A DNA stretch of 64,000 nucleotides from Amoebophrya sp. A120 (GCA_905178155.1 CAJINV010000006.1:3284437-3348436); one strand, 5' to 3'. Positions 1-64,000 are shown, numbered from the stretch's first letter. Numbers and translations: made by a program. The notes: generated by a model from the sequence alone, not told the origin.

Positions 1-3000
1 AACGTGAAGAGGCGGTGGCAGATGGAAGTGTAAATGTAAATGATGTTGACGCCGGCGTCGAAGGAGCAAAAATGAAGGAGGCAGCACGACCCAAAGCGAC
101 GTCAGTATCACCTTCCGCCGATCGGGATCAGGAAGTTGACGGTCGTGCAGCGAAGGGAGGTGTCGGCCAGCAGACCAGTTGTGCTGTTTTCGCGTCACAG
201 AAAAATGATGGTGATAGGAGTCCAGCAGCTGCAGTTCCTGAAGCAGCCTCAGGACTACAAGCTGCCGACCCGTCAGCACGGAAAAATACTTCTGCCGAGA
301 GCCACGAACTTGAACAACCGAAGCACCGGCCCAGCAGTCAATCCTCCGGAGCCAGTTTGGAGATCTTGGGCGAAACCAAACCAGATAGCGTCGATGCTTT
401 ATCCAGCAAGAAGCCCCCACTTCTACCCCCGCAGGTACAGCAGCAAGACGAAACGGTCGGGCAAGTCGACTCCGCCGGTAGGCTGATATCAAATACAAAT
501 ATGTCTGGGTCTGGAAGAATGCAGGAGTTTGTCATGCAGATTAAGCATGACCCATGAGATCTGTGATGCATGCCCGAGCATCACAGGTTTTGAGCAGGTA
601 CCCCAATGCCTAATCCGCATGACAAATCCCCTCTTTCAGTGACAAGAAGCGGGTCCTTTTGCTGGCGGTGCATGACAGATCTCGGCATGCTGTAGAATTC
701 GCATCACAATTTCGAATCCTTCCAGACCCAGACACATTTGCAATGCATAACTGAAGGGCGCGATCAAAAAGGCGCCGGATAAGGTTTTCAAAAATTTGAA
801 ATTCCTATGCACCGCAAAAGTATCGTACTAGTAGGAATCGCATCACAAATGTCCTCAGCATGAGAAATGAAATTTGTCATGCGGACGCAACGTGACAGAA
901 AATTTTGTAATGCACAAATGCGATTACTCTTACTGCGCGATGCTCTTGCAATGCATAACTCCACGATTTTGGCAACGTGCTGATTATCGAGGCCTGCACC
1001 TTTGACAAAAAAGAACTGGCTATGATTTCCTGGCGGACGTTAGGCGGAAGTGTGGAAGCCGGGTGTATCTGTAATCGGAAATATGTGAGCCTGGATCTGT
1101 TTTTCAAAAGAGAAGAGGAGGCGGATTTTAGAAAAAGAAGCAGAGCTGGGGCAGAAGTACTCAAGAAGCGCGGAGATGGTCGGGGCACAGAAGGAGAAGA
1201 AGTAGAAGACGGCGCGAAAAAATTGCAGCTTCTACCCGGTCGTGGCCCGCCCAGCGGCCACGACGACAATTCCACCTCTCCAACTGAGCTGTTCCCCGGT
1301 TGCCACGAGGTCCCCATTCACCTTCCCTTCCGTACTGCCAAGCACGCGGGAGACGAAATTTGTCCCGCCGTGCTGCAGATGGCCGCGTCGCAGACGGCGA
1401 TGTTGTACGCATTTGAGCTGCTGGTGAAGTATCAACTGTAAAAATGTCTGGGTCTGGAAGAATTCATGTTTGTCATGCTTGTCTGGCATGACTCTTAAAT
1501 CTGTCATGGACGTTATCCAAGAGCTCCGTTTTTCTGTGAACCAGAAGCGCAGTTTGTCATGCAGAATAGGCAACACCTAGGAGCTCAGAAACTTGTCATG
1601 CTGAGCCAGCATTTGTAGCCTCATCACGAGACGCCACCCAGCATCACAAGTTCCCAGACCCAGACACTTTTACTTTTGATATGAAGCGGTTGGAGCCAAA
1701 TTTGCTTTTGAGCTACGACATCCCGGAGGGCCTGGGGCTGGTGATGTACCACGGGAGGAAGGAAAACATGCAGGTGAGACTGTCGAGAGTGCCCGCGGAG
1801 GAAAGAAGTTTCATCAATCCTTCTTTCGTTGCTGCTAGTGGTGGTGCTGTGGGACGACCAGGGACCGGAACAGGCGGTCCGAGGCCGGGGGGCGTGCAGC
1901 AGGTAGGCTTCAACCGAGGTGGTCAATTTTCAGGACTAGGACAACATCAAACTGCACCGATGCAGCAGTTGAACCAGTTTGCACAGCAGCTGCCTTACGG
2001 CAGTTCCTTCCAACAACAGCGTCCCACGATAAGCCGCGCTCCTTCCGGGGCTGCAGTGGTGGAAGTCGCAGCTGCAGGTTCTTCTTTCGCGTTTTCCCGC
2101 CAGACAGCTCATATCAAGCACGAAGGCCGTGATCGTGTAGAACAAACTTCCTTTCTCAACCAGGACAAAGAGGCCCTCAACGGAGATTTTAGCCAAGCGT
2201 CTGATGAGGACAACCAGAACCATTTCAAGATGATAAGCAATTGCAATACAAATTCTCGCACACGACGTATAAAATGCATCACAAATAATAGAAATAACTT
2301 CGCCACGTGACAACTTGGAGTGTTGTATACACTTGTCATGCGAGCCAGGAGCGAAGGCAAGGTCTGTCATGCAGCAGCCGCATTTGTACGTCGTGTGTGG
2401 GAATGAATGAATTTACAATTCATAGATGAAAGGACTGAACAACAACACGTCCTCGTCCGGAACGGAGAACGACAATGACATCTTCTATCACAGTGCACTA
2501 CTCCCCCTCCCCCCCATTTGTATAGCATGAACGGCACCACAAGCCTCAGCAACAGTGCCGGTTTCGCATGACAAATTTGCACTGGATTTTACTGCTATTT
2601 GGGCTAGTACCAGAACAACATGTCATGCAAACAGGAGTGCCAAGAAGCAAGAAAGGGTGGCTAGTGTATTTTGCATGACAGATGAGGGGGAGGTGGAGTT
2701 GTGCAGTGTCACAACCGCAACAACGCAAACAAAAACGACTCCGACAACGACTCAGATGACGAGAAAACTTTCCACGCGAAATACCCCGCGGAAAAATTAA
2801 CCGGCGGTGTGCAACTGAAGGGAAGATTGACTTTCAGCCTGTGGCGGGTGCTGCGGAAGCAGGCCAAGCTGCCGAATACGGAACTGAACACCGCCTGTGA
2901 GCAGCTGGTTGGGGAAAAATTTCCCACGTTCAGCAACGAAACGCTGAAAAAGTATTGCGAGCGCCCGGAGTTAGCGATTCACGCGATTCGGTACATGATA

Positions 3001-6000
3001 TGGATTGCAAAAGTATCGTACTATGTATGAATTGCATGATCACAAATCATGTTTGCAAGAAGAAAAGTGTGATTTTTTGTAATGCTGGTTTACCTAAAGT
3101 ACGGGTTTTGCTTGCCCCCTGCCATAGCCATTACTACGAGTACGATATGATTTTTCCAGTGCATACGCGATCCGCAAGTGCAACGCTTCGTTTAACATTC
3201 TGCAATCCATGGACTTGATGCAGAAGTGCGCCGAAGTTTCCCGGTTGCTTGGCGTGGACTTTTTCTCGGTCTTGTCCCGGGGCTCTCAGTTCCGAGTTGA
3301 GTCGATTTTATCCCGGGCGGCGCACAGCGACAAATTTGTGCTGCTGACGCCAACGAAAAATGACGTGCGGAACCAGCGGGCGCACGAATGTACGCCTTTG
3401 GTGCTGTATCAAAATGAAAAATCCTCCTCCCCATTCTAAAACGGAGATTTGTGTAGCATGATTTGCTACCACAAATCATGTTGTCATGCTAGAAGGCAAA
3501 CGATCGATGCGGACTGCAGTGCTGGCTGGCGTGGGAAGGCCTTGCATCTTTCGCATGCCCGGAGGCAATTCCAAGTGGTAAACAGCATGACAAAAATCCA
3601 GGCCACAGCTGCGTCTCTTGGCCTTCTAGCAATACAAGTCGACTTGTATACGCAAATCCAGCATCACAGACGTCCCTTTCAATATAATGGGGAGGGGGGT
3701 TTTTTCCTCGCAATATTCTGGAGCCGAAGTCCGATTTCTACTACGATCCGGTGCTGATTGTGGATTTTCAGTCCCTCTACCCCAGTATTATGATTGCGTA
3801 TAACATGTGCTTTTCGACTATGGAAGTGTCAGAATCGAAACTGACAAAGTCGAACAATTTGTAAATGCATAAAATCGATACCAGTTGGACTTGGAGCTTC
3901 AGTTAGCAAGTGGCCCATGACAAATTTCGCAAGCACCCACATCCAGCCTGTCATGCTGTTTGGGCAAAGAAGACTGCTGCTGTCGTGCTACTCTGGCAGC
4001 GAATCGCCCCCCCTAAACAGGCTTGCAATCGGTCTCATTTGCGTGCTCCCCAACACAGGCCACACGTGCCCTACATGTTACGCATTACTTTTCGATTCTG
4101 ACGCTTCCATATCGACCTGTATTGGCAGACTGGAAAACGCGGGAGACAGGATTATGGAGGATAACATTTTCCGCAGGACAAAGTTCGACAACGACATGCG
4201 GGGCGGGCCTAAGAGCGGAGCCGACTTTGAAAGCAAAAGCGGGGCAGAACAATTTCTTGGAGGTGACAAAGACCACAAATTTGACGAAGATGAAACAGAT
4301 AAAAGCAAAACCAACTTCCCTAACTGGATCAATCGATTGGTAGAGCAGTGTCTACGCGAAGAGCTGGTAAGGAAGGCCAAGATGAAAGCTACTTCAATAG
4401 AGCAAAAAGAAAATCCCGAAGATGACAAGTCCGATGACGACGACCCGACTCTGAAGGAAGAAGTCCAGTATCTTTTGCAAAAGTATCGTAATCGTAGTAG
4501 TCGCAGGTATGCATTACAAATCGAGTTGGTTAGGTAAACCCGCATTACAAATTTGATTTGTAATGCAGAGGCAATTTGTATTGCGATTTTTACTTTGTAC
4601 GATACATTTCCAGTGCATATCCAGCGCTTTCTTACCAAACCGCGGAAGCTCGGTTGTCTGCAGGACTACAAACCGAATAAGAACGCAGATCTAGACTCCA
4701 CGATCGCTCTACGCAATACAAATTTATTGCCGTACACGTACAAATACAAAGAAAAAGCATACACAATTTTTCGGTCATGCAATTTGTCATGCTGAGTAAG
4801 CTTGCTGGAGGCGTGGGTGTCGAAATAGAGCAGCTGTATTGTCAACATGCATTTCCTCCAGATGCATTTGTGCGTGTACGGAATAAACTTTCCTGTTGAT
4901 CCAGTCTCCCGAACGGCGCCATTTTTATCCAGCATTTCAAAGGCGTGGTCACGAAGATTATGCAAGAAAAAAACTGTGTAAGTGTAAATCTGTGACGCAG
5001 AAAATGCAAAACAGTTACACTTGTCGCGCTGGACACGCATCAGAGGCAATTTTCGTGCGTTTTTTCACGTACTAGCTGCGCATGACAGGTTTTCTGTGTC
5101 ATGCAGAGCAAACTTGTGATGCTATTTTTCTCTTAAGACACTTACACTTACACAGTTTTTTTCCTGGATAAAGATGATTCACGAGATTCTGCAAACCCGA
5201 ATCATGCTGAAAAAATCGCTGAAGCTCCACCGGTATCAAATGCAAAAATGTCTGGGTCTGGAAGATTCATCTGAGACTTGTCATGCACGGCGTGCGTGAG
5301 CTATGATGTCTGTGATGCATGCCCTAGCATCACAGGTCTTTTGAGGGGTTCTTGATGCCTATTCCGCATGACAAATGCCCTCTCCGCGTAGCAGAAATTA
5401 GAGCCCTTTTGCTGCTCATGCAACACAAATTTTTTAGACATCCAAATGCAGCATCACAAGTTGCATCCTTCCAGACCCAGACACTTTTGCATTTGATAAC
5501 CGGAAAGCGAAGAAGTCCGACCCGGATTTGGAGCGGCTGTTGGAAGCCCGGATTTTCGGATTGAAAATGGTCGCAAACGTGACCTTATGAATTGCAAAAG
5601 CGAATCGTACTCGTATAAATGCATTACAAATTCTCACAGCATGAGAAATAAAATTTGTAATGCGGAGTTACCTTGAGAAAAAAATTTGTGATGCACGACT
5701 GCAATTTTTACTACGAGTGCGATACGTTTGCAATGCATACACCTACGGCTACATCGGCGCGGCGTACTCTGGCCGAATGCCGTGCTGCGACTATCCTCTG
5801 CAAAAGTATCGCACTCGTAGTAATCTTCACAGTCATGCAAGACAAATTTCTTTTTCAAGCTAAATCAGCATGGCAAATTCCATTTGTCATACTGAGCAAA
5901 TTTGTAATGCGATTTCTACTAGTACGATGCTTTTGCATTTCATAGCGACGTTGCCGATGCGATTGTTTACACCGCACGAAGGACGCTGGAGGATACCATG

Positions 6001-9000
6001 CGGGTGATCGAAAGGGAGTTCAAAAACTGCGAGGTGGTTTACGGTGATACCGATTCGGTTTTCGTCCGGGTGAAAAACTGCGACTCTTTGAATACGGCGT
6101 TTAACACGGGCGAAGCCATTGTGCGGAAAATCACTGAGCGGCACCCCTGGCCCATGGAGTTGGAGCTGGAAAAGGTGTACTGGCCGTGCTGCCTGGTGTC
6201 GAAGAAGCGGTACGTTGGTTACAGCTACTCTTCCAGGGACCAGAAAGCCCCTTCGTTTGACGCCAAGGGGATTGAGACGGTGCGGAGGGACAGCTTATGA
6301 CAGTGCACAAGAACTCCCCCTCCCCTTCATTTGTATTGCACGAACAGCAATACAGACACGCCCACATGTGGAGCCTGTGCATGACAAGTTCATGCGCCTA
6401 GTGTAGTACTGTTAGGGCTCCTTCCGGAATCTGTCATGCACACAGTACCAAGCAGCAGCGCTTGGATTTGGTATTTTGCGTGACAAATGAGGGGGAGAGG
6501 GAGTTCTTGTGCACTCTCATACAGCTGCCGCTGGACGCAGGAGAATATGAAGAAGGTTTTGGAAATCATGTTCTCCGGGGTCCAGGAGCATCTCTGGGGG
6601 AAGATGGAAGGGATTAGTTTGGATAAAGAAGGAGATGACCAGGAAATAAACAACAACAAAAAGCAGCAGGTTGAAAAGAATCATGATCATCCAGACTATC
6701 TCGCTGAAAGCTCGCATGACAAGTTTTACGACGAGCCAGTGTCGTGGAAACGGAAGAAGTTGAAGTTGCAGCAGCGCAACGTGAAACTAGCGAAGCAGTT
6801 TTTCCAGGAACAGGCACTGAGGATCAGGAACAACGAAGTTTCGAAGTCCGACTTGCTGTTCTACAAAGAAACCAGAAGACTCGAGGATTACGCGGTGCTG
6901 CCAGTTCATGCGTACATTGTAGAGAAATCGAAACTGATCCCAAATAAACGTGTGCCCTACGGTATGCATTGCAAAAGTATAAATCGTTGTACCTACTAAA
7001 CTTAGCGGAAATGGCATGACAACTTTCCTCAGCATGGAGAAATGCAATTTGTAATGCGGTTTTACGACCTTGACGAGACGTACATTTATAGTGCATCACT
7101 GCGATCAGGATTACTGCGGGTACGAAGATGCTTTTGCAATGGATATACGGGATCTCCGAGGGGCACGGGCGGTTACTGGATAAAGCCCGGGTATGGAAGC
7201 TTCAGGACTGAAATCGTCAAAGTTGAAATAGTTTGTAATGCATAAAATGGGTGAAAGTTGTAACCCAGTTTCCAAGTGCCGCATGACAAATTTGGGTAGG
7301 GCCGAAATCCAGTCTGTAATGCTGTTTGGGTAAGGAAGACGCCGGCTGTCATGCTACTTTAGCAGCGCAGTTTCTACCCCTCCACAGGCTTACAATCTGC
7401 CTCACTTGCCTACTCTGCAAGACAGGCACATTGTGGGCTGCGCTTTATGCATGACAAATCATCTCAACTTTGTCGATTTCACTCCTGATACATCCATACC
7501 GGGCGCCGAAAAACTTCGTCTACCCGGACGCGGAATATTATCTGCTGAAACATTTGATCCCCGCACTGCAACGGCTTTTCACCAACATATGACAGTACAC
7601 AACTCCCCCTCGTCATTTGTAGGGCATAAACAGCATTACAAACACCAGTAGAGGTGGACCCTGTGCATGACAAGTTCATGAGCCGAGTGTAGTACTGTTT
7701 TGATTCCCAGCGGAATTTGTCATGCACGCGGTGCCACAGGGTAGCAAGTGAGTTTGGGTTTTTGCATGACGAATGAGGGGGAGTAGTTGTGCACTGTCAT
7801 ACAATATTGGGGAGGACGTGAAGTCCTGGCTCCCGATCAAGCACCGGAACCTGCTAGCGCCCGCGAAAATCCTCGGCGGGTTGCAGCTGAAGCCGGGGCC
7901 GTTGGTGAAGTTATCACAGGAAACAAGGAGTGTATACAGTTGCACATGTGTTGGAATTTCTGCATCACAAAGTTGTTCGACATGGCCAAGAAATAAACCT
8001 GTGATGCGCAGACTACAATGGAAAACACGCACGAAATAAGGCTGGCAAGCATTTTCTGCATGACAGAGGTTGTCTGTCTTGCGTGTCTTCCATTACAGTG
8101 TGTAACTGTAACACTTTTTTCTCACGATACAAGTTCTTGAAAAAGCAGTGCACCGTTTGCAAGGCGGTGATTTTGCCTGAGGCGAGTGCTAGTGCAGCTG
8201 GCGGGAAGATGCGGGAGAAGCAGATGAATCCTGCAGGAAATAAGACGAACAGCAAGATGACCACTTCCGGCCTGGTTCTCGGGGAAGGTTTATCGGCTGT
8301 GCAACTGTGCCCCAAGTGTTTGGAGCATCCGGAGAAGCTGTTGCGCATGATAGGATCTGGGGTTTCATCAACATCTGCTGGCACGACAAGAAGTGCGATC
8401 AGCAACGCAAATTCGGTGCAGGCGTATGAACTGCAAAAGTATCGTACTCGTATAAATGCATCACAAATTTTCTCCGCATGAGAAATAAAATTTGCCACGC
8501 TGATTTACCTTGAGAAAAATGTTTGTAATGCAAGAAGTGCATTTATACGAGTGCGATACTTTTGCACAGGATAAGACGCTTTATTCAACAATAAGAACTA
8601 CAGCAACGACGAACAATATCGTTGGGCAAAAACTGCTATCCTGTGCAAAAGTATCGTACTCGTACTAGTAATTGCATTCATGCATAATTACAAGTCGTCT
8701 CCCTAGTCAGAAATCCGCATTACAAATTCAGATTTTATTTCTCGTCATGCTGAGGAAATTTGTAATGCATTGTTATACGAGTGCGATACTTTTGCATTGC
8801 ATAGCTGCAAATGCGGCAGGAATTGAAGGATATCGAGGACACAACATGCGCCGACTGCGTCCAAGCCCCGCACCCGATGGTATGCATTGCAAAAGTATCG
8901 TACTAGTATAAAAAATGCATTACAAATTTCCTCAGCAAGAGAAATATATTTTGTAATGCGGATCTACCTTGAGAAAAAGATTTGCTTTTGCAATGCATGA

Positions 9001-9373
9001 TTGCAATTGCTACGAGTGCGATACTTTTGCAGTGTATAGATGGCACAGCTCTGCGAAAGTTTTGACTGCGCGGTGTTGGTATGGATTGCAAAAGTGTCTG
9101 GGTCTGGAAGGTTGGAACCTGTGATGCGCATTTCAGAACACACAAAAATCTCGCATGCATAGGTAGCAAAAGCTGCCCACTTTCTGTCACCAAAATGGGG
9201 GATTTGTCATGCGGGTTCGGCATTGCGCAAGCTTCTCGAAACCTGTGATGCTAGAGCTTCCATGCCAAACCTTCCGTGTCATGCACAAACAGCATGACTC
9301 TTCCAGACCCAGACATTTTTACATTTGATAGTTGGGAAAAAAAGCGCTGCTGTGCGAGCTGAGTGGATTGTAG
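1..9373 (+). CDS. REV3: DNA polymerase zeta catalytic subunit (family B), 5'-truncated by window, 23 introner introns
   Basis: Hand-splicing gives VLSRGSQFRVES, EPKSDFYYDPVLIVDFQSLYPSIMIAYNMCFSTCIGR, LKMVANVTYGY..SGRMPC, VVYGDTDSVFV, ELEKVY..KKRYVGY, FDAKGIETVRRD, RVPY, EYYLLKHLIPALQRLF and C-terminal Cys clusters (CTVC, CPKC, CADC, CESFDC); stop TAG 9371-9373. Confidence 0.95.
487..749. mobile_element. Introner family A (TIR ..TGTCTGGGTCTGGAAG)
   Basis: TAT..ATA TIRs, TSD gctga/actga, removal gives RLKGAIKK. Confidence 0.9.
806..957. mobile_element. Introner family B (TIR ..AAAAGTATCGTACT)
   Basis: TSD attcc/actcc, removal gives LKFHDFG. Confidence 0.9.
1430..1681. mobile_element. Introner family A
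   Basis: Perfect TSD tgaag; LVKRLEP restored. Confidence 0.95.
2234..2424. mobile_element. Introner family K, left end eroded (TAA)
   Basis: Perfect TSD gatga, frame restored. Confidence 0.85.
2486..2713. mobile_element. Introner family E (CAGTGCAC..CTCCCCCTC), right end eroded
   Basis: TIR visible, TSD decayed, removing element+5 nt restores frame. Confidence 0.8.
2999..3165. mobile_element. Introner family B
   Basis: TSD catga/cgcga, frame restored. Confidence 0.85.
3407..3715. mobile_element. Introner family C (AAAAATCC..CTCCCC)
   Basis: TSD tgctg/ttctg; PLVLEPKS restored. Confidence 0.9.
3819..4111. mobile_element. Introner family D (TATGGAA..TCAG)
   Basis: Perfect TSD tcgac; FSTCIGR restored. 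Confidence 0.95.
4469..4619. mobile_element. Introner family B
   Basis: Perfect TSD tccag. Confidence 0.95.
4710..4903. mobile_element. Introner family K, both ends eroded (boundaries approximate)
   Basis: Inner TIR ccgtacacgtacaaat/atttgtgcgtgtacgg; lies between STIA and PNGAIF. Confidence 0.7.
4959..5170. mobile_element. Introner family G (AAAAAACTGT..)
   Basis: Perfect TSD aagat; TKMIHEIL restored. Confidence 0.95.
5234..5498. mobile_element. Introner family A
   Basis: Perfect TSD accgg. Confidence 0.95.
5586..5739. mobile_element. Introner family B
   Basis: TSD gacct/cacct; NVTYGY restored. Confidence 0.95.
5792..5944. mobile_element. Introner family B
   Basis: Perfect TSD gcgac; PCCDVADAIV restored. 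Confidence 0.95.
6296..6521. mobile_element. Introner family E
   Basis: Perfect TSD cagct; RRDSCRW restored. Confidence 0.95.
6963..7145. mobile_element. Introner family B
   Basis: Perfect TSD tacgg. Confidence 0.9.
7192..7498. mobile_element. Introner family D
   Basis: Perfect TSD ccggg. Confidence 0.95.
7588..7801. mobile_element. Introner family E
   Basis: TSD caaca/caata. Confidence 0.9.
7912..8129. mobile_element. Introner, G-like
   Basis: TSD gaagt/caagt; VKFLKKQC restored. Confidence 0.85.
8425..8573. mobile_element. Introner family B
   Basis: TSD aggcg/agacg. Confidence 0.9.
8637..8803. mobile_element. Introner family B
   Basis: TSD actgc/gctgc. Confidence 0.9.
8881..9038. mobile_element. 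Introner family B
   Basis: Perfect TSD gatgg. Confidence 0.95.
9080..9330. mobile_element. Introner family A
   Basis: Perfect TSD gttgg. Confidence 0.95.
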
Positions 9374-10227
9374 GTGATGCTGATGTGAGACGAGCAGGAT
9401 CCCTTTGTTTGTTTATGTACTAGGTGCGCACGACCACGACCTCTATCGCAAGAACTGAACCGAGCCGCCTAAGGAGTGCGAGAAGAAAGTATCGTCGCTC
9501 CAGCGCCAGGGAAAGGCGCGTGTTGAGTGTTCTCCAAACATAGGACGAACCTAGTACCACTCTGCGAGGCCGCTCCGTGGAAGACTCTTCACGAAAGTTA
9601 TTTCTGGTTTGCTCACAGCGGCAGCTGAACAAGTTCAAGTTCTATACTTCGAGCCACCGATCTAGTTCTAGTTGTAGATCGCCGTACTAGTACAACACAG
9701 ATCGCGTTGATGATCATGATCCTAGAAGGAACCTATGTATAACTCATTTTGAAGTTGTTCAATGGTTCGATTTTTTTGTTGTTGCAACGGATCGAAAAAC
9801 AAAAATAGAAGCAAAAACGCTAGGAAACCTGAACTCGTGGTCAGCAGCACTACCGCTACCGGTGCCGAATCCTATTTTTCCTTTGCTTTATTCATTACAT
9901 CAGGCAATCTACTACGTAGATTTTCTCAAGCATATATACACCTGATTTTTGCAACAACCGCGACACAAAAACCACGACTGCGACGTACCTACTCGCTATC
10001 TTTTTCACGACGTTTAGATATGGGATAAGGGGGTGACGAACTGAAGAGCACACGACGACCGGAACGTAAGTACTTACAGCATAGGAGGACCTCGCTCCAG
10101 CTTTAGTGTTGTGGTCTCACTCACTTGACTCATTTTTTCAACATTCTTTGCCGATTTTCCACTCCGTCCTTTCTAGATCTTCTTTTCATTCGAAAGAAGT
10201 TTTATTTTTAATACTACCTCGCCACCC

Positions 10228-10959
10228 ATGCCCTGTTTCTACCACGCCACCTCTTGGCGCAACGCCGAGAGCATCGACAGTAACGGCTTCGTCATTGGAT
10301 GGGGCGGGCTCGCCGGCCCGGGAGTGTACGTTTGCGAGACGGAAGACCAGGCCTGTCGCCGTTGCCGGGGACCAGCCGATATGAATTTTGCAAGAGTACT
10401 ATCGTATGTAGGGGTAATTGCATCACAAATTATTTGTTATTGTTCAGCATAAGAGAGCGAATTGGAATTTGTAATGCGGATTCGGCGTCAATAAGAGACT
10501 TGTGATGCATGAATGCAAGTACTACGAGTGCGAAACTTTTGCAATGCATAACCGATGTGGTTTTCCAGGTGCGGACGTGGTATTGGCCTGACGCGGCGCC
10601 GGTTCCGGGAAACTACATTATTTACATATCAACTGCAAAAGTGTCTGGGTCTGGAAGATTCTAAACTTGTAATGCTGTCGCTGGATTCATCTAAAAACAT
10701 TTGTATTGCATGACCAGCAAGAGGACTCCAGTTTGTGCTACACGGACAGGGCATTTCTCATGCGGTAGAGGCATCACAAAGTCCTCTAGCAATATGTGAT
10801 GCTAGGGCATGCATCACAGACATCATGGGTCATTCAAAATATGCATGACAAACCTGGCAATCTTCCAGACCCAGACACTTTTGCAGTTGATATTACAACC
10901 CGAGCCACGAAATTCAGTCCTATCGGTGGTATTGGGACTGCCAGCATGGGTATTCGTAG
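10228..10959 (+). CDS. 94-aa minimal ADP-ribosyltransferase/PARP-fold (Gig2-like) protein, 2 introners
   Basis: Spliced MPCFYHATSWRNAESIDSNGF..GGLAGPGVYV..GNYIIYNPSHEIQ..; YHxT, GF, GxGVY and YIIYNP follow the HYE-clade ART pattern. Confidence 0.7.
10380..10550. mobile_element. Introner family B
   Basis: TSD gccga/accga. Confidence 0.9.
10627..10892. mobile_element. Introner family A
   Basis: Perfect TSD ttaca. Confidence 0.95.
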
Positions 10960-12190
10960 ATGCAAATATTAAAGCGAACGGCTGTTTTTACAACTGCAGC
11001 CTTGTTGACAGAAGCCCAAGCCTCGCTTGGCGGACGGGGACAAGGTGCGCGGGTGTAAGTCGTCCTCGTCTAGTGTGACAACGCTGGTGGGTTTTAACTT
11101 TATTCCTTGAGCTGAAGCTTCTTCAAGGCACGAAAAAGACAGTGTAAGATGATAATAGCGCAACAACAAACTACAACTACGGTTTTGGTGTGAAAGGTTC
11201 AAATTGCTGGTGGAACATGAACAATGACAGTCTCCTATGATTCATCCTTCCGGTAAAAATATTACTACCTGCTAGAAGAATTCTTGTCTTCGACATTACG
11301 ATCATCCTTTCCGCTGAGGTGGTTCAGAAACTCTCAACTCTATTGACGTTTTTCCATGCGTCGAAAATCGTACAGAAAAAAAAAGCCTAAACTTAACTGA
11401 GACGGATTTTGCAAAATAAAGATACGCCTTTTGATATTTCCGTGGTGGAGCCAGCTAACTCCAACGCCACACGGATAAATGATGAAGATCGAACAAGCTG
11501 AGTGAATTGATTGCGTGTTCTTCTTTCATCCCTGTATTCGCGGCGCGAGAATAAACCACCTATCAAGGCAGCTGACCATGATTTTTATGTGACAATGTAT
11601 GTCGAGTTCGTAAATAGTTAGCTCCCAAGAACATGGCAATTCGACTTGTGCCCCAAAATCATGAGTGCAGAAAGGTTTTTGATGCTGTCCTAGCTTATTT
11701 TCTGTCCCGGACTCTATTGAAGAAATCTATCTCGACGATAAAATTCAGCAAAGAAAAATCTTGGTCCTCTAGCACTGCGGACTACACAAAAAAAAAATCC
11801 TGCCACAGTTGTAAATCGATCCACGGACGTCGACCACGCGATCTTCAAATAATTTGGAAGCAAGTTCCACATCCAATTCCACTCCGCTGAACTGCGAGTG
11901 CGACGACCGATCTACTTCATGGAAATTAGATAAATGGCACTCGCACGACAAAAAAAGATCCACTGCGCGCGGCCGTCCTTCTTGTCTCAGATTTTCGAAG
12001 TGTAAATGACTGACTTTTCTTCATCTTTTTCATCATCCAGTGGGAGTTTATTTTACAACTGTATCGATCAACATTAGTTGTCTTGTCGTAAAGTTTTTGC
12101 ACCAGCAGCGAACACTATAATTTCTTCATCCTGTAGCTAGCAGTATATAGCCGTCACATCACCAAACAAGATACGTAGAATTATATCATT

Positions 12191-14445
12191 ATGGGTTCTA
12201 TCGACAACATGAAGACTGTATGGAGAAAAAAAAGTTTGTCACAGTCACTAAGGTGCAGGGTTTGCATTACAAATTTTTTTTGCATCACAGCGGTTCCTTT
12301 TATTGCAGAAACACTAGGGAAATCCCTTATGAAGTGTGGCTGTGATGCATTTTTACGCATGGCAGACAGATTTGTCTTGCAGAAATGCCCATGAGTGATC
12401 GTGACGAACTTTTTCTTTTGATAGACCGCGAAAGACATGGAAGGCCTTCTGAAGGACTTTTGTGTGGAAGTCTCGGCCGAGCAGAACATGGACATCTCCT
12501 ACGAGCAGATCCACGAGGTTGCGGAGATCCACCTCGAGGAGAAGAAGTTCACCGACAACGCGCTGAAGACCGCGGACTGGGCGGTTTTAAGCAAGAAGAT
12601 TCCCACCCTAAAGGCGCTGGCTGTGACGGGGTGCGAATTGGAAAAGATCGCGGAGCCGGAGAAGGTGGTCGAGGAGCTGGAGGTGTTGGATTTGACCGGT
12701 AACAAAATCTCGGACTTGCACTTTCTCAAGAACTATCCAGTGCAAAAGTACTATCGTACTCGTAGTAGTTGGTGTTGGATTCCCATTATGCATCACAAAT
12801 CCTTATCTCAAGGTAAAACAGCATGACAAGGTCCATTTGTCATGCTGAGGTAATTTGTAATGCAATTACGACGAGTGCGATGCTTTTGCAATTTATAAGA
12901 ACACGGGCGGCGACAAGGTGTACGAACACGTGAAACCGGACAAGAACGACGACGGCGAGGAACAGCCGATGGAAAAAACCTCCAAGTTCCCCCGAATCGT
13001 GCACCTGACCCTGTGCGACTGCCCCAACTTGGACAAGACGGGATTCGAGGAAGGCGTGAAGCCGGGTCTGGAGGCCGTAAAAGACTCCCTGTCCATGTTA
13101 GAAGCCAACCACTTGTTCGGGTGTAAGGATGAGGACGAACTGCGAGACAAGCTGTTCAAGATGCTGCCCAGTCTGTACTGCTTCAACGACAAGGACGTCA
13201 CTGGCGTATTGTGAGGAAAAATCCCCCCTCCCCATATCAAAACGGAAATCTTTGATGCAGATTTGTGGCCACAAATCAGCTTTGTCATGCTAGAAGGGAA
13301 ATAAAGATGCGGGCTGTAGCGCAGGGGAGCGTGCTGGTAAAGCCTTGCATCTTCAGCATGACAGGAGGCGGCTGGAATGGGGAAACAGCATGACAAATTT
13401 CCTGCCAACGAGGCCACGACTGCGGCTCTTGGCGTTCTAGCAATACAAGTCGACTTGTGTACTCAAATACAGCATCACGAGTTTCGTTTTCGACATGGGG
13501 AGGGGGGATTTGTCCTTTTGATATGCGGAGCCGGTTGACCACTCTCTCGAGGAGGAAAACTTTGCGGACCTGTCCCCGGCGGATATTGAGGAATTCGAGC
13601 AATTGATGGCAATGGAAGGTGGGGAAGACGACGAGGAGGAGGATATTGTGAGCAAAAACGTCCCCACCCCAGAGTTGTCATGCATATCTGCATGCTCGAA
13701 ATGTTTGTCATGCGGAGCCCCATGAGAAGCTTTTTCTAGCTGTGTTTTGGGATTTGTCAAGCTATAATCAGCATGATATGCTAGACCTGTGATGCTGCTG
13801 AACTACTTAAACAGGATTACGCTACAAGGACAAGCCAAGGACAAGCTTGTCATGCGCAACAACGAAAGCTGGTAGAGATTTGTCTAGCAGATTCCACATC
13901 TTGACTCTGGGGTGGGGACGTTTTTACTTAGGATAGAGGACGATGAAGACGCTGTGGTTGGAGAGGAAGGCGACGAGGATGACGAGGACGACGAAGAAGA
14001 AGAGGAGGAGGACGATATCCCGTGTAAAATAAACGTCCCCGCCATCTCCTCGTTCCGCCGTCCAGAGTTGTATAATATGCAAACCTGCGACTGCGTCATG
14101 CCTAAAATGTTTCTCATGCGCGTCCACTCGAGTGCGAGCTGCATCATTTTCTAATGCTATCTGGGAACTTCTGATGCGAGAATACGGATGAGATGGCCAA
14201 TTTGTAGTGATCATGCCGCTCCTGCACTAGCGAAACGCGTTTTTTATGCTACGAGTAGTCTAAACGTGTCATGTGCAGCATGAGTCAAAGCTTGTTGATC
14301 TGTGTAGCAAAGTCTCCAGCACGATCGTGCTGACTCTGGGGAGGTGCTGGTGGGGACGTCGCTTTTACTCAGGATAGAAGAGGAGGAAGAGGGTGAAGAA
14401 GACGAAGAGGAAGAACCGGCCGCCAAGAAGGCCAAGACGGAGTAA
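12191..14445 (+). CDS. ANP32-like leucine-rich-repeat protein with acidic tail and C-terminal NLS, 5 introners
   Basis: LRRs (LEVLDLTGNKISDL, IVHLTLCDCP), LRR-cap-like LRDKLFKMLPSLYCFN, D/E-rich tail, ends PAAKKAKTE-TAA. Confidence 0.8.
12219..12423. mobile_element. Introner family F (AAAAGTTTGTCACAGTCAC)
   Basis: TSD gactg/gaccg; very similar to 51519-51738. Confidence 0.9.
12734..12897. mobile_element. Introner family B
   Basis: Perfect TSD agaac. Confidence 0.95.
13207..13523. mobile_element. Introner family C
   Basis: TSD tggcg/tgcgg, frame restored. Confidence 0.9.
13644..13935. mobile_element. Introner family J (AAAAACGTCCCC)
   Basis: Perfect TSD gagga. Confidence 0.95.
14016..14376. 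mobile_element. Introner family J
   Basis: TSD gacga/gaaga. Confidence 0.9.
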
Positions 14446-16003
14446 AAGAAAACGTCGACGTTGTTTTGCTAGAAGTTCGAGAAGAAGATTGAGGACCACT
14501 TACAATATTGACATTAGCTCCACATCATCTCATGGTTTGGTGCTGAAACAAGAACGGGTCTGATATATTTTTCCTCCAAGAACGCCAAACAATAGTATAT
14601 CATGACGCAACTACGGGAGGGTGCTTTGCGACAACGTACTGCAACATGAAAACTCAAACTCAATGAAGCAAATATAATTTTTCTAGTTTTACTACACGAA
14701 ACTATTGACAACTATTGCAACGAACGATTTTTACTACTATGATCCAGGACCATGATTGCCAACACCACGACGCCTGATAGAAGCCAAACCTTGACCTGCA
14801 CCTTCTATAATTCTGCCTGCAAAACAACCTACACAACGACTTTTCTAGACAGAAATACGATTCATCTACTGTCTGTGGTTGCACGAGGAGAACCCACGAC
14901 CAGGAGGATCACTCATTCTCTGCTGCCTCAACCTGTAAAAACTATGTCTACAAAGAACTAGCGCCCTGCTGGATCGTGTTTAGTACCACGCTTTTGGAGA
15001 TTATGTACTACTTACACCAGAGAATATTAAACGCAAAAAAACACAAAAACGAAAAAATCCTTCGGCGTGAAAAATCGAATTCGGCGGATAGGAAAACGGC
15101 GATCATGCTTCAGCTACCGAATGTCTGCAACTCAAGATAGCGCCGTGCTTCTCTATAGAAACAAGCACTGCGGAACCAGAAGCAAAGCCAAATGCTAGCA
15201 CAACACTAACGACTAGAGGAGCAGTGCAATACCTTCGCGGATGACGAGGTGGAAAGATGCTTTCGTGCATCAACTGACTCGCTTTTTTCGATTCGATCGT
15301 TGGAGACCAAAAAAATACGAAAATAACAACTCTTGTGCGTGTTGCCGCGCTTGTCATACTCATACGGCAGCTCTATTGTTTATCTGCACCGCCCGTCGGC
15401 TAAGTTGTTCTAGTCGAAATTTATTCGCGGGGTCCTCGCATCTCCCCGTGTTTCGTTGAAAAGCTCGCAGGATAAAAACGTTCCTCGCGAGGGTGAATAG
15501 AGTAAGGATCCCCGCGTTGTAGTTTCCTCGATGACGAGTAGCGCTGAGAGCAGATGATCACCACGATGATCCCCGCGTCGTTTTTCGTCTTCGACCTGAG
15601 CGGGACGATGCAACAGAAGCCTTCTTCGATTTTCGATTTTTTTTCTCGTCGAATAGTTGCCACAAAGCATAGTACGAAAACGAAGTTAATAGTATACGTC
15701 TGTGAAGAAAGAACAGCGTACGACGTCGTCTGGGTCGTCGTCGGGTGAGGCTTGATGCGCGACAGCATCGTTGCTTCGGTCTTCGCTGAGTTTTTTGATG
15801 ATTAGTGGTTCGGTGATCATAAGTACTTCTGTGGAACTGGCAAAGAAATAAGTATTCAAGTTGTGGAACTACAAAATTTCGAACAGCTACAAGACTGCAG
15901 TAGCTAGGAGCACACTGTCACTGGTGACCACCGGTTGTAGACCACGCATTTATTGTTCGCTTGTGATCATTCTCACTGCCACAATCAGAAAGAACAAGAA
16001 GTG

Positions 16004-17135
16004 ATGTCTTCCTCGCGCCGCGTTCCCCTTCCGGACAACGCTGGGCTGTGCCTGTCCCACCAGGGGGCCATGTACAACCTCATGATGAAACAGCGGGCGG
16101 AGCTGCAGGTGGAGCAGACCCGGCAGTACCAAAATCTGGTCCGCGACCGCGAGGAGCGGGAGAACCGCGCGAAACTTGAAGAGGAGCGGTTGCGGAAGGA
16201 GAAAAAGGAGAAGGATCGGAAAAAGGCCGAGGAAGAGCGGGCGAAGGCGTACCAGGAAGCGGTGGAGAACAAGGGGCGGTACGAAGAGATGGTGCGGAAC
16301 CGCGAGGCGGAGAAGAAACGCGCGGAAATGGCCGAGCGCGAGCGGACTGCTCTCAGGAACGCCGCAAACCAGCGCGCGTACGAAAGAATGATGCAGAAAC
16401 AGGAACAGCAGAAAAAAGACCGCGAACTCTCGATCTAGCCAAGAGGAAAGTGCATACATAACAGAGAAATCGATAGAAAACTGTGCTTCGCGTTTAAGTG
16501 TCACATCAAAGGGTCTGTTTGTCCGGAGCATGACATTTAAGAATTATCACGATTTTTCTTTCCGGGCTGCTCTCTAGATGTCAGGAAATTAAAATTTCCT
16601 CTTTTGGTGTCTCTGCATTACAGAATGGCGCCAATTTAGCAGCACAATTTTTCTTCCTTCCCGCTATGGGTGTACTTTTCTCTGTGATACTACCCGGCTG
16701 CTGAAAGAGGAGCGGGAGCGGAAAACGAACCAGACACAAGCTGTATCCTGAGTAAAAGCGTCCACACCCCCAGAAGAGTTGTCAGGCAGATTTGCATATA
16801 TCTTTATCTACCGGTACCGGAACAGCCAGCACTTGCTGCTGTATTGCGCATCCGTATGAGATGCATTTGATGTAGGCGTGTTTTGGTATTCGTAATGCTG
16901 TAACCCGGATAAGCACAAGCAGATGGCTTCATTCTCCCTTTGTGATCATACAGCTGTCCTCTTTGCTCCTGCGCTACACTACATGACAGCGAGAAACCTG
17001 TGGTGCCCAAAGCTTTTGGAGTTGTGTTGCAGAGTTCTCAACTTGACTAGGGGGCGTGGACGTTTTTGCACAGGATAAGGTAGAGGACTGCCGGCGAAAA
17101 GACGGAGAACCAATGCCCAGCAGGCCGGGGATTGA
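16004..17135 (+). CDS. Hypothetical charged coiled-coil protein with C-terminal NLS-like PAKRRR, 2 introners
   Basis: ATG 16004; E/K/R-rich helix; the ORF-track stop at 16438 is the eroded introner end; splicing gives ELSIRLLKEERERK..LPAKRRR..-TGA. Confidence 0.75.
16436..16689. mobile_element. Introner, left end eroded (TAG)
   Basis: TIR agaggaaagtgcatacata/tatgggtgtacttttctct, TSD cgatc/ctacc, frame restored. Confidence 0.75.
16744..17077. mobile_element. Introner family J
   Basis: TATCCTGAGTAAAAGCGTCC..GGACGTTTTTGCACAGGATA, TSD agctg/aggta. Confidence 0.85.
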
Positions 17136-18421
17136 ACGTAGTACGAAACGCACTTAAGTGAGGCAACATGTTTGAATAACGTAAAAAGGTGCTGTCCTGG
17201 AAAGTTCCATTTACAGAGTTCATCACCCTAGTATTTATGGAAAGCTCGGTCTATCACCATAGATGCCGAGGAAGATAGAACCCGCCAGCATGAGAATTCA
17301 TCCAAAAAACAAAACGCCAGGTGGTCTTCCTCGTCTTAGCCACTCGCGCAAGGTCAAGGCGTGGCGTTCTTCTCTGTTGTGGACCGACAACTACGCAGCA
17401 CCACTCTGTTACTGGCCTCTTCCTTAGTTGTCGCCCCGTACCACCTTTCGTTTTCCTTTCTAGTATGCTGTGTGTGTGTGTGTTGTGACTGTGCACTGTG
17501 AGCGTACTGCGTCTATTAATTACAACTGGTACCACTCTCAGTACGTTTTAACTTGAAGTGAACTTCATCTATAGTTGTGCTTCTCGTTAGACTTCTTGTT
17601 TGCAGCTACAACTGCAGAGAAGTGGTTGTAGCGCGGGGCTGCTCGTCGTCTACTGATGTACGGGTCAAGATTAGCCTGAGCTATAGCAAAAATGAACTTC
17701 CCGTTTTGATGTTTTCACAACTCTTGTTAAAGACACTACTACCATTGGTTTGTTGACAAGATGATCAATGAATGTACAGAATCTGTTGCTGCAGATAATT
17801 GCAAAGGCGCCGAGATTTGTAAAATTGGAAGTGACCACTGGCTAAGACTCACTTGCAAGACGAGTAGCATTCACTTCGCTCGTCTAGTCTTCCATTGTGC
17901 GAAGCTGCCACATACTTGCCCCACTACAATGTTCTTATCAGTGCAAGGAGCGCCTCTAGCGCCTCGCCTCCCTGTTCGCCCAGTTACGAGATTGCCTCTG
18001 CGACTGCGATCAAATTTTTTAGACCACAGAGCCAGACTCTACGTGTGGTTCGCTAAAGTAGAAGAGGAGAGATGCCTTCAAATAGTATTCCTCGAACTCC
18101 GCTGCATGCGAAAAAAATAAAATCGGTTGCTTGATCCTTTGTACAATTGGAACTAGAATTGATCTTGATCGGTCTTCAAACATGCAAATGAGTATAAAAA
18201 TCGTTTGCGCCTGAGCTCCTAAAGTGTGTCAGTAAAGAAGTAGACACAACAAGATCAACATCATAGCAAGTCTCGGTTAGACAAGAAGAAAAGGAAGATG
18301 ATGTCAATCCTGCTCGGACTCGGTGCTGTTCAAAAAATATGTATGAAGCAAGTGCTGTGAGTTTTATGCAGCTCTGGAAGCATTGCTATTGGTATATCTT
18401 CGCCCAGTTGATCTCTTGTTG

Positions 18422-19547
18422 ATGGAGTACGAAAAGGAAAAACTCGCCCTCCTCTCTTCCCTCCCATCGACGTTGCATTGCAACAGAGAGTATCAACTGC
18501 AAATATGTCTGGGTCTGGAAGAATGCAAGCTTGTCTTCACGCACCTTTTGCATGAGCCATGATGTCTTCGATGTCTGTCCTAGCATCACAGATTTTTTGA
18601 GGGCGCCTTTATGGCTATCCCGCATCACAAATACCCTGTCCGCGTAGCAAAAATTGAACTTCTTTTGCTGCTTGTGCAATACAGATTTGCTCGAAATCCA
18701 AAAGCAGCATCACAAATTCCTTCCTCGTCCAGACCCAGACATATTCGCAGTTCATAGGGAGCCCGTCGCGACCGCCACCCTCACCTCACTATCTCCGATC
18801 ATCCCGGTTACCAACCGGGTCATCGAGAATCGGCTGAAAATCCTTTTGAAGCAAAAATCTGGCGCTTCCACCCTGTGCAAGGAGTACGCGGAACGGCTAG
18901 ACAAATTTCTGCACGGTCTTGCTTTCAAACACCCGAAGGAAAAGATTGCACAGCTTGCGTTTCCAGGACTATCAAAAGAGGACCTTGATGTTTTCGGGGC
19001 TAAAGTGGGGCGGGAACAGTTTTTGCTGAAGCACTCGGGGCGGAACGTGGTGGTGGTAAAGAACAACGAGCAAAATCAAAAAGAGCTACAACTACGTGAA
19101 ATACAGCCGGTGGCAACTGGTGCTGCATCTGCCTCTTCCTCATCTGCAGCAGCTCCTGTGAGAAATACTATTTACAAGAACGCAGCCACCACCAGCTCAT
19201 CAGACATCTACTTTTTTGGTCCGGCTTCTTCGGCTCCGAACGGCGCCGGGAAGGAAGTAGAAGACGAAAAGATGGATCTGTGTGCGAACGACTTGAAGGT
19301 GAAGCACATCGACAAGCTAAGCACCATAATTCTCGGCGCCGCCAGTCCGGCGAAACGTCAGCAGCCGATGGACGTAGATGAGGAAAGTAAAGATGTCAAC
19401 TCTGAGATGGCGGTGGAGGCGCCTCCGCTGGATGTTGAACAGCATCACAACAACAATGATCCCGCCAACGAAGAACTTCGCTCTGGCGCAACCGATGATG
19501 GAATTTGCTTGGATTTTTTTGCTATTTTTCACGAAAAAAACTGTTGA
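18422..19547 (+). CDS. Hypothetical protein, 1 introner (3' end uncertain)
   Basis: ATG 18422 in frame with ORF 18654-19547 after introner removal; no recognised domain. Confidence 0.6.
18491..18756. mobile_element. Introner family A
   Basis: TSD gagag/gggag. Confidence 0.9.
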
Positions 19548-19755
19548 AAGATGAAATGTCCGGTGGAGGGGCGTCGCCGGTGGGATCACTTGGCGACTAG
19601 TGCAAGACCTCTCAATGGGTCCGGGTCATCTTCAGGATATTGGAGTAGATCAACCGACCTAATACGGGGCCCCATATAGAAAAAACGCCGACTAGCGCCT
19701 CTCTGTGCGCAAAAGCGACGCCATAAACACAGGTGGGAAAATAGTACACATCCGA

Positions 19756-19802
19756 CCACACCCCCCGCCACACCCCCCACCACACCCCCCGCCACACCCC
19801 CG
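19756..19802. repeat. Short tandem repeat, ~4 x 12 bp (CCACACCCCCCR)
   Basis: Visible directly. Confidence 0.8.
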
Positions 19803-20246
19803 CGCCTGCCAGTTCGGCGCTTTTTGGAGGAGGTTGTGGAATTGGTTTGGAAGAACTTGGAAAAATCTGGAACTTTGCTCCTCCCGATTGGTAGCTGATG
19901 CCTGAAAATTTTTCCATTTCCGGCCAGATTTTTCCAGCTCTTCTCCACAGGCATTCCATTTTGCCTAGAGCCAGAGCATTCTGCCAACTGTGGCAGGAGC
20001 TGCTCGCTCAAGGTTGAGGGGTGGGCCTGGGTGTTAGGTGGTAAGTGTTGCACTTTGTTTCGAAATTTGTGTTGCGTCTGTTTGGCCGGTTGACTGCGTT
20101 CCAAAGTCAACGCCTGACAGGGTGTAGCGTTCGGCGGTGCTATAGTTTTTTCTTCCTTTTATGCCCACTAGCTTGCTTGGTGTAGAAGTACTCCTCTTCT
20201 GGTCGATGTTGATAGCGAGAGAAGGGCGCCCATTCTAAAAATTTGA

Positions 20247-20675
20247 AAAAGTGAAAAGCTGAAAAAATCCAACTACCTTATTTCATCGGGCGCTCCACAG
20301 CGAAAAGAACCAGACGAGCGTGCTCTATTGCTGCTGGAGAGAAGAGAGCGAGAGAGTCGTTCTGAACGGCAGGGGGTCCGCAACAGGGCAGTCGCGTTGC
20401 ACGCAGCTCTCCTCCAGGAGCTCGCTACCCACCTGACCAGGCTGCATGACAAATCCAAATCCCACACCTTCCTCACTTCCGCGGTGCAGCTCTTTACCGG
20501 CGACGCGGCGGAAACAATTTGCAACCGGTGCAGCGATATGCAACTTTGCAAAAGAAGGTCTACGTGTATCGCACTTACGAAGTGGAAATTCTTGTATCAC
20601 AAGTTTATATTTTTTCAAGAGAAGCAGAAATGGATTTTGTAATGCTGAGATCGGCACCGAGTGCATTGCCTCATA
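20247..20675 (+). pseudogene. Orphan coding-like segment followed by a degenerate family B introner (~20537-20675)
   Basis: Open frame 20247-20536 without ATG, then TATGCAACTTTGCAAAAG..GTATCGCACT; no downstream exon found. Confidence 0.35.
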
Positions 20676-21184
20676 CATAATTGCTCAAGTAATTGAATTT
20701 CATACATGCAATGCAATGCAACTGAAAAATATTGCTCAAGTAATCATTCATGCATGCAATGCAACTGAAAAATATGTATTGCTATTGGTATATCTTCGCC
20801 CAGTTGATCTCTTGTTGATCTCTTTCTGGTCTCGACCCTCCACAGGATCCTTCTATCTCATGTTTACCTAATTTACATAAACGTATAATCTTCTTGAAAA
20901 TTATCGGAATACTCTACCCCTAGAGTTTAACACGAGAAACAAGTAGCGCGCTGAGCAGTATAAATTCATTTTATCTACGCCACACCACGACCGCCCCAAC
21001 CTAAAACTCCATCTCATTATTTTCGAAGGCGCAAGGACTTCTCGAACTGTTGCTAAGAAGCTAAGTAACTGTCAAAGACCTAACACCCCAAGAATTTCTC
21101 TTTCGCTCGGCCGTCAAAGTAAGTAGTAGCGCTACCTAATTTGATAGAATACGACTCTGAGTTGCAGCAGTGTCTTTATCCAAA

Positions 21185-22421
21185 ATGCCGTCCTCTTCCA
21201 AGATGATGAAGGTTCTCCTCGTCGCGGGATGTGCCGCTTGCTCAGGTGTGCTCGGGGCGTCGAATCAGAAGTTTTTGAGTCCCCAGGAGCAGCGCAGGAG
21301 GCAAATGGAGGAAATGACTTGGCAAAAGCAGCGGGACTATCACATGCAAATATGCCACCTGGAGGGTCTGGAAGGTGGGTGCAAGATCTGTCATGCAAAT
21401 TCCGCATGTTGGCACGGGCAGAAGTATGAAATACCAGCGTTGCCCTAGCAGCACACGTTTTGAGGAGGCTCCGCAATGCCTATGCCATGTGACAAGTGCC
21501 ATCTCCGGGCGCTCAATAGAAGTGAGCGGCTTTTGCCGCTTAGTGGTGTGCACAATGTTTTTGCGTTGCCGCTGCCCAGATCTAGTATGACAAAGTCGGT
21601 CTCTACTTCCAGATGACCCAGGAGAGACGTTTGCAATGCATATACGGGCGCAGAGATTGCAACAAGAGCGAGAAGAGCAGAAGCGATTGGCCGATGAAGC
21701 AGCGACTGCGAGCCTGGCTAAAGACTCCGCCTCGAATAGGAAGTTTTTGAGTCCCCAGGATCGTGCTGAAAATCGAATTGCAGCCCAAGGCCTACTGAAA
21801 GACGCTTATACGCGAACTGCAGCCGCTGAAGCAGCTGCTTCCGAGAAAGTCAAGGAGTATCAAGTGCAAATATGCCACCTGGAGGGTCTGGAAGGTGGGT
21901 GCAAGATCTGTCATGCAAATTCCGCATGGCACGGGCAGAAGTATGGAGTACCACCAGCGTAGCCGTAGCAGCACACGTTTTGTTGAGAAGGCTCCGCAAT
22001 GCTTATGCTATGTGAGAAGTGCCATCTCCGGGCGCCGAATACAGTGAGCGCGGACTGTTGCTGCTTGTGCAAGAGTAGTTCCGCAATATTTTTGCGTTGC
22101 CCCCCAGATCTAGCATGACAAAGTCGGTATCTTCCAGATGACCCAGAAACGTTTGCAATGCATATTGAACGACCGCTAGAAAATTATGAAGAGCCTCCTC
22201 CCAAGCAAAGTATGAAGGCATTCCATCAGCACCTGAGGGACCTCGAGTCGCAAGAGGATCCTCGCTTCGGCAAAGAACATCGCCAGCGGGCTGAGGAAGC
22301 CAGGAACCGGCCTGATGTTGTTCCGACGAACAGAGACGTTAATCGTTGGGAAGTGAGCAGCCCCCGCCGGGTAGTCAAGTTGAATATGCCTATGCCTGCC
22401 CCCATCCAAAATGATAAGTAG
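21185..22421 (+). CDS. Putative secreted protein with internal ASN(Q/R)KFLSPQ repeat, 2 introners
   Basis: Signal-peptide-like MKVLLVAGCAACSGVLGA; three ORF segments join in frame by the element+5 nt rule. Confidence 0.7.
21338..21642. mobile_element. Introner family A, derived variant
   Basis: TAT..ATA, TSD decayed, frame restored. Confidence 0.85.
21858..22164. mobile_element. Introner family A, derived variant (near-copy of 21338-21642)
   Basis: Shares private insertions with the previous copy; frame restored. Confidence 0.85.
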
Positions 22422-23942
22422 AGAAGGTGGGGGATGAGAAGTAGAGAAGTTGGGGGAAATAAAATCGACGATCCCGCCGCACTTATCAAGAATTTTCGTT
22501 GCAAAGCCAAAGTGTATATTTATACATTGCCGCGAAAAAAGGCACTTTGCTTCTTTATTTCCAGATGATGAAAATAAAAAATACCTAAGGTCGTGAAAAA
22601 GTGCTACTTGGATAGAAAGTCCCTAATTCCAAACAACATCGTCCACCACGACGATCTAGAGCAGCCCTCGTGTTTATGTGTTTTTTCCACTCCCCCTGTG
22701 CTCTTCCTGAAAAGGTTGAAAAAATGCTCTTTGGATGGGTGGCCCACGAGGACGAAAGCGCATTCCGCCCCATCAGAAATATTAAAAGACATGTTCCATC
22801 GAACAAATTGAAGGCCTTGCTCCTTGACAAAGGAGAAGGTAATGAGTGAAACTCGTACTTAGTAAAGAAGAACTTCAGACGCTAACCCAAAAAGTAGGAA
22901 GTACTCGTCAATTAACACTCTATATTTACATAGTATGTTGGTTCTTGGTCTAGAGCGACCGCCCATAAACTTCTACAATTCCTAACACGAAGATGAAGAA
23001 GATTCCTGCCCGAAAGCCAAAATAACCACGAGGAATCAACAAACAAGCAGTGATCTTGATTTATCGAAGAAATAAGCTCGCCTAAGTTCGTCGCGGACAT
23101 GTTGCTGCACTCCGCGCATGTTGAATGATGCACATACAAATTCTACTTCGAACATGATTCAGGATGAAGATTTCCGCACGGACCGCGTTCAGACGAGGAA
23201 TGAGGCCGCGCGGGGGATCTGCATCGAAAAACCGTTGTATTTATGCTATAATATTCATCAAACTGAATCGCAGCACGACGACGCTAGTGGCGAAGAAAAC
23301 AAGCAACCGACTTCTAGTGAGGTGGACCACGCTAGTGCCCCCGTATTTGTTGTCAAAAAGACTACAATACGGTGAGCAGTAGGGATTTTTGGTTGAGGAC
23401 CTTGATGATGTTCTTGCTGTGTGCGGGGGGACGTCCTGTCCACTGTTGCGTCGTCTTGGAACGAAACTTCTGAGGCCCTGCTTTTCATCTTGTTCGCTTC
23501 GACTTGAAATCTTTGTCTTTGTTCGTCCCACTTAATCGACTAAAAGCCCGTTTGTTTTAAGATCAGGAACGTCGCAGGCTGTTCGTCGAGATAATTGAGA
23601 GGAGGAACGCAGGCTCTTTCTTCATGGACAGGGACGACCGCAGCTGGACCTGCACCCGGAGTGGTTGAGAGCAAAAAAATATCGTGAGTGATAATTATTT
23701 CGCAATTGATATATAATTTCTGGTCAGCATCTGCATCACACACACACCAATCACTTCCGTGTGCATAATTGAGGAGATCTTCATCTTCAGAATTATAGCG
23801 AAGAGTTCCGGTAGTTCTTGAAAATGATTATTGATCGTCCTCGTCCAGGAAGAAATGAAAATCTATGTTTGACGATCCTGAGCGAACGCGATGAGAGGTA
23901 GTCGAAGTACAACTACCTAAACGCACTAGTATGTGATCTGAA

Positions 23943-26900
23943 ATATGTCCCGCGTAGCGGTTATATAAGTTTATCCGATTGATCAAGAGGGTTGAGTACT
24001 CGCGCGGCCAGCGCCGCGCTGGCTCTAGGATTTTTCGACCCACCCTGCCTCACCAGGCGCTTGCGCGCCTCGCTTCAGCCCGCCCTTGGTCTCGCACTAG
24101 CGTGCACCGCTCCCGTTAGGATGCTGCGCCTCTAACTGGAGCTGCGCACCCGCCGGATTTAGGCCAATCGCGGCGTGCTCGAGGCGAGTTTCCGGCCTCC
24201 TTAGCTAGGCCCCTAGGGATCCCGCTAGGATTCGGCCGGTCTTTTTGATGCCAGTGTGTTGCGCTGGTGCCTTGTGAGGTGTGCTCATTTTGATAGATGC
24301 AATTTATCCGTTATCTGACGCTGAGAACGAGAAATGAATGAAAAAACATAACGTTGCTAGAGCTGGAACTTGGTCGCGTCCTGCAAGACTTCGCTTCCCC
24401 GCCGCAGGGGGATGTGTTCGCGCGGCCGCCACTGTCAGGATGGGTGAATTGATCATATTCGGATGAAATTATATGTCCCGCGTAGCGGTTATATAAGTTT
24501 ATCCGATTGATCAAGAGGGTTGAGTACTCGCGCGGCCAGCGCCGCGCTGGCTCTAGGATTTTTCGACCCACCCTGCCTCACCAGGCGCTTGCGCGCCTCG
24601 CTTCAGCCCGCCCTTGGTCTCGCACTAGCGTGCACCGCTCCCGTTAGGATGCTGCGCCTCTAACTGGAGCTGCGCACCCGCCGGATTTAGGCCAATCGCG
24701 GCGTGCTCGAGGCGAGTTTCCGGCCTCCTTAGCTAGGCCCCTAGGGATCCCGCTAGGATTCGGCCGGTCTTTTTGATGCCAGTGTGTTGCGCTGGTGCCT
24801 TGTGAGGTGTGCTCATTTTGATAGATGCAATTTATCCGTTATCTGACGCTGAGAACGAGAAATGAATGAAAAAACATAACGTTGCTAGAGCTGGAACTTG
24901 GTCGCGTCCTGCAAGACTTCGCTTCCCCGCCGCAGGGGGATGTGTTCGCGCGGCCGCCACTGTCAGGATGGGTGAATTGATCATATTCGGATGAAATTAT
25001 ATGTCCCGCGTAGCGGTTATATAAGTTTATCCGATTGATCAAGAGGGTTGAGTACTCGCGCGGCCAGCGCCGCGCTGGCTCTAGGATTTTTCGACCCACC
25101 CTGCCTCACCAGGCGCTTGCGCGCCTCGCTTCAGCCCGCCCTTGGTCTCGCACTAGCGTGCACCGCTCCCGTTAGGATGCTGCGCCTCTAACTGGAGCTG
25201 CGCACCCGCCGGATTTAGGCCAATCGCGGCGTGCTCGAGGCGAGTTTCCGGCCTCCTTAGCTAGGCCCCTAGGGATCCCGCTAGGATTCGGCCGGTCTTT
25301 TTGATGCCAGTGTGTTGCGCTGGTGCCTTGTGAGGTGTGCTCATTTTGATAGATGCAATTTATCCGTTATCTGACGCTGAGAACGAGAAATGAATGAAAA
25401 AACATAACGTTGCTAGAGCTGGAACTTGGTCGCGTCCTGCAAGACTTCGCTTCCCCGCCGCAGGGGGATGTGTTCGCGCGGCCGCCACTGTCAGGATGGG
25501 TGAATTGATCATATTCGGATGAAATTATATGTCCCGCGTAGCGGTTATATAAGTTTATCCGATTGATCAAGAGGGTTGAGTACTCGCGCGGCCAGCGCCG
25601 CGCTGGCTCTAGGATTTTTCGACCCACCCTGCCTCACCAGGCGCTTGCGCGCCTCGCTTCAGCCCGCCCTTGGTCTCGCACTAGCGTGCACCGCTCCCGT
25701 TAGGATGCTGCGCCTCTAACTGGAGCTGCGCACCCGCCGGATTTAGGCCAATCGCGGCGTGCTCGAGGCGAGTTTCCGGCCTCCTTAGCTAGGCCCCTAG
25801 GGATCCCGCTAGGATTCGGCCGGTCTTTTTGATGCCAGTGTGTTGCGCTGGTGCCTTGTGAGGTGTGCTCATTTTGATAGATGCAATTTATCCGTTATCT
25901 GACGCTGAGAACGAGAAATGAATGAAAAAACATAACGTTGCTAGAGCTGGAACTTGGTCGCGTCCTGCAAGACTTCGCTTCCCCGCCGCAGGGGGATGTG
26001 TTCGCGCGGCCGCCACTGTCAGGATGGGTGAATTGATCATATTCGGATGAAATTATATGTCCCGCGTAGCGGTTATATAAGTTTATCCGATTGATCAAGA
26101 GGGTTGAGTACTCGCGCGGCCAGCGCCGCGCTGGCTCTAGGATTTTTCGACCCACCCTGCCTCACCAGGCGCTTGCGCGCCTCGCTTCAGCCCGCCCTTG
26201 GTCTCGCACTAGCGTGCACCGCTCCCGTTAGGATGCTGCGCCTCTAACTGGAGCTGCGCACCCGCCGGATTTAGGCCAATCGCGGCGTGCTCGAGGCGAG
26301 TTTCCGGCCTCCTTAGCTAGGCCCCTAGGGATCCCGCTAGGATTCGGCCGGTCTTTTTGATGCCAGTGTGTTGCGCTGGTGCCTTGTGAGGTGTGCTCAT
26401 TTTGATAGATGCAATTTATCCGTTATCTGACGCTGAGAACGAGAAATGAATGAAAAAACATAACGTTGCTAGAGCTGGAACTTGGTCGCGTCCTGCAAGA
26501 CTTCGCTTCCCCGCCGCAGGGGGATGTGTTCGCGCGGCCGCCACTGTCAGGATGGGTGAATTGATCATATTCGGATGAAATTATATGTCCCGCGTAGCGG
26601 TTATATAAGTTTATCCGATTGATCAAGAGGGTTGAGTACTCGCGCGGCCAGCGCCGCGCTGGCTCTAGGATTTTTCGACCCACCCTGCCTCACCAGGCGC
26701 TTGCGCGCCTCGCTTCAGCCCGCCCTTGGTCTCGCACTAGCGTGCACCGCTCCCGTTAGGATGCTGCGCCTCTAACTGGAGCTGCGCACCCGCCGGATTT
26801 AGGCCAATCGCGGCGTGCTCGAGGCGAGTTTCCGGCCTCCTTAGCTAGGCCCCTAGGGATCCCGCTAGGATTCGGCCGGTCTTTTTGATGCCAGTGTGTT

Positions 26901-29226
26901 GCGCTGGTGCCTTGTGAGGTGTGCTCATTTTGATAGATGCAATTTATCCGTTATCTGACGCTGAGAACGAGAAATGAATGAAAAAACATAACGTTGCTAG
27001 AGCTGGAACTTGGTCGCGTCCTGCAAGACTTCGCTTCCCCGCCGCAGGGGGATGTGTTCGCGCGGCCGCCACTGTCAGGATGGGTGAATTGATCATATTC
27101 GGATGAAATTATATGTCCCGCGTAGCGGTTATATAAGTTTATCCGATTGATCAAGAGGGTTGAGTACTCGCGCGGCCAGCGCCGCGCTGGCTCTAGGATT
27201 TTTCGACCCACCCTGCCTCACCAGGCGCTTGCGCGCCTCGCTTCAGCCCGCCCTTGGTCTCGCACTAGCGTGCACCGCTCCCGTTAGGATGCTGCGCCTC
27301 TAACTGGAGCTGCGCACCCGCCGGATTTAGGCCAATCGCGGCGTGCTCGAGGCGAGTTTCCGGCCTCCTTAGCTAGGCCCCTAGGGATCCCGCTAGGATT
27401 CGGCCGGTCTTTTTGATGCCAGTGTGTTGCGCTGGTGCCTTGTGAGGTGTGCTCATTTTGATAGATGCAATTTATCCGTTATCTGACGCTGAGAACGAGA
27501 AATGAATGAAAAAACATAACGTTGCTAGAGCTGGAACTTGGTCGCGTCCTGCAAGACTTCGCTTCCCCGCCGCAGGGGGATGTGTTCGCGCGGCCGCCAC
27601 TGTCAGGATGGGTGAATTGATCATATTCGGATGAAATTATATGTCCCGCGTAGCGGTTATATAAGTTTATCCGATTGATCAAGAGGGTTGAGTACTCGCG
27701 CGGCCAGCGCCGCGCTGGCTCTAGGATTTTTCGACCCACCCTGCCTCACCAGGCGCTTGCGCGCCTCGCTTCAGCCCGCCCTTGGTCTCGCACTAGCGTG
27801 CACCGCTCCCGTTAGGATGCTGCGCCTCTAACTGGAGCTGCGCACCCGCCGGATTTAGGCCAATCGCGGCGTGCTCGAGGCGAGTTTCCGGCCTCCTTAG
27901 CTAGGCCCCTAGGGATCCCGCTAGGATTCGGCCGGTCTTTTTGATGCCAGTGTGTTGCGCTGGTGCCTTGTGAGGTGTGCTCATTTTGATAGATGCAATT
28001 TATCCGTTATCTGACGCTGAGAACGAGAAATGAATGAAAAAACATAACGTTGCTAGAGCTGGAACTTGGTCGCGTCCTGCAAGACTTCGCTTCCCCGCCG
28101 CAGGGGGATGTGTTCGCGCGGCCGCCACTGTCAGGATGGGTGAATTGATCATATTCGGATGAAATTATATGTCCCGCGTAGCGGTTATATAAGTTTATCC
28201 GATTGATCAAGAGGGTTGAGTACTCGCGCGGCCAGCGCCGCGCTGGCTCTAGGATTTTTCGACCCACCCTGCCTCACCAGGCGCTTGCGCGCCTCGCTTC
28301 AGCCCGCCCTTGGTCTCGCACTAGCGTGCACCGCTCCCGTTAGGATGCTGCGCCTCTAACTGGAGCTGCGCACCCGCCGGATTTAGGCCAATCGCGGCGT
28401 GCTCGAGGCGAGTTTCCGGCCTCCTTAGCTAGGCCCCTAGGGATCCCGCTAGGATTCGGCCGGTCTTTTTGATGCCAGTGTGTTGCGCTGGTGCCTTGTG
28501 AGGTGTGCTCATTTTGATAGATGCAATTTATCCGTTATCTGACGCTGAGAACGAGAAATGAATGAAAAAACATAACGTTGCTAGAGCTGGAACTTGGTCG
28601 CGTCCTGCAAGACTTCGCTTCCCCGCCGCAGGGGGATGTGTTCGCGCGGCCGCCACTGTCAGGATGGGTGAATTGATCATATTCGGATGAAATTATATGT
28701 CCCGCGTAGCGGTTATATAAGTTTATCCGATTGATCAAGAGGGTTGAGTACTCGCGCGGCCAGCGCCGCGCTGGCTCTAGGATTTTTCGACCCACCCTGC
28801 CTCACCAGGCGCTTGCGCGCCTCGCTTCAGCCCGCCCTTGGTCTCGCACTAGCGTGCACCGCTCCCGTTAGGATGCTGCGCCTCTAACTGGAGCTGCGCA
28901 CCCGCCGGATTTAGGCCAATCGCGGCGTGCTCGAGGCGAGTTTCCGGCCTCCTTAGCTAGGCCCCTAGGGATCCCGCTAGGATTCGGCCGGTCTTTTTGA
29001 TGCCAGTGTGTTGCGCTGGTGCCTTGTGAGGTGTGCTCATTTTGATAGATGCAATTTATCCGTTATCTGACGCTGAGAACGAGAAATGAATGAAAAAACA
29101 TAACGTTGCTAGATCTGGAACTTGGTCGCGTCCTGCAAGACTTCGCTTCCCCGCCGCAGGGGGATGTGTTCGCGCGGCCGCCACTGTCAGGATGGGTGAA
29201 TTGATCATATTCGGATGAAATTATAT
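23943..29226 (+). repeat. Tandem array, 10 x 528 bp (unit = A 96 bp + X 58 bp + B 374 bp of the retroelement termini), ends at an N gap
   Basis: Period 528 (ATATGTCCCG at 23943, 24471, ...); only one variant noticed (T at 29114). Confidence 0.95.
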
Positions 29227-29326
29227 NNNNNNNNNNNNNNNNNNNNNNNNNNNNNNNNNNNNNNNNNNNNNNNNNNNNNNNNNNNNNNNNNNNNNNNNNN
29301 NNNNNNNNNNNNNNNNNNNNNNNNNN

Positions 29327-29421
29327 TATGTCCCGCGTAGCGGTTATATAAGTTTATCCGATTGATCAAGAGGGTTGAGTACTCGCGCGGCCAGCGCCGC
29401 GCTGGCTCTAGGATTTTTCGA
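29327..29421 (+). repeat. Repeat A at the start of the retroelement body (contains TATATAA)
   Basis: Identical to 23944-24038, then diverges into unique internal sequence. Confidence 0.9.
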
Positions 29422-30810
29422 GGTCCCGAGGCGGACTCCGTTCACCTCTCGACCACTGGGGGCGAAGGGTTGCGGCGCAGCGCTAGCAGCCCTTCCTCCC
29501 ACGAAATTTCCTTCGAGTCTCTCGATGAAAAAGCGGGCTCCGGCCTAGGCCTTCCCCCGGCCTCAACGATGTTGAGCCACGAGGTCTTCTCCGCATGCCA
29601 GACGACAGGCTTGCCAAAGAAGTCCGCGTGACAGGGGTCCAGAGACATGTTTTCGCTCGTTAGTCTTTGACACGGCGCGTCGTCACGAAAAACGCACACC
29701 CCCGTACGCCGATGGCGTGCCGGGAGCGAGTGCAAAATACGCAAGGTCGCTGTGCCGATGGCGCAGCGACCACCGACCTGCAGGTCACCAGCATTGCTGC
29801 ACCGATGGCGCAGCGATGCTGGTCACAAAAAGCCTCAAAGCAGCTCCACAACCTCCGATGGAGGCAGAGCAGCTGCCAAGGCCACAAAAATGGCAGCGCA
29901 TTTCCGGCGGAGCTGCGTGAAGATCTAAGATCTACAGAAAAATGCAGATTTCAACGCCGAATTAGAGGGCGGAATGCTCGCAAAATTTCTGAAAACGCTC
30001 TAGATCCACGCATTCGCCCAAATTAAAATTTAAAAATTGCGGCTGTTTACAGCCGTAATGCCGAGCTCTTGCGGTCACTTCGAAAAAATGCAGCCGTTCT
30101 GTTTGTGTGTTCGCCACAAAAATCTGCCCTGCGATCGGATCGTAGTAAATCGCTGAAATTGAAACTACACCGTGCTCAACCCACTCAACGCCAAGGCAGG
30201 TCATCAATCGGATAAATCATAACGGCAAAGAAGCGCAGGAGTAAGACTCGCTGCGTCGGTAACATGTAGCATTGAAATAACGTTTGAAATGATCGAGTAG
30301 AAGAAAGTACCACACACACACGTCCCGCGATCACAAAAGTCATACCCCCTGCGGATGGTTGCGCCGATGGCGTACCCGATAAGTAAAGACGCATCACAAG
30401 GAGAGAGAGTCTCCCAACAACCGTCGCCGATGGCGGCGGTTCGCGTCTTCTTACCACCGATGGTGGCCCGCGTCGTTTTTAAAAATTCGCTGTCGTAAGC
30501 TCTTCTGTGGAGGTTCGCATCGATTCGTTCGTCGCACCTCGGGCAGAGAGAGGGGGTTTGGGGACCAGTTAGCGATCACGAGCGAACTCAGAGAGATCTC
30601 GCGAAAATCGTGATGTTGAGGTGCTCTAGTACCGGTGCTCGTTCTGTGTCGTGAGGCCCCGGAACCTCAGTATGAATAGTCGCAGGGCCTGTCCGGTCGT
30701 GTTGCATTTAAATCAAACTCAGGGGACTTTGTCCAAAAATTTTTTTTCCGCGTCGTTTTCGACTCGCAACTGCAACTTGCATCTTTGCACATTTCCAAAT
30801 CACTTTCAAA

Positions 30811-31062
30811 ATGTCTTCCAACGTGAGTATCGAGGCCGCCTCCAACGCCATTCGCGCGGAGGTCAGTCGCTATGGCCGCATGGCTCTCTTCGAGGGTCAC
30901 TGCACCATGCAGGAGAACGTCGGGGAGGAGTTACCGTACGACTACGAGCTGATCATCGCGCGTCTGACCGGCCCCGGGGGACCGCAGAACGCGAACCAAA
31001 CCGACTCGCCGCTGTTCATGGTATTCGCCTGGGCCCAGGGCTATAAATTAGTTGCGCAGTAG
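30811..31062 (+). CDS. Small 83-aa ORF in the retroelement leader
   Basis: ATG start, GC3-rich codons like the gag ORF, in otherwise non-coding-looking leader. Confidence 0.5.
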   Translation: MSSNVSIEAASNAIRAEVSRYGRMALFEGHCTMQENVGEELPYDYELIIARLTGPGGPQNANQTDSPLFMVFAWAQGYKLVAQ

Positions 31063-31411
31063 GTTGCTATAATGAGTTCGCCTCTCAGTTTGATGATGAA
31101 GTAGTAGCTGGAGAATTTTAGGGGGTGCCGCTTCGATTCTACTCGACCTACCCACGCGGTAGAGTCAGAACTGCCCAGACAAAGCCTAAAAAGCACCAGT
31201 TGACGTTGCAGATTGATGCACTAGTTGTTGATAACGATATAGACGTGCTAGACCCACCCATGATGGCCTCCGAAATTGTCTGTGCGAAGCTCGCGGCAAT
31301 ATTGCCGGCAGGCTTCGCGCCTTCATTGGAAAGAGCGTGCCAGAATTGTAGATAAGAGAGGCTGTTGACCAACTGAAAAACTGTCAGGCGCTGTTTGTGG
31401 CGATTGGCGCC

Positions 31412-33637
31412 ATGCTCAACGCGGGGTATGATCCGGAGCCGACCTGGAGGGAGGAGATCAACATCCTCCGGCACATGTGTCCGCAAATACTCGACCTCAT
31501 TAGAGAGGCGACCGGGCAGATGTGTGAGCATGGACTTGTGCCGCCCGGGCTGGTGACCCGGTTGGCGAAGAGAGGGATGGTGAACCGCCGCGCGTATCTG
31601 AGCGGCCAGCAAGTGGTCGACGATTCGCTGAAGTACTTCACCGCGCAAGATCAAGAACTTATACTCAACTACTTCAGTGCGGTCCTCGGGCCACACATCG
31701 AAGGGCGAAACTTCCAGGAGGAGCTGGAAGGGGCGCTTATCCACCAGGCCGCTTTCGTTCCGGACTTAGAGGCAAGCGTTGTGTTGCCGATCTTCCGGCA
31801 AGATCCCAGGACCTTGCGCCGCCGCTTCGCTCCTGAGCTCGCCGCGGCTTTGCACGGCCGCGAGCACGTCGCTGGAAGGTCTCGGCCCGCCAGCGCCGCC
31901 CGGAACCGCAGTCGCAGTGCCCCGCGCGAACCGCAAGTGGAGGCAGCCGCAGACGATACCCGCCCCGCAGGCGAAGAGCAGGATGAAGGACAGCGCGCGC
32001 CCCCGATGCGCAGGGCGCCTCCGATGAGGCGCATGCAGCCGATGCGCAGGCGCCTGCCAACGGTGTCGGAGCCGTCGGAGAGCGGTGGTGAGTCGGCTTC
32101 AGAGGCACCCAGTGCGCAGCGCCGCCGCCGCGATGGCGGGCGCAGTCGTCAACGAGACGAGGATAGGCGCGGCTTCTGCGAGGACCTCGCAGCCGCATTG
32201 CGGAGCAACTTCGGGTCGCAGAACTCAGGACAGGAACCTAACCCGAATCAGGAACCGGCTGAGACCCATCGTTACCATAGCAGATATGCGGGCCCCGGCG
32301 CCGTTCAGCTGGACCTCATCAATGCGTTCATTTATGCGGAAGCATCGCCCGGGGCGCAGAACCGGGACGGGAAGTTCCTGAACCCGGCCGCCGTCCGCTG
32401 CTGGAAACAGTCGCTCCGCATTCAGCTCGAGCAGGCGGGGAACCTCCCGCAGCCAGCGGGAGGAGCCCCCGCGGAGCCGATCTTGGTGCCACGCGAAAAC
32501 TTCGACATCATGCGGGACGCCAACATTGTGCACCTGCTGCGGAGCTTGGTGCTGGAGGAGTTCCCGGAGTTCCAAAACTTCGACGAACTGGGGGCCGACC
32601 GGGTCGAGAACTCGAACACCGTCAGCAGTCTCCTCGCCCTCTGTGCCGGGGGCATGACGCGGGACCTGCTTCGCGAGGTTGGGGAAAAGGACACTGATTG
32701 GCAGGCCCCGAAGGAGATGATGACGATCAAGGCAGTGAACGCAATCACTGCAAGTGCGAGCCTGACCAAGGTCGTCAAGCGGATCGCGTCCCTGTCAACT
32801 GCTGCGCGCGATGGGGTGCGCAAGGTGATGGAGTTGCTGGGCATTTCAGTCCACCACACCACAGAAGAGATTCGCGCAGATTGGGGCACTCTCGTTGCTT
32901 TGGCCCGCGGGACGGTGAGCTTGCAGGCTCTGCCGCGAATCAGGGTGAAGAAAGCCTTGTTGGCGGTAGCCAACAAGCACACGACGGCATCCGTGTCATC
33001 ACTCTTCACCGCGTTAGCCCACCCCGCCAGTGATCCGGCTGACTTGAAACTCTTCGCCGATCAGCATGCGTCCTCCGAAACCATCACCAAGTTCGACAGC
33101 ACCCACACTATTTGGTCGATTTTATTTTGCGCCGCTAAGGCGGCGCTCGAGTACCGGGCCGATCGGCCGGGGAAGCTGGTGACCGTCTACGAGGGCTACA
33201 TGAAAGAGGTCGCAGGCGCGAAGACTGCCAATGGCGAGGAGTCCCACGCCACCGCCCGCCGGAACACCGCCGGCCGCAAGGGGAACACCAACAAGGGTGC
33301 AGCGGACACGGGACGAAACGGCAATGGCGGCAAGAATTCCGCAAAGAAAGGCAGCGGGAAAAAGGGCGCCTCCGCTGGTAAAGGAAACCAGCAGTCCGGG
33401 ACGGGGTCGTCCTTCCCGGTGGAAACAATCCGTGAAGCATTGCGGGAAGCACACCCGACGTTCACCCCGGTTGCCGGTGGTTGCACGTTTTACACAGCCG
33501 AGCGCATGGGGTTGCAAATCCGTGGGCGCAATGTAGTCTGCAACCAGGGAAGCAGTTGTTCCAGAGGTCATGGACCGGGTGGCGCTACCCAGCAAATGAT
33601 CGACTCATGCACACCGGCCACGGACCCAGTGCCGTAG
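31412..33637 (+). CDS. gag: Gag-like ORF1 with C-terminal CCCH-type zinc finger
   Basis: Intronless ~741 aa upstream of RT; basic Gly-rich region then C-x18-C-x5-C-x3-H (CTFY..CNQGSSCSRGH). Confidence 0.75.
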   Translation: MLNAGYDPEPTWREEINILRHMCPQILDLIREATGQMCEHGLVPPGLVTRLAKRGMVNRRAYLSGQQVVDDSLKYFTAQDQELILNYFSAVLGPHIEGRNFQEELEGALIHQAAFVPDLEASVVLPIFRQDPRTLRRRFAPELAAALHGREHVAGRSRPASAARNRSRSAPREPQVEAAADDTRPAGEEQDEGQRAPPMRRAPPMRRMQPMRRRLPTVSEPSESGGESASEAPSAQRRRRDGGRSRQRDEDRRGFCEDLAAALRSNFGSQNSGQEPNPNQEPAETHRYHSRYAGPGAVQLDLINAFIYAEASPGAQNRDGKFLNPAAVRCWKQSLRIQLEQAGNLPQPAGGAPAEPILVPRENFDIMRDANIVHLLRSLVLEEFPEFQNFDELGADRVENSNTVSSLLALCAGGMTRDLLREVGEKDTDWQAPKEMMTIKAVNAITASASLTKVVKRIASLSTAARDGVRKVMELLGISVHHTTEEIRADWGTLVALARGTVSLQALPRIRVKKALLAVANKHTTASVSSLFTALAHPASDPADLKLFADQHASSETITKFDSTHTIWSILFCAAKAALEYRADRPGKLVTVYEGYMKEVAGAKTANGEESHATARRNTAGRKGNTNKGAADTGRNGNGGKNSAKKGSGKKGASAGKGNQQSGTGSSFPVETIREALREAHPTFTPVAGGCTFYTAERMGLQIRGRNVVCNQGSSCSRGHGPGGATQQMIDSCTPATDPVP

Positions 33638-34761
33638 AAGTGACGCGATGCGGAGGAATGTTGAAAAAGATGCTAGTCTGCCAATAGAGTGGTTGTTTTC
33701 GACGAGTGGTTTTTTATAGAAGACCTGGCATTCAGGTCGTAGGTTTTTTTTGCACCCCGTATGATTTAGAAAGCTGGCGCGACCGTTTACGCCTAGAAAC
33801 TGATGATGACTAGTGGTCATCCTGGTTGTCTTTAAGGTTTTTTTTCGGTTTCCTCTCTACTTTTGACACTTTAGTTGAAAGGAAATCAATGGATTTACAG
33901 CGTAAACGGCTCATCTTTATCTGCTTTATCCTACCTTGGTCTAGCTGCGCGACGGCAGGTGGATGGACCATCTTTGGTCTATCCCACCAACCACAGTAGC
34001 AGCGGGCCTGATGTACTGCAACTGACTATGCTAATTAATAACAGACCGTAGGGATCTATCGCCGTTTTTTTTAGGGATCGTGAAAGCGCCAGTATCTGTC
34101 TCGCCGACCCTAGGGTGATAAGGGTCGCGAGACCGGTTTTCCAGCGGGAGATGTCCACTTTCTCTAGATTTTCCTCGGAAATACTAGGAAACCCGAGAAC
34201 CTCCGGTTACAGACCGCACACGAGCTGGCGTTTTTGTCGTATATTTCTGCATCTACGTAATTTCGCACTCCTCGTTCTGGTGCATGCTGGCGGTAATCAC
34301 ATGTAAACAACCAGAAAAATGGAGGGTTGTGGTAAGTCTCTACCCTAAGTTTCTGGCCTTACACGGTGGGATCCACCCTCCGGAAAAGAACCAGAAAAAT
34401 GAACGATACCATCGGAGTTTCTTACCTCCGGAAAAAAACTATGTATTTCCGCGTGGTCCTTGGTCTCCCTTGAGATTAGGGCCAAGCTTCACGAATAGGC
34501 ACATGGCATGAATTTGAAGCATTCCAAGTGGCTTTTGGGAACTGAGATGGTGTTGTCAATCATGGAAACATTTGGCGTTCGCGTTTGTGGCTTTGGGGAA
34601 TCTAAGAAGTTTTCTCGCTGTTGAGTGGCGCTGCAACATGAACTGAACATCTGAAATGACAACAGCGATGGCGAAGCGTTTGGCTTTTATTTTTCTTGCA
34701 TTTATCTGTTCCATTCACACTGACTACTGCGAACCGAGACTACGAGGCCCCCCGAGCCGAC

Positions 34762-37266
34762 ATGGAGAAGAATAAGGACACCGCCACGGCAGCGGAGCGA
34801 GTTCGCGCCAACATCCAGCAAGACGCCCGCCGGCAATACGGGAAAAACACAATTTCCGAGGAGGAGGCAGCGTTGCTCGATGGCGTCAGCAGTAAGACGG
34901 CGGGAGCGGTACGGGCCGAGATTTTTGATTACCTGCAGGGCCTGCGCCGCAGAACAGCAGCGTACGACGATCCCCTCCTGCGGGGCGAAACTGTCCTTCT
35001 CCCGGACGGTGTGTACGTCCGCTTGCCTAACCACGTGCGGAAAATTTATACGGACCCGCTTCTCGTGGGTGAATCGGTAAAGCGGCCAGTTCTTTTGGCA
35101 ACTCTATCGGACGAGCTAGGAATCGACTTCCTCGCCCGGGCACCGGGGGGAGGCATAAGCAGCAGCCCGTGGATCCAGGGTTTCCAGCATCAAGGCGCAT
35201 GGCTGCCAACAGGACTATGGCCAGCTGCCCGGCCCCTCTCCGAACTAGAGCAGCAGATGTTTGAGGAGGCTACCACGGATTTTTTCGTGGACGAGACCGT
35301 GCTACCGGAGCGCACCGACCGGCCGGTCGGGACACCCGAGGCGCGCCGGCGCCAATGGGAAGAGACAAAGGAGCTCCGTGCAGGCACTGTGCTGCAGGAG
35401 GTCACGGGCCCAATCCCAAAGGGCGAGATAGTGACCATCATGTTCCCACTGTTGCAGAAGTGGAGCGAGTCGGAGAATAGGTACTTGAAGTGCCGGACAA
35501 TAGTGCACGAAGTCGAGAGAAACACGAAGCACACCCGTGTGGGGGAGCATGCTAGTCTGCCCAGCGTGGCGAAGATAGTGCAGGCAGTGTCCTACTGCCT
35601 CGGCGGGCAGAGGGACAGCCCAGTGATGCAGATGCGCAGCGATGTCATGCACGACATTGAGAAGGAGAAGAGCCTGACCTTCGCCAAACTGATCAAGCGG
35701 CCCCGCGCGGACAAGGGGAGGCGAGGAAAGGGAGCCACCGGGTGGCTCCCTTGGATATTGAAAGTCGATTTGAGCAATGCCTTCTACCAGCTTCCGGTGC
35801 AATCACCGGAGAAGAATCTGTGCGCCATGTACAACGAAGACGAAGAAAGGTGGGCAACGTTCATGAGCAACAGTTGCACCATGGGCAACATCCGGTCAAT
35901 AATGTCCTGGCTGGTAGTTTCGGTGCTGTTCGAACGCCTGTTTCGGCGTTTTGGCTTGCCCGTGTGGATATATGTTGACGACATCTTGGCACTAGTTGGG
36001 CGCGCGGCTGCTAGGGATTTCCACCAGCTTATCGCGGACGTCGTTCGATGGCTGGGCTTCCGGGCGGACAACAAAAAACTAGAGCGGCATGGCGCGCGGC
36101 CGGGCACAATAGTGATCGACCGCGAAATACAGCAAGGGCCGCTCCCAGTGCTCGGCGTCTGCTTTGAAACCGACCTGGACCAGCCGGACAACCCGCGCAT
36201 GCGGGTTTACGCCCCACCCGCTAAGGTGAAGGAGATCCAGAGCGAGCTTCGGGAAGCTGAGGACGCCGTGGTCCGTGGTTCCCTGGAAATAAGTGCGCTG
36301 CAGAAGGTTCAGGGCTGCCTGTGCTTCATCCTGTTCGCGAGGGCGCACAGACCAGCTTTGGCGGCCTTCATGGGAATTTCGCCGTGGCTTGAAGAAGGAG
36401 TTTTTCTGCAGATGATGAAATCTCCAAAAGCCGTCATTGCTATGGCGACGGCGCTCCGCGACGTGCGGGAAGCCCTTAGCGACTACTCAGCCCTGTCACT
36501 CGATCGTCGCAGCCTAGCACGACCGAGGGTGCACCTGTACACCGACGCCGCCATGGCGGGTAGTGGGGCAGAGGTGCTGATGGGCGCAGTACTCCTGACC
36601 GAGGACGGCCCGCCACGCGTCTTCACAATTCAGGCACAGCAAACGGACCTTCCGCAGTGGCTGCGGAACAAATCAATATTTTGCTATGAGATCCTCGCAA
36701 CCCTGTGCGCCATCAAGTACTTCGGTCTGGAGAAGGTCCACGCGACAATCCATGTCGACAATGTCGGCGGAATGCTGGTGATGCACAAAGGCTGTAGTAG
36801 CTGTCCGCTTGGTACAGCCTTAGCAGGGGAGGTAGCAAAGTTCTGCACCTCCGAAGATGTTGTTCCGTACTTTTGCTACGTGCGCACTGATCGAAACCCC
36901 GCTGACAAGGCCACCCGTTCCCAGATGTTCCAAGAAATTTGCGTTGCGCTTGCTGTAAACATGGAAGTCGTCAGCCCGTCACGGGTAGCAGAATTTGCGG
37001 CGGGCCTCGAAGTCTCTGTGCATAGAATCCAACGGCTCCGTGATCATCTGAATTTAGCAAAAGATAGTGCTTCTAGTACTCATTTTAAGCTTCAGAAATT
37101 AAAGCAAAGCACTAAAAAGCGACTACTGAGAAAATATGCCTCCCACCTCGCGTCGACCCGAGCGCGGCTCGGCCTCGACGCGCCAGCAGTCCGGAAATCC
37201 GGGAAGACCGACAAGCGCAGTACAGCTGCCGAGCGGCCCGCGGGAGAGGGCTTACGCGGAAAATAG
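34762..37266 (+). CDS. pol: Reverse transcriptase + DIRS-type RNase H
   Basis: LKVDLSNAFYQL, IYVDDIL; RNase H LYTDA, IFCYEILA, IHVDN, NPADKATR. Confidence 0.95.
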   Translation: MEKNKDTATAAERVRANIQQDARRQYGKNTISEEEAALLDGVSSKTAGAVRAEIFDYLQGLRRRTAAYDDPLLRGETVLLPDGVYVRLPNHVRKIYTDPLLVGESVKRPVLLATLSDELGIDFLARAPGGGISSSPWIQGFQHQGAWLPTGLWPAARPLSELEQQMFEEATTDFFVDETVLPERTDRPVGTPEARRRQWEETKELRAGTVLQEVTGPIPKGEIVTIMFPLLQKWSESENRYLKCRTIVHEVERNTKHTRVGEHASLPSVAKIVQAVSYCLGGQRDSPVMQMRSDVMHDIEKEKSLTFAKLIKRPRADKGRRGKGATGWLPWILKVDLSNAFYQLPVQSPEKNLCAMYNEDEERWATFMSNSCTMGNIRSIMSWLVVSVLFERLFRRFGLPVWIYVDDILALVGRAAARDFHQLIADVVRWLGFRADNKKLERHGARPGTIVIDREIQQGPLPVLGVCFETDLDQPDNPRMRVYAPPAKVKEIQSELREAEDAVVRGSLEISALQKVQGCLCFILFARAHRPALAAFMGISPWLEEGVFLQMMKSPKAVIAMATALRDVREALSDYSALSLDRRSLARPRVHLYTDAAMAGSGAEVLMGAVLLTEDGPPRVFTIQAQQTDLPQWLRNKSIFCYEILATLCAIKYFGLEKVHATIHVDNVGGMLVMHKGCSSCPLGTALAGEVAKFCTSEDVVPYFCYVRTDRNPADKATRSQMFQEICVALAVNMEVVSPSRVAEFAAGLEVSVHRIQRLRDHLNLAKDSASSTHFKLQKLKQSTKKRLLRKYASHLASTRARLGLDAPAVRKSGKTDKRSTAAERPAGEGLRGK

Positions 37267-38134
37267 TACGAAGGCTCGCAGGTCGCGTTGGGCCTCCTGG
37301 TTGAAATTTGTCCGACTACACCCAAGCATCCCGTACCGCCCCGGGACTCCCAGCATCGAAGTTTCTACGCACCTCTACCAGTACGGCGAGTGGTTAGTAC
37401 TCACCGAAGGCTGCGGCCAGTCCTCGAAGGACTATGTGAGCACCGTCGTCGACTTGCTAGTGGACGAAAAGTCTATGGCAGAATCCTGCTGGGTTTTTCA
37501 CACCCTTCCGCGTCTGCGGAAGAACATCCGAATGCTGGCACAGCGGGAAGAGCCCGCGAAGGCTTGCGTCGTGCGATTTCACAAAGTGGCCCAATTGCGG
37601 GGCAAATTCCGGGCATGGTACATGATCTGGCAGGCTACTGGCCTGCGGCTCGCCTCCTTCCTGGAGATGCACGACGACTTTGTTACCATCCAAACGGACG
37701 ACAGGCGCAAGGCGTGGGCCGTTTGCACGGTTCCCGTCAAAGCAAATCCACAGGACTACCCGTTCGTGATCAAGTTCCCCGCGGATCTGTATACGCGCGG
37801 GCTGCTTGACGGGTTGTGCCGCTACAAGGTGCAGGCGGAGATTTTGGATGTCCTCGGCTGTACGGGACATTCGCCAAGAAGGACACTCGCCATCTACATC
37901 CGCATTCAGTGCTCCATGCGCGGGTGGATTCGCATCACGCAGATCCCGGCAGACGTGTGGCGCCGCACCTGTCATGTGCTGGGATGGACTGACGACTCGA
38001 AGATGTTTAGCGAATATAGTGGTGACTATGAAAACTACTCCCGGGCGCGGTTCTGTGTCCACGCGGAGACGCACTTCCGCGTTTTCCAAGACTATCGGTT
38101 TCATGTGAGCGAAGCACTGACGCTGCAGCGCTAA
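37136..38134 (+). CDS. Tyrosine recombinase (integrase), overlaps pol in another frame
   Basis: TGLRLAS (R), VKANP (K), GHSPRR (HxxR), LGW, downstream Tyr. Confidence 0.92.
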   Translation: MPPTSRRPERGSASTRQQSGNPGRPTSAVQLPSGPRERAYAENSTKARRSRWASWLKFVRLHPSIPYRPGTPSIEVSTHLYQYGEWLVLTEGCGQSSKDYVSTVVDLLVDEKSMAESCWVFHTLPRLRKNIRMLAQREEPAKACVVRFHKVAQLRGKFRAWYMIWQATGLRLASFLEMHDDFVTIQTDDRRKAWAVCTVPVKANPQDYPFVIKFPADLYTRGLLDGLCRYKVQAEILDVLGCTGHSPRRTLAIYIRIQCSMRGWIRITQIPADVWRRTCHVLGWTDDSKMFSEYSGDYENYSRARFCVHAETHFRVFQDYRFHVSEALTLQR

Positions 38135-38427
38135 ACACCTGCACGCGAAGAGTTTCCTCATGGTTTTCTTTTTGTATTTTCCCACTACCTCTCATTGTGA
38201 GCATCATCTATTGATAGCGACCCCTGACCACTGCAACTTACGACTACTGCAAGCTCTACCCTGCAAAAAGCTTTGACTCAGCGCCGTACAATGAACGGCG
38301 CAAATCATGACGTCCTCCACAAAATTCACCACAAGGCACCGAGCACCTCGCGCTTCGCATGTCCTCGGACTCGCTGGACCCTGGCAAAAAGACTAGCCAC
38401 GATTGGGAGACACTTCTGGGACGGATC

Positions 38428-38717
38428 CTAGCGTGCACCGCTCCCGTTAGGATGCTGCGCCTCTAACTGGAGCTGCGCACCCGCCGGATTTAGGCCAATC
38501 GCGGCGTGCTCGAGGCGAGTTTNNNNNNNNNNNNNNNNNNNNNNNNNNNNNNNNNNNNNNNNNNNNNNNNNNNNNNNNNNNNNNNNNNNNNNNNNNNNNN
38601 NNNNNNNNNNNNNNNNNNNNNNCCTGCAAGACTTCGCTTCCCCGCCGCAGGGGGATGTGTTCGCGCGGCCGCCACTGTCAGGATGGGTGAATTGATCATA
38701 TTCGGATGAAATTATAT
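38428..38717 (+). repeat. Repeat B at the retroelement right end, interrupted by N gap 38523-38622
   Basis: Matches the start (CTAGCGTGCACC) and end (GATGAAATTATAT) of B in the 528-bp unit. Confidence 0.9.
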
Positions 38718-39278
38718 ATAATTCTTGCAAATTCATCGTTCCTTTGGCTTCATGGAGAAGGAGTGCATGTGCAGCTCAGTTTATTTTGGCAGTAGAAGGA
38801 GTTCCTCAGCTACAGCTTTCTGGAAAAGAGCGTTGTGATCTTCAGCTACAATTTCACATGCAAGAATCGTTCGAGATCGTGATAGCTCGAGATAAAAACC
38901 AAGACCCAAAAACAGGGACTAAATAAAGTCCCTCTTCCTGGTCAACCTACGATGTCGTTGGGCAGCTCCGACGAGTTGATGTGATTCATTTCTGCGTTCT
39001 GGCTTATCTGAAAATAGCAGGTGTTTCTGTTGGATTCTGAAACATACAGTGTGAAGTCATTTCTTTTGGAAAAAAAAACGATATCCTTAATACTATCAAG
39101 CAACGCAAGCTTCAAGAACTCGGCTTCTTACATTTTTTTTTGGTAAGTACTAGTAATCGTGCGCTCCATCGTCACTTGTCGTGCACATAGATTGTACAGT
39201 TTCTTGTTTGTCGAGTTTGCACATTTTGTTAATTGAAAAGCAGCACGAGCAACTTCTGCAGTGGGCAAAAAGATAAAA

Positions 39279-42200
39279 ATGCCGAACATGTTTCTCCAGA
39301 CCGCAGCGCTAGCGCTTTTTGTCCAACTACATGGATTTATCTTCTTGCCCTCCTCCCATCTGGTGCTTGCTTCGGCCTCGACCTCGTCTCGTTCCACTTC
39401 GGTTTCGAGTGTCGAGGCGCCACGCCGGCCTCTGGGAAAGCCGACCCCAAAGGGACAGCCACACCCAAAGCGCAGAGCTGTCCATCCGCAGGCGAAGTTG
39501 CGGAGCAAAACGAAGGCAAGGCCGACTGCGCCGCGAGTTATAATTCGGAGACAATACATATCGGATGACTCATCAGCCAGTAGCGATCATAACCCCTGCT
39601 CGGGCTCTCGTCCTGGAACAGGCTACCCGCTTGAGCCGCCTCTTGCCACGGCAGCGCAGGGGGGGGAACCCGAACCGCAGGAGCGGGGGGCTCGTCCTTC
39701 TTGTCCTTCCATTAGCACTCCGCCAGGCAAGGTGAAGGCAACGGCAAAGCCTGCCCCGCAACGGCGGGCAGCACAGCACAAGTGTACGGGGCGACGTTCT
39801 TCTAGCAGCTCCAGCAGCGGGTCTTCGTCTTCGTTCGCCGAACATGAACCAAAGAAATCCACTGCAACCCTGTCGGGGCGGGCGTGTGTGTTGCATCCTG
39901 CGGCCGATCCCGAGGAGCCGCGGGCCGGTGACTGTAATTCTAATTCGGCACCGCACCCCGTTTCCAACGTGGTCGGAATCACCGAAGTGGCTGGGGCGAA
40001 AGGTCTTGCGGCTTCGACGCCTCCTTCTGGAGCAGGCCCTGCTCCAATTTTTCCCGCTCCGGGTGCACCAGCCATCACGGACCTGTTTTCAACGCCGGCT
40101 CTTGCTGCGAATGAAAGCGCCGATGAGGTTGTCGTGGGTCTTCTCCCGGGAGGACTGCCGCCTTGCGAGGACGTTAATGAGGGGCAAAAGCTTGCTCGAC
40201 CGCAACATCAACCGCGGGAAGATGACAATTTTAATATTGCGGACCACGCTGTAGGCAATGCAAATCCCCCGTCGACCACGGCAAGAACGCGACCTCTTCT
40301 AGTAGATGAGAAGGCTGAGCTTGTCCCGCTTCCAGTCTTCTCTCCTGCGCAGCCGGGCGATTCCGTGTCCGACATGGAGTTGTCCTCGAGGTCATCTGCA
40401 TCGTCCATGAAGACGACCGCCAGCTCCGCCCCGTCCTCTCCCGTCCAAGTGCCGCTGCTGCAGCCCGCGAAGTTGGAGATGAATTTGCGAAAGTTAGGAG
40501 ACGAAGCTTCGTCGGTCAACAGCGAGGACCTCACTACGACTTCCACCACAGCGGGACAAGCGTCGCCGGTGGCGGTGTCAGGGGAGGTTTATAATGTTGC
40601 GGTGGAAGGAGACGATGACAAAGACTTTACGTCCCCAGAAGATATCCCGGAAAAAAAATGTCAGCTGTAGTACCTATCGGCACTTTCTTACTTTCTTCGG
40701 CGTCATGACAAGTTTATTGTTCATCTGTATGACCGAGAAAGTATGAGTCACACGTCATGCATGACTAGAATCAATCATGTAGAGATCGTGAATGAAACAC
40801 CTCCGAGCAACATCACATAAGTAGCCCATGCGGTCGACGCAGGCGTCCTGGATGACAGGCGTGTATCTGTGACTGTGACCACCACACGTGTGCTGCATTA
40901 CAATTGCAAAGACTGACAGGCATTTTTTCGTGGATAGAAGATGTGAAAAGAAACAACACGACGACGGTGCTCGCTAGACCACGATCTTTGGGAGGAACGG
41001 AGACAGATTCATCTACAACCCCGCGACCGAAAAAAAGGAAGGGAGAAAAAAACGTTGTAGGTTTTGAATTCGGAGCCTCCGCTCCTCGCCGAATAAGCCG
41101 AACTACGAGTGAAGATCCTGATCCTCGTGCGCGAAGAAGTAGAAGTGCCAGCCCTGCGCTTGCTAGAACAAGCCGTGGTGAACAGGAGCGCAACGTGTTC
41201 CCAACAAGGGCCAGGAGCTCGTCCTCCGCCCGCCAGAGGAACGGCAGCCGGCCCAGAGCTCGTGCTTGCGAAAAATTATCGGGGGGACGTAAGGATCATA
41301 CGACTTTTGCCGGAGCCGTAGCAGGCCACCCGCCTGGAGGCCTGCAGGTCATCATGGGGTGTCGTCGCGATATGAATAATAATTCACCTTCTCCTGATGA
41401 AGAAGGAAGCGGAAAAATCAACTCTGTTGGCAGCTGCAAAATAAATTCGGTGCTCAGTCGTGTTGAAGAGAGCCAGCAGGCGGGGGACGATGGGCAGCTG
41501 CTGCATGATCATGATGAGTCTGCTGAGCAATTATATACACGCGAGGACCACCACCACCACGACACGCGGTTGTTGTCGTCGCCACCGGTGGACGCGGTGG
41601 AAAAAAGTCCGGCCCAGCAGCAAGAAATAACGAAGCAGCTCCTGCGTCACGTGGAGACCACGACTACCTCCGACGACGATGCAAGTTCAGGCAGCGAATC
41701 CCGCGTTGTAGAGTCGGACAGCTCGTCCTCAGACGAGGAGGAAGACACTCCTGTATCGCAAGAAAAAATTACCTCAGTCTCAACTTGTAGAAGTGCGGAG
41801 CTTCGTGCTTGTTCAGACAGTTTTTTGTCATGCTTGAGATGATCCAAGAAAGCCCAAGTCGTCCGTCCGTGATGTGTGTTTTCTCTTGCTGCCTGAACTA
41901 CGCATCTTCAGAGATTTCTTGTATTCTTGCTTCGCAAATTTGCATTGCTGAGTCTGCAGCAAAGGTTTGAGACTGAGACTGGAGTTTTTTCGTGCGATAT
42001 CCTGGGATGCCGGAGCAGGTGATCTCCTGCAGGATCAAAGGCGTTGTGCGACTGCCCTGCCCGCAGCGAGTCGTGGACGCCTGCGCCACATACTATGGAG
42101 TTCTCAGACGTAGTTACATCCCCAACTGTTGCGTGATGGTGATTTTGTAATGCATGAATAGCTATTAAAACTGGCGTTGGCCGCGGGTTTTTTGCGACTC

Positions 42201-43222
42201 TTGCATTACAAATTTGGAAAACACTTCCATGCTGAGTATTCACACTTGATTTAGGAATTTGTCTTGCGAAGTAGCTTGGGCTGATGGCAATTTTGCATCA
42301 CGCATGCTGAATCAGCTGAGAATGATGTAACGTTTGAGAATCCCATACATACCGTTCAGTGATGGAGCTTTTGTCTCCGTACCGTAATCGCTCTTCGTGT
42401 CAAAGCTTCATCAACATGGCTGAAAACCGTTTGAACTCCCCGCACAATAATTACGCTATCTTCGACGAAGACGACAATTTAATTCGTTCATTCGGAGTAC
42501 ACAGAGAGATGTGGCTTGGACGTATGGCGGAATATGACTCGGACAGCGAGAGGGAGGCGCTCCTTAAACGTGACATGGACGAGTTCTGTGTCGCGCAGGA
42601 GCTGCGAGATATGTGGTCGGAACCTATCGCCAATTTTCCCGTGAACGTTGCTGTCACGAGCGCGCTGACTGGGGATGTCTTACTCCGTATGCAATTTACG
42701 CAAAAGGAACTGGACAACTCGTGGTACTGTGACCGTGACGCCAATCTGCTCAATATGCTTCGCGCTGCTTGCCAGACTCCTGCAATTGCTGACAGGTTAA
42801 AAACTCATATGACTTCGACAAATCCGGCTGATCATCATGCTTTCGCGCTGAAGCTGACCGGGTACCAGCACCAGCCTAGGGACGGGCTCTTATCCGCACC
42901 CGAAAAGGAAGGCGAATACGATCTCTTACCGCTGGTGCGACTTCCGGTGGAAGAGACCGGCGCCACACGTTATGGGCTTGCGCCGCAGCCGGAGTGGGGT
43001 TTTCTTTCCCAATTCCTCCGACGTGAACTCGGAGCGGTCCAGGAGCAGTGTGGAGGGATTAAGGCCTTCTACGCTGGTCTGGACGAAGACAAAATAGAAG
43101 CCGCGGAGAAGCATAGGAAAAGACGCCAGTCGTGGTGGGGCCGGATTGTGGAAGACGGTGATCTGGATCCGGCTGTGCCTGAGCTCCGAGTGCAGATTGT
43201 TGTTGTGAATTATAACCCGTAG
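39279..43222 (+). CDS. Large hypothetical protein (hydrophobic N-terminus, Ser/Pro-rich region, globular C-terminus), 3 introners
   Basis: ORFs 39261, 40904 and 42359 plus a short exon at 42005-42093 join in frame after introner removal. Confidence 0.75.
40643..40936. mobile_element. Introner (singleton family)
   Basis: Perfect TSD gaaga. Confidence 0.9.
41754..41999. mobile_element. Introner (singleton family)
   Basis: Perfect TSD tcctg. Confidence 0.9.
42094..42347. mobile_element. Introner (singleton family)
   Basis: Perfect TSD catac. Confidence 0.9.
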
Positions 43223-44385
43223 CGCAGGTCTCGCTGTTGAAAAAAGCAGTCCACGTGGTGCCGGATCCCCTTTATCGCGAAGGCTGCAAGAAGAGCACGA
43301 GAACTACTCAAAAACATTCTTTCAGCTGCGCCGCGGCCCGGACAGGAAGCAATTTTGGCGTCGTAAAACATCAAGCTTCTAGGGTAGCTTGAAGATGATA
43401 TCCGTTTATTTTTCAAATCTACGACTTGCTACTGCCAGTACTCGCGGCTCGGAGGACGCCTATGTATACAGAAATCTATGTGTGATCATGAGACACAACT
43501 GTCTGACACCAAGAAGTGCAGACGCTCTCGCTAAAGTAGCGGAGCAAACTTATCGACGATTACACTTTTCATCTCGGATGATTTGTCAAAGTACTATTTG
43601 GAAGCTTGTATAATTGATGGATTTTGGTTCTTAGGCTCGACGTGGACAATTTAGAATTATTCAGCTGCTGTATCCAAAGGACTCGGCACCACGCGGCGCG
43701 GACGTGCTGCACTAGTTCCTTTTAAAAGCGCCCAAGGGGCAACGTGTATGATTATGATCGAGTACGACAAGAGCAGTATATTTGCGGTTGCGCAACGAGT
43801 TGTAGCACATCAAGAGTTCCTTCGCTTCACTATAGTTTTATCTGAAGAAACGTAGTCTGGGTCTTTGTTTCGGAGCCAAGACCGGTTTTTTGTTTTACAG
43901 CAAACGTAATTAGAGTTGATTTGGGCAGCACTGTCGCTAAAAGGAAATAGTCGACCAGCACTCATATCATTACAGTCAGAAACATGAAAGTAAGTAAAAC
44001 ATAAAGTACGTAGCTTAGTCTGTCATGAGGTAAAAATAATTATCACAGTTAGATTACAACGAGTACTGATTGGATGATGCTGGCTCTTCTGTACCGAAAA
44101 GGAGTTCAAGTTTATAGAAATTCGTTACCGTTTCGACACTGTTCGCGGTGGAAAATTTCAGTTTCAGAAGTTGACAATTTCTTTCATCGTAAGACCTGCC
44201 ATAGGAGCGCTTAGGCTCACACGCAAGTAGACAACACGACATGTCGTGGTCGGTCCACAGGACTGCCTACAACACACTGAGTCACAGCACGAGCACTGCT
44301 CAGCAGGGGATTAAGAAGTATTAGCTACACATACTATATTCGTCTCCTGATAAGAAAGCCTGGATGTGTTTCCTTTTGTTCTAGC

Positions 44386-44443
44386 TCTATGGTTCCGACT
44401 GCCTGTTGACGTGTTTCGCTAACAAGGCAGTCGGAACCATAGA
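44386..44443. repeat. Isolated hairpin with 19-bp perfect arms
   Basis: tctatggttccgactgcct ... aggcagtcggaaccataga. Confidence 0.9.
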
Positions 44444-45151
44444 CATGAGCACTGAAAATTTCTTGCCCGATCGCACGAGCGTACGACTAGAACCGCGCGA
44501 AGTAGACTACAAGAAGACTATTGGTGCGAGCCCAAGCTCGTAGGCAAGAAAGGGGCAGCAAACTCTGCTCTTAGCGAGTAGTCGTGCTTTCTGAAGTTAT
44601 GACATTGAAAAAGGAAGAAGTGTAAGAGTAGGCCAGGACGACCTGCCATTGGCGACTGGCCGGGGCCATTGTTCATCGGTGGCTTCGTGCTGCTATGCGG
44701 ATAAATATATGGATACTCCTGACTCTTACTTGTGTGGTCGTACTACGTGGTCGTACTACAACGGCTACTACGTCATAGAAGTTGAGAGCGAATCATTTTT
44801 CTTGTTGCGTTGATGCAGGAGGACGCAGGAGCTAGTATAAGAAATTGTTGAGTGTTGCGAAAAGCTGTCTCAGTAGTTTCGAGTTGATGTTGTAGCACAT
44901 CACATACTACACAGGGCGGGACNNNNNNNNNNNNNNNNNNNNNNNNNNNNNNNNNNNNNNNNNNNNNNNNNNNNNNNNNNNNNNNNNNNNNNNNNNNNNN
45001 NNNNNNNNNNNNNNNNNNNNNNGACGTAACAGAGACGACTTTATTTTATTTGCCGGTTGCAAAATGTTAGTTCACACCGACCAGCCGGAGGGCAGTCGCA
45101 ATGTTGTCAAACAATAGCGACTGATAAAAACCCGTCGTCGAAAGGACCAAG

Positions 45152-48100
45152 ATGAGAAGAAAAAGTGATTTTATTCCGAAAATACCGGCGGCGCCCTCTT
45201 TCTGCCTGCGTCGTCCCATGCCGTTGCGTATCGTGTTTAAGAGGTGTATGCTGCGGATCTTTCGCGGCCACTTGGGTAGATGCTTCCTTGTTTCTGCTTT
45301 TGCAGCATCCACTACTGCTACAGCAAGCACACCAGCACAAACTTCCGTCCCGGAACAAGCCGCACCCAGGTCGACGCGGCCCAAATCTAATTTCTTCCGT
45401 AAATTCCCCGACAATGTGAATGGCCTGGAAATTGACGCCGGCGATTCCCTGCAATTCTACGCTAGTGCGGATAGTGAGCTGCTGCGAAGGAAGTTTTTCG
45501 GTCGTCACAACGAAGCCACGCCCTCGAAGCCATCGGCGGGACATGCACATGAAGACTATGAATTGCAAAAGTAAAATCGTACTCGTATAAATGCATTACA
45601 AATTTCCTCAGCATGAGAAATAAAATTTCTTATGCGGATTTACCTTTAAGAACAAGATTTGTAATGCGTGATTGCTATACAACCTACGAGTACTTTTGCA
45701 CTGGACAAAGACTGGGAGCCGCTCTGCTACCCGAACGGGATCGACAACCGGCTATCTGGTCCTCCCTCCTGCCGCGCCCTCGTCGTGATCGCGGTCGGCA
45801 AATTTTCGGGAAAAATTCCCCGAGGCCCGTACTCATCTTCTCAACCGCATAATCAGGATCGACAAGATGCTGGTGGCGCAGAAGCACGACCAGGAGATGT
45901 TAGCTCTTCTTCGTCCCTTTCAATCAAGACTCCCTTCACGGAACTGGCGATCGCTTTTCCAGCCTGCGCTGTTCACGAAAGCGACGAGAACGGAACCGAT
46001 TTGGAAAGCAGGGCCACCTTCCTTCCGAACTGCAACTCGTTCCAATCTTGCCAACCGAAATTTCCTGATTGCGTTTACACCTACCTCTACCGCACGTACG
46101 TGAACAGTGAGGAAATCGCGAGGCACGGGGTTGTATGCATTGCAAAAGTATCGTACTCGTATAAATGCATTACAAATTTCCTCAGCGTGATAAATTAGGT
46201 TTGTAATGCGGATTTACCTGAAGAAAAAATTTTGTGAAGCATGACTGCAATTATACGAGTGCGATACTTTTGCACAGGATAGGGCGAAGTTCTCGGCGTG
46301 GATAAGCGGTTTGTGCCGAACGCGAAGTGGATGCATTGGAATCTGCAACAAGAAGAAGTCGCTGCGGGTTCCCCATCATCTTCATCTGGCGACAGTAAAA
46401 AAAATACTTCCCAAGAAGTGGTCCCCGCACCGGCAACTTCTTCTTCCGCAGCACGGCAAGAAGTACAATTAGAGTCACCACTCAACAGCCAGCTAGATTT
46501 TTCTTTCGCCGACGAGTATGCAGTGCAAAAGTACTATCTTACTCGTATATATAAATGCATATACAGGCTTCCTCATCCTCTTCCTCAACAACATGAGAAA
46601 TAAAATTTGTAATGCTGATCTACCTCAAGAAAAGGATTTGCAATGCCAATGCATGATTATAATACAACGAGTACGATACTTTTGCACAGGATAACGAGTA
46701 TGGCACGCCGATTTTGAAGGGAAATGTCGGGATTCAGGGGTTGGCAATGACATCAAGCGGAAGTAAAAATGGTGAGCCACTGACAGGGACAGGTGGCAAC
46801 ATGGCAGGTACTGCAACATCTTCCCCCACTGCTAGTGCTGCTCCCCCGCCCGACGAGGATTCATACGAAGCGATTTTCAAGAAACAGATGGAGAAGCTCG
46901 CGAAAAGCGGACCAAAGCACCAAATTTTGCCCGTGGTGGGAAAGGTGAAAGAGCAAAAGACCGAAGAAGCAGAAGATCACTTCTCCCGTATGTTCCAGGT
47001 GATCAGCACCGAAATTTTACCCAAAGCGGACAACGACATCAAATTTCAATCGGATTTGGACGCTGGCGTGTTGCTGGAGAATATCGGGCTGAAAATCGAG
47101 AAAGCGGTGTTCTACCAGTATTGTGAGGAAAAATCCCCCCTCCCCATATCGAGAAGGACAACTGCGATGCTGGATTTGCGTACACAAGTCGACTTGTATT
47201 GCTAGAAGGCCAAATAAAGACGCAGCTGTGGCCTGAGTTGTAGGCAATTTGTCATGCTCTTTCCCTGTTCCAGTTGTCTCCTGTCATGCTGAAGATACAA
47301 GGCTTTCCCACCCCAGCCAGCACTACAGTCGCAGTCCGCATCCTTTGCCTTCTCTAGCATGACAACACGACTTTGTGGTCACAAATCATACTAAGTACAC
47401 AAATCTCCGCTTTAGTATGGGGAGGGGGGACTTTTCATTTTGATAACCAGAACATGCAGATGCAGATTCTCCCGCCGTGGAACAGAATCAGCACCGCTAC
47501 TTTATTTGCGACAACACACAACGAGAAGACTGCTGCGACGTTACAGCCGGGTGTAGTGGGAGGTGCAGCAGATGATAAGCGCTCTGATCTTGGTCATGCT
47601 GGATCTTCAGCCGCAGGTCGTGCGAGCAGCGCAGGAAGTGGCAGAAGTATAACTGGGAGAACTACATCAAGTCGAAGCAGGCCAGGCGGCGAAACTACAG
47701 GAAGTCGAGAAGGAGGAGCCAAGAACTATGCAATGTAAATTTCCTGTACATGTACAAAATGCATGACAAATTTCGCTACCTTGCAGAGTCCAACTTGTCA
47801 TGCTGGACTAGGATTGAAGGCAAGTTTTGTCATGCAGAGACTGCATTTGTACGTGTACGGGAAATTTACTGTGGATAAGAACACGCAGCACCACATCGGC
47901 GTAGTTTCTGATGGAAACCAGCAGACGCTACATATAAAAGCCTCAGGTTGGAAATACTCAAAGCGAAAATAGTTTGTAATGTAGAAAAGCACTCCAATTG
48001 AAGCGCCACTTCTAAGCGGCGCATGACAAATTTCCCGGGCACGTAAAGCATATCTGTCATGCTGGTTAACGCAAAGGGGTGCCCTTCTCTCGTGCTAATC

Positions 48101-50265
48101 AGCACTCCAATCATTAACCCGTAGAAGGGCAATACTCGGCCTCCATTGCGTCCTCTGCAATACAGTCTTTTTTGCGTCGCATTTCATGCATCACAAATTA
48201 TTTCCACTTTGAGAATTTCCATTCTGAGGCCTTCATACTACAGCAGCTGAACCCCAGCCCCCGTCGGGGCGGTGATAGTACAGCTGGGATGGGGGATTCG
48301 TCTTCCACTGGTCGCAAGAGAAACGTGAACGCGAAGGACCTGATCTATGCGGATTTTGAAGACGCAGTGTTCGACGATGATGATGGTGATAACGAGCATA
48401 TCCTGTGCAAAACTATCGTACTCGTATGGCAGTCATGCATTGCAAATTTTTTTCTGAAGCTCAAACCGCATTACAGATGCTGAGGAAGTCGAAATTTGTA
48501 AAGCATAATTTGTACGAGTACGATACTTTTGCAATGCATAGAGCAAGCACAGGAACAACAACCTTGGATGCCGCCACCTCCTCCGCCACCCTCCCGCGGA
48601 TCTGTACAACATCAAGAACATCCAGCTACTGCAACGAAGGGTAAGGCAAACGGCAGGGAAAGGCAGAGTGAAGGTCCCCGTGACCTCATCGAGATGTTTG
48701 AAGAAAGCATCCAGAAGCAGAACGAAGAGATTGACCGGGCTGCGGGTCGGGACAAGGAACACCATGCAAACAAACCAAAGAACAAGAAGCCACCACTAAG
48801 CGCGCAGGATAAGAAGAGAAGAGCCATGCATCACGATGCAGGAGGCAGTGCTGTACCTGTAGCAGGACCACAGAATCACAACCAGCAGGAGGCCGGTCTT
48901 GATGTGTCTGGCAGCACGATGGCCACAAATGACGATCCTGCAAGTATGAATCATGCCCGCACGGGACCATCAACATCCACTGATCCGAACATTATACGCG
49001 TCAAAGGGGCGTCCCAACGCGGGGGGAATGCGAAAAAGGGGAATAGCAGCAACAAAGGAAAGGGAGGGCGTGGATCTTCTTCTTCTAGCAACATCAACCA
49101 TGAAGTCGACATGATATCCTCTGTAGATTCTGTGAAATCCGTATCCCACGAAAAAACTGTTTCACTGTGATGATTTTGCAAGATCTGCGTCACAAGTTTG
49201 TTACACACGACACTGAACTTTTGTCATGCGCGCTTCCCAACGGAAAACACGCTTGACAATCCAGTGTCTTGCAGGTGTAGCAAGACAAATAGCTCTGTAT
49301 TGCATTTTCTGCATCACAAGTTCACATTGGAGCAGTTTTTTCTTGTGATAATCGCGGCAGTTGGAGTTGGAGGAAGAGATCGCAAGAGAGGAGGCGGAAT
49401 TGAGCGCAAATATGCTTTGCAAAAGTATAAATCGTACTACGTTGCACACATTTTTGCATGCGGAACCTTATTTTCACCCAGAAGGAAGAATGAAGCTTCA
49501 ACTTGTCATGCGGCAGGGGCAGTTAGGGTATTATTATTAAAAAAAAAGCGGATGATCTGTCTACTTCATGCCAAAATTCTATTTCATGCGATTTCAATAT
49601 CAGCGAGTGCGTCGAAGAAGATTCTACTTTTGCAATTCATAGCGAAGATGAAAGAACAATTCGGCGAAGAGGGTCTGAGTCCGCTTGGCAGGCAGTTTTA
49701 CCCCCCGATGAAAAGCAAACAGCAACAAAAAAATCATCGGCAGAGTGGAAAAGGTCGCGGGGATAGAAAAGAAGAGGGAGAAGAAGAAGTAGTAGATCAG
49801 CACTTACCGCGACGACACCACATCCAAACGGAGGTACCGAAAGTGGAAAGGGTGACCGGGCACGGGGGCGGAACGGAGTACGAGTATGAAGGACCACCAG
49901 TAGGATTAGGAACAGGGGATGGTGCTCGAGAAAATGAAGACCCATACTCGTTCTCTAGTGGAGGTGCTGCAGATGATATCAATGATAATCTAAGTGGTCG
50001 GGAACATCTGGATGACAATTATGAGAACGACCAAAACTACAGTAGAGAAGCAGGTACTTCTTCTGCATATAGTACACAGAGTGCAACTGTAGATCGCAAC
50101 AAACCAGTCGGAACGACTGTGTACGACAACTCTGGAGCAGACAGTAACATCAAGCAAATTTTACTCACTGCTGACGAGGAGGAAGATCTATTTTCTACTT
50201 CTAGGGGCCGCCGCGAGCAGTGGTCATATCGCCGGCTGCTCTGTGGCTATCGGATGCTGAAATGA
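45152..50265 (+). CDS. Hypothetical protein, possible acetoacetate-decarboxylase-like N-terminal domain and long disordered tail, 9 introners (start uncertain)
   Basis: Continuous frame after splicing; FTELAIAFP..YLYRTYVNSEEIARHGVEVLGVDK resembles the ADC-fold signature. Confidence 0.7.
45557..45707. mobile_element. Introner family B (right end ACA)
   Basis: Perfect TSD aagac. Confidence 0.9.
46134..46281. mobile_element. Introner family B
   Basis: TSD ggttg/gggcg, frame restored. Confidence 0.9.
46517..46693. mobile_element. Introner family B
   Basis: Perfect TSD acgag. Confidence 0.95.
47119..47445. mobile_element. Introner family C (reverse orientation relative to 3407-3715)
   Basis: Perfect TSD accag. 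Confidence 0.95.
47727..47877. mobile_element. Introner family K
   Basis: Perfect TSD agaac. Confidence 0.95.
47933..48237. mobile_element. Introner family H (AAAGCCTCAG..TGGAAA)
   Basis: Perfect TSD ctaca. Confidence 0.95.
48399..48540. mobile_element. Introner family B
   Basis: Perfect TSD gagca. Confidence 0.95.
49142..49350. mobile_element. Introner family G
   Basis: TSD atccg/atcgc. Confidence 0.85.
49411..49641. mobile_element. Introner family B variant
   Basis: TSD gcaaa/gcgaa. Confidence 0.85.
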
Positions 50266-51454
50266 GTATTCGTGCTGTAGTACCATCACCGTGGAAGATT
50301 TTGCTCGCTGTTCCGAAGATTCATAATTTTTGCTAGTGGTAGACCACGAGAGGGAATAAACTGAATAATAATTTTTCTCCAGTTGTAGTTCCTTTTTGAG
50401 AATAAAATTAGAAGTCGGTAGAAACAGAAAGTTGTGTTTGGAAGTAATTGTGACCCATGTCGTGAACTACAAGACCTTCTCTACGCCGGAAAAAACAGTG
50501 CCGCTTGAAAATCATTTTGTAGTTGTGTGGTGCGTTTCTGTTTGATAACTTGTTACCCTGAGTGAAGAGCTTTTTTACAAACATAGAAAATTATCCCGGA
50601 AGCATAGACCGCCAAAGCGAACGCATGAGAAGTTGAACAGCTGCAAGAGAGAAATATTCATGCTAGCATATCTACTTACATCTCTATAAATTCATCGCAT
50701 AAGTATTTGATTAAGTTCGTAAACAAGGTGTACATAGTGGCACTGCAGCAAGCGCGTCGCTGTATCATTATACAATTTCACTCATGTGAGGACATTCTCA
50801 ACATTCATCGTCCTCTGTTTTTGATCTCTACTGCACGGGGGACACGCTGCCGTGTGCGAGAGGGTGGAGAAAGCGTGCGTCCAGTTTTGAAAATTTAAAA
50901 AACATGTTCACCCGGCGTGTGTGTTTAGCGCGCAACACACGTCGTTGTGCGCCACGTGTAGTTTGTTGTAAAAATAAAGAATCACTTCTGAAGCAAGAAA
51001 ATATACCGCGGAACTGTGAAGTACCTACTTTTACGTGCTTTGATGAAGATGCCGGAGGTGGATGAGCCGTTCCAGAACTACCTTTTTGCTGGCCATCCGC
51101 TTACATATTCTTTCACCTCCTAGGTGGACTTAATATTCCACTGGTGTAGAAGCAGAAGCTGGGACTAGGACAACTACTACAACAGCGACTTTATTTACCG
51201 GCGCACCACAAGTGAGGCGGCCTGGTGTGGTGCTCGTCGGCGGATCTCCCCGCAGCAGATACGGATGTTCGACGCCTTGTTGGCTTCCCGACAACATCAA
51301 CAAGACCGAAAGAACTTACTTCTACAAAGTCGTTATCAACGACGTCGTCGTGCACCCGCACCGATACAACTAGAAGGAACGTGGACTACTACACGAAGAA
51401 AAGAAGAGCAAAAGAACATCGTCTTCCGCTGGAGCTGCACCAAGATCAAGAATC

Positions 51455-54400
51455 ATGAGTGGAATGTTCAATTCCCTGTACCAAACCTACCACGGAGCAG
51501 TTGACGCGATCATCAGACTATGGAGCGAAAAAAGTTTGTCACAGTCACTAACTTGCAGGTTTTGCATTACAAATTTTCTCAGCATCACAAAGAACTTTCA
51601 CTAAACTTTCCTTGTATTGCAGAAACACTAGGGAAATCCCTAATGAAGTTCGGCTGTGATGCATTTTTACGCATGACAAACAATTTTGTATTGCAAAAAT
51701 GCGCATGAGTGATCGTGACGAACTTTTTTTCTTTGATACAGACCCCCGAGGGATCAGTACACGTTGGATGAGCTCGGGCCAAAAAGATTCCGGAGCGGCA
51801 CGACCGTCTGGCACAGGAAGGACCTCCAACTCTTCAACGAGCGGGGCCACAAACTCCAGTGCTCCCACTACCTTCCGTACAACCTCTGCGAGGGCATTGT
51901 GAATTCCGCCGCAGCAGCACGGGCAACGTCCTCCACCGGTAGTGCGCCTGGTGCTGCGGGAGCAGACACATCTACTGCGAGTAAAAAGCGGCAAGTCGAG
52001 CGATGGCCTTGCGTCGTGTACCTGCACGGGAACTCTTATGGAACTGTCAGGATTGAAATTGACAAATTTGAAAAATGTGTGATGCATAAAACCGATACCA
52101 GTTGAAAGCCCAATTCCTAAGCGGCGCATGACAAATTTCGACGTCATCGAGATCCAGTTTGTCACGCTGTTTAGCAAAGGAAGGCATCCTTTGTCATGCT
52201 ACTTTAGCAGCTCTATCGCAAACCCAAAACAGGCTTACAGTCGGCCTCACTTGCCATCCCTGCAAGAGAAACACTTCATGCCTTGCCATTTATGCATGAT
52301 AAATTATCTCAACTTTGACGATTTCAATCCTGACACTCCCATAACCCTTCTTCCCGATTGGAAGCGATGGGCGCGTTGGAAGTCGTCTTGCCCCTCCCCT
52401 GCACGCTGTTTTGCCTAGATTTTTCCGGAAGCGGACTCTCGGACGGGGACTACGTTTCTCTATGCATTGCAAACGCATCGTACTAGTAGTAAAAATCGCA
52501 TTACAAATTCGGTCACCGTGACAAAGGGATAAATTTGTCATGCTGTTTTTCCTTGGGATGGAAATTTGTGATGCATGATTGCGATTACTACGAGTGCCAT
52601 ACTTTTGCACAGGATATTCTCTGGGGTACTTTGAAAAGGAAGACTTGAAAATCGTGATCCAGTATTTGCGAAGCACAGGCTACATCGGCAGCATTGGCTT
52701 GTGGGGAAGATCGATGGGCGCGGTCACGGCTCTGCTTCACGCGGATCGGGATCACTCGCTGGCGTGTCTGGTAAGTGTATTTTTTGTTGTGATGGTGGAA
52801 TTCCGTCTTGCAAGAACTACACAACTGATGCAGTTTGTCATGCACAGTACCAGTGTGAGTACCTCCTGCAGGCACGACCTGAGTTGTTGATTCAATTATC
52901 CCACGTGTGTCAACAAAGGTACTCGACTCCCCCTTCACCCGGCTCCGGACGCTTTGCCAAGAGTTAGTGGAAAACGGGGAGTATCTTGGGCTAAAAGCCG
53001 GCATGCTCACGACCATGATTGTCGACGGTGTTATCCAGGAAAAAACACCCATCCCCATCAATTTTTTGCATGACAAACACTGCAGCTTATGCATGTTTTG
53101 CATGACATCAAATTGGATGAGTATGGGTGTTTTTTTCCTGGATAGGTGTTCTCCACTTCCTCCGTGGGACCGTCAAAGAGCGCGCCGGGCTATGCAAAGC
53201 GAAAGTATAAACTGTATTGGTGTGAAATAGCATTACAAATTCATTTTTTTTCTAGCAGGAGATGGAGGTGGATTTTCTGATGCTGAGGTATACTTAGTTA
53301 AAGAGCGAGATTTGTCATGCAGTGTTCCCATTACTATTTACGATTTATACTTTTGCAATGCATACGGGTTTGAAATCGACGATTTGCAGCCGATCGAAAA
53401 CGTCTCGAAGTCCTTTGTCCCGGCATTCTTTCTCGCGGTATCCTGTGCAAAAGTATCGTACTAGTAGGAATCGCATCACAAATTGGCTCAGCATTACAAA
53501 TTAAATTTGTAATGCGGATTTCCCTTAACATCTAGATTTGTAATGCATGGTTGCGATAACTACGAGTGCGATACTTTTGCACAGGATACGCGGGCGCAGA
53601 CGACAACTTCATCTCCCCAAACCACAGCCAGCAACTTTACGATTTGTATTATTTGGAGTTTTGTTTATAAAGATTTTGTCATGCAGTTTGTCCCATGACA
53701 TGGGCGATTTTCGTTTTCCTCGTGAAGGAGCCTCGCATGACAAACTCAGCAATCTTCGCATGCTTCTACAGGTATGCCGGCGAAGACAAATACTACCATG
53801 TGGTCGAGGGTGCGGACCACAATAGCCCCAGGCCGAGGGACGTGTATCCTGTTCAAAAACGTCACCACCCCGATTTTTTCATGCAGATTTGCAATTACAG
53901 GAACGCTTGTAATGCGCCTCCCCAAGTGAGGCACAACTTTCCGTCGTGTTTTGGCATTTGTGATGCTGGAAACAGGAGAATGGGATTGATTTGTGATGCG
54001 GGTGCCTTTGCTAACCTTCACTACAATAGAGAGACGAGAAACTTGTCTTGCTTGATTGCCAAAACTTCGTGAGCTGTGTTGCAGACTATCCTGCCTGACT
54101 CTGGGGCGGGGGCGACGTTTTTACACACGATAACGTGCAAAAGAAGATCACGAATTTTCTGCGGGACGCACTGCAGGACCCGGAGACCCGGAACATGATT
54201 AGGATGGTGGATTTATCACAGGAAAAAGCGTATAAATGTAATTAACGGAGTTTCTGATGCAATAGCAATGGCGCACGCAGAGCCACTTCGTGTTGTAAAT
54301 TTGTATTGCTTGTTAACATGCACGTTGGTCCATTTTTTCATTTTTCATGCATGGGTGGCATCTCCGAAAAAAAACCGTTAATGTGAACTACACTTTTTTG

Positions 54401-56905
54401 GCGGATAGAACTGGGAGGAAATTGTAACGGACGCGGCCTTTCCCTTCCTCGTCCCACCACAGGAGCAGCAAGGTGGTTCCATTTCTTCAAACGGAGCAAA
54501 TGTGAAATTCAATCAGCAGCCAAGCAAGTCTATCAACTGCAAATATGTCTGGGTCTGGGAGATTGCGAGACTTGTCATGCCGGTCTGACATGACTGTGAG
54601 CTCTGTATTGCGCGCCCGCGAAGAGGTCCTCTCTTCTGTCATGCAAAAACGCAGCTTTTCATGCGTAGTACGCAACTCTAAACCACGGAAAAACTTGTCA
54701 TGCTGTGGAGCGCATTGCAGTGTGCTTACTATTCCCTTCCTTGCATCACAAGGCTCCAGACCCGGACATGTTTGCATTTGATAAAGTTTTTACAGCAAAA
54801 TAACGGCGGATCGTCAGACGGAGCCACTATTTCCGGCGCCCAGGTCGAAATGCCGCCGGGGTTTCGGTATGAATTGCAAAAGTAACGTACTAGCATGAAT
54901 TCAAATTGCAGCAATACAAAATGGCTCAGCATTAATGCAGATTTGCCTTAGGAACTAGATTTGTAATACATAAAATGCATTTGATACGACGAGTGCGATA
55001 CTTTTGCACAGTATATTCGGGAGGTGGAATCGCGATCCCGGCCGGGGACGACGGTGTACGAGGATATTGAAACCAAAAGAAGGTATATCCATTGCAAATA
55101 TCGATCTGGGTCTGCTGGAAACTTGTGATGCTGGGTGGCGTATCATGAGGAGGCCACAAGTGCTGGCTCAGCATGACAAGTTTCTGAGCTTCTAGGTGTT
55201 GCCTACGTATTCTGCATGACAGGCTGCGTTTATTTTTCTGCATAACAAAAAATAAATGGAGCGCTTCGGGAACGTGCATGACAGATTTAAGAGTCATGCC
55301 AGACAAGCATGATAAACATGCAAACTCTTCCAGACGCGGACATATTTGCATTTGATAAGTTACGGCTCCATGCAGCAAGCCTGGCGGGCCTACATTATGA
55401 AAGCCTCAGAATGGAAATTCTCCAAGTGGAAATAATTTGTGATGCATGAAATGCGACACCAAAAAGACTGCATTGCAGAGAACGCAATGGAGGCCGACTA
55501 TTGTGCTTCTACGGGTTCATAATTGGGCTGCTGAGTAGCACGAGAGAAGGGCACCCCTTTGCCTAACTAGCATGACAGACACGTCGTTTTGAGTGCCCGG
55601 GAAATTTGTCATGCGCCGACTAGAAATGGTGCTTCAACTGGACGAGTCTTTTTTTTGGATTACAAATTATTTTCACTTTGAGGATTTCCAACCTGAGGCT
55701 TTCATATACGTGCTAAAGGACGGAGTCACCGGCTCGCCGTTGACGCAACAGCGAGGTAGTTCGGGACCCGTCGGAGCAGGCAGCGTCGGTGCGACCACGA
55801 CCGTTGAGAATCCTCTGAACATGATCGCCGGATCCAGCGGAAGCCCTGGTGCGAACGGACACGCTGGGACGACAGTACCAGCACCAGCCGCAGCTCCACA
55901 CCAGTTGCAATCTGGCGGCGCAACGAGTAGCACTAGTAGCGCGGCTGCAGGACCACAAGGGGGTACTAGCACAGAACCACAAGTAGATCACGCCGCAGTA
56001 GTTTTGGACACCCTTCCCCAAGCGAGGCCCGGGGGCTACCGCCGGCCACTCGCAGCGAACGACGTAAACGTCGTGAACAAGCAAAATGCAGAAACAACCG
56101 GGCCAGAAACTACTGCTGCGACCAGAGTTTCCAACCAGAGCTCAGGTTTACCGGAACGAGGGATACATAAGCAGGACTCAGTAAACACAACAGGCTCGGT
56201 AAACCTCTTCCCAAACACAGGGATAAGCGCCAGCAACTTCCTATCAATTGCAAAAGTATCGCACTCTTATAAATGCATTACAAATTTTCTCAGCATGAGA
56301 ATCTGTAATGCGGATTTTCCTGAAGAAAAAGATTTGTAACGCAACAAGACTTGCATTTATACGAATCCGATACTTTTGCACAGGATACTTCCAACAAAGT
56401 TCTTCCTCCGAAGACGACGACAACAGCGGGCAGAATTACCAGCTACGCATTACAGAAGTATCGTCTTCGTATAAAAACGCGCATGACAAATTTCTTCTGA
56501 AGGAAAACGGCAGTTTGTCATGAAGATTGAGCCATGGAAGAGCAAGTGTAGATCTGTCATGCAAAACAGCCATTTCATCGACCAGTCCGATACTTTTGCA
56601 TTGTATACCAGCAGATGCTCGACAACCTTCCCTCCGTTGAGGAACTGTCCGCCCAAATGGCGATGTACCATGCGGGACCGCAGGAATTATCGAGCAGCTG
56701 GTCGGTCGTTGAGCTGAAGGAGCTGGGCTTTCCGGAACAGAGCTGCGAGGAAGCAAAAGCAAATGGCCTGTCTTTTGAGGAAGCTGTGGAGTACTGCGTT
56801 TCCCGGAGCAGTGTGGTAGCGAACGGCGGGGGAGCAGGGGGAGCGGAGGGGGAGTTTGACCTTGGGGAGGTAGAAAGAGGCAGCGGACGGGACTCGGTCA
56901 CGTGA
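51455..56905 (+). CDS. Alpha/beta-hydrolase with C-terminal UBA-like domain; 14 introners + 2 canonical introns
   Basis: AIIRPPR, VVYLHGNSSSR, LDFSGSGLSDGDYVSLG, LWGRSMGA (nucleophile), VLDSPF, DDNFI, GADHNSPR; tail LKELGFPEQSCEEAK..FEEAVEY. Confidence 0.9.
51519..51738. mobile_element. Introner family F
   Basis: Perfect TSD cagac. Confidence 0.95.
52037..52343. mobile_element. Introner family D
   Basis: TSD actct/accct. Confidence 0.9.
52461..52616. mobile_element. Introner family B
   Basis: Perfect TSD ttctc. Confidence 0.95.
52771..52918 (+). other. Canonical GT-AG intron
   Basis: GTAAGT...AAAG; removal gives ACLVLDSPF; no TIR. Confidence 0.9.
53032..53144. mobile_element. Introner family I (AAAAAACACCCATCC)
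   Basis: Perfect TSD ggtgt. Confidence 0.95.
53191..53364. mobile_element. Introner family B variant
   Basis: TSD cgggc/cgggt. Confidence 0.9.
53439..53588. mobile_element. Introner family B
   Basis: Perfect TSD cgcgg. Confidence 0.95.
53646..53771 (+). other. Canonical GT-AG intron
   Basis: GTATTA...CTACAG; removal gives LYDLYAGEDK; no TIR. Confidence 0.85.
53845..54132. mobile_element. Introner family J
   Basis: Perfect TSD acgtg. Confidence 0.95.
54214..54407. mobile_element. Introner, G-like
   Basis: TSD ggatt/gaact, frame restored. Confidence 0.85.
54531..54783. mobile_element. Introner family A
   Basis: TSD aagtc/aagtt. Confidence 0.9.
54868..55015. mobile_element. Introner family B
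   Basis: Perfect TSD ttcgg. Confidence 0.95.
55086..55357. mobile_element. Introner family A (reverse of 1430-1681)
   Basis: TSD aggta/agtta. Confidence 0.9.
55396..55706. mobile_element. Introner family H (reverse of 47933-48237)
   Basis: TSD tacat/tacgt. Confidence 0.9.
56242..56387. mobile_element. Introner family B
   Basis: Perfect TSD cttcc. Confidence 0.95.
56444..56607. mobile_element. Introner family B (left end TAC)
   Basis: Perfect TSD ccagc. Confidence 0.9.
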
Positions 56906-59536
56906 AGAGGTGAAGAGCGGTCGTATAATTGAATTGCCGGCTACTTCGTCCTGGTGACAATAGGAATAGTCCTGGTCGTGCAGCTACATCGCCGAACAGA
57001 ACTTGTTGTACACGATTGTCCACCAACATGAACATGATCTCAGACGAAGGCTGCAATTTGAAGGCCTTCCTCGAGAAGCTGCTGCTGCAGACATGACAAC
57101 AATAAAAACGTCGAAAACAATACAACAAAAACGAGAACTCCTCTTTTTCAGCCCCGCCGTTTATACTTAACCACCTTGCCTTCACCACTGACGACTTCCG
57201 AAGCCATTAGCATCAGTTGTACCAGTTGCGCGACCAGCGTCATCGGCTTTTGCAGAGCGAGCGTTTGTAATGTTCAACGACGGTTTTGCTACGCCGATTT
57301 TCATCAATATGATCACCGTTTCATACATTTTCCCAGTCCTTCGCTATCTTCGCGTTTCCAGAAATAGATGCTTTCAAAGTTTCTACCTTTTATGCTTATT
57401 CTAGACCAACAAGCAGCGTTGGGGAAGCTCAACAAGCGACAGATATTTTTATCCACGACCTAGCCCTGAATTATGATTATCCTGAGCCGTACATCACTTC
57501 TACACAACTTCTAGCGCCACCTCCCCCTTTATTACACTGCCTTTACTTGCGGCCGCCGAGTATAGTTCTCGAATTTATCTTTTTAAATCTCGTGACCATG
57601 AGGGGAGATATGTTGAAGTACTGTTGTCAAGATTTTGGAGAAGATCTTCCATGTGCTTCAGAAGATTTTTGAGCTTTTTTCGTCGAAGCATCGATCACGA
57701 CAGAAACGATGACGTCGATGTCGACTCGGTCTTGGAAGAGATGAAAGACAACGTCTACTACTTTGCAGCTCGAAAGATAAAGGTGTTCGCCGAGGTCGAG
57801 CCTGTACTTGGTGAGCGCATCGAGCGCTGGATCGAGGGCGAGAGGAGCATGAGTGACACACGCGGGTTGCTGTTGGCCACGCGCTGGTGGTTTTTTTTTT
57901 CGGGTAATGTATATAGATACGCTCCGAACATCAGATCGAGACGCGCGAAGCGCCCCGCTGGTCAGCCTGGGCGGTGTGGGCGGGCTACGGCCTGGCGGCG
58001 TGAGATTGTGGGCGCCCGCGCGTTTCGTTCCTTCCTCGGGCGGTAGAGCCCGACCCCGCCTGGCCGGGTTCCCGCGCCCGGCCGGCGCGAAAGAAATAGG
58101 GTGGAGCGAAAGGGATGCGTGGCGGCCGTGAGGCGTGCGATTCATTTCCCGGAGCCGGAGGGGCGCGAATCGGGGCACAACCTGCGGCGCGAGCCGGGGC
58201 GGCATGTCTCCAAACCGTGGCCAAAGCCAGGGGCCTCGCCCTATAGGCGGCCGGATTACGCTTTTGCAACGAGGAGGGGCGCAGGGTTGTGCGGCCGGCC
58301 CCAGTTGTGCCGCTCCGCCCGCGTGGCAGCCTGGTTGGCACGGGGCGAGGCCGCCCGGGCCGGCGGGAAAAGGGGCCCAAGCCCACGACAGGGCCTCGGC
58401 CCGTTGCGCGAGCTGAATGGCGCAGAGCAGATGGGTGATGGGTAAGGATTCGCGCACGCGAATCGAATGGGCTACCCTTTGAGGCCGCGCCGGCCCCGCC
58501 CCATTTTTTTAGATACTAGCAAGCCCGCCGCGGGGCGCGCGGGCCGCCCGGCCGGCCTTGGAGCTGAACTGTGCTGGGCGATTGGCGATGAGCCGGGCTC
58601 TGCCTTTGGGAGTCAAAAACTGCGGAAAAGCGTGCCCCTACCTTATCGCCTTGCTTCGGTGCTTGTTGGTTCTGGGCCGAGGAAGTTCGTGAGATTGTTC
58701 GCCGGGCTCTGAGAGTTCGCAGCGCCCCCGCTTTTCTCCTGCGTTTGCCATGCTGGTGAGGGCCTTGCCCGTAGTTGTCGGCGTCTTGTTCCCGCGGGTC
58801 GAGTGGGTTATCCTTTGGGGCCACGCCGGCCCCGCCGGCCCCCCCCCCCGCCCCCCCATTTATATCTTAGCAAGCCCGCCGCGGGGCGCGCTTTCGCTCT
58901 TTTATGATCTTGCCACTCCGCGCGCCGTGGCTGGCGCAGCCGCCTGCCGGCTCGCTTTGCCCCCGGCCCGTTCGTTCCGCGCCACCGGCGCAGGCGGTGC
59001 GTTTGGGATCTATTTGGTGGCGCCCCGCCTGCAGCCGAGCGGCTAGCTACGCATCAATGTCTTTCCAGAAGCAGCGCCAGCTCCGTGTGTGGGCGAGTGA
59101 ATTGCTGGCGCAAAGAGTAAGGAGCACGGGCGCCCGCGCTCATGAGTTTTTCTATGTGATTTGTGCAGTGGCGCTTGCGCTTCGTGCGTTGCGTTCTCTG
59201 GGTAGTGCACTCGCCTGCCGTTCGTTTGTTATTTCGTGGATTCGAGGTGATTTGGTCTCATGAGGTGTGAGAGCTCCAATTCCATCCATGAATTTTGTAT
59301 GCAGTTTTTTGGTTGATGAAATGAGGGCCAAGGCGTTTTGTAAAAATTCGCCTTCCGACTCCGACAGTGGTCATTCATTCGCCCACATATCACGACTCAT
59401 CCGACAAGACCACGGATAGGACGAAGATAGAGAACGAAGTTAAGATACAGAGGCATTTCCTACATCTAGCTCTTCGCCATTTGTTTTAGTCTGTGCCACT
59501 GCTCAGAGGAGTACACAAAACCTGAATCAAACCAAG

Positions 59537-62500
59537 ATGCGTCGCAACCAGGTGCCGACCCTGCGTCGCCCTGCCCCGCAACACAAGCGTGTTTTACAGC
59601 GGGTACCAACGCCGCTGGGTCCCGGGGCGATGGGCAGTGCGGAAGACTGTGCGAGAACTCCGGTAGCGGAGAAATTGCTTCCGAAGGACGACGAGCAGGC
59701 GGATCATTCTGTTGCCATGCCGGAATGGCAGGGCAACAACGTCGACGTCCCTTCCTCCTCCTCTTCCAGTAGTAGTTCCGCGGCTGGACCAGGAATAAAT
59801 CAAGCAGAATTAGTACATCAAAGCGAAAAGGAAAACAGAAATCCTGGTGGTGGTTCTGGTGCTGACCAGGAGAATCTTCTCAACGGCGCTGAAAGAACGA
59901 GCTACGTCGTGAAAAAACTCACCTCGCCTTCGAGAAACGTCCTGAGCACACAAAGTTCCGTCGCAAACGTCCCACCGGAAGATTCGAAATCTGAAGTAGA
60001 AGTGGTCAAGAAGAAGCGCACCCTGCAGCGCTCTTTCTGGCAAAAAGAACTACACGCCAATAACACGTGCGACACACCGTATCAAATGCAAAAAATGTCT
60101 GGGTCTGGAAGAATGCCAGACTTGTCGTGCAGGTTTTCCATGACCCATGAGGTCTGGTATGTAGGACAGAGCATGACAGATTCTGTGAGAGTTCTATCAA
60201 TATCATGCCTATCCTGCATGAGAAAGTGCCTCGCGGTTGGGTCAAAAGTGGACAGCTTTTGCTAATCACGCAACACAGATTTTTACATGATTCAGATTTA
60301 GCATGACAAGTTGCTTTGTTCCAGACCCAGACATATTTGCAATGCATACACCGGAAGTAGATGCGAGTAAATTTTTGGCGAATAGGAAGAGTGGGGACAA
60401 CTTGACCGACTTGCTGAAGAGCAACGAGCTGATTTCCACGAAAAATCAACCGGCGAAACGACGTACGCATTGCAAATATTATCGTGCCTACTAGTATGAA
60501 TTGCATAATACAAATTTGCTCAGCAGGAGAGCTGGAATTTGTCATGCTGTTTCACCCTAAGGACAAGATTTGTCATGCATAGTTGCAATTAGAAGTACGA
60601 CGAGTGCGATGCTTTTGCAATGCATACGATGCCGCCCGAGTTTATCCACAGAAAAAAACCCATCCACATCCATTTTTTGCATGACAAACACATGATTTGA
60701 TACGTGTTTTGCATCACTAATTGGATGTGGATGGGTTTTTTTCTGTGGATAGAGTTCCAACTCCCACAGTCCGGCGGGTAGAATGAAGACGCTGTATGAG
60801 GAGGAGGGAGATGATGTTGACAGTGGTAAGCAGGAGGGCGAGATGAAGAAAAAGTCCGATAAAAACGGTTCTTGTGCACCACCAGCTTCCGGCATCGCTA
60901 TCGGAAGCAAGAAGCTGAAGCCGTCGGTCAGCAACGACGGCATGTTGACATCAAGCTTCGACCCCACAACAGCGGCAGCGGTGTTTGATTTGAAGAACAA
61001 AAATCCGAATTACGACCCCCGCAGAACAACAACCACAAGTGCGAGTACGAGCAGCTGCAGACCGAGCCCACCGGGGGGCTCCGATGATCGACGCCGGACG
61101 CCGGGCGGTGGAGTTAGTAGCGGAGGAGGATTTTACACCGGTAATAGCAATAGGTCTACTTTTGGATCTTCAAGCGGGCACAGAAGGACGAACAGAGATC
61201 TTTATCAAGATAGAGACAGGGAAGATAGACGCTACGATAGAAGCAGAAGAGACCATGACAGCAGCACCTACCGCCACCGCGATTACGATAGCGGGTCCCG
61301 CTACGGACGAGATTACAGCTGGCGTGGAGCTGATACAACTGGTGAGCGCCTCCGCGATAAGGGCCACGGCAGAGGTGGAGGACGGGATTATGATTATAAT
61401 CGGAGCTACGGTACTAGTTCTTACCGGGAGCGGGATAGAAGCTTTGTCGCCCGCGACGATCGGGGGAGCAATAGAAAAAGTGAAGATCTAACAAGATCGA
61501 GAAATGAAGAGAACAGCAGGTCGTGGGGAGAACGCGGCGCAAGAGGTGGTGGTGGGAGCGCTGGTACTTCTGCCTCTTCTCGTCCCGACGGGCGGCACGT
61601 CGGGAGTACTTCTAGTGGGGGCTACGGCAGAAGTAGAAATGGGTATGATGATAGCTGTGAAATAAATCAGGAACAGCTGCGAAGCGGTCGCGTTCACTAC
61701 AAAGATTCATCTTCGTCCTCTGCTTTTCATCGTCCGAGGATTAAGAACGAAACTGCCGGTGAAGACGAGAAAGCTTCTGGCGTCGACGACAGAAGTGGTT
61801 GTGCCAACAAGGCGTCGGAACATCTTCACCAGAGCAGCAAAGCTGAACATCATGCACAGGAGGAACAAGGGGATCAAACCAAATTCGAATCCGAAACTGC
61901 AGGTCCGCCTGCTTCTACGACCAGCGCAGTGCAGCACCTGAAAGAAAAGCAGCCGAACAGCCTGAGTCCCCGGGAGTACCAGTTTCGAGAGGAAATCAAC
62001 ACGACGAAAAACATATGAGCTGCAAAATTATCGTAGTAATTGCAATCATGCATGGCAAATCTCTCTCTGAAGGGGAATCCGCATTACAAATTCCATTTGT
62101 CATGCTGGCCAACTTTGTGATGCGATTTGTATGTACCAAGTGCGATACTTTTGCAATTCATAAAACAAAGGGTACTACAACCGCAGACGTTGTGATCACA
62201 TAGGAGGTGAGCAGCCACAGATTCTGAAGGAGGAAAAGCCGGTGATTTCACCGGGAGATGAGGTGGAATCTAAAATTTCAGCAACAGCAGGTGCAGGGAA
62301 CAAGCAGGCTCAGGAACGCCGTTTGGAGGGAAATTATGACAAAAACGAACCGCACGACCACGAGCGACGACCCTCGTCTCTGAAAACAGAAGCAGATGAG
62401 GAAGAGCCGAGGTTGTACTCGCATTATCAGCAGGTCTTTGACCAGGCGCAGGGACGGGGGAATAATTTCGCGGATTTTCTCTTTTCTGATTTGGTGCAAG

Positions 62501-64000
62501 AACCTGATAGTGAACAAGGGCAGGAACTGCAAGAGACGTCTTCTGCACAGGTAGGGGATGCTAATGCGCCGTCCTCTTCCGGAGAAATAGAAAAGGTACA
62601 GGGAGTAGATGAGCAGCAGTGTCGTGAGCGAGCGACCACCGGTGGTGAAGTAGAAGAAGGCGAATTCGCAGTGGTTACTGCCTGGCTGACAGAACAAGCG
62701 GTCGCGGGCGAAGCTGCGAAAGTTGCCGACGAAGTGACAGCAGTGGGAGGAGATGCAGGGATCATCGTGGCTGCAAGCGATAATCCTCTCGCTGCAGCAG
62801 TGGTGAGGGTGACTACAGGCGAAGTGGGAGTTGTTCCTCTGCAGCACGACAATATTGAGAGTGCACTCGAGCAAGAACCACAGATGAGCGACGCCATAAA
62901 AGGTACATCGTCCGAAATATTAGATGAGGATAGCCAGAAGGCACCAGTGGGCGGCGGCGCAACTACTACACTTCTAGCGGCAACTGAGAGCACTACAAAT
63001 GACCCCCGCGCGGCACGAGAAGATGTGGGTGGCCGCGAAACGGCTGAGGGTGCGATAAAAGACCAATCCGAGCACGGGGCAGAAGCACCTGATCATGCAC
63101 AAGCGCCACAATTAGCTCCAGCCGCTCCTGCAGAGCCAGCGCAGCTGCAGAAACAAACACAAGCGGAAAACGACGTCGACATGGAAGTTGTGGAAGTAGC
63201 AGAACAAGTGCCGCTGCTCGCGGTGGCTCCTGATAGTACAACGGCACAACTACCACCATCGAGCACGACACCAGCGGTGGATCAGGAAAAGGAGCTGCTG
63301 ACCGCAAATAACGCATGCGCAGCTGCAACACAAGTGGCGGATCATGCGCAGCAGGCGCCAGAAGAAGCCGTGTTCTCTTCTACAAATATAGCGCCAACGA
63401 CTTTTCGACCCCGCAGCAATACGGTGGATGTGGTCACGGGCACCAGTGCCGCTAATGTCACAGCAGCCACATCATCTTCCTCCACCACCGCTGCATCAAA
63501 ACTTGACCACGAAGTGACAGGAGGCGTGTACCCTGTGCAAAGGTATCGTACTCGTACAAATGCATTACAAATTTCCTCAACATGAGAAATAAAATTTGTA
63601 ATGCGGATTTACCTTATAGAAAAAATGCAAGATTGCAATACGAGTACGATACTTTTGCACAGCATAGCGTGAAAAAACCTACAACTTTCAGTCCGGCAAA
63701 CAAGCCAAAATCGCTCAAGCCGCCAAATAGAAGAACCACACTGAACAACTCGTTGAAGAATCTGAACCAGTCGGGAGGACATCAACACAGCACATCCTTG
63801 CAAATTATCGACAAACACACCAACATGCAGTCTATTCGCAACCGAACATCTCTAGCGATCGACAGACTGTTGTCTTCCAGCAAGCTTGGCGGTTACTGCG
63901 AGTTCAAGTCCGCAATTGGGGAAAAGTTCCAGCCACAATACCTGCACGAAAAAGAAGAAACCTTGCCCTGTTACGTGTCCGAAGTGATCTTGCAACAAGA
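59537..64000 (+). CDS. Large low-complexity hypothetical protein (R/D/S-rich and A/E/T-rich regions), 5 introners, runs off the window
   Basis: ORFs 59537, 60783 and 62242 join in frame through short exons; frame stays open to 64000. Confidence 0.8.
60080..60348. mobile_element. Introner family A
   Basis: Perfect TSD caccg. Confidence 0.95.
60464..60626. mobile_element. Introner family B (left end TAC)
   Basis: TSD cgacg/cgatg. Confidence 0.9.
60643..60751. mobile_element. Introner family I
   Basis: Perfect TSD gagtt. Confidence 0.95.
62014..62162. mobile_element. Introner family B
   Basis: Perfect TSD aaaca. Confidence 0.95.
63529..63666. mobile_element. Introner family B (left end TAC)
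   Basis: Perfect TSD gcgtg. Confidence 0.95.

What the first reader, a model, noticed from the sequence alone, without database searches (positions are those of the whole stretch)
487..63666. One excision rule for 66 non-GT-AG introns: NNNNN-TAT...ATA-NNNNN
Seen: 66 elements from at least 11 families with different interiors all have TAT...ATA inverted termini and a 5-bp TSD (36 perfect by my count). Deleting the element plus 5 nt restores conserved protein motifs such as REV3 NVTYGY and FSTCIGR. No GT-AG is conserved at the ends, and the TSD sequence is unconstrained. Known: IR/DR-bounded non-canonical introners are reported from Amoebophrya genomes, with the splicing mechanism unresolved. 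Inference: a single end-recognition geometry serves all families. TAT termini with a 5-bp TSD fit no eukaryotic DDE superfamily I can name (Transib has a 5-bp TSD but CAC ends).
Basis: partly seen in the sequence, partly recalled or inferred. Interest (0 to 1): 0.8.

Follow-up and report, generated by a model that had tools for sequence, protein, structure and literature searches.

The report
Transposon introns with a fixed cut
Sixty-six small hairpin-ended transposon copies interrupt the genes of what is likely the marine parasite Amoebophrya, a system already published; transcript assemblies lack them to the base, every informative junction fits one lopsided cut (1 base before, 4 bases after the element), and that cut is likely made by a loosened version of the cell's ordinary splicing machine.

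Summary
I count 66 elements: 36 have perfect 5-bp duplications and 58 have exact TAT...ATA ends. Removing element+5 opens long frames (REV3, 1466 aa). RNA-like contigs from one sample skip exactly element+5 at all 24 elements I could check. Only 1 of 66 can be read GT-AG. A relative's contig shows empty sites. The system is published: Amoebophrya A120 introners with TAT-led inverted repeats (Farhat 2021), and one family noted as '5-bp TSD, TA/TA termini' (Gozashti 2025 supplement). Print calls the splice position variable or unknown. Seven mismatched duplications fix it as intron = N5-TAT...ATA-N1N2N3N4. In 382 oriented copies, tolerated end variants are polar to transcription (Fisher p=3e-7): U+2/A+3 and A-7 are kept, and the first and last bases are free. 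The likely mechanism is a relaxed spliceosome using a GU-like donor register and a branch adenosine at a fixed distance (0.6). The rival is a Euglena-like hairpin-measuring cutter (0.3). No lariat evidence exists and no transposase was found. Three unreviewed scan notes on other pieces of this genome found the system; two state the register, one the UA/A-7 pattern.

The parts
487..9330 (+). 23 elements in a REV3-like (family B polymerase) gene: 487-749, 806-957, 1430-1681, 2234-2424 (TAA), 2486-2713 (ACA; TSD 2/5), 2999-3165, 3407-3715, 3819-4111, 4469-4619, 4710-4901 (TAC..ATC), 4959-5170, 5234-5498, 5586-5739, 5792-5944, 6296-6521, 6963-7145, 7192-7498, 7588-7801, 7912-8129, 8425-8573, 8637-8803, 8881-9038, 9080-9330
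   Evidence: 1466-aa frame; DNA_pol_B in two exons; contig pieces. The name REV3 rests on recalled motifs.
10380..10892 (+). 2 elements: 10380-10550, 10627-10892
   Evidence: 447 nt removed = 171+266+10
12219..14376 (+). 5 elements in an LRR/acidic-tail gene: 12219-12423, 12734-12897, 13207-13523, 13644-13935, 14016-14376. 12219 and 13207 show that upstream TSD base 4 is kept in the mRNA.
16436..22164 (+). 5 elements: 16436-16689 (TAG), 16744-17077, 18491-18756, 21338-21642 and 21858-22164 (the last two have no recognisable TSD)
   Evidence: no RNA laid here
40643..42347 (+). 3 elements: 40643-40936, 41754-41999, 42094-42347
   Evidence: no RNA laid here
45557..49641 (+). 9 elements: 45557-45707 (ACA), 46134-46281, 46517-46693, 47119-47445, 47727-47877, 47933-48237, 48399-48540, 49142-49350, 49411-49641. 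Four are absent, with a single TSD copy, in ortholog L028.
49141..49354 (+). Intron pinned on both sides (TSD ATCCG/ATCGC): 1 nt before and 4 nt after element 49142-49350
   Evidence: table 8 (piece ends 49140 and 49645, 54 letters between)
51519..56607 (+). 14 elements in an alpha/beta-hydrolase-like gene: 51519-51738, 52037-52343, 52461-52616, 53032-53144, 53191-53364, 53439-53588, 53845-54132, 54214-54407, 54531-54783, 54868-55015, 55086-55357, 55396-55706, 56242-56387, 56444-56607 (TAC)
   Evidence: joints, all element+5; 735 aa; Hydrolase_4, below the cut-off
52771..52918 (+). Canonical GT-AG intron in the same gene (control)
53646..53771 (+). Canonical GT-AG intron in the same gene (control)
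60080..63666 (+). 5 elements: 60080-60348, 60464-60626 (TAC), 60643-60751, 62014-62162, 63529-63666 (TAC)
   Evidence: 1203 aa; no RNA laid here

Best explanation
These are short mobile elements with inverted ends and 5-bp target duplications that are missing, together with exactly 5 more bases, from transcript assemblies; the cut fits one fixed lopsided position and is likely made by a loosened ordinary spliceosome that would read the element's own ends as splice signals. INSERTION (shown by empty sites; enzyme inferred): a DDE transposase, probably integrase-like, makes a 5-bp staggered cut with no target preference. REMOVAL (register shown at seven junctions; chemistry inferred): the intron is N5-UAU...AUA-N1N2N3N4. 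The terminal UA sits at +2/+3, where GU-A donors have U and A. The inner A of AUA sits at -7 and would be the branch nucleotide, with the 3' cut counted from it rather than found by AG. The long subterminal stem would hold the two ends together. Because both ends are alike, an element works in either orientation, and because 1+4 = 5 the reading frame is restored exactly.
For: (1) Gap = element+5 at 24 of 24 readable elements. Record lengths table 8 leave no extra letters (my arithmetic: 1218 and 1004 nt removed). The DNA-like run X5 has pieces running through elements, e.g. 1652-3465. (2) Register: at least four upstream TSD bases are kept at 54214, 55396, 12219 and 13207; at most four at 53191 and 54531; exactly four at 49142. 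All 18 junctions and 8 half-constraints allow four. (3) Polarity: among 319 oriented copies in a relative plus 63 in the window, variants at end positions 1/2/3 number 0/1/20 at the 5' end and 10/6/3 at the 3' end (p=3e-7 pooled, 2e-5 for the loci alone). A second detector gave 0/1/9 against 7/5/3 in 255 copies (p=0.001). The signal vanishes on contig strand (p=0.52). Strand calling was right in 94 of 94 decided held-out pieces, with 16 undecided. Transposition alone would constrain both ends equally. (4) The two canonical introns here start G-TA, the same +2/+3 register. (5) Farhat 2021 reports 83 of 89 spliceosomal proteins, and U2/U4/U5/U6 but no U1, in A120. (6) Fixed short branch-to-end distances exist in Yarrowia, Trichomonas and Giardia. 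(7) Eight presence/absence differences against L028 each leave a single TSD copy.
Against: No lariat or branch point was observed; A-7 may matter for another reason. There is no selection for G+1 or a terminal AG in 319 copies, and only 6 of 255 are GT..AG under the rule; ordinary spliceosomes need these bases (established knowledge). Two outgroup-polarised TSD changes do create GT (window 49142) or AG (L028 ~1962), but the large set shows no such trend. The sequence before A-7 does not match a U2 branch consensus in most families. Three 3' ends vary at -7, and only 1 of 2 canonical introns has A-7. The register rests on seven junctions from one sample of one study, held as contigs whose RNA status is a guess, and three of the seven come from piece ends. 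Some end variants are shared within subfamilies and are not independent mutations. The polarity statistics come mostly from a relative with no RNA data.
Confidence: 0.6

Rival explanations
1. A separate, non-spliceosomal cut-and-ligate machine recognises the terminal hairpin and cuts at fixed offsets (1 and 4 nt), as proposed for Euglena nonconventional introns.
For: The first and last bases are free. Predicted pairing in register is 0.67-0.84 for end positions 1-3 and 9-14. The Euglena code is also a paired triplet at unequal offsets, N3-CDG...CHG-N5-6 (abstract and passages of PMC12501133). U1 was not found in A120.
Against: Tolerated variants mostly break the pair on one side only and differ by end, so base identity matters beyond pairing. 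Positions 4-7 pair at only 0.30-0.62. The conserved 5' bases fall exactly on canonical +2/+3. A tRNA-type bulge-helix-bulge geometry is present in only 3 of 385.
Confidence: 0.3
2. The cut position varies from intron to intron within the duplication, as stated in print, and the apparent register is a small-sample effect.
For: Farhat 2021 Fig. 3 legend calls the sites variable or unknown. Most junctions are slidable. Only seven junctions bound the cut at position 4.
Against: All 13 junctions or piece ends with a mismatched TSD fit position 4. By my arithmetic the chance of this under a uniform cut is about 6e-5, or 4e-4 after allowing for choosing the position afterwards. End-variant polarity fits the same register independently.
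Confidence: 0.06
3. The elements are excised from DNA (like ciliate IESs), and the joined contigs are DNA.
For: X1-X4 are only guessed to be RNA. The ends are TA-bounded. Only 15 of about 2,150 joints were displayed.
Against: The same contigs skip canonical GT-AG introns, and one ends in a poly(A) run at 50191. X5 pieces retain elements. The cut and the end constraints follow transcript direction.
Confidence: 0.04

Closest known systems
Amoebophrya sp. A120 introner elements (Farhat et al. 2021, PMC7789003; Gozashti et al. 2025, PMC12130899)
   Same: Inverted repeats starting TAT + 7 variable nt + AAA, direct repeats of 3-5 nt with a 5-bp example, many families, lengths near 150-320 nt, non-canonical junctions. 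Almost certainly the same system.
   Different: Print gives variable repeat lengths and an unknown or variable splice position. Here the TSD is uniformly 5 bp (385 of 539 perfect in a relative; at most 57 for any other length), the cut is fixed and polar, and end constraints differ by transcript direction.
Euglena nonconventional introns (Nomura et al. 2025, PMC12501133)
   Same: Paired ends, frequent direct repeats, free terminal dinucleotides, unequal offsets from a paired triplet.
   Different: The triplet is CDG/CHG at offsets 3 and 5-6, and a purine is needed at the exon start. Here the triplet is UAU/AUA at offsets 1 and 4, and the TSD bases show no preference.
Fixed branch-to-3'-end spliceosomal introns of Yarrowia, Trichomonas and Giardia (PMC2483917)
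   Same: A short fixed distance to the 3' end; by my count from their definition the branch A lies at -6 to -8, bracketing -7.
   Different: They keep GT, AG and an ACTAAC-type branch motif; these elements keep none of the three.
Ginger2/TDD transposons (Bao et al. 2010, PMC2836005)
   Same: TIR elements with an integrase-like transposase; TDD-4 and TDD-5 make 5-bp TSDs.
   Different: Their termini are TGTNR, and metazoan Ginger2 elements prefer AT-rich targets. Here the termini are TAT with no target preference, and no transposase was seen.
Fritillaria borealis non-canonical introns (as reviewed in PMC11282704 and PMC13326754)
   Same: TIR/TSD-bearing, MITE-derived introns handled by an adapted U2 spliceosome.
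   Different: They have preferred AG-AC/AG-AT ends and retain U1.

Membership tests
Amoebophrya A120 introner elements | Inverted repeats starting TAT, seven variable bases, then at least three A | tested here: met
Amoebophrya A120 introner elements | 3-5 nt direct repeats at the exon/intron border | tested here: met
   5 bp
Amoebophrya A120 introner elements | Repeated families removed from transcripts without GT-AG | tested here: met
Amoebophrya A120 introner elements | Sequence identity to the published A120 families or assembly | not testable with these tools
   No genome held; the supplement table gives no sequences
MITE / non-autonomous TIR transposon | TIRs, TSD, empty orthologous sites, too short to code | tested here: met
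Ginger (Ginger1, Ginger2/TDD) | TGTNR termini | tested here: not met
   TAT in 304 of 319 5' ends, TGT in 1; definition
Ginger (Ginger1, Ginger2/TDD) | Gypsy-integrase-like transposase in an autonomous copy | tested here: inconclusive
   Three long elements in 646 kb; five ORFs from two of them had no Pfam hit; the third was not scanned
U2 spliceosomal introns | GT/GC...AG ends | tested here: not met
   0 of 66 under the rule, 1 of 66 by sliding; 6 of 255 in the relative
U2 spliceosomal introns | Lariat through a branch adenosine; dependence on U2/U5/U6 | not testable with these tools
   A-7 in 382 of 385 is suggestive only
Euglena-type nonconventional introns | N3-CDG...CHG-N5-6 signature | tested here: not met
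   The ends are N-UAU...AUA-N4
tRNA/archaeal bulge-helix-bulge introns | 4-bp exon-intron helix between two bulges (geometry recalled) | tested here: not met
   3 of 385

The most novel reading that the evidence does not exclude
Amoebophrya runs a splicing code with no terminal-base requirement at all, N|N-UA...A-N6|, in which a transposon's inverted ends double as donor and branch site and the 1+4 offsets cancel the 5-bp duplication. Any copy landing in an exon, in either orientation, becomes a perfect intron, processed by a U1-less spliceosome or by an unknown hairpin-measuring enzyme.
Probability: 0.6. Interest if true: 0.8.

Novelty: new variant of a known kind. Interest (0 to 1): 0.58.

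Why it matters
How Amoebophrya removes tens of thousands of non-GT-AG introns without U1 has been stated as open since 2021. A fixed register with three conserved positions (U+2, A+3, A-7) turns that into specific tests: where lariats should branch, which U6/U2 bases should pair, and which point changes should block splicing. It also explains why these transposons spread through exons at little cost, and it gives a rule for correcting gene models.

Tried and rejected
No whole genome was held, so no genome-wide search for a transposase was possible. Rfam found nothing in the window at gathering thresholds. No RNA holder was listed on record. Raw-read run X8 laid only 106 partial reads at element ends and gave no junction. 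X5 swamped the joint table, so I used piece coordinates there. My first boundary 4725-4885 was wrong (it shifted the frame) and was replaced by 4710-4901. Candidate 44598-44777 was dropped. Drift of mismatched TSDs toward GT or AG was tested and not found. A bulge-helix-bulge geometry was rejected. Inverted pairing does not extend outside TAT (0.04-0.22). The long elements L029:6184-6998 (815 bp, close to the published 808-bp family 38; identity not testable) and L008:505-1608 gave no Pfam hit; L040:821-1792 had only ORFs listed. The published dinucleotide counts for A120 families (e.g. fam2: 69% of 5' ends N-T, but also 68% of 3' ends A-N) cannot both describe element+5 introns, so I did not use them. 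Detector 1 recovered 59 of 66 window elements, and 331 of 539 locus elements could be oriented (12 more were dropped for TSD under 3/5). Detector 2 oriented 255 of 394. A paper search for TA-ended Copia elements with 5-bp TSDs returned nothing. The register was not found in print in searches. I could not see figures (Farhat Figs 3, 4 and S19-S25 may bear on it). The Roy 2023 preprint appeared only as a listing and was not read, and most subscription papers are outside the library.

Full report
Observation. A scan that did not use the duplication found 68 TAT...ATA candidates. Three shuffles gave 5-9 each, none with a 4/5 or 5/5 repeat. Allowing one changed terminal base and curating by hand left 66 elements: 36 perfect 5-bp duplications, 19 at 4/5, 8 at 3/5 and 3 worse. 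Fifty-eight have exact TAT...ATA ends. No other duplication length fits. Interiors fall into 10 multi-copy groups and 15 singletons, with both orientations inside genes that all run on the + strand. Removing element+5 opens long frames, whereas +0, +3, +4, +6 and +7 do not. Two exons of the first gene hit DNA_pol_B.

What it is. Farhat et al. 2021 (PMC7789003; I read the abstract, passages, sections 10, 11 and 16, and supplement legends) describe A120 introners whose inverted repeats start with TAT, seven variable bases and three As, with 3-5 nt direct repeats and a 5-bp example. They call the splice sites variable relative to the hairpin and the border unknown. Gozashti et al. 2025 (PMC12130899; passages, supplement legends and all 58 A120 rows of supplementary file 8) list most families as TIR DNA of unknown superfamily with TSD calls of mixed length. 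They note '5-bp TSD, TA/TA Termini' for family 38. The window is therefore very likely this organism and this system; that is inferred from the motif match.

Transposon side. A pattern scan of metagenome contigs gave 141 loci from one related assembly. After dropping six redundant loci, a TSD-blind detector found 539 elements in 646 kb. Of these, 385 have a perfect 5-bp duplication, against 57, 10, 3 and 0 for 2, 3, 4 and 6-9 bp. L028 is the ortholog of window 46.7-51.8 kb and shows eight presence/absence differences, each empty site holding one copy of the repeat. The target has no base preference. No autonomous copy was found. TDD-4/5 of the Ginger2 group make 5-bp TSDs but Ginger termini are TGT (passages of PMC2836005), so membership fails on termini and the enzyme is unassigned.

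Removal. Runs X1-X4 (one sample, one study, contigs, RNA status a guess) were laid on 1-14500 (X1, X3, with X5 and X8) and on 48600-56700. One search showed 15 of 18 joints: 13 introner joints, all element+5, and two GT-AG introns. Three more junctions follow from piece coordinates. One search gave two adjacent-piece junctions and two multi-element sums, all +5. In all, 24 of 66 elements were checked and none departs. The DNA-like run X5 keeps the elements.

Register. Mismatched duplications show which copy of each base reaches the mRNA. 54214 and 55396 (joints) and 12219 and 13207 (piece ends) keep upstream base 4. 53191 and 54531 take downstream base 5. 49142 does both. A cut flush with the element is thus excluded three times and an earlier cut five times; a cut after base 4 fits every case. 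The intron is N5-TAT...ATA-N1N2N3N4. Against L028, three of the four polarised changes in duplications fall in the copy that the rule makes intronic, and the fourth is a synonymous exonic change (read by hand).

Polarity of the ends. With strand assigned from codon use (94 of 94 decided held-out pieces right), variants at end positions 1/2/3 are 0/1/14 at the 5' end and 9/5/3 at the 3' end in 319 copies. In 63 window copies they are 0/0/6 against 1/1/0 (p=2e-5 for the loci, 3e-7 pooled). A second detector reproduced this (p=0.001), and the unoriented control did not (p=0.52). Strand-biased mutation does not explain it, because the same change is absent at one position and common at another. 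In intron terms U+2, A+3 and A-7 are kept, and +1, +4, -6, -5 and the last four bases are looser or free. There is no selection for G+1 or AG.

Mechanism. U+2/A+3 is the canonical donor register, seen in both GT-AG introns of the hydrolase gene. An adenosine at -7 lies within the range of fixed branch distances reported for Yarrowia, Trichomonas and Giardia (passages of PMC2483917). The spliceosome core is reported present and U1 absent. I therefore favour a relaxed spliceosome that uses the element's stem to bring the ends together (0.6). The chemistry is inferred; no lariat was seen. The absence of any terminal-base requirement and of a branch consensus counts against it and leaves a Euglena-like hairpin-measuring system (abstract and passages of PMC12501133) at 0.3. 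The Fritillaria comparison rests on passages of PMC11282704 and PMC13326754.

Novelty. The elements, their TAT ends and a 5-bp repeat are in print. The fixed polar register and the end-specific constraints were not found in searches; figures were not visible to me. Three unreviewed notes of this scan on other pieces of the same genome report the same system: two state a fixed cut, one gives the 1+4 offsets and one the UA/A-7 pattern. I consulted them after reaching these results (notes), and they are not counted as support. Verdict: a real, known system with an apparently unpublished and directly testable splicing code; interest 0.58.

Noticed in passing
window 23945-38717: A tandem array of a 528-bp unit, then three long ORFs (31352-33637; 34660-37266, RVT_1 E=0.0014, below the cut-off; 37130-38134, no convincing Pfam hit) and a partial copy of the unit at the right end. 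It looks like a tyrosine-recombinase (DIRS-like) retroelement; that label is recalled from motifs. It holds no introners.
   Followed up: partly
all elements; window 52771-52918 and 53646-53771: The motif TGTnATGC/GCATnACA occurs 165 times in 14.6 kb of elements and 10 times in the other 49 kb. Three of those ten lie in the two canonical introns. It first appears 30-50 nt from both ends alike, so it is likely a transposase site; its presence in canonical introns suggests they are old introners or that the motif marks introns.
   Followed up: partly
element ends: End positions 4-7 are poorly complementary (0.30-0.62) between well-paired positions 1-3 and 8-14: a two-part inverted repeat.
   Followed up: partly
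window 21338-21642 and 21858-22164: Two related elements with no recognisable duplication; removing +5 still opens a 204-aa frame.
   Followed up: no
window 46700-51760 vs L028: At about 90% identity, 4 elements are found only in the window and 4 only in L028, against at least 2 shared: very fast intron turnover. L028 also has a 923-bp GC-rich intergenic insertion.
   Followed up: partly
window 20440-20880: Broken element-like sequence with one TAT end and internal motifs but no partner end.
   Followed up: no
L029:6184-6998; L008:505-1608; L040:821-1792: Long TAT-ended elements with perfect 5-bp TSDs. The ends of the first resemble those of window element 42094-42347.
   Followed up: partly

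Follow-up and report, generated by a model that had tools for sequence, protein, structure and literature searches.

Introduction

What moves the roughly 30,000 introner copies of Amoebophrya sp. A120, which fall into about 1,950 families, and how these are spliced without U1 are questions left open in print, as far as the accessible text of PMC7789003 goes. That text describes A120 introners with inverted ends of TAT, seven nucleotides and AAA, 3–5-nt direct repeats, many families and a non-canonical removal. The 64,000-nt stretch of this genome analysed here (GCA_905178155.1 CAJINV010000006.1:3284437-3348436, hereafter the window) carries introners that match this description. The original prediction held that a short internal motif, GCAT(G/T/C)ACA (GCATBACA), is shared by all of its introner families. 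Is the motif real, is it maintained, and what might read it?

Introners of the window and of a second assembly

The elements start with TAT, finish with ATA, have ends that complement each other, and are flanked by a direct repeat. A motif-blind finder using these three features gave 62 candidates in the window. Taking away nine tandem-array units and three weak or chimeric calls, and adding four elements from another scan, left a set of 54; a further 13 were added manually, in most cases with the motif itself as the guide, which brings the number to 67. Their positions, with other features of the window, are as follows.

487-9330, + strand: 23 TAT…ATA introners in a family-B DNA polymerase gene
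Polymerase-gene elements 1 to 12: 487-749, 806-957, 1430-1681, 2234-2424, 2486-2713, 2999-3165, 3407-3715, 3819-4111, 4469-4619, 4710-4901, 4959-5170, 5234-5498
Polymerase-gene elements 13 to 23: 5586-5739, 5792-5944, 6296-6521, 6963-7145, 7192-7498, 7588-7801, 7912-8129, 8425-8573, 8637-8803, 8881-9038, 9080-9330
5234-5498: family A example, 5-bp target-site duplication (TSD) ACCGG, motif copies 5279-, 5311- (a 32-bp pair), 5327+, 5366+ and 5451+
5586-5739: family B example, motif copies 5621+, 5656- and 5687- (a 31-bp pair)
6296-6521: family C element, skipped exactly (element plus 5 nt) in an X3 contig
10380-10550, 10627-10892: two elements, both skipped in an X4 contig
12219-12423, 12734-12897, 13207-13523, 13644-13935, 14016-14376: five elements
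16436-16689, 16744-17077, 18491-18756, 20537-20704, 21338-21642, 21858-22164: six elements, several degenerate
37130-38134: recombinase-like ORF in the neighbouring DIRS-like retroelement
40643-40936, 41754-41999, 42094-42347: three elements
45557-45707, 46134-46281, 46517-46693, 47119-47445, 47727-47877, 47933-48237, 48399-48540, 49142-49350, 49411-49641, + strand: nine elements
51519-51738, 52037-52343, 52461-52616, 53032-53144, 53191-53364, 53439-53588, 53845-54132, + strand: first seven of fourteen elements
54214-54407, 54531-54783, 54868-55015, 55086-55357, 55396-55706, 56242-56387, 56444-56607, + strand: last seven of the fourteen
52771-52918, + strand: GT-AG intron without terminal inverted repeats (TIRs), one motif copy (52836-)
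53646-53771, + strand: GT-AG intron without TIRs, outward-facing motif pair 53677- and 53735+, centres about 35 and 33 nt from the ends
60080-60348, 60464-60626, 60643-60751, 62014-62162, 63529-63666, + strand: five elements

The exon at 5947-6288 matches DNA_pol_B, and the motifs of the gene suggest that it is REV3-like. The element at 10627 belongs to family A and lies in the opposite orientation to that at 5234. When each element is excised together with 5 nt, the open frame runs to 1,466 codons in the polymerase gene, 1,083 across 45557..49641 and 1,215 across 60080..63666, against at most 298 (228–298 over the three trials), 237 and 532 codons when 3, 4 or 6 nt are taken instead. Across 51519..56607 the frame reaches 763 codons with both GT-AG introns also removed, against 472. 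Four contig joins in runs X3 and X4, spanning seven elements, have gaps of exactly the element plus 5 nt; the RNA nature of these runs is a guess, and the contigs could also be empty-site DNA. For 45,100-64,000 the evidence of removal is the frame test. The raw RNA run X9 gave just 21 partial reads.

Scanning metagenome contigs for the family-B end pattern returned 143 loci, of which 142 come from one other assembly that may not be independent of the genome of the window. The sole locus from another collection record (L121) proved to be a chance match within an ORF, and the pattern had no match in viral contigs. The same finder called 389 elements on these loci, 377 of them with the motif; the total of 389 still includes the five of the 12 motif-free calls that were later dropped as non-elements. 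The TSD is 5 bp long: all five positions match in 307 of the 389 elements and four in the other 82, the finder having demanded at least four, while the sixth position is at chance. The target shows no sequence preference and mismatches are spread evenly, and an apparent 4-bp repeat with a single free base beside it did not hold up.

With the motif masked and five doubtful calls removed, 451 elements formed 18 families plus 33 singletons, with no alignment between these groups at E<1e-3. A logo of 778 ends gives the inverted TAT-N7-AAA end, which every family has, and 769 of the ends have A as their second base; TA..TA termini are thus present and the TGT termini of Ginger1/Ginger2 are absent. 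The ends look integrase-class.

In ends, direct repeats and removal the elements match the published A120 introners, and their lengths of about 110–360 bp fit as well (Farhat et al. 2021, PMC7789003). The available published text describes terminal repeats only, whereas the elements here also have an internal motif with a spacing rule and a clean 5-bp TSD.

Occurrence of the motif

GCATBACA occurs 174 times in the window, in both orientations as predicted (84 copies on the + strand, 90 on the -), whereas shuffled windows contain 6.9 on average and 14 at most. The variant with A at the degenerate position occurs once, and the consensus can be extended to H-GCAT-B-ACA-RR-T, in which position 4 tolerates A. 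In the motif-blind set, 52 of 54 elements have at least one copy and 44 at least two. Together these elements hold 145 copies in 11,687 bp (shuffle mean 3.9), a density of 12.4/kb. The sequence beyond the 67 elements has 9 copies over 49,076 bp, where shuffles have 5.2 on average; this is 0.18/kb and near chance. These nine copies include three in GT-AG introns.

The word "universal" fared less well. The motif is present in all 18 families, with 2–6 conserved copies in each, and a strong site occurs in 446 of the 451 elements; however, with the hand-rescued elements included, 63 of 67 have an exact copy and four do not, so that the term is slightly too strong. Among the individual positions predicted, 5278 (5279 here), 5621, 7232, 53068 and the exonic copy at 6714 were found, while 47973 is a one-mismatch copy. 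The claim that copies first appear 30–50 nt inside each end holds in part, exact copies lying at nt 30–55 in 71 of 134 ends and the relaxed motif in 72% of family-weighted ends.

Recurring sites of either orientation, set back from the ends, also recall the arm-type sites of a tyrosine recombinase, for example the one predicted from the recombinase-like ORF of the neighbouring DIRS-like retroelement. However, this retroelement has only two GCATBACA copies across its 9.6 kb, with none in its tandem array, and a 5-bp repeat that duplicates arbitrary target, with even mismatches, fits a staggered DDE-type cut. We consider such an origin very unlikely. The arbitrary 5-bp duplication also sets the elements apart from Crypton/DIRS.

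Constraint on the motif

According to the original prediction, motif positions should not diverge as fast as their neighbours within families, and this was upheld. Private substitutions, scored against an ancestor defined without the test copy, affect 276 of 7,631 core positions (3.6%) and 2,855 of 33,623 other interior positions (8.5%); in TIR nt 8–26 the value is 3.9% (398 elements). When family members are aligned pair by pair, the seven core bases show 87–94% identity, compared with 68% for the other interior and 63% for the free fifth base. Copies remain intact at 105 of 163 motif sites versus 633 of 4,854 other 8-mers.

These values bear on whether the motif is a relic of shared descent without a function, or a side effect of palindromic structure. 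The TAT-N7-AAA ends shared by all families speak for this idea, as do terminal nt 4–13, which lie within two mismatches of the motif in 43 of 178 family A ends and 127 of 370 family B ends. However, most other families have ends unlike the motif. The core is far better conserved than its flanks, whose rate of change the free base follows, and the arrangement of copies varies from family to family with the spacing still in common. The idea is largely refuted, and we give it almost no credence.

Spacing of the copies

In 15 of the 18 families there are same-strand copies with a spacing of 31–33 bp. Across the 18 families, 9.96 such pairs are found per draw versus 1.31 under random placement; when related families are merged into 11 super-groups the values are 6.67 and 0.79 (P=0.002, allowing for a scan of every spacing). 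Within the window itself, 31–33 bp accounts for 21 of 77 same-strand spacings. Three turns of B-DNA correspond to 31.5 bp. The pair length shifts by at least 2 nt in 14 of 156 neighbour comparisons, compared with 14 of 46 for other intervals of 20–45 bp, and the spacers between paired copies have no evident common sequence. The pair spacing resists indels, and this spacing rule is new here.

Outward-facing copies concentrate 36 and 46–48 nt from the end, and their helical phasing to the end has P=0.004 with 18 families and 0.03 after scanning periods; with 11 super-groups it is not significant (P=0.09), and inward-facing copies show no helical phasing. A general 10.5-bp lattice is therefore unsupported, the same-strand spacings giving R=0.24 once the 30–34 peak is left out.

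DNA or RNA as the substrate

The motif had been proposed to be recognised in double-stranded DNA or in an RNA duplex. Strand-independent recognition stands: 423 motif copies lie on the sense strand and 460 on the other. With 335 elements assigned, orientation relative to the host gene is 57:55 and 30:43 in the two largest families. Arrays with all copies on one strand, as in the element at 13644, face RNA both ways (20 elements on one strand, 31 on the other). The lack of strand bias, the even orientation and these single-strand arrays argue against a single-stranded RNA signal.

A role in pre-mRNA, either as a single-stranded splicing-factor site or through stems between opposite copies, can draw on the 339 of 417 elements with sites that have both motif orientations. 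Predicted folds of 70 elements from two large families plus all smaller families likewise pair motif bases more often than other interior bases (76% vs 61%), and the motif pair of the GT-AG intron at 53646 forms a predicted stem (z -1.9). However, while the TIRs are 89% paired in these folds, only 43% of motif copies are matched to a second copy, a share of 10% in family 2, where the copies are all on one strand. Further, the free base of mirrored copies does not covary (135/329 vs 36% expected), and an Rfam search gave no match. The duplex half of the proposal is thereby weakened, and we judge a role in pre-mRNA improbable. Reading of the motif on double-stranded DNA fits best.

Candidate readers of the array

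A common trans-acting factor, as originally suggested, is supported, and so are conservation above the flanks, strand independence and the specific suggestion of a sub-terminal transposase site; the conserved arrays with their 31–33-bp pair speak for this last suggestion. We give somewhat better than even chances to the reading that the motif forms a sub-terminal binding array on double-stranded DNA for an integrase-like DDE transposase, or its cofactor, shared by all families. Under this reading, the TAT-N7-AAA end would be the cut site, and pairs three helical turns apart would place protomers on one face of the helix. The TIR is family-specific, sequence common to families stopping at the first 14 nt, which suggests the need for a common specificity signal. 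The family-specific inverted repeat (about nt 8–28) may hold the intron ends together in RNA by base pairing, while the common motif would supply the sequence specificity of the mobilising protein. One machine could then move families that have no inverted-repeat sequence in common.

Further observations argue for mobility. In copies with a mutated TSD, decay of the core rises (odds ratio 1.41), as at other sites (1.32), whereas the TIR shows no rise (1.02). Further, TA ends with a 5-bp TSD are listed for an integrase-like A120 family, family 38, a Ginger-like introner with TA/TA termini (PMC12130899, Dataset S2 row 580, among the rows available).

Against a transposase stands the failure to find one: neither an autonomous copy nor a transposase or other binding protein was seen, no element exceeding 420 bp in the 471 kb of loci plus the window; nor, in the part of PMC7789003 available, did Farhat et al. 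find a transposase in A120. The persistence of the core in the most diverged copies, where it still changes at about one third of the interior rate, points the same way, as does its faster loss in ten copies labelled non-coding (14/213 vs 170/4,658, P=0.04), although these labels are weak.

This persistence of the core and its faster loss in copies labelled non-coding favour a host protein bound to the array, on double-stranded DNA or in chromatin, which would flag the interval to a spliceosome lacking U1 for removal during transcription. Introners would then retain the array because it allows their removal, and mobility and splicing may share one factor. Such a mark would be independent of orientation and compatible with the 31–33-bp pair. 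Elements lie in coding context in 280 cases and in non-coding context in 10, again by weak labels, and U1 was not detected in A25/A120 (PMC7789003, in the text available).

GT-AG introns provide a further argument for a host role and against the transposase reading, namely that the motif occurs in introns without TIRs. Both frame-verified GT-AG introns of the window (2/2), at 52771 and 53646, carry it where introners do. At L014:2225-2328, a TIR-less GT-AG intron holds an intact 16+16-bp triplet (> < >), a pattern with no match in viral and prokaryote genome contigs, and another at L024 has the motif at introner-like positions; some TIR-less GT-AG introns thus retain motif and spacing. A crude GT-AG gene finder called 133 introns, 94 of them internal and 44 without TIR-like sequence; among these 44, 12 have the motif (1.9 in shuffles), at least three of which are mis-called elements, and 9–13 have a strong site. 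On the transposase reading, GT-AG introns with the motif would be domesticated relics of introners.

However, a splicing role has to accommodate the element at 14016, which has no exact copy, only degenerate sites, and is nevertheless skipped exactly, as well as elements with one weak site (54868 and 16744). The other 32 of the 44 predicted GT-AG introns have no motif, and TSD-mutated copies lose the core but not the TIR. The top rank given to the motif as a candidate intron-definition system is therefore not established, and we regard a host mark for splicing as possible, though unlikely. Its fullest form, in which a host protein reads the helically spaced array, marks the intron during transcription and replaces the missing U1 snRNP, is more doubtful; here introners would spread by means of the mark, and some GT-AG introns would keep it after losing their inverted ends.

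Relation to known systems

Like the elements here, family 38 consists of DNA elements with TIRs, a 5-bp TSD and TA/TA termini that function as introns (Gozashti et al. 2025, PMC12130899). In contrast, it is about 810 bp long with integrase-like ORFs, and no element here is that long. IS3EU/GingerRoot elements have TA..TA termini and integrase-class ends (PMC10045372, PMC6839031), but GingerRoot has a 6-bp TSD and TIRs of 100–150 bp and does not form introns. Ginger1/Ginger2-TDD elements are integrase-class, with a 5-bp TSD in TDD-4/5, but have TGT ends and are not introns (PMC2836005). Membership of GingerRoot/IS3EU is thus ruled out by TSD length and that of Ginger by the ends, on the features tested. 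The word "subterminal" occurs 0 times in the available text of these three papers (PMC10045372, PMC6839031 and PMC2836005).

Closer parallels for the array come from the MITE Emigrant, whose sub-terminal repeats are bound by the Lemi1 transposase (PMC1636448), and from the helically spaced TnsB sites of Tn7/CAST (PMC10201428). As far as the accessible parts of both papers show, these also have repeated, mixed-orientation sites inside the ends, with spacing at helical intervals that matters. The Emigrant repeats, however, copy half of that element's own TIR, whereas here one motif spans unrelated TIRs, extends element-wide and is found in host GT-AG introns too. Nonconventional introns of Euglena are likewise non-GT-AG, with paired ends and direct repeats, but their code is a CAG/CTG pair placed a set, short way from the junctions rather than an internal, orientation-free array (PMC12501133).

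A description of the motif or its spacing is absent from the literature searched, which comprised available text of PMC7789003 and PMC12130899 (including A120 rows 1–41 of 58 of Dataset S2), supplement text and passages of two reviews. The introner elements are known; the internal motif is real, constrained and apparently undescribed.

Implications

The motif with its fixed spacing provides a defined bait and defined mutants, which makes the questions of mobility and splicing directly testable. If the array serves a transposase, one enzyme would act on families whose TIRs are unrelated. As a host mark, the array would be a new way of defining introns, written in DNA.

Element termini and motif-bearing introns

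Across all element ends, the two ends of one element agree at only 34-57% of nucleotides 4-7, compared with 79-98% for the bases on either side. Substitution at these four positions (12%) is also faster than in the interior (8.5%), and position 4 is almost always C or G. As a separate observation in small numbers, among the 335 elements oriented relative to their host gene, the third base departed from consensus more often at the 5' than at the 3' end (15 versus 3, sense strand).

The motif GCAT(G/T/C)ACA was also present in four GT-AG introns that lack inverted ends, two of them in the window and two in metagenome loci.

Motif-bearing GT-AG introns without inverted ends
52771-52918, window
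53646-53771, window
2225-2328, locus L014
about 6258 (sense position), locus L024

Two of these four introns have a common motif layout, with a forward copy at 42 and a reverse copy at 58.

Repeats and other stretches

The window also contains a DIRS-like retroelement and an adjoining tandem array.

Retroelement and array, window coordinates
23940-29420, array in which a 528-bp unit is repeated in tandem about ten times, almost unchanged
29400-38710, DIRS-like retroelement
31352-33637, its gag-like ORF
34660-37266, its reverse transcriptase ORF (weak RVT_1 match)
37130-38134, its tyrosine-recombinase-like ORF (Atlas)

The tyrosine-recombinase-like ORF had no Pfam match. A partial 528-bp unit recurs at the far end of the retroelement (38430-38715), and assembly gaps occur both there and at the array.

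Elsewhere, a short gene with an internal duplication (21183-22420) takes in elements 21338 and 21858, which are 87% identical and have both decayed TSDs. The stretch at 58000-59050 (69% GC, internal repeats) differs from the flanking DNA. Locus L076 carries 13 motif copies across 2.9 kb, yet just one element was called there, and no ORF longer than 137 codons was found in it.

Genomic context of the elements

Coding exons are almost the only setting of the elements in the window and loci, with 280 in a coding context, 34 in a mixed one and 10 in a non-coding one, a confinement that element-centred sampling may exaggerate. Nine intervals of the window that are intergenic or consist of repeats contained none. 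Confinement to coding exons possibly reflects targeting.
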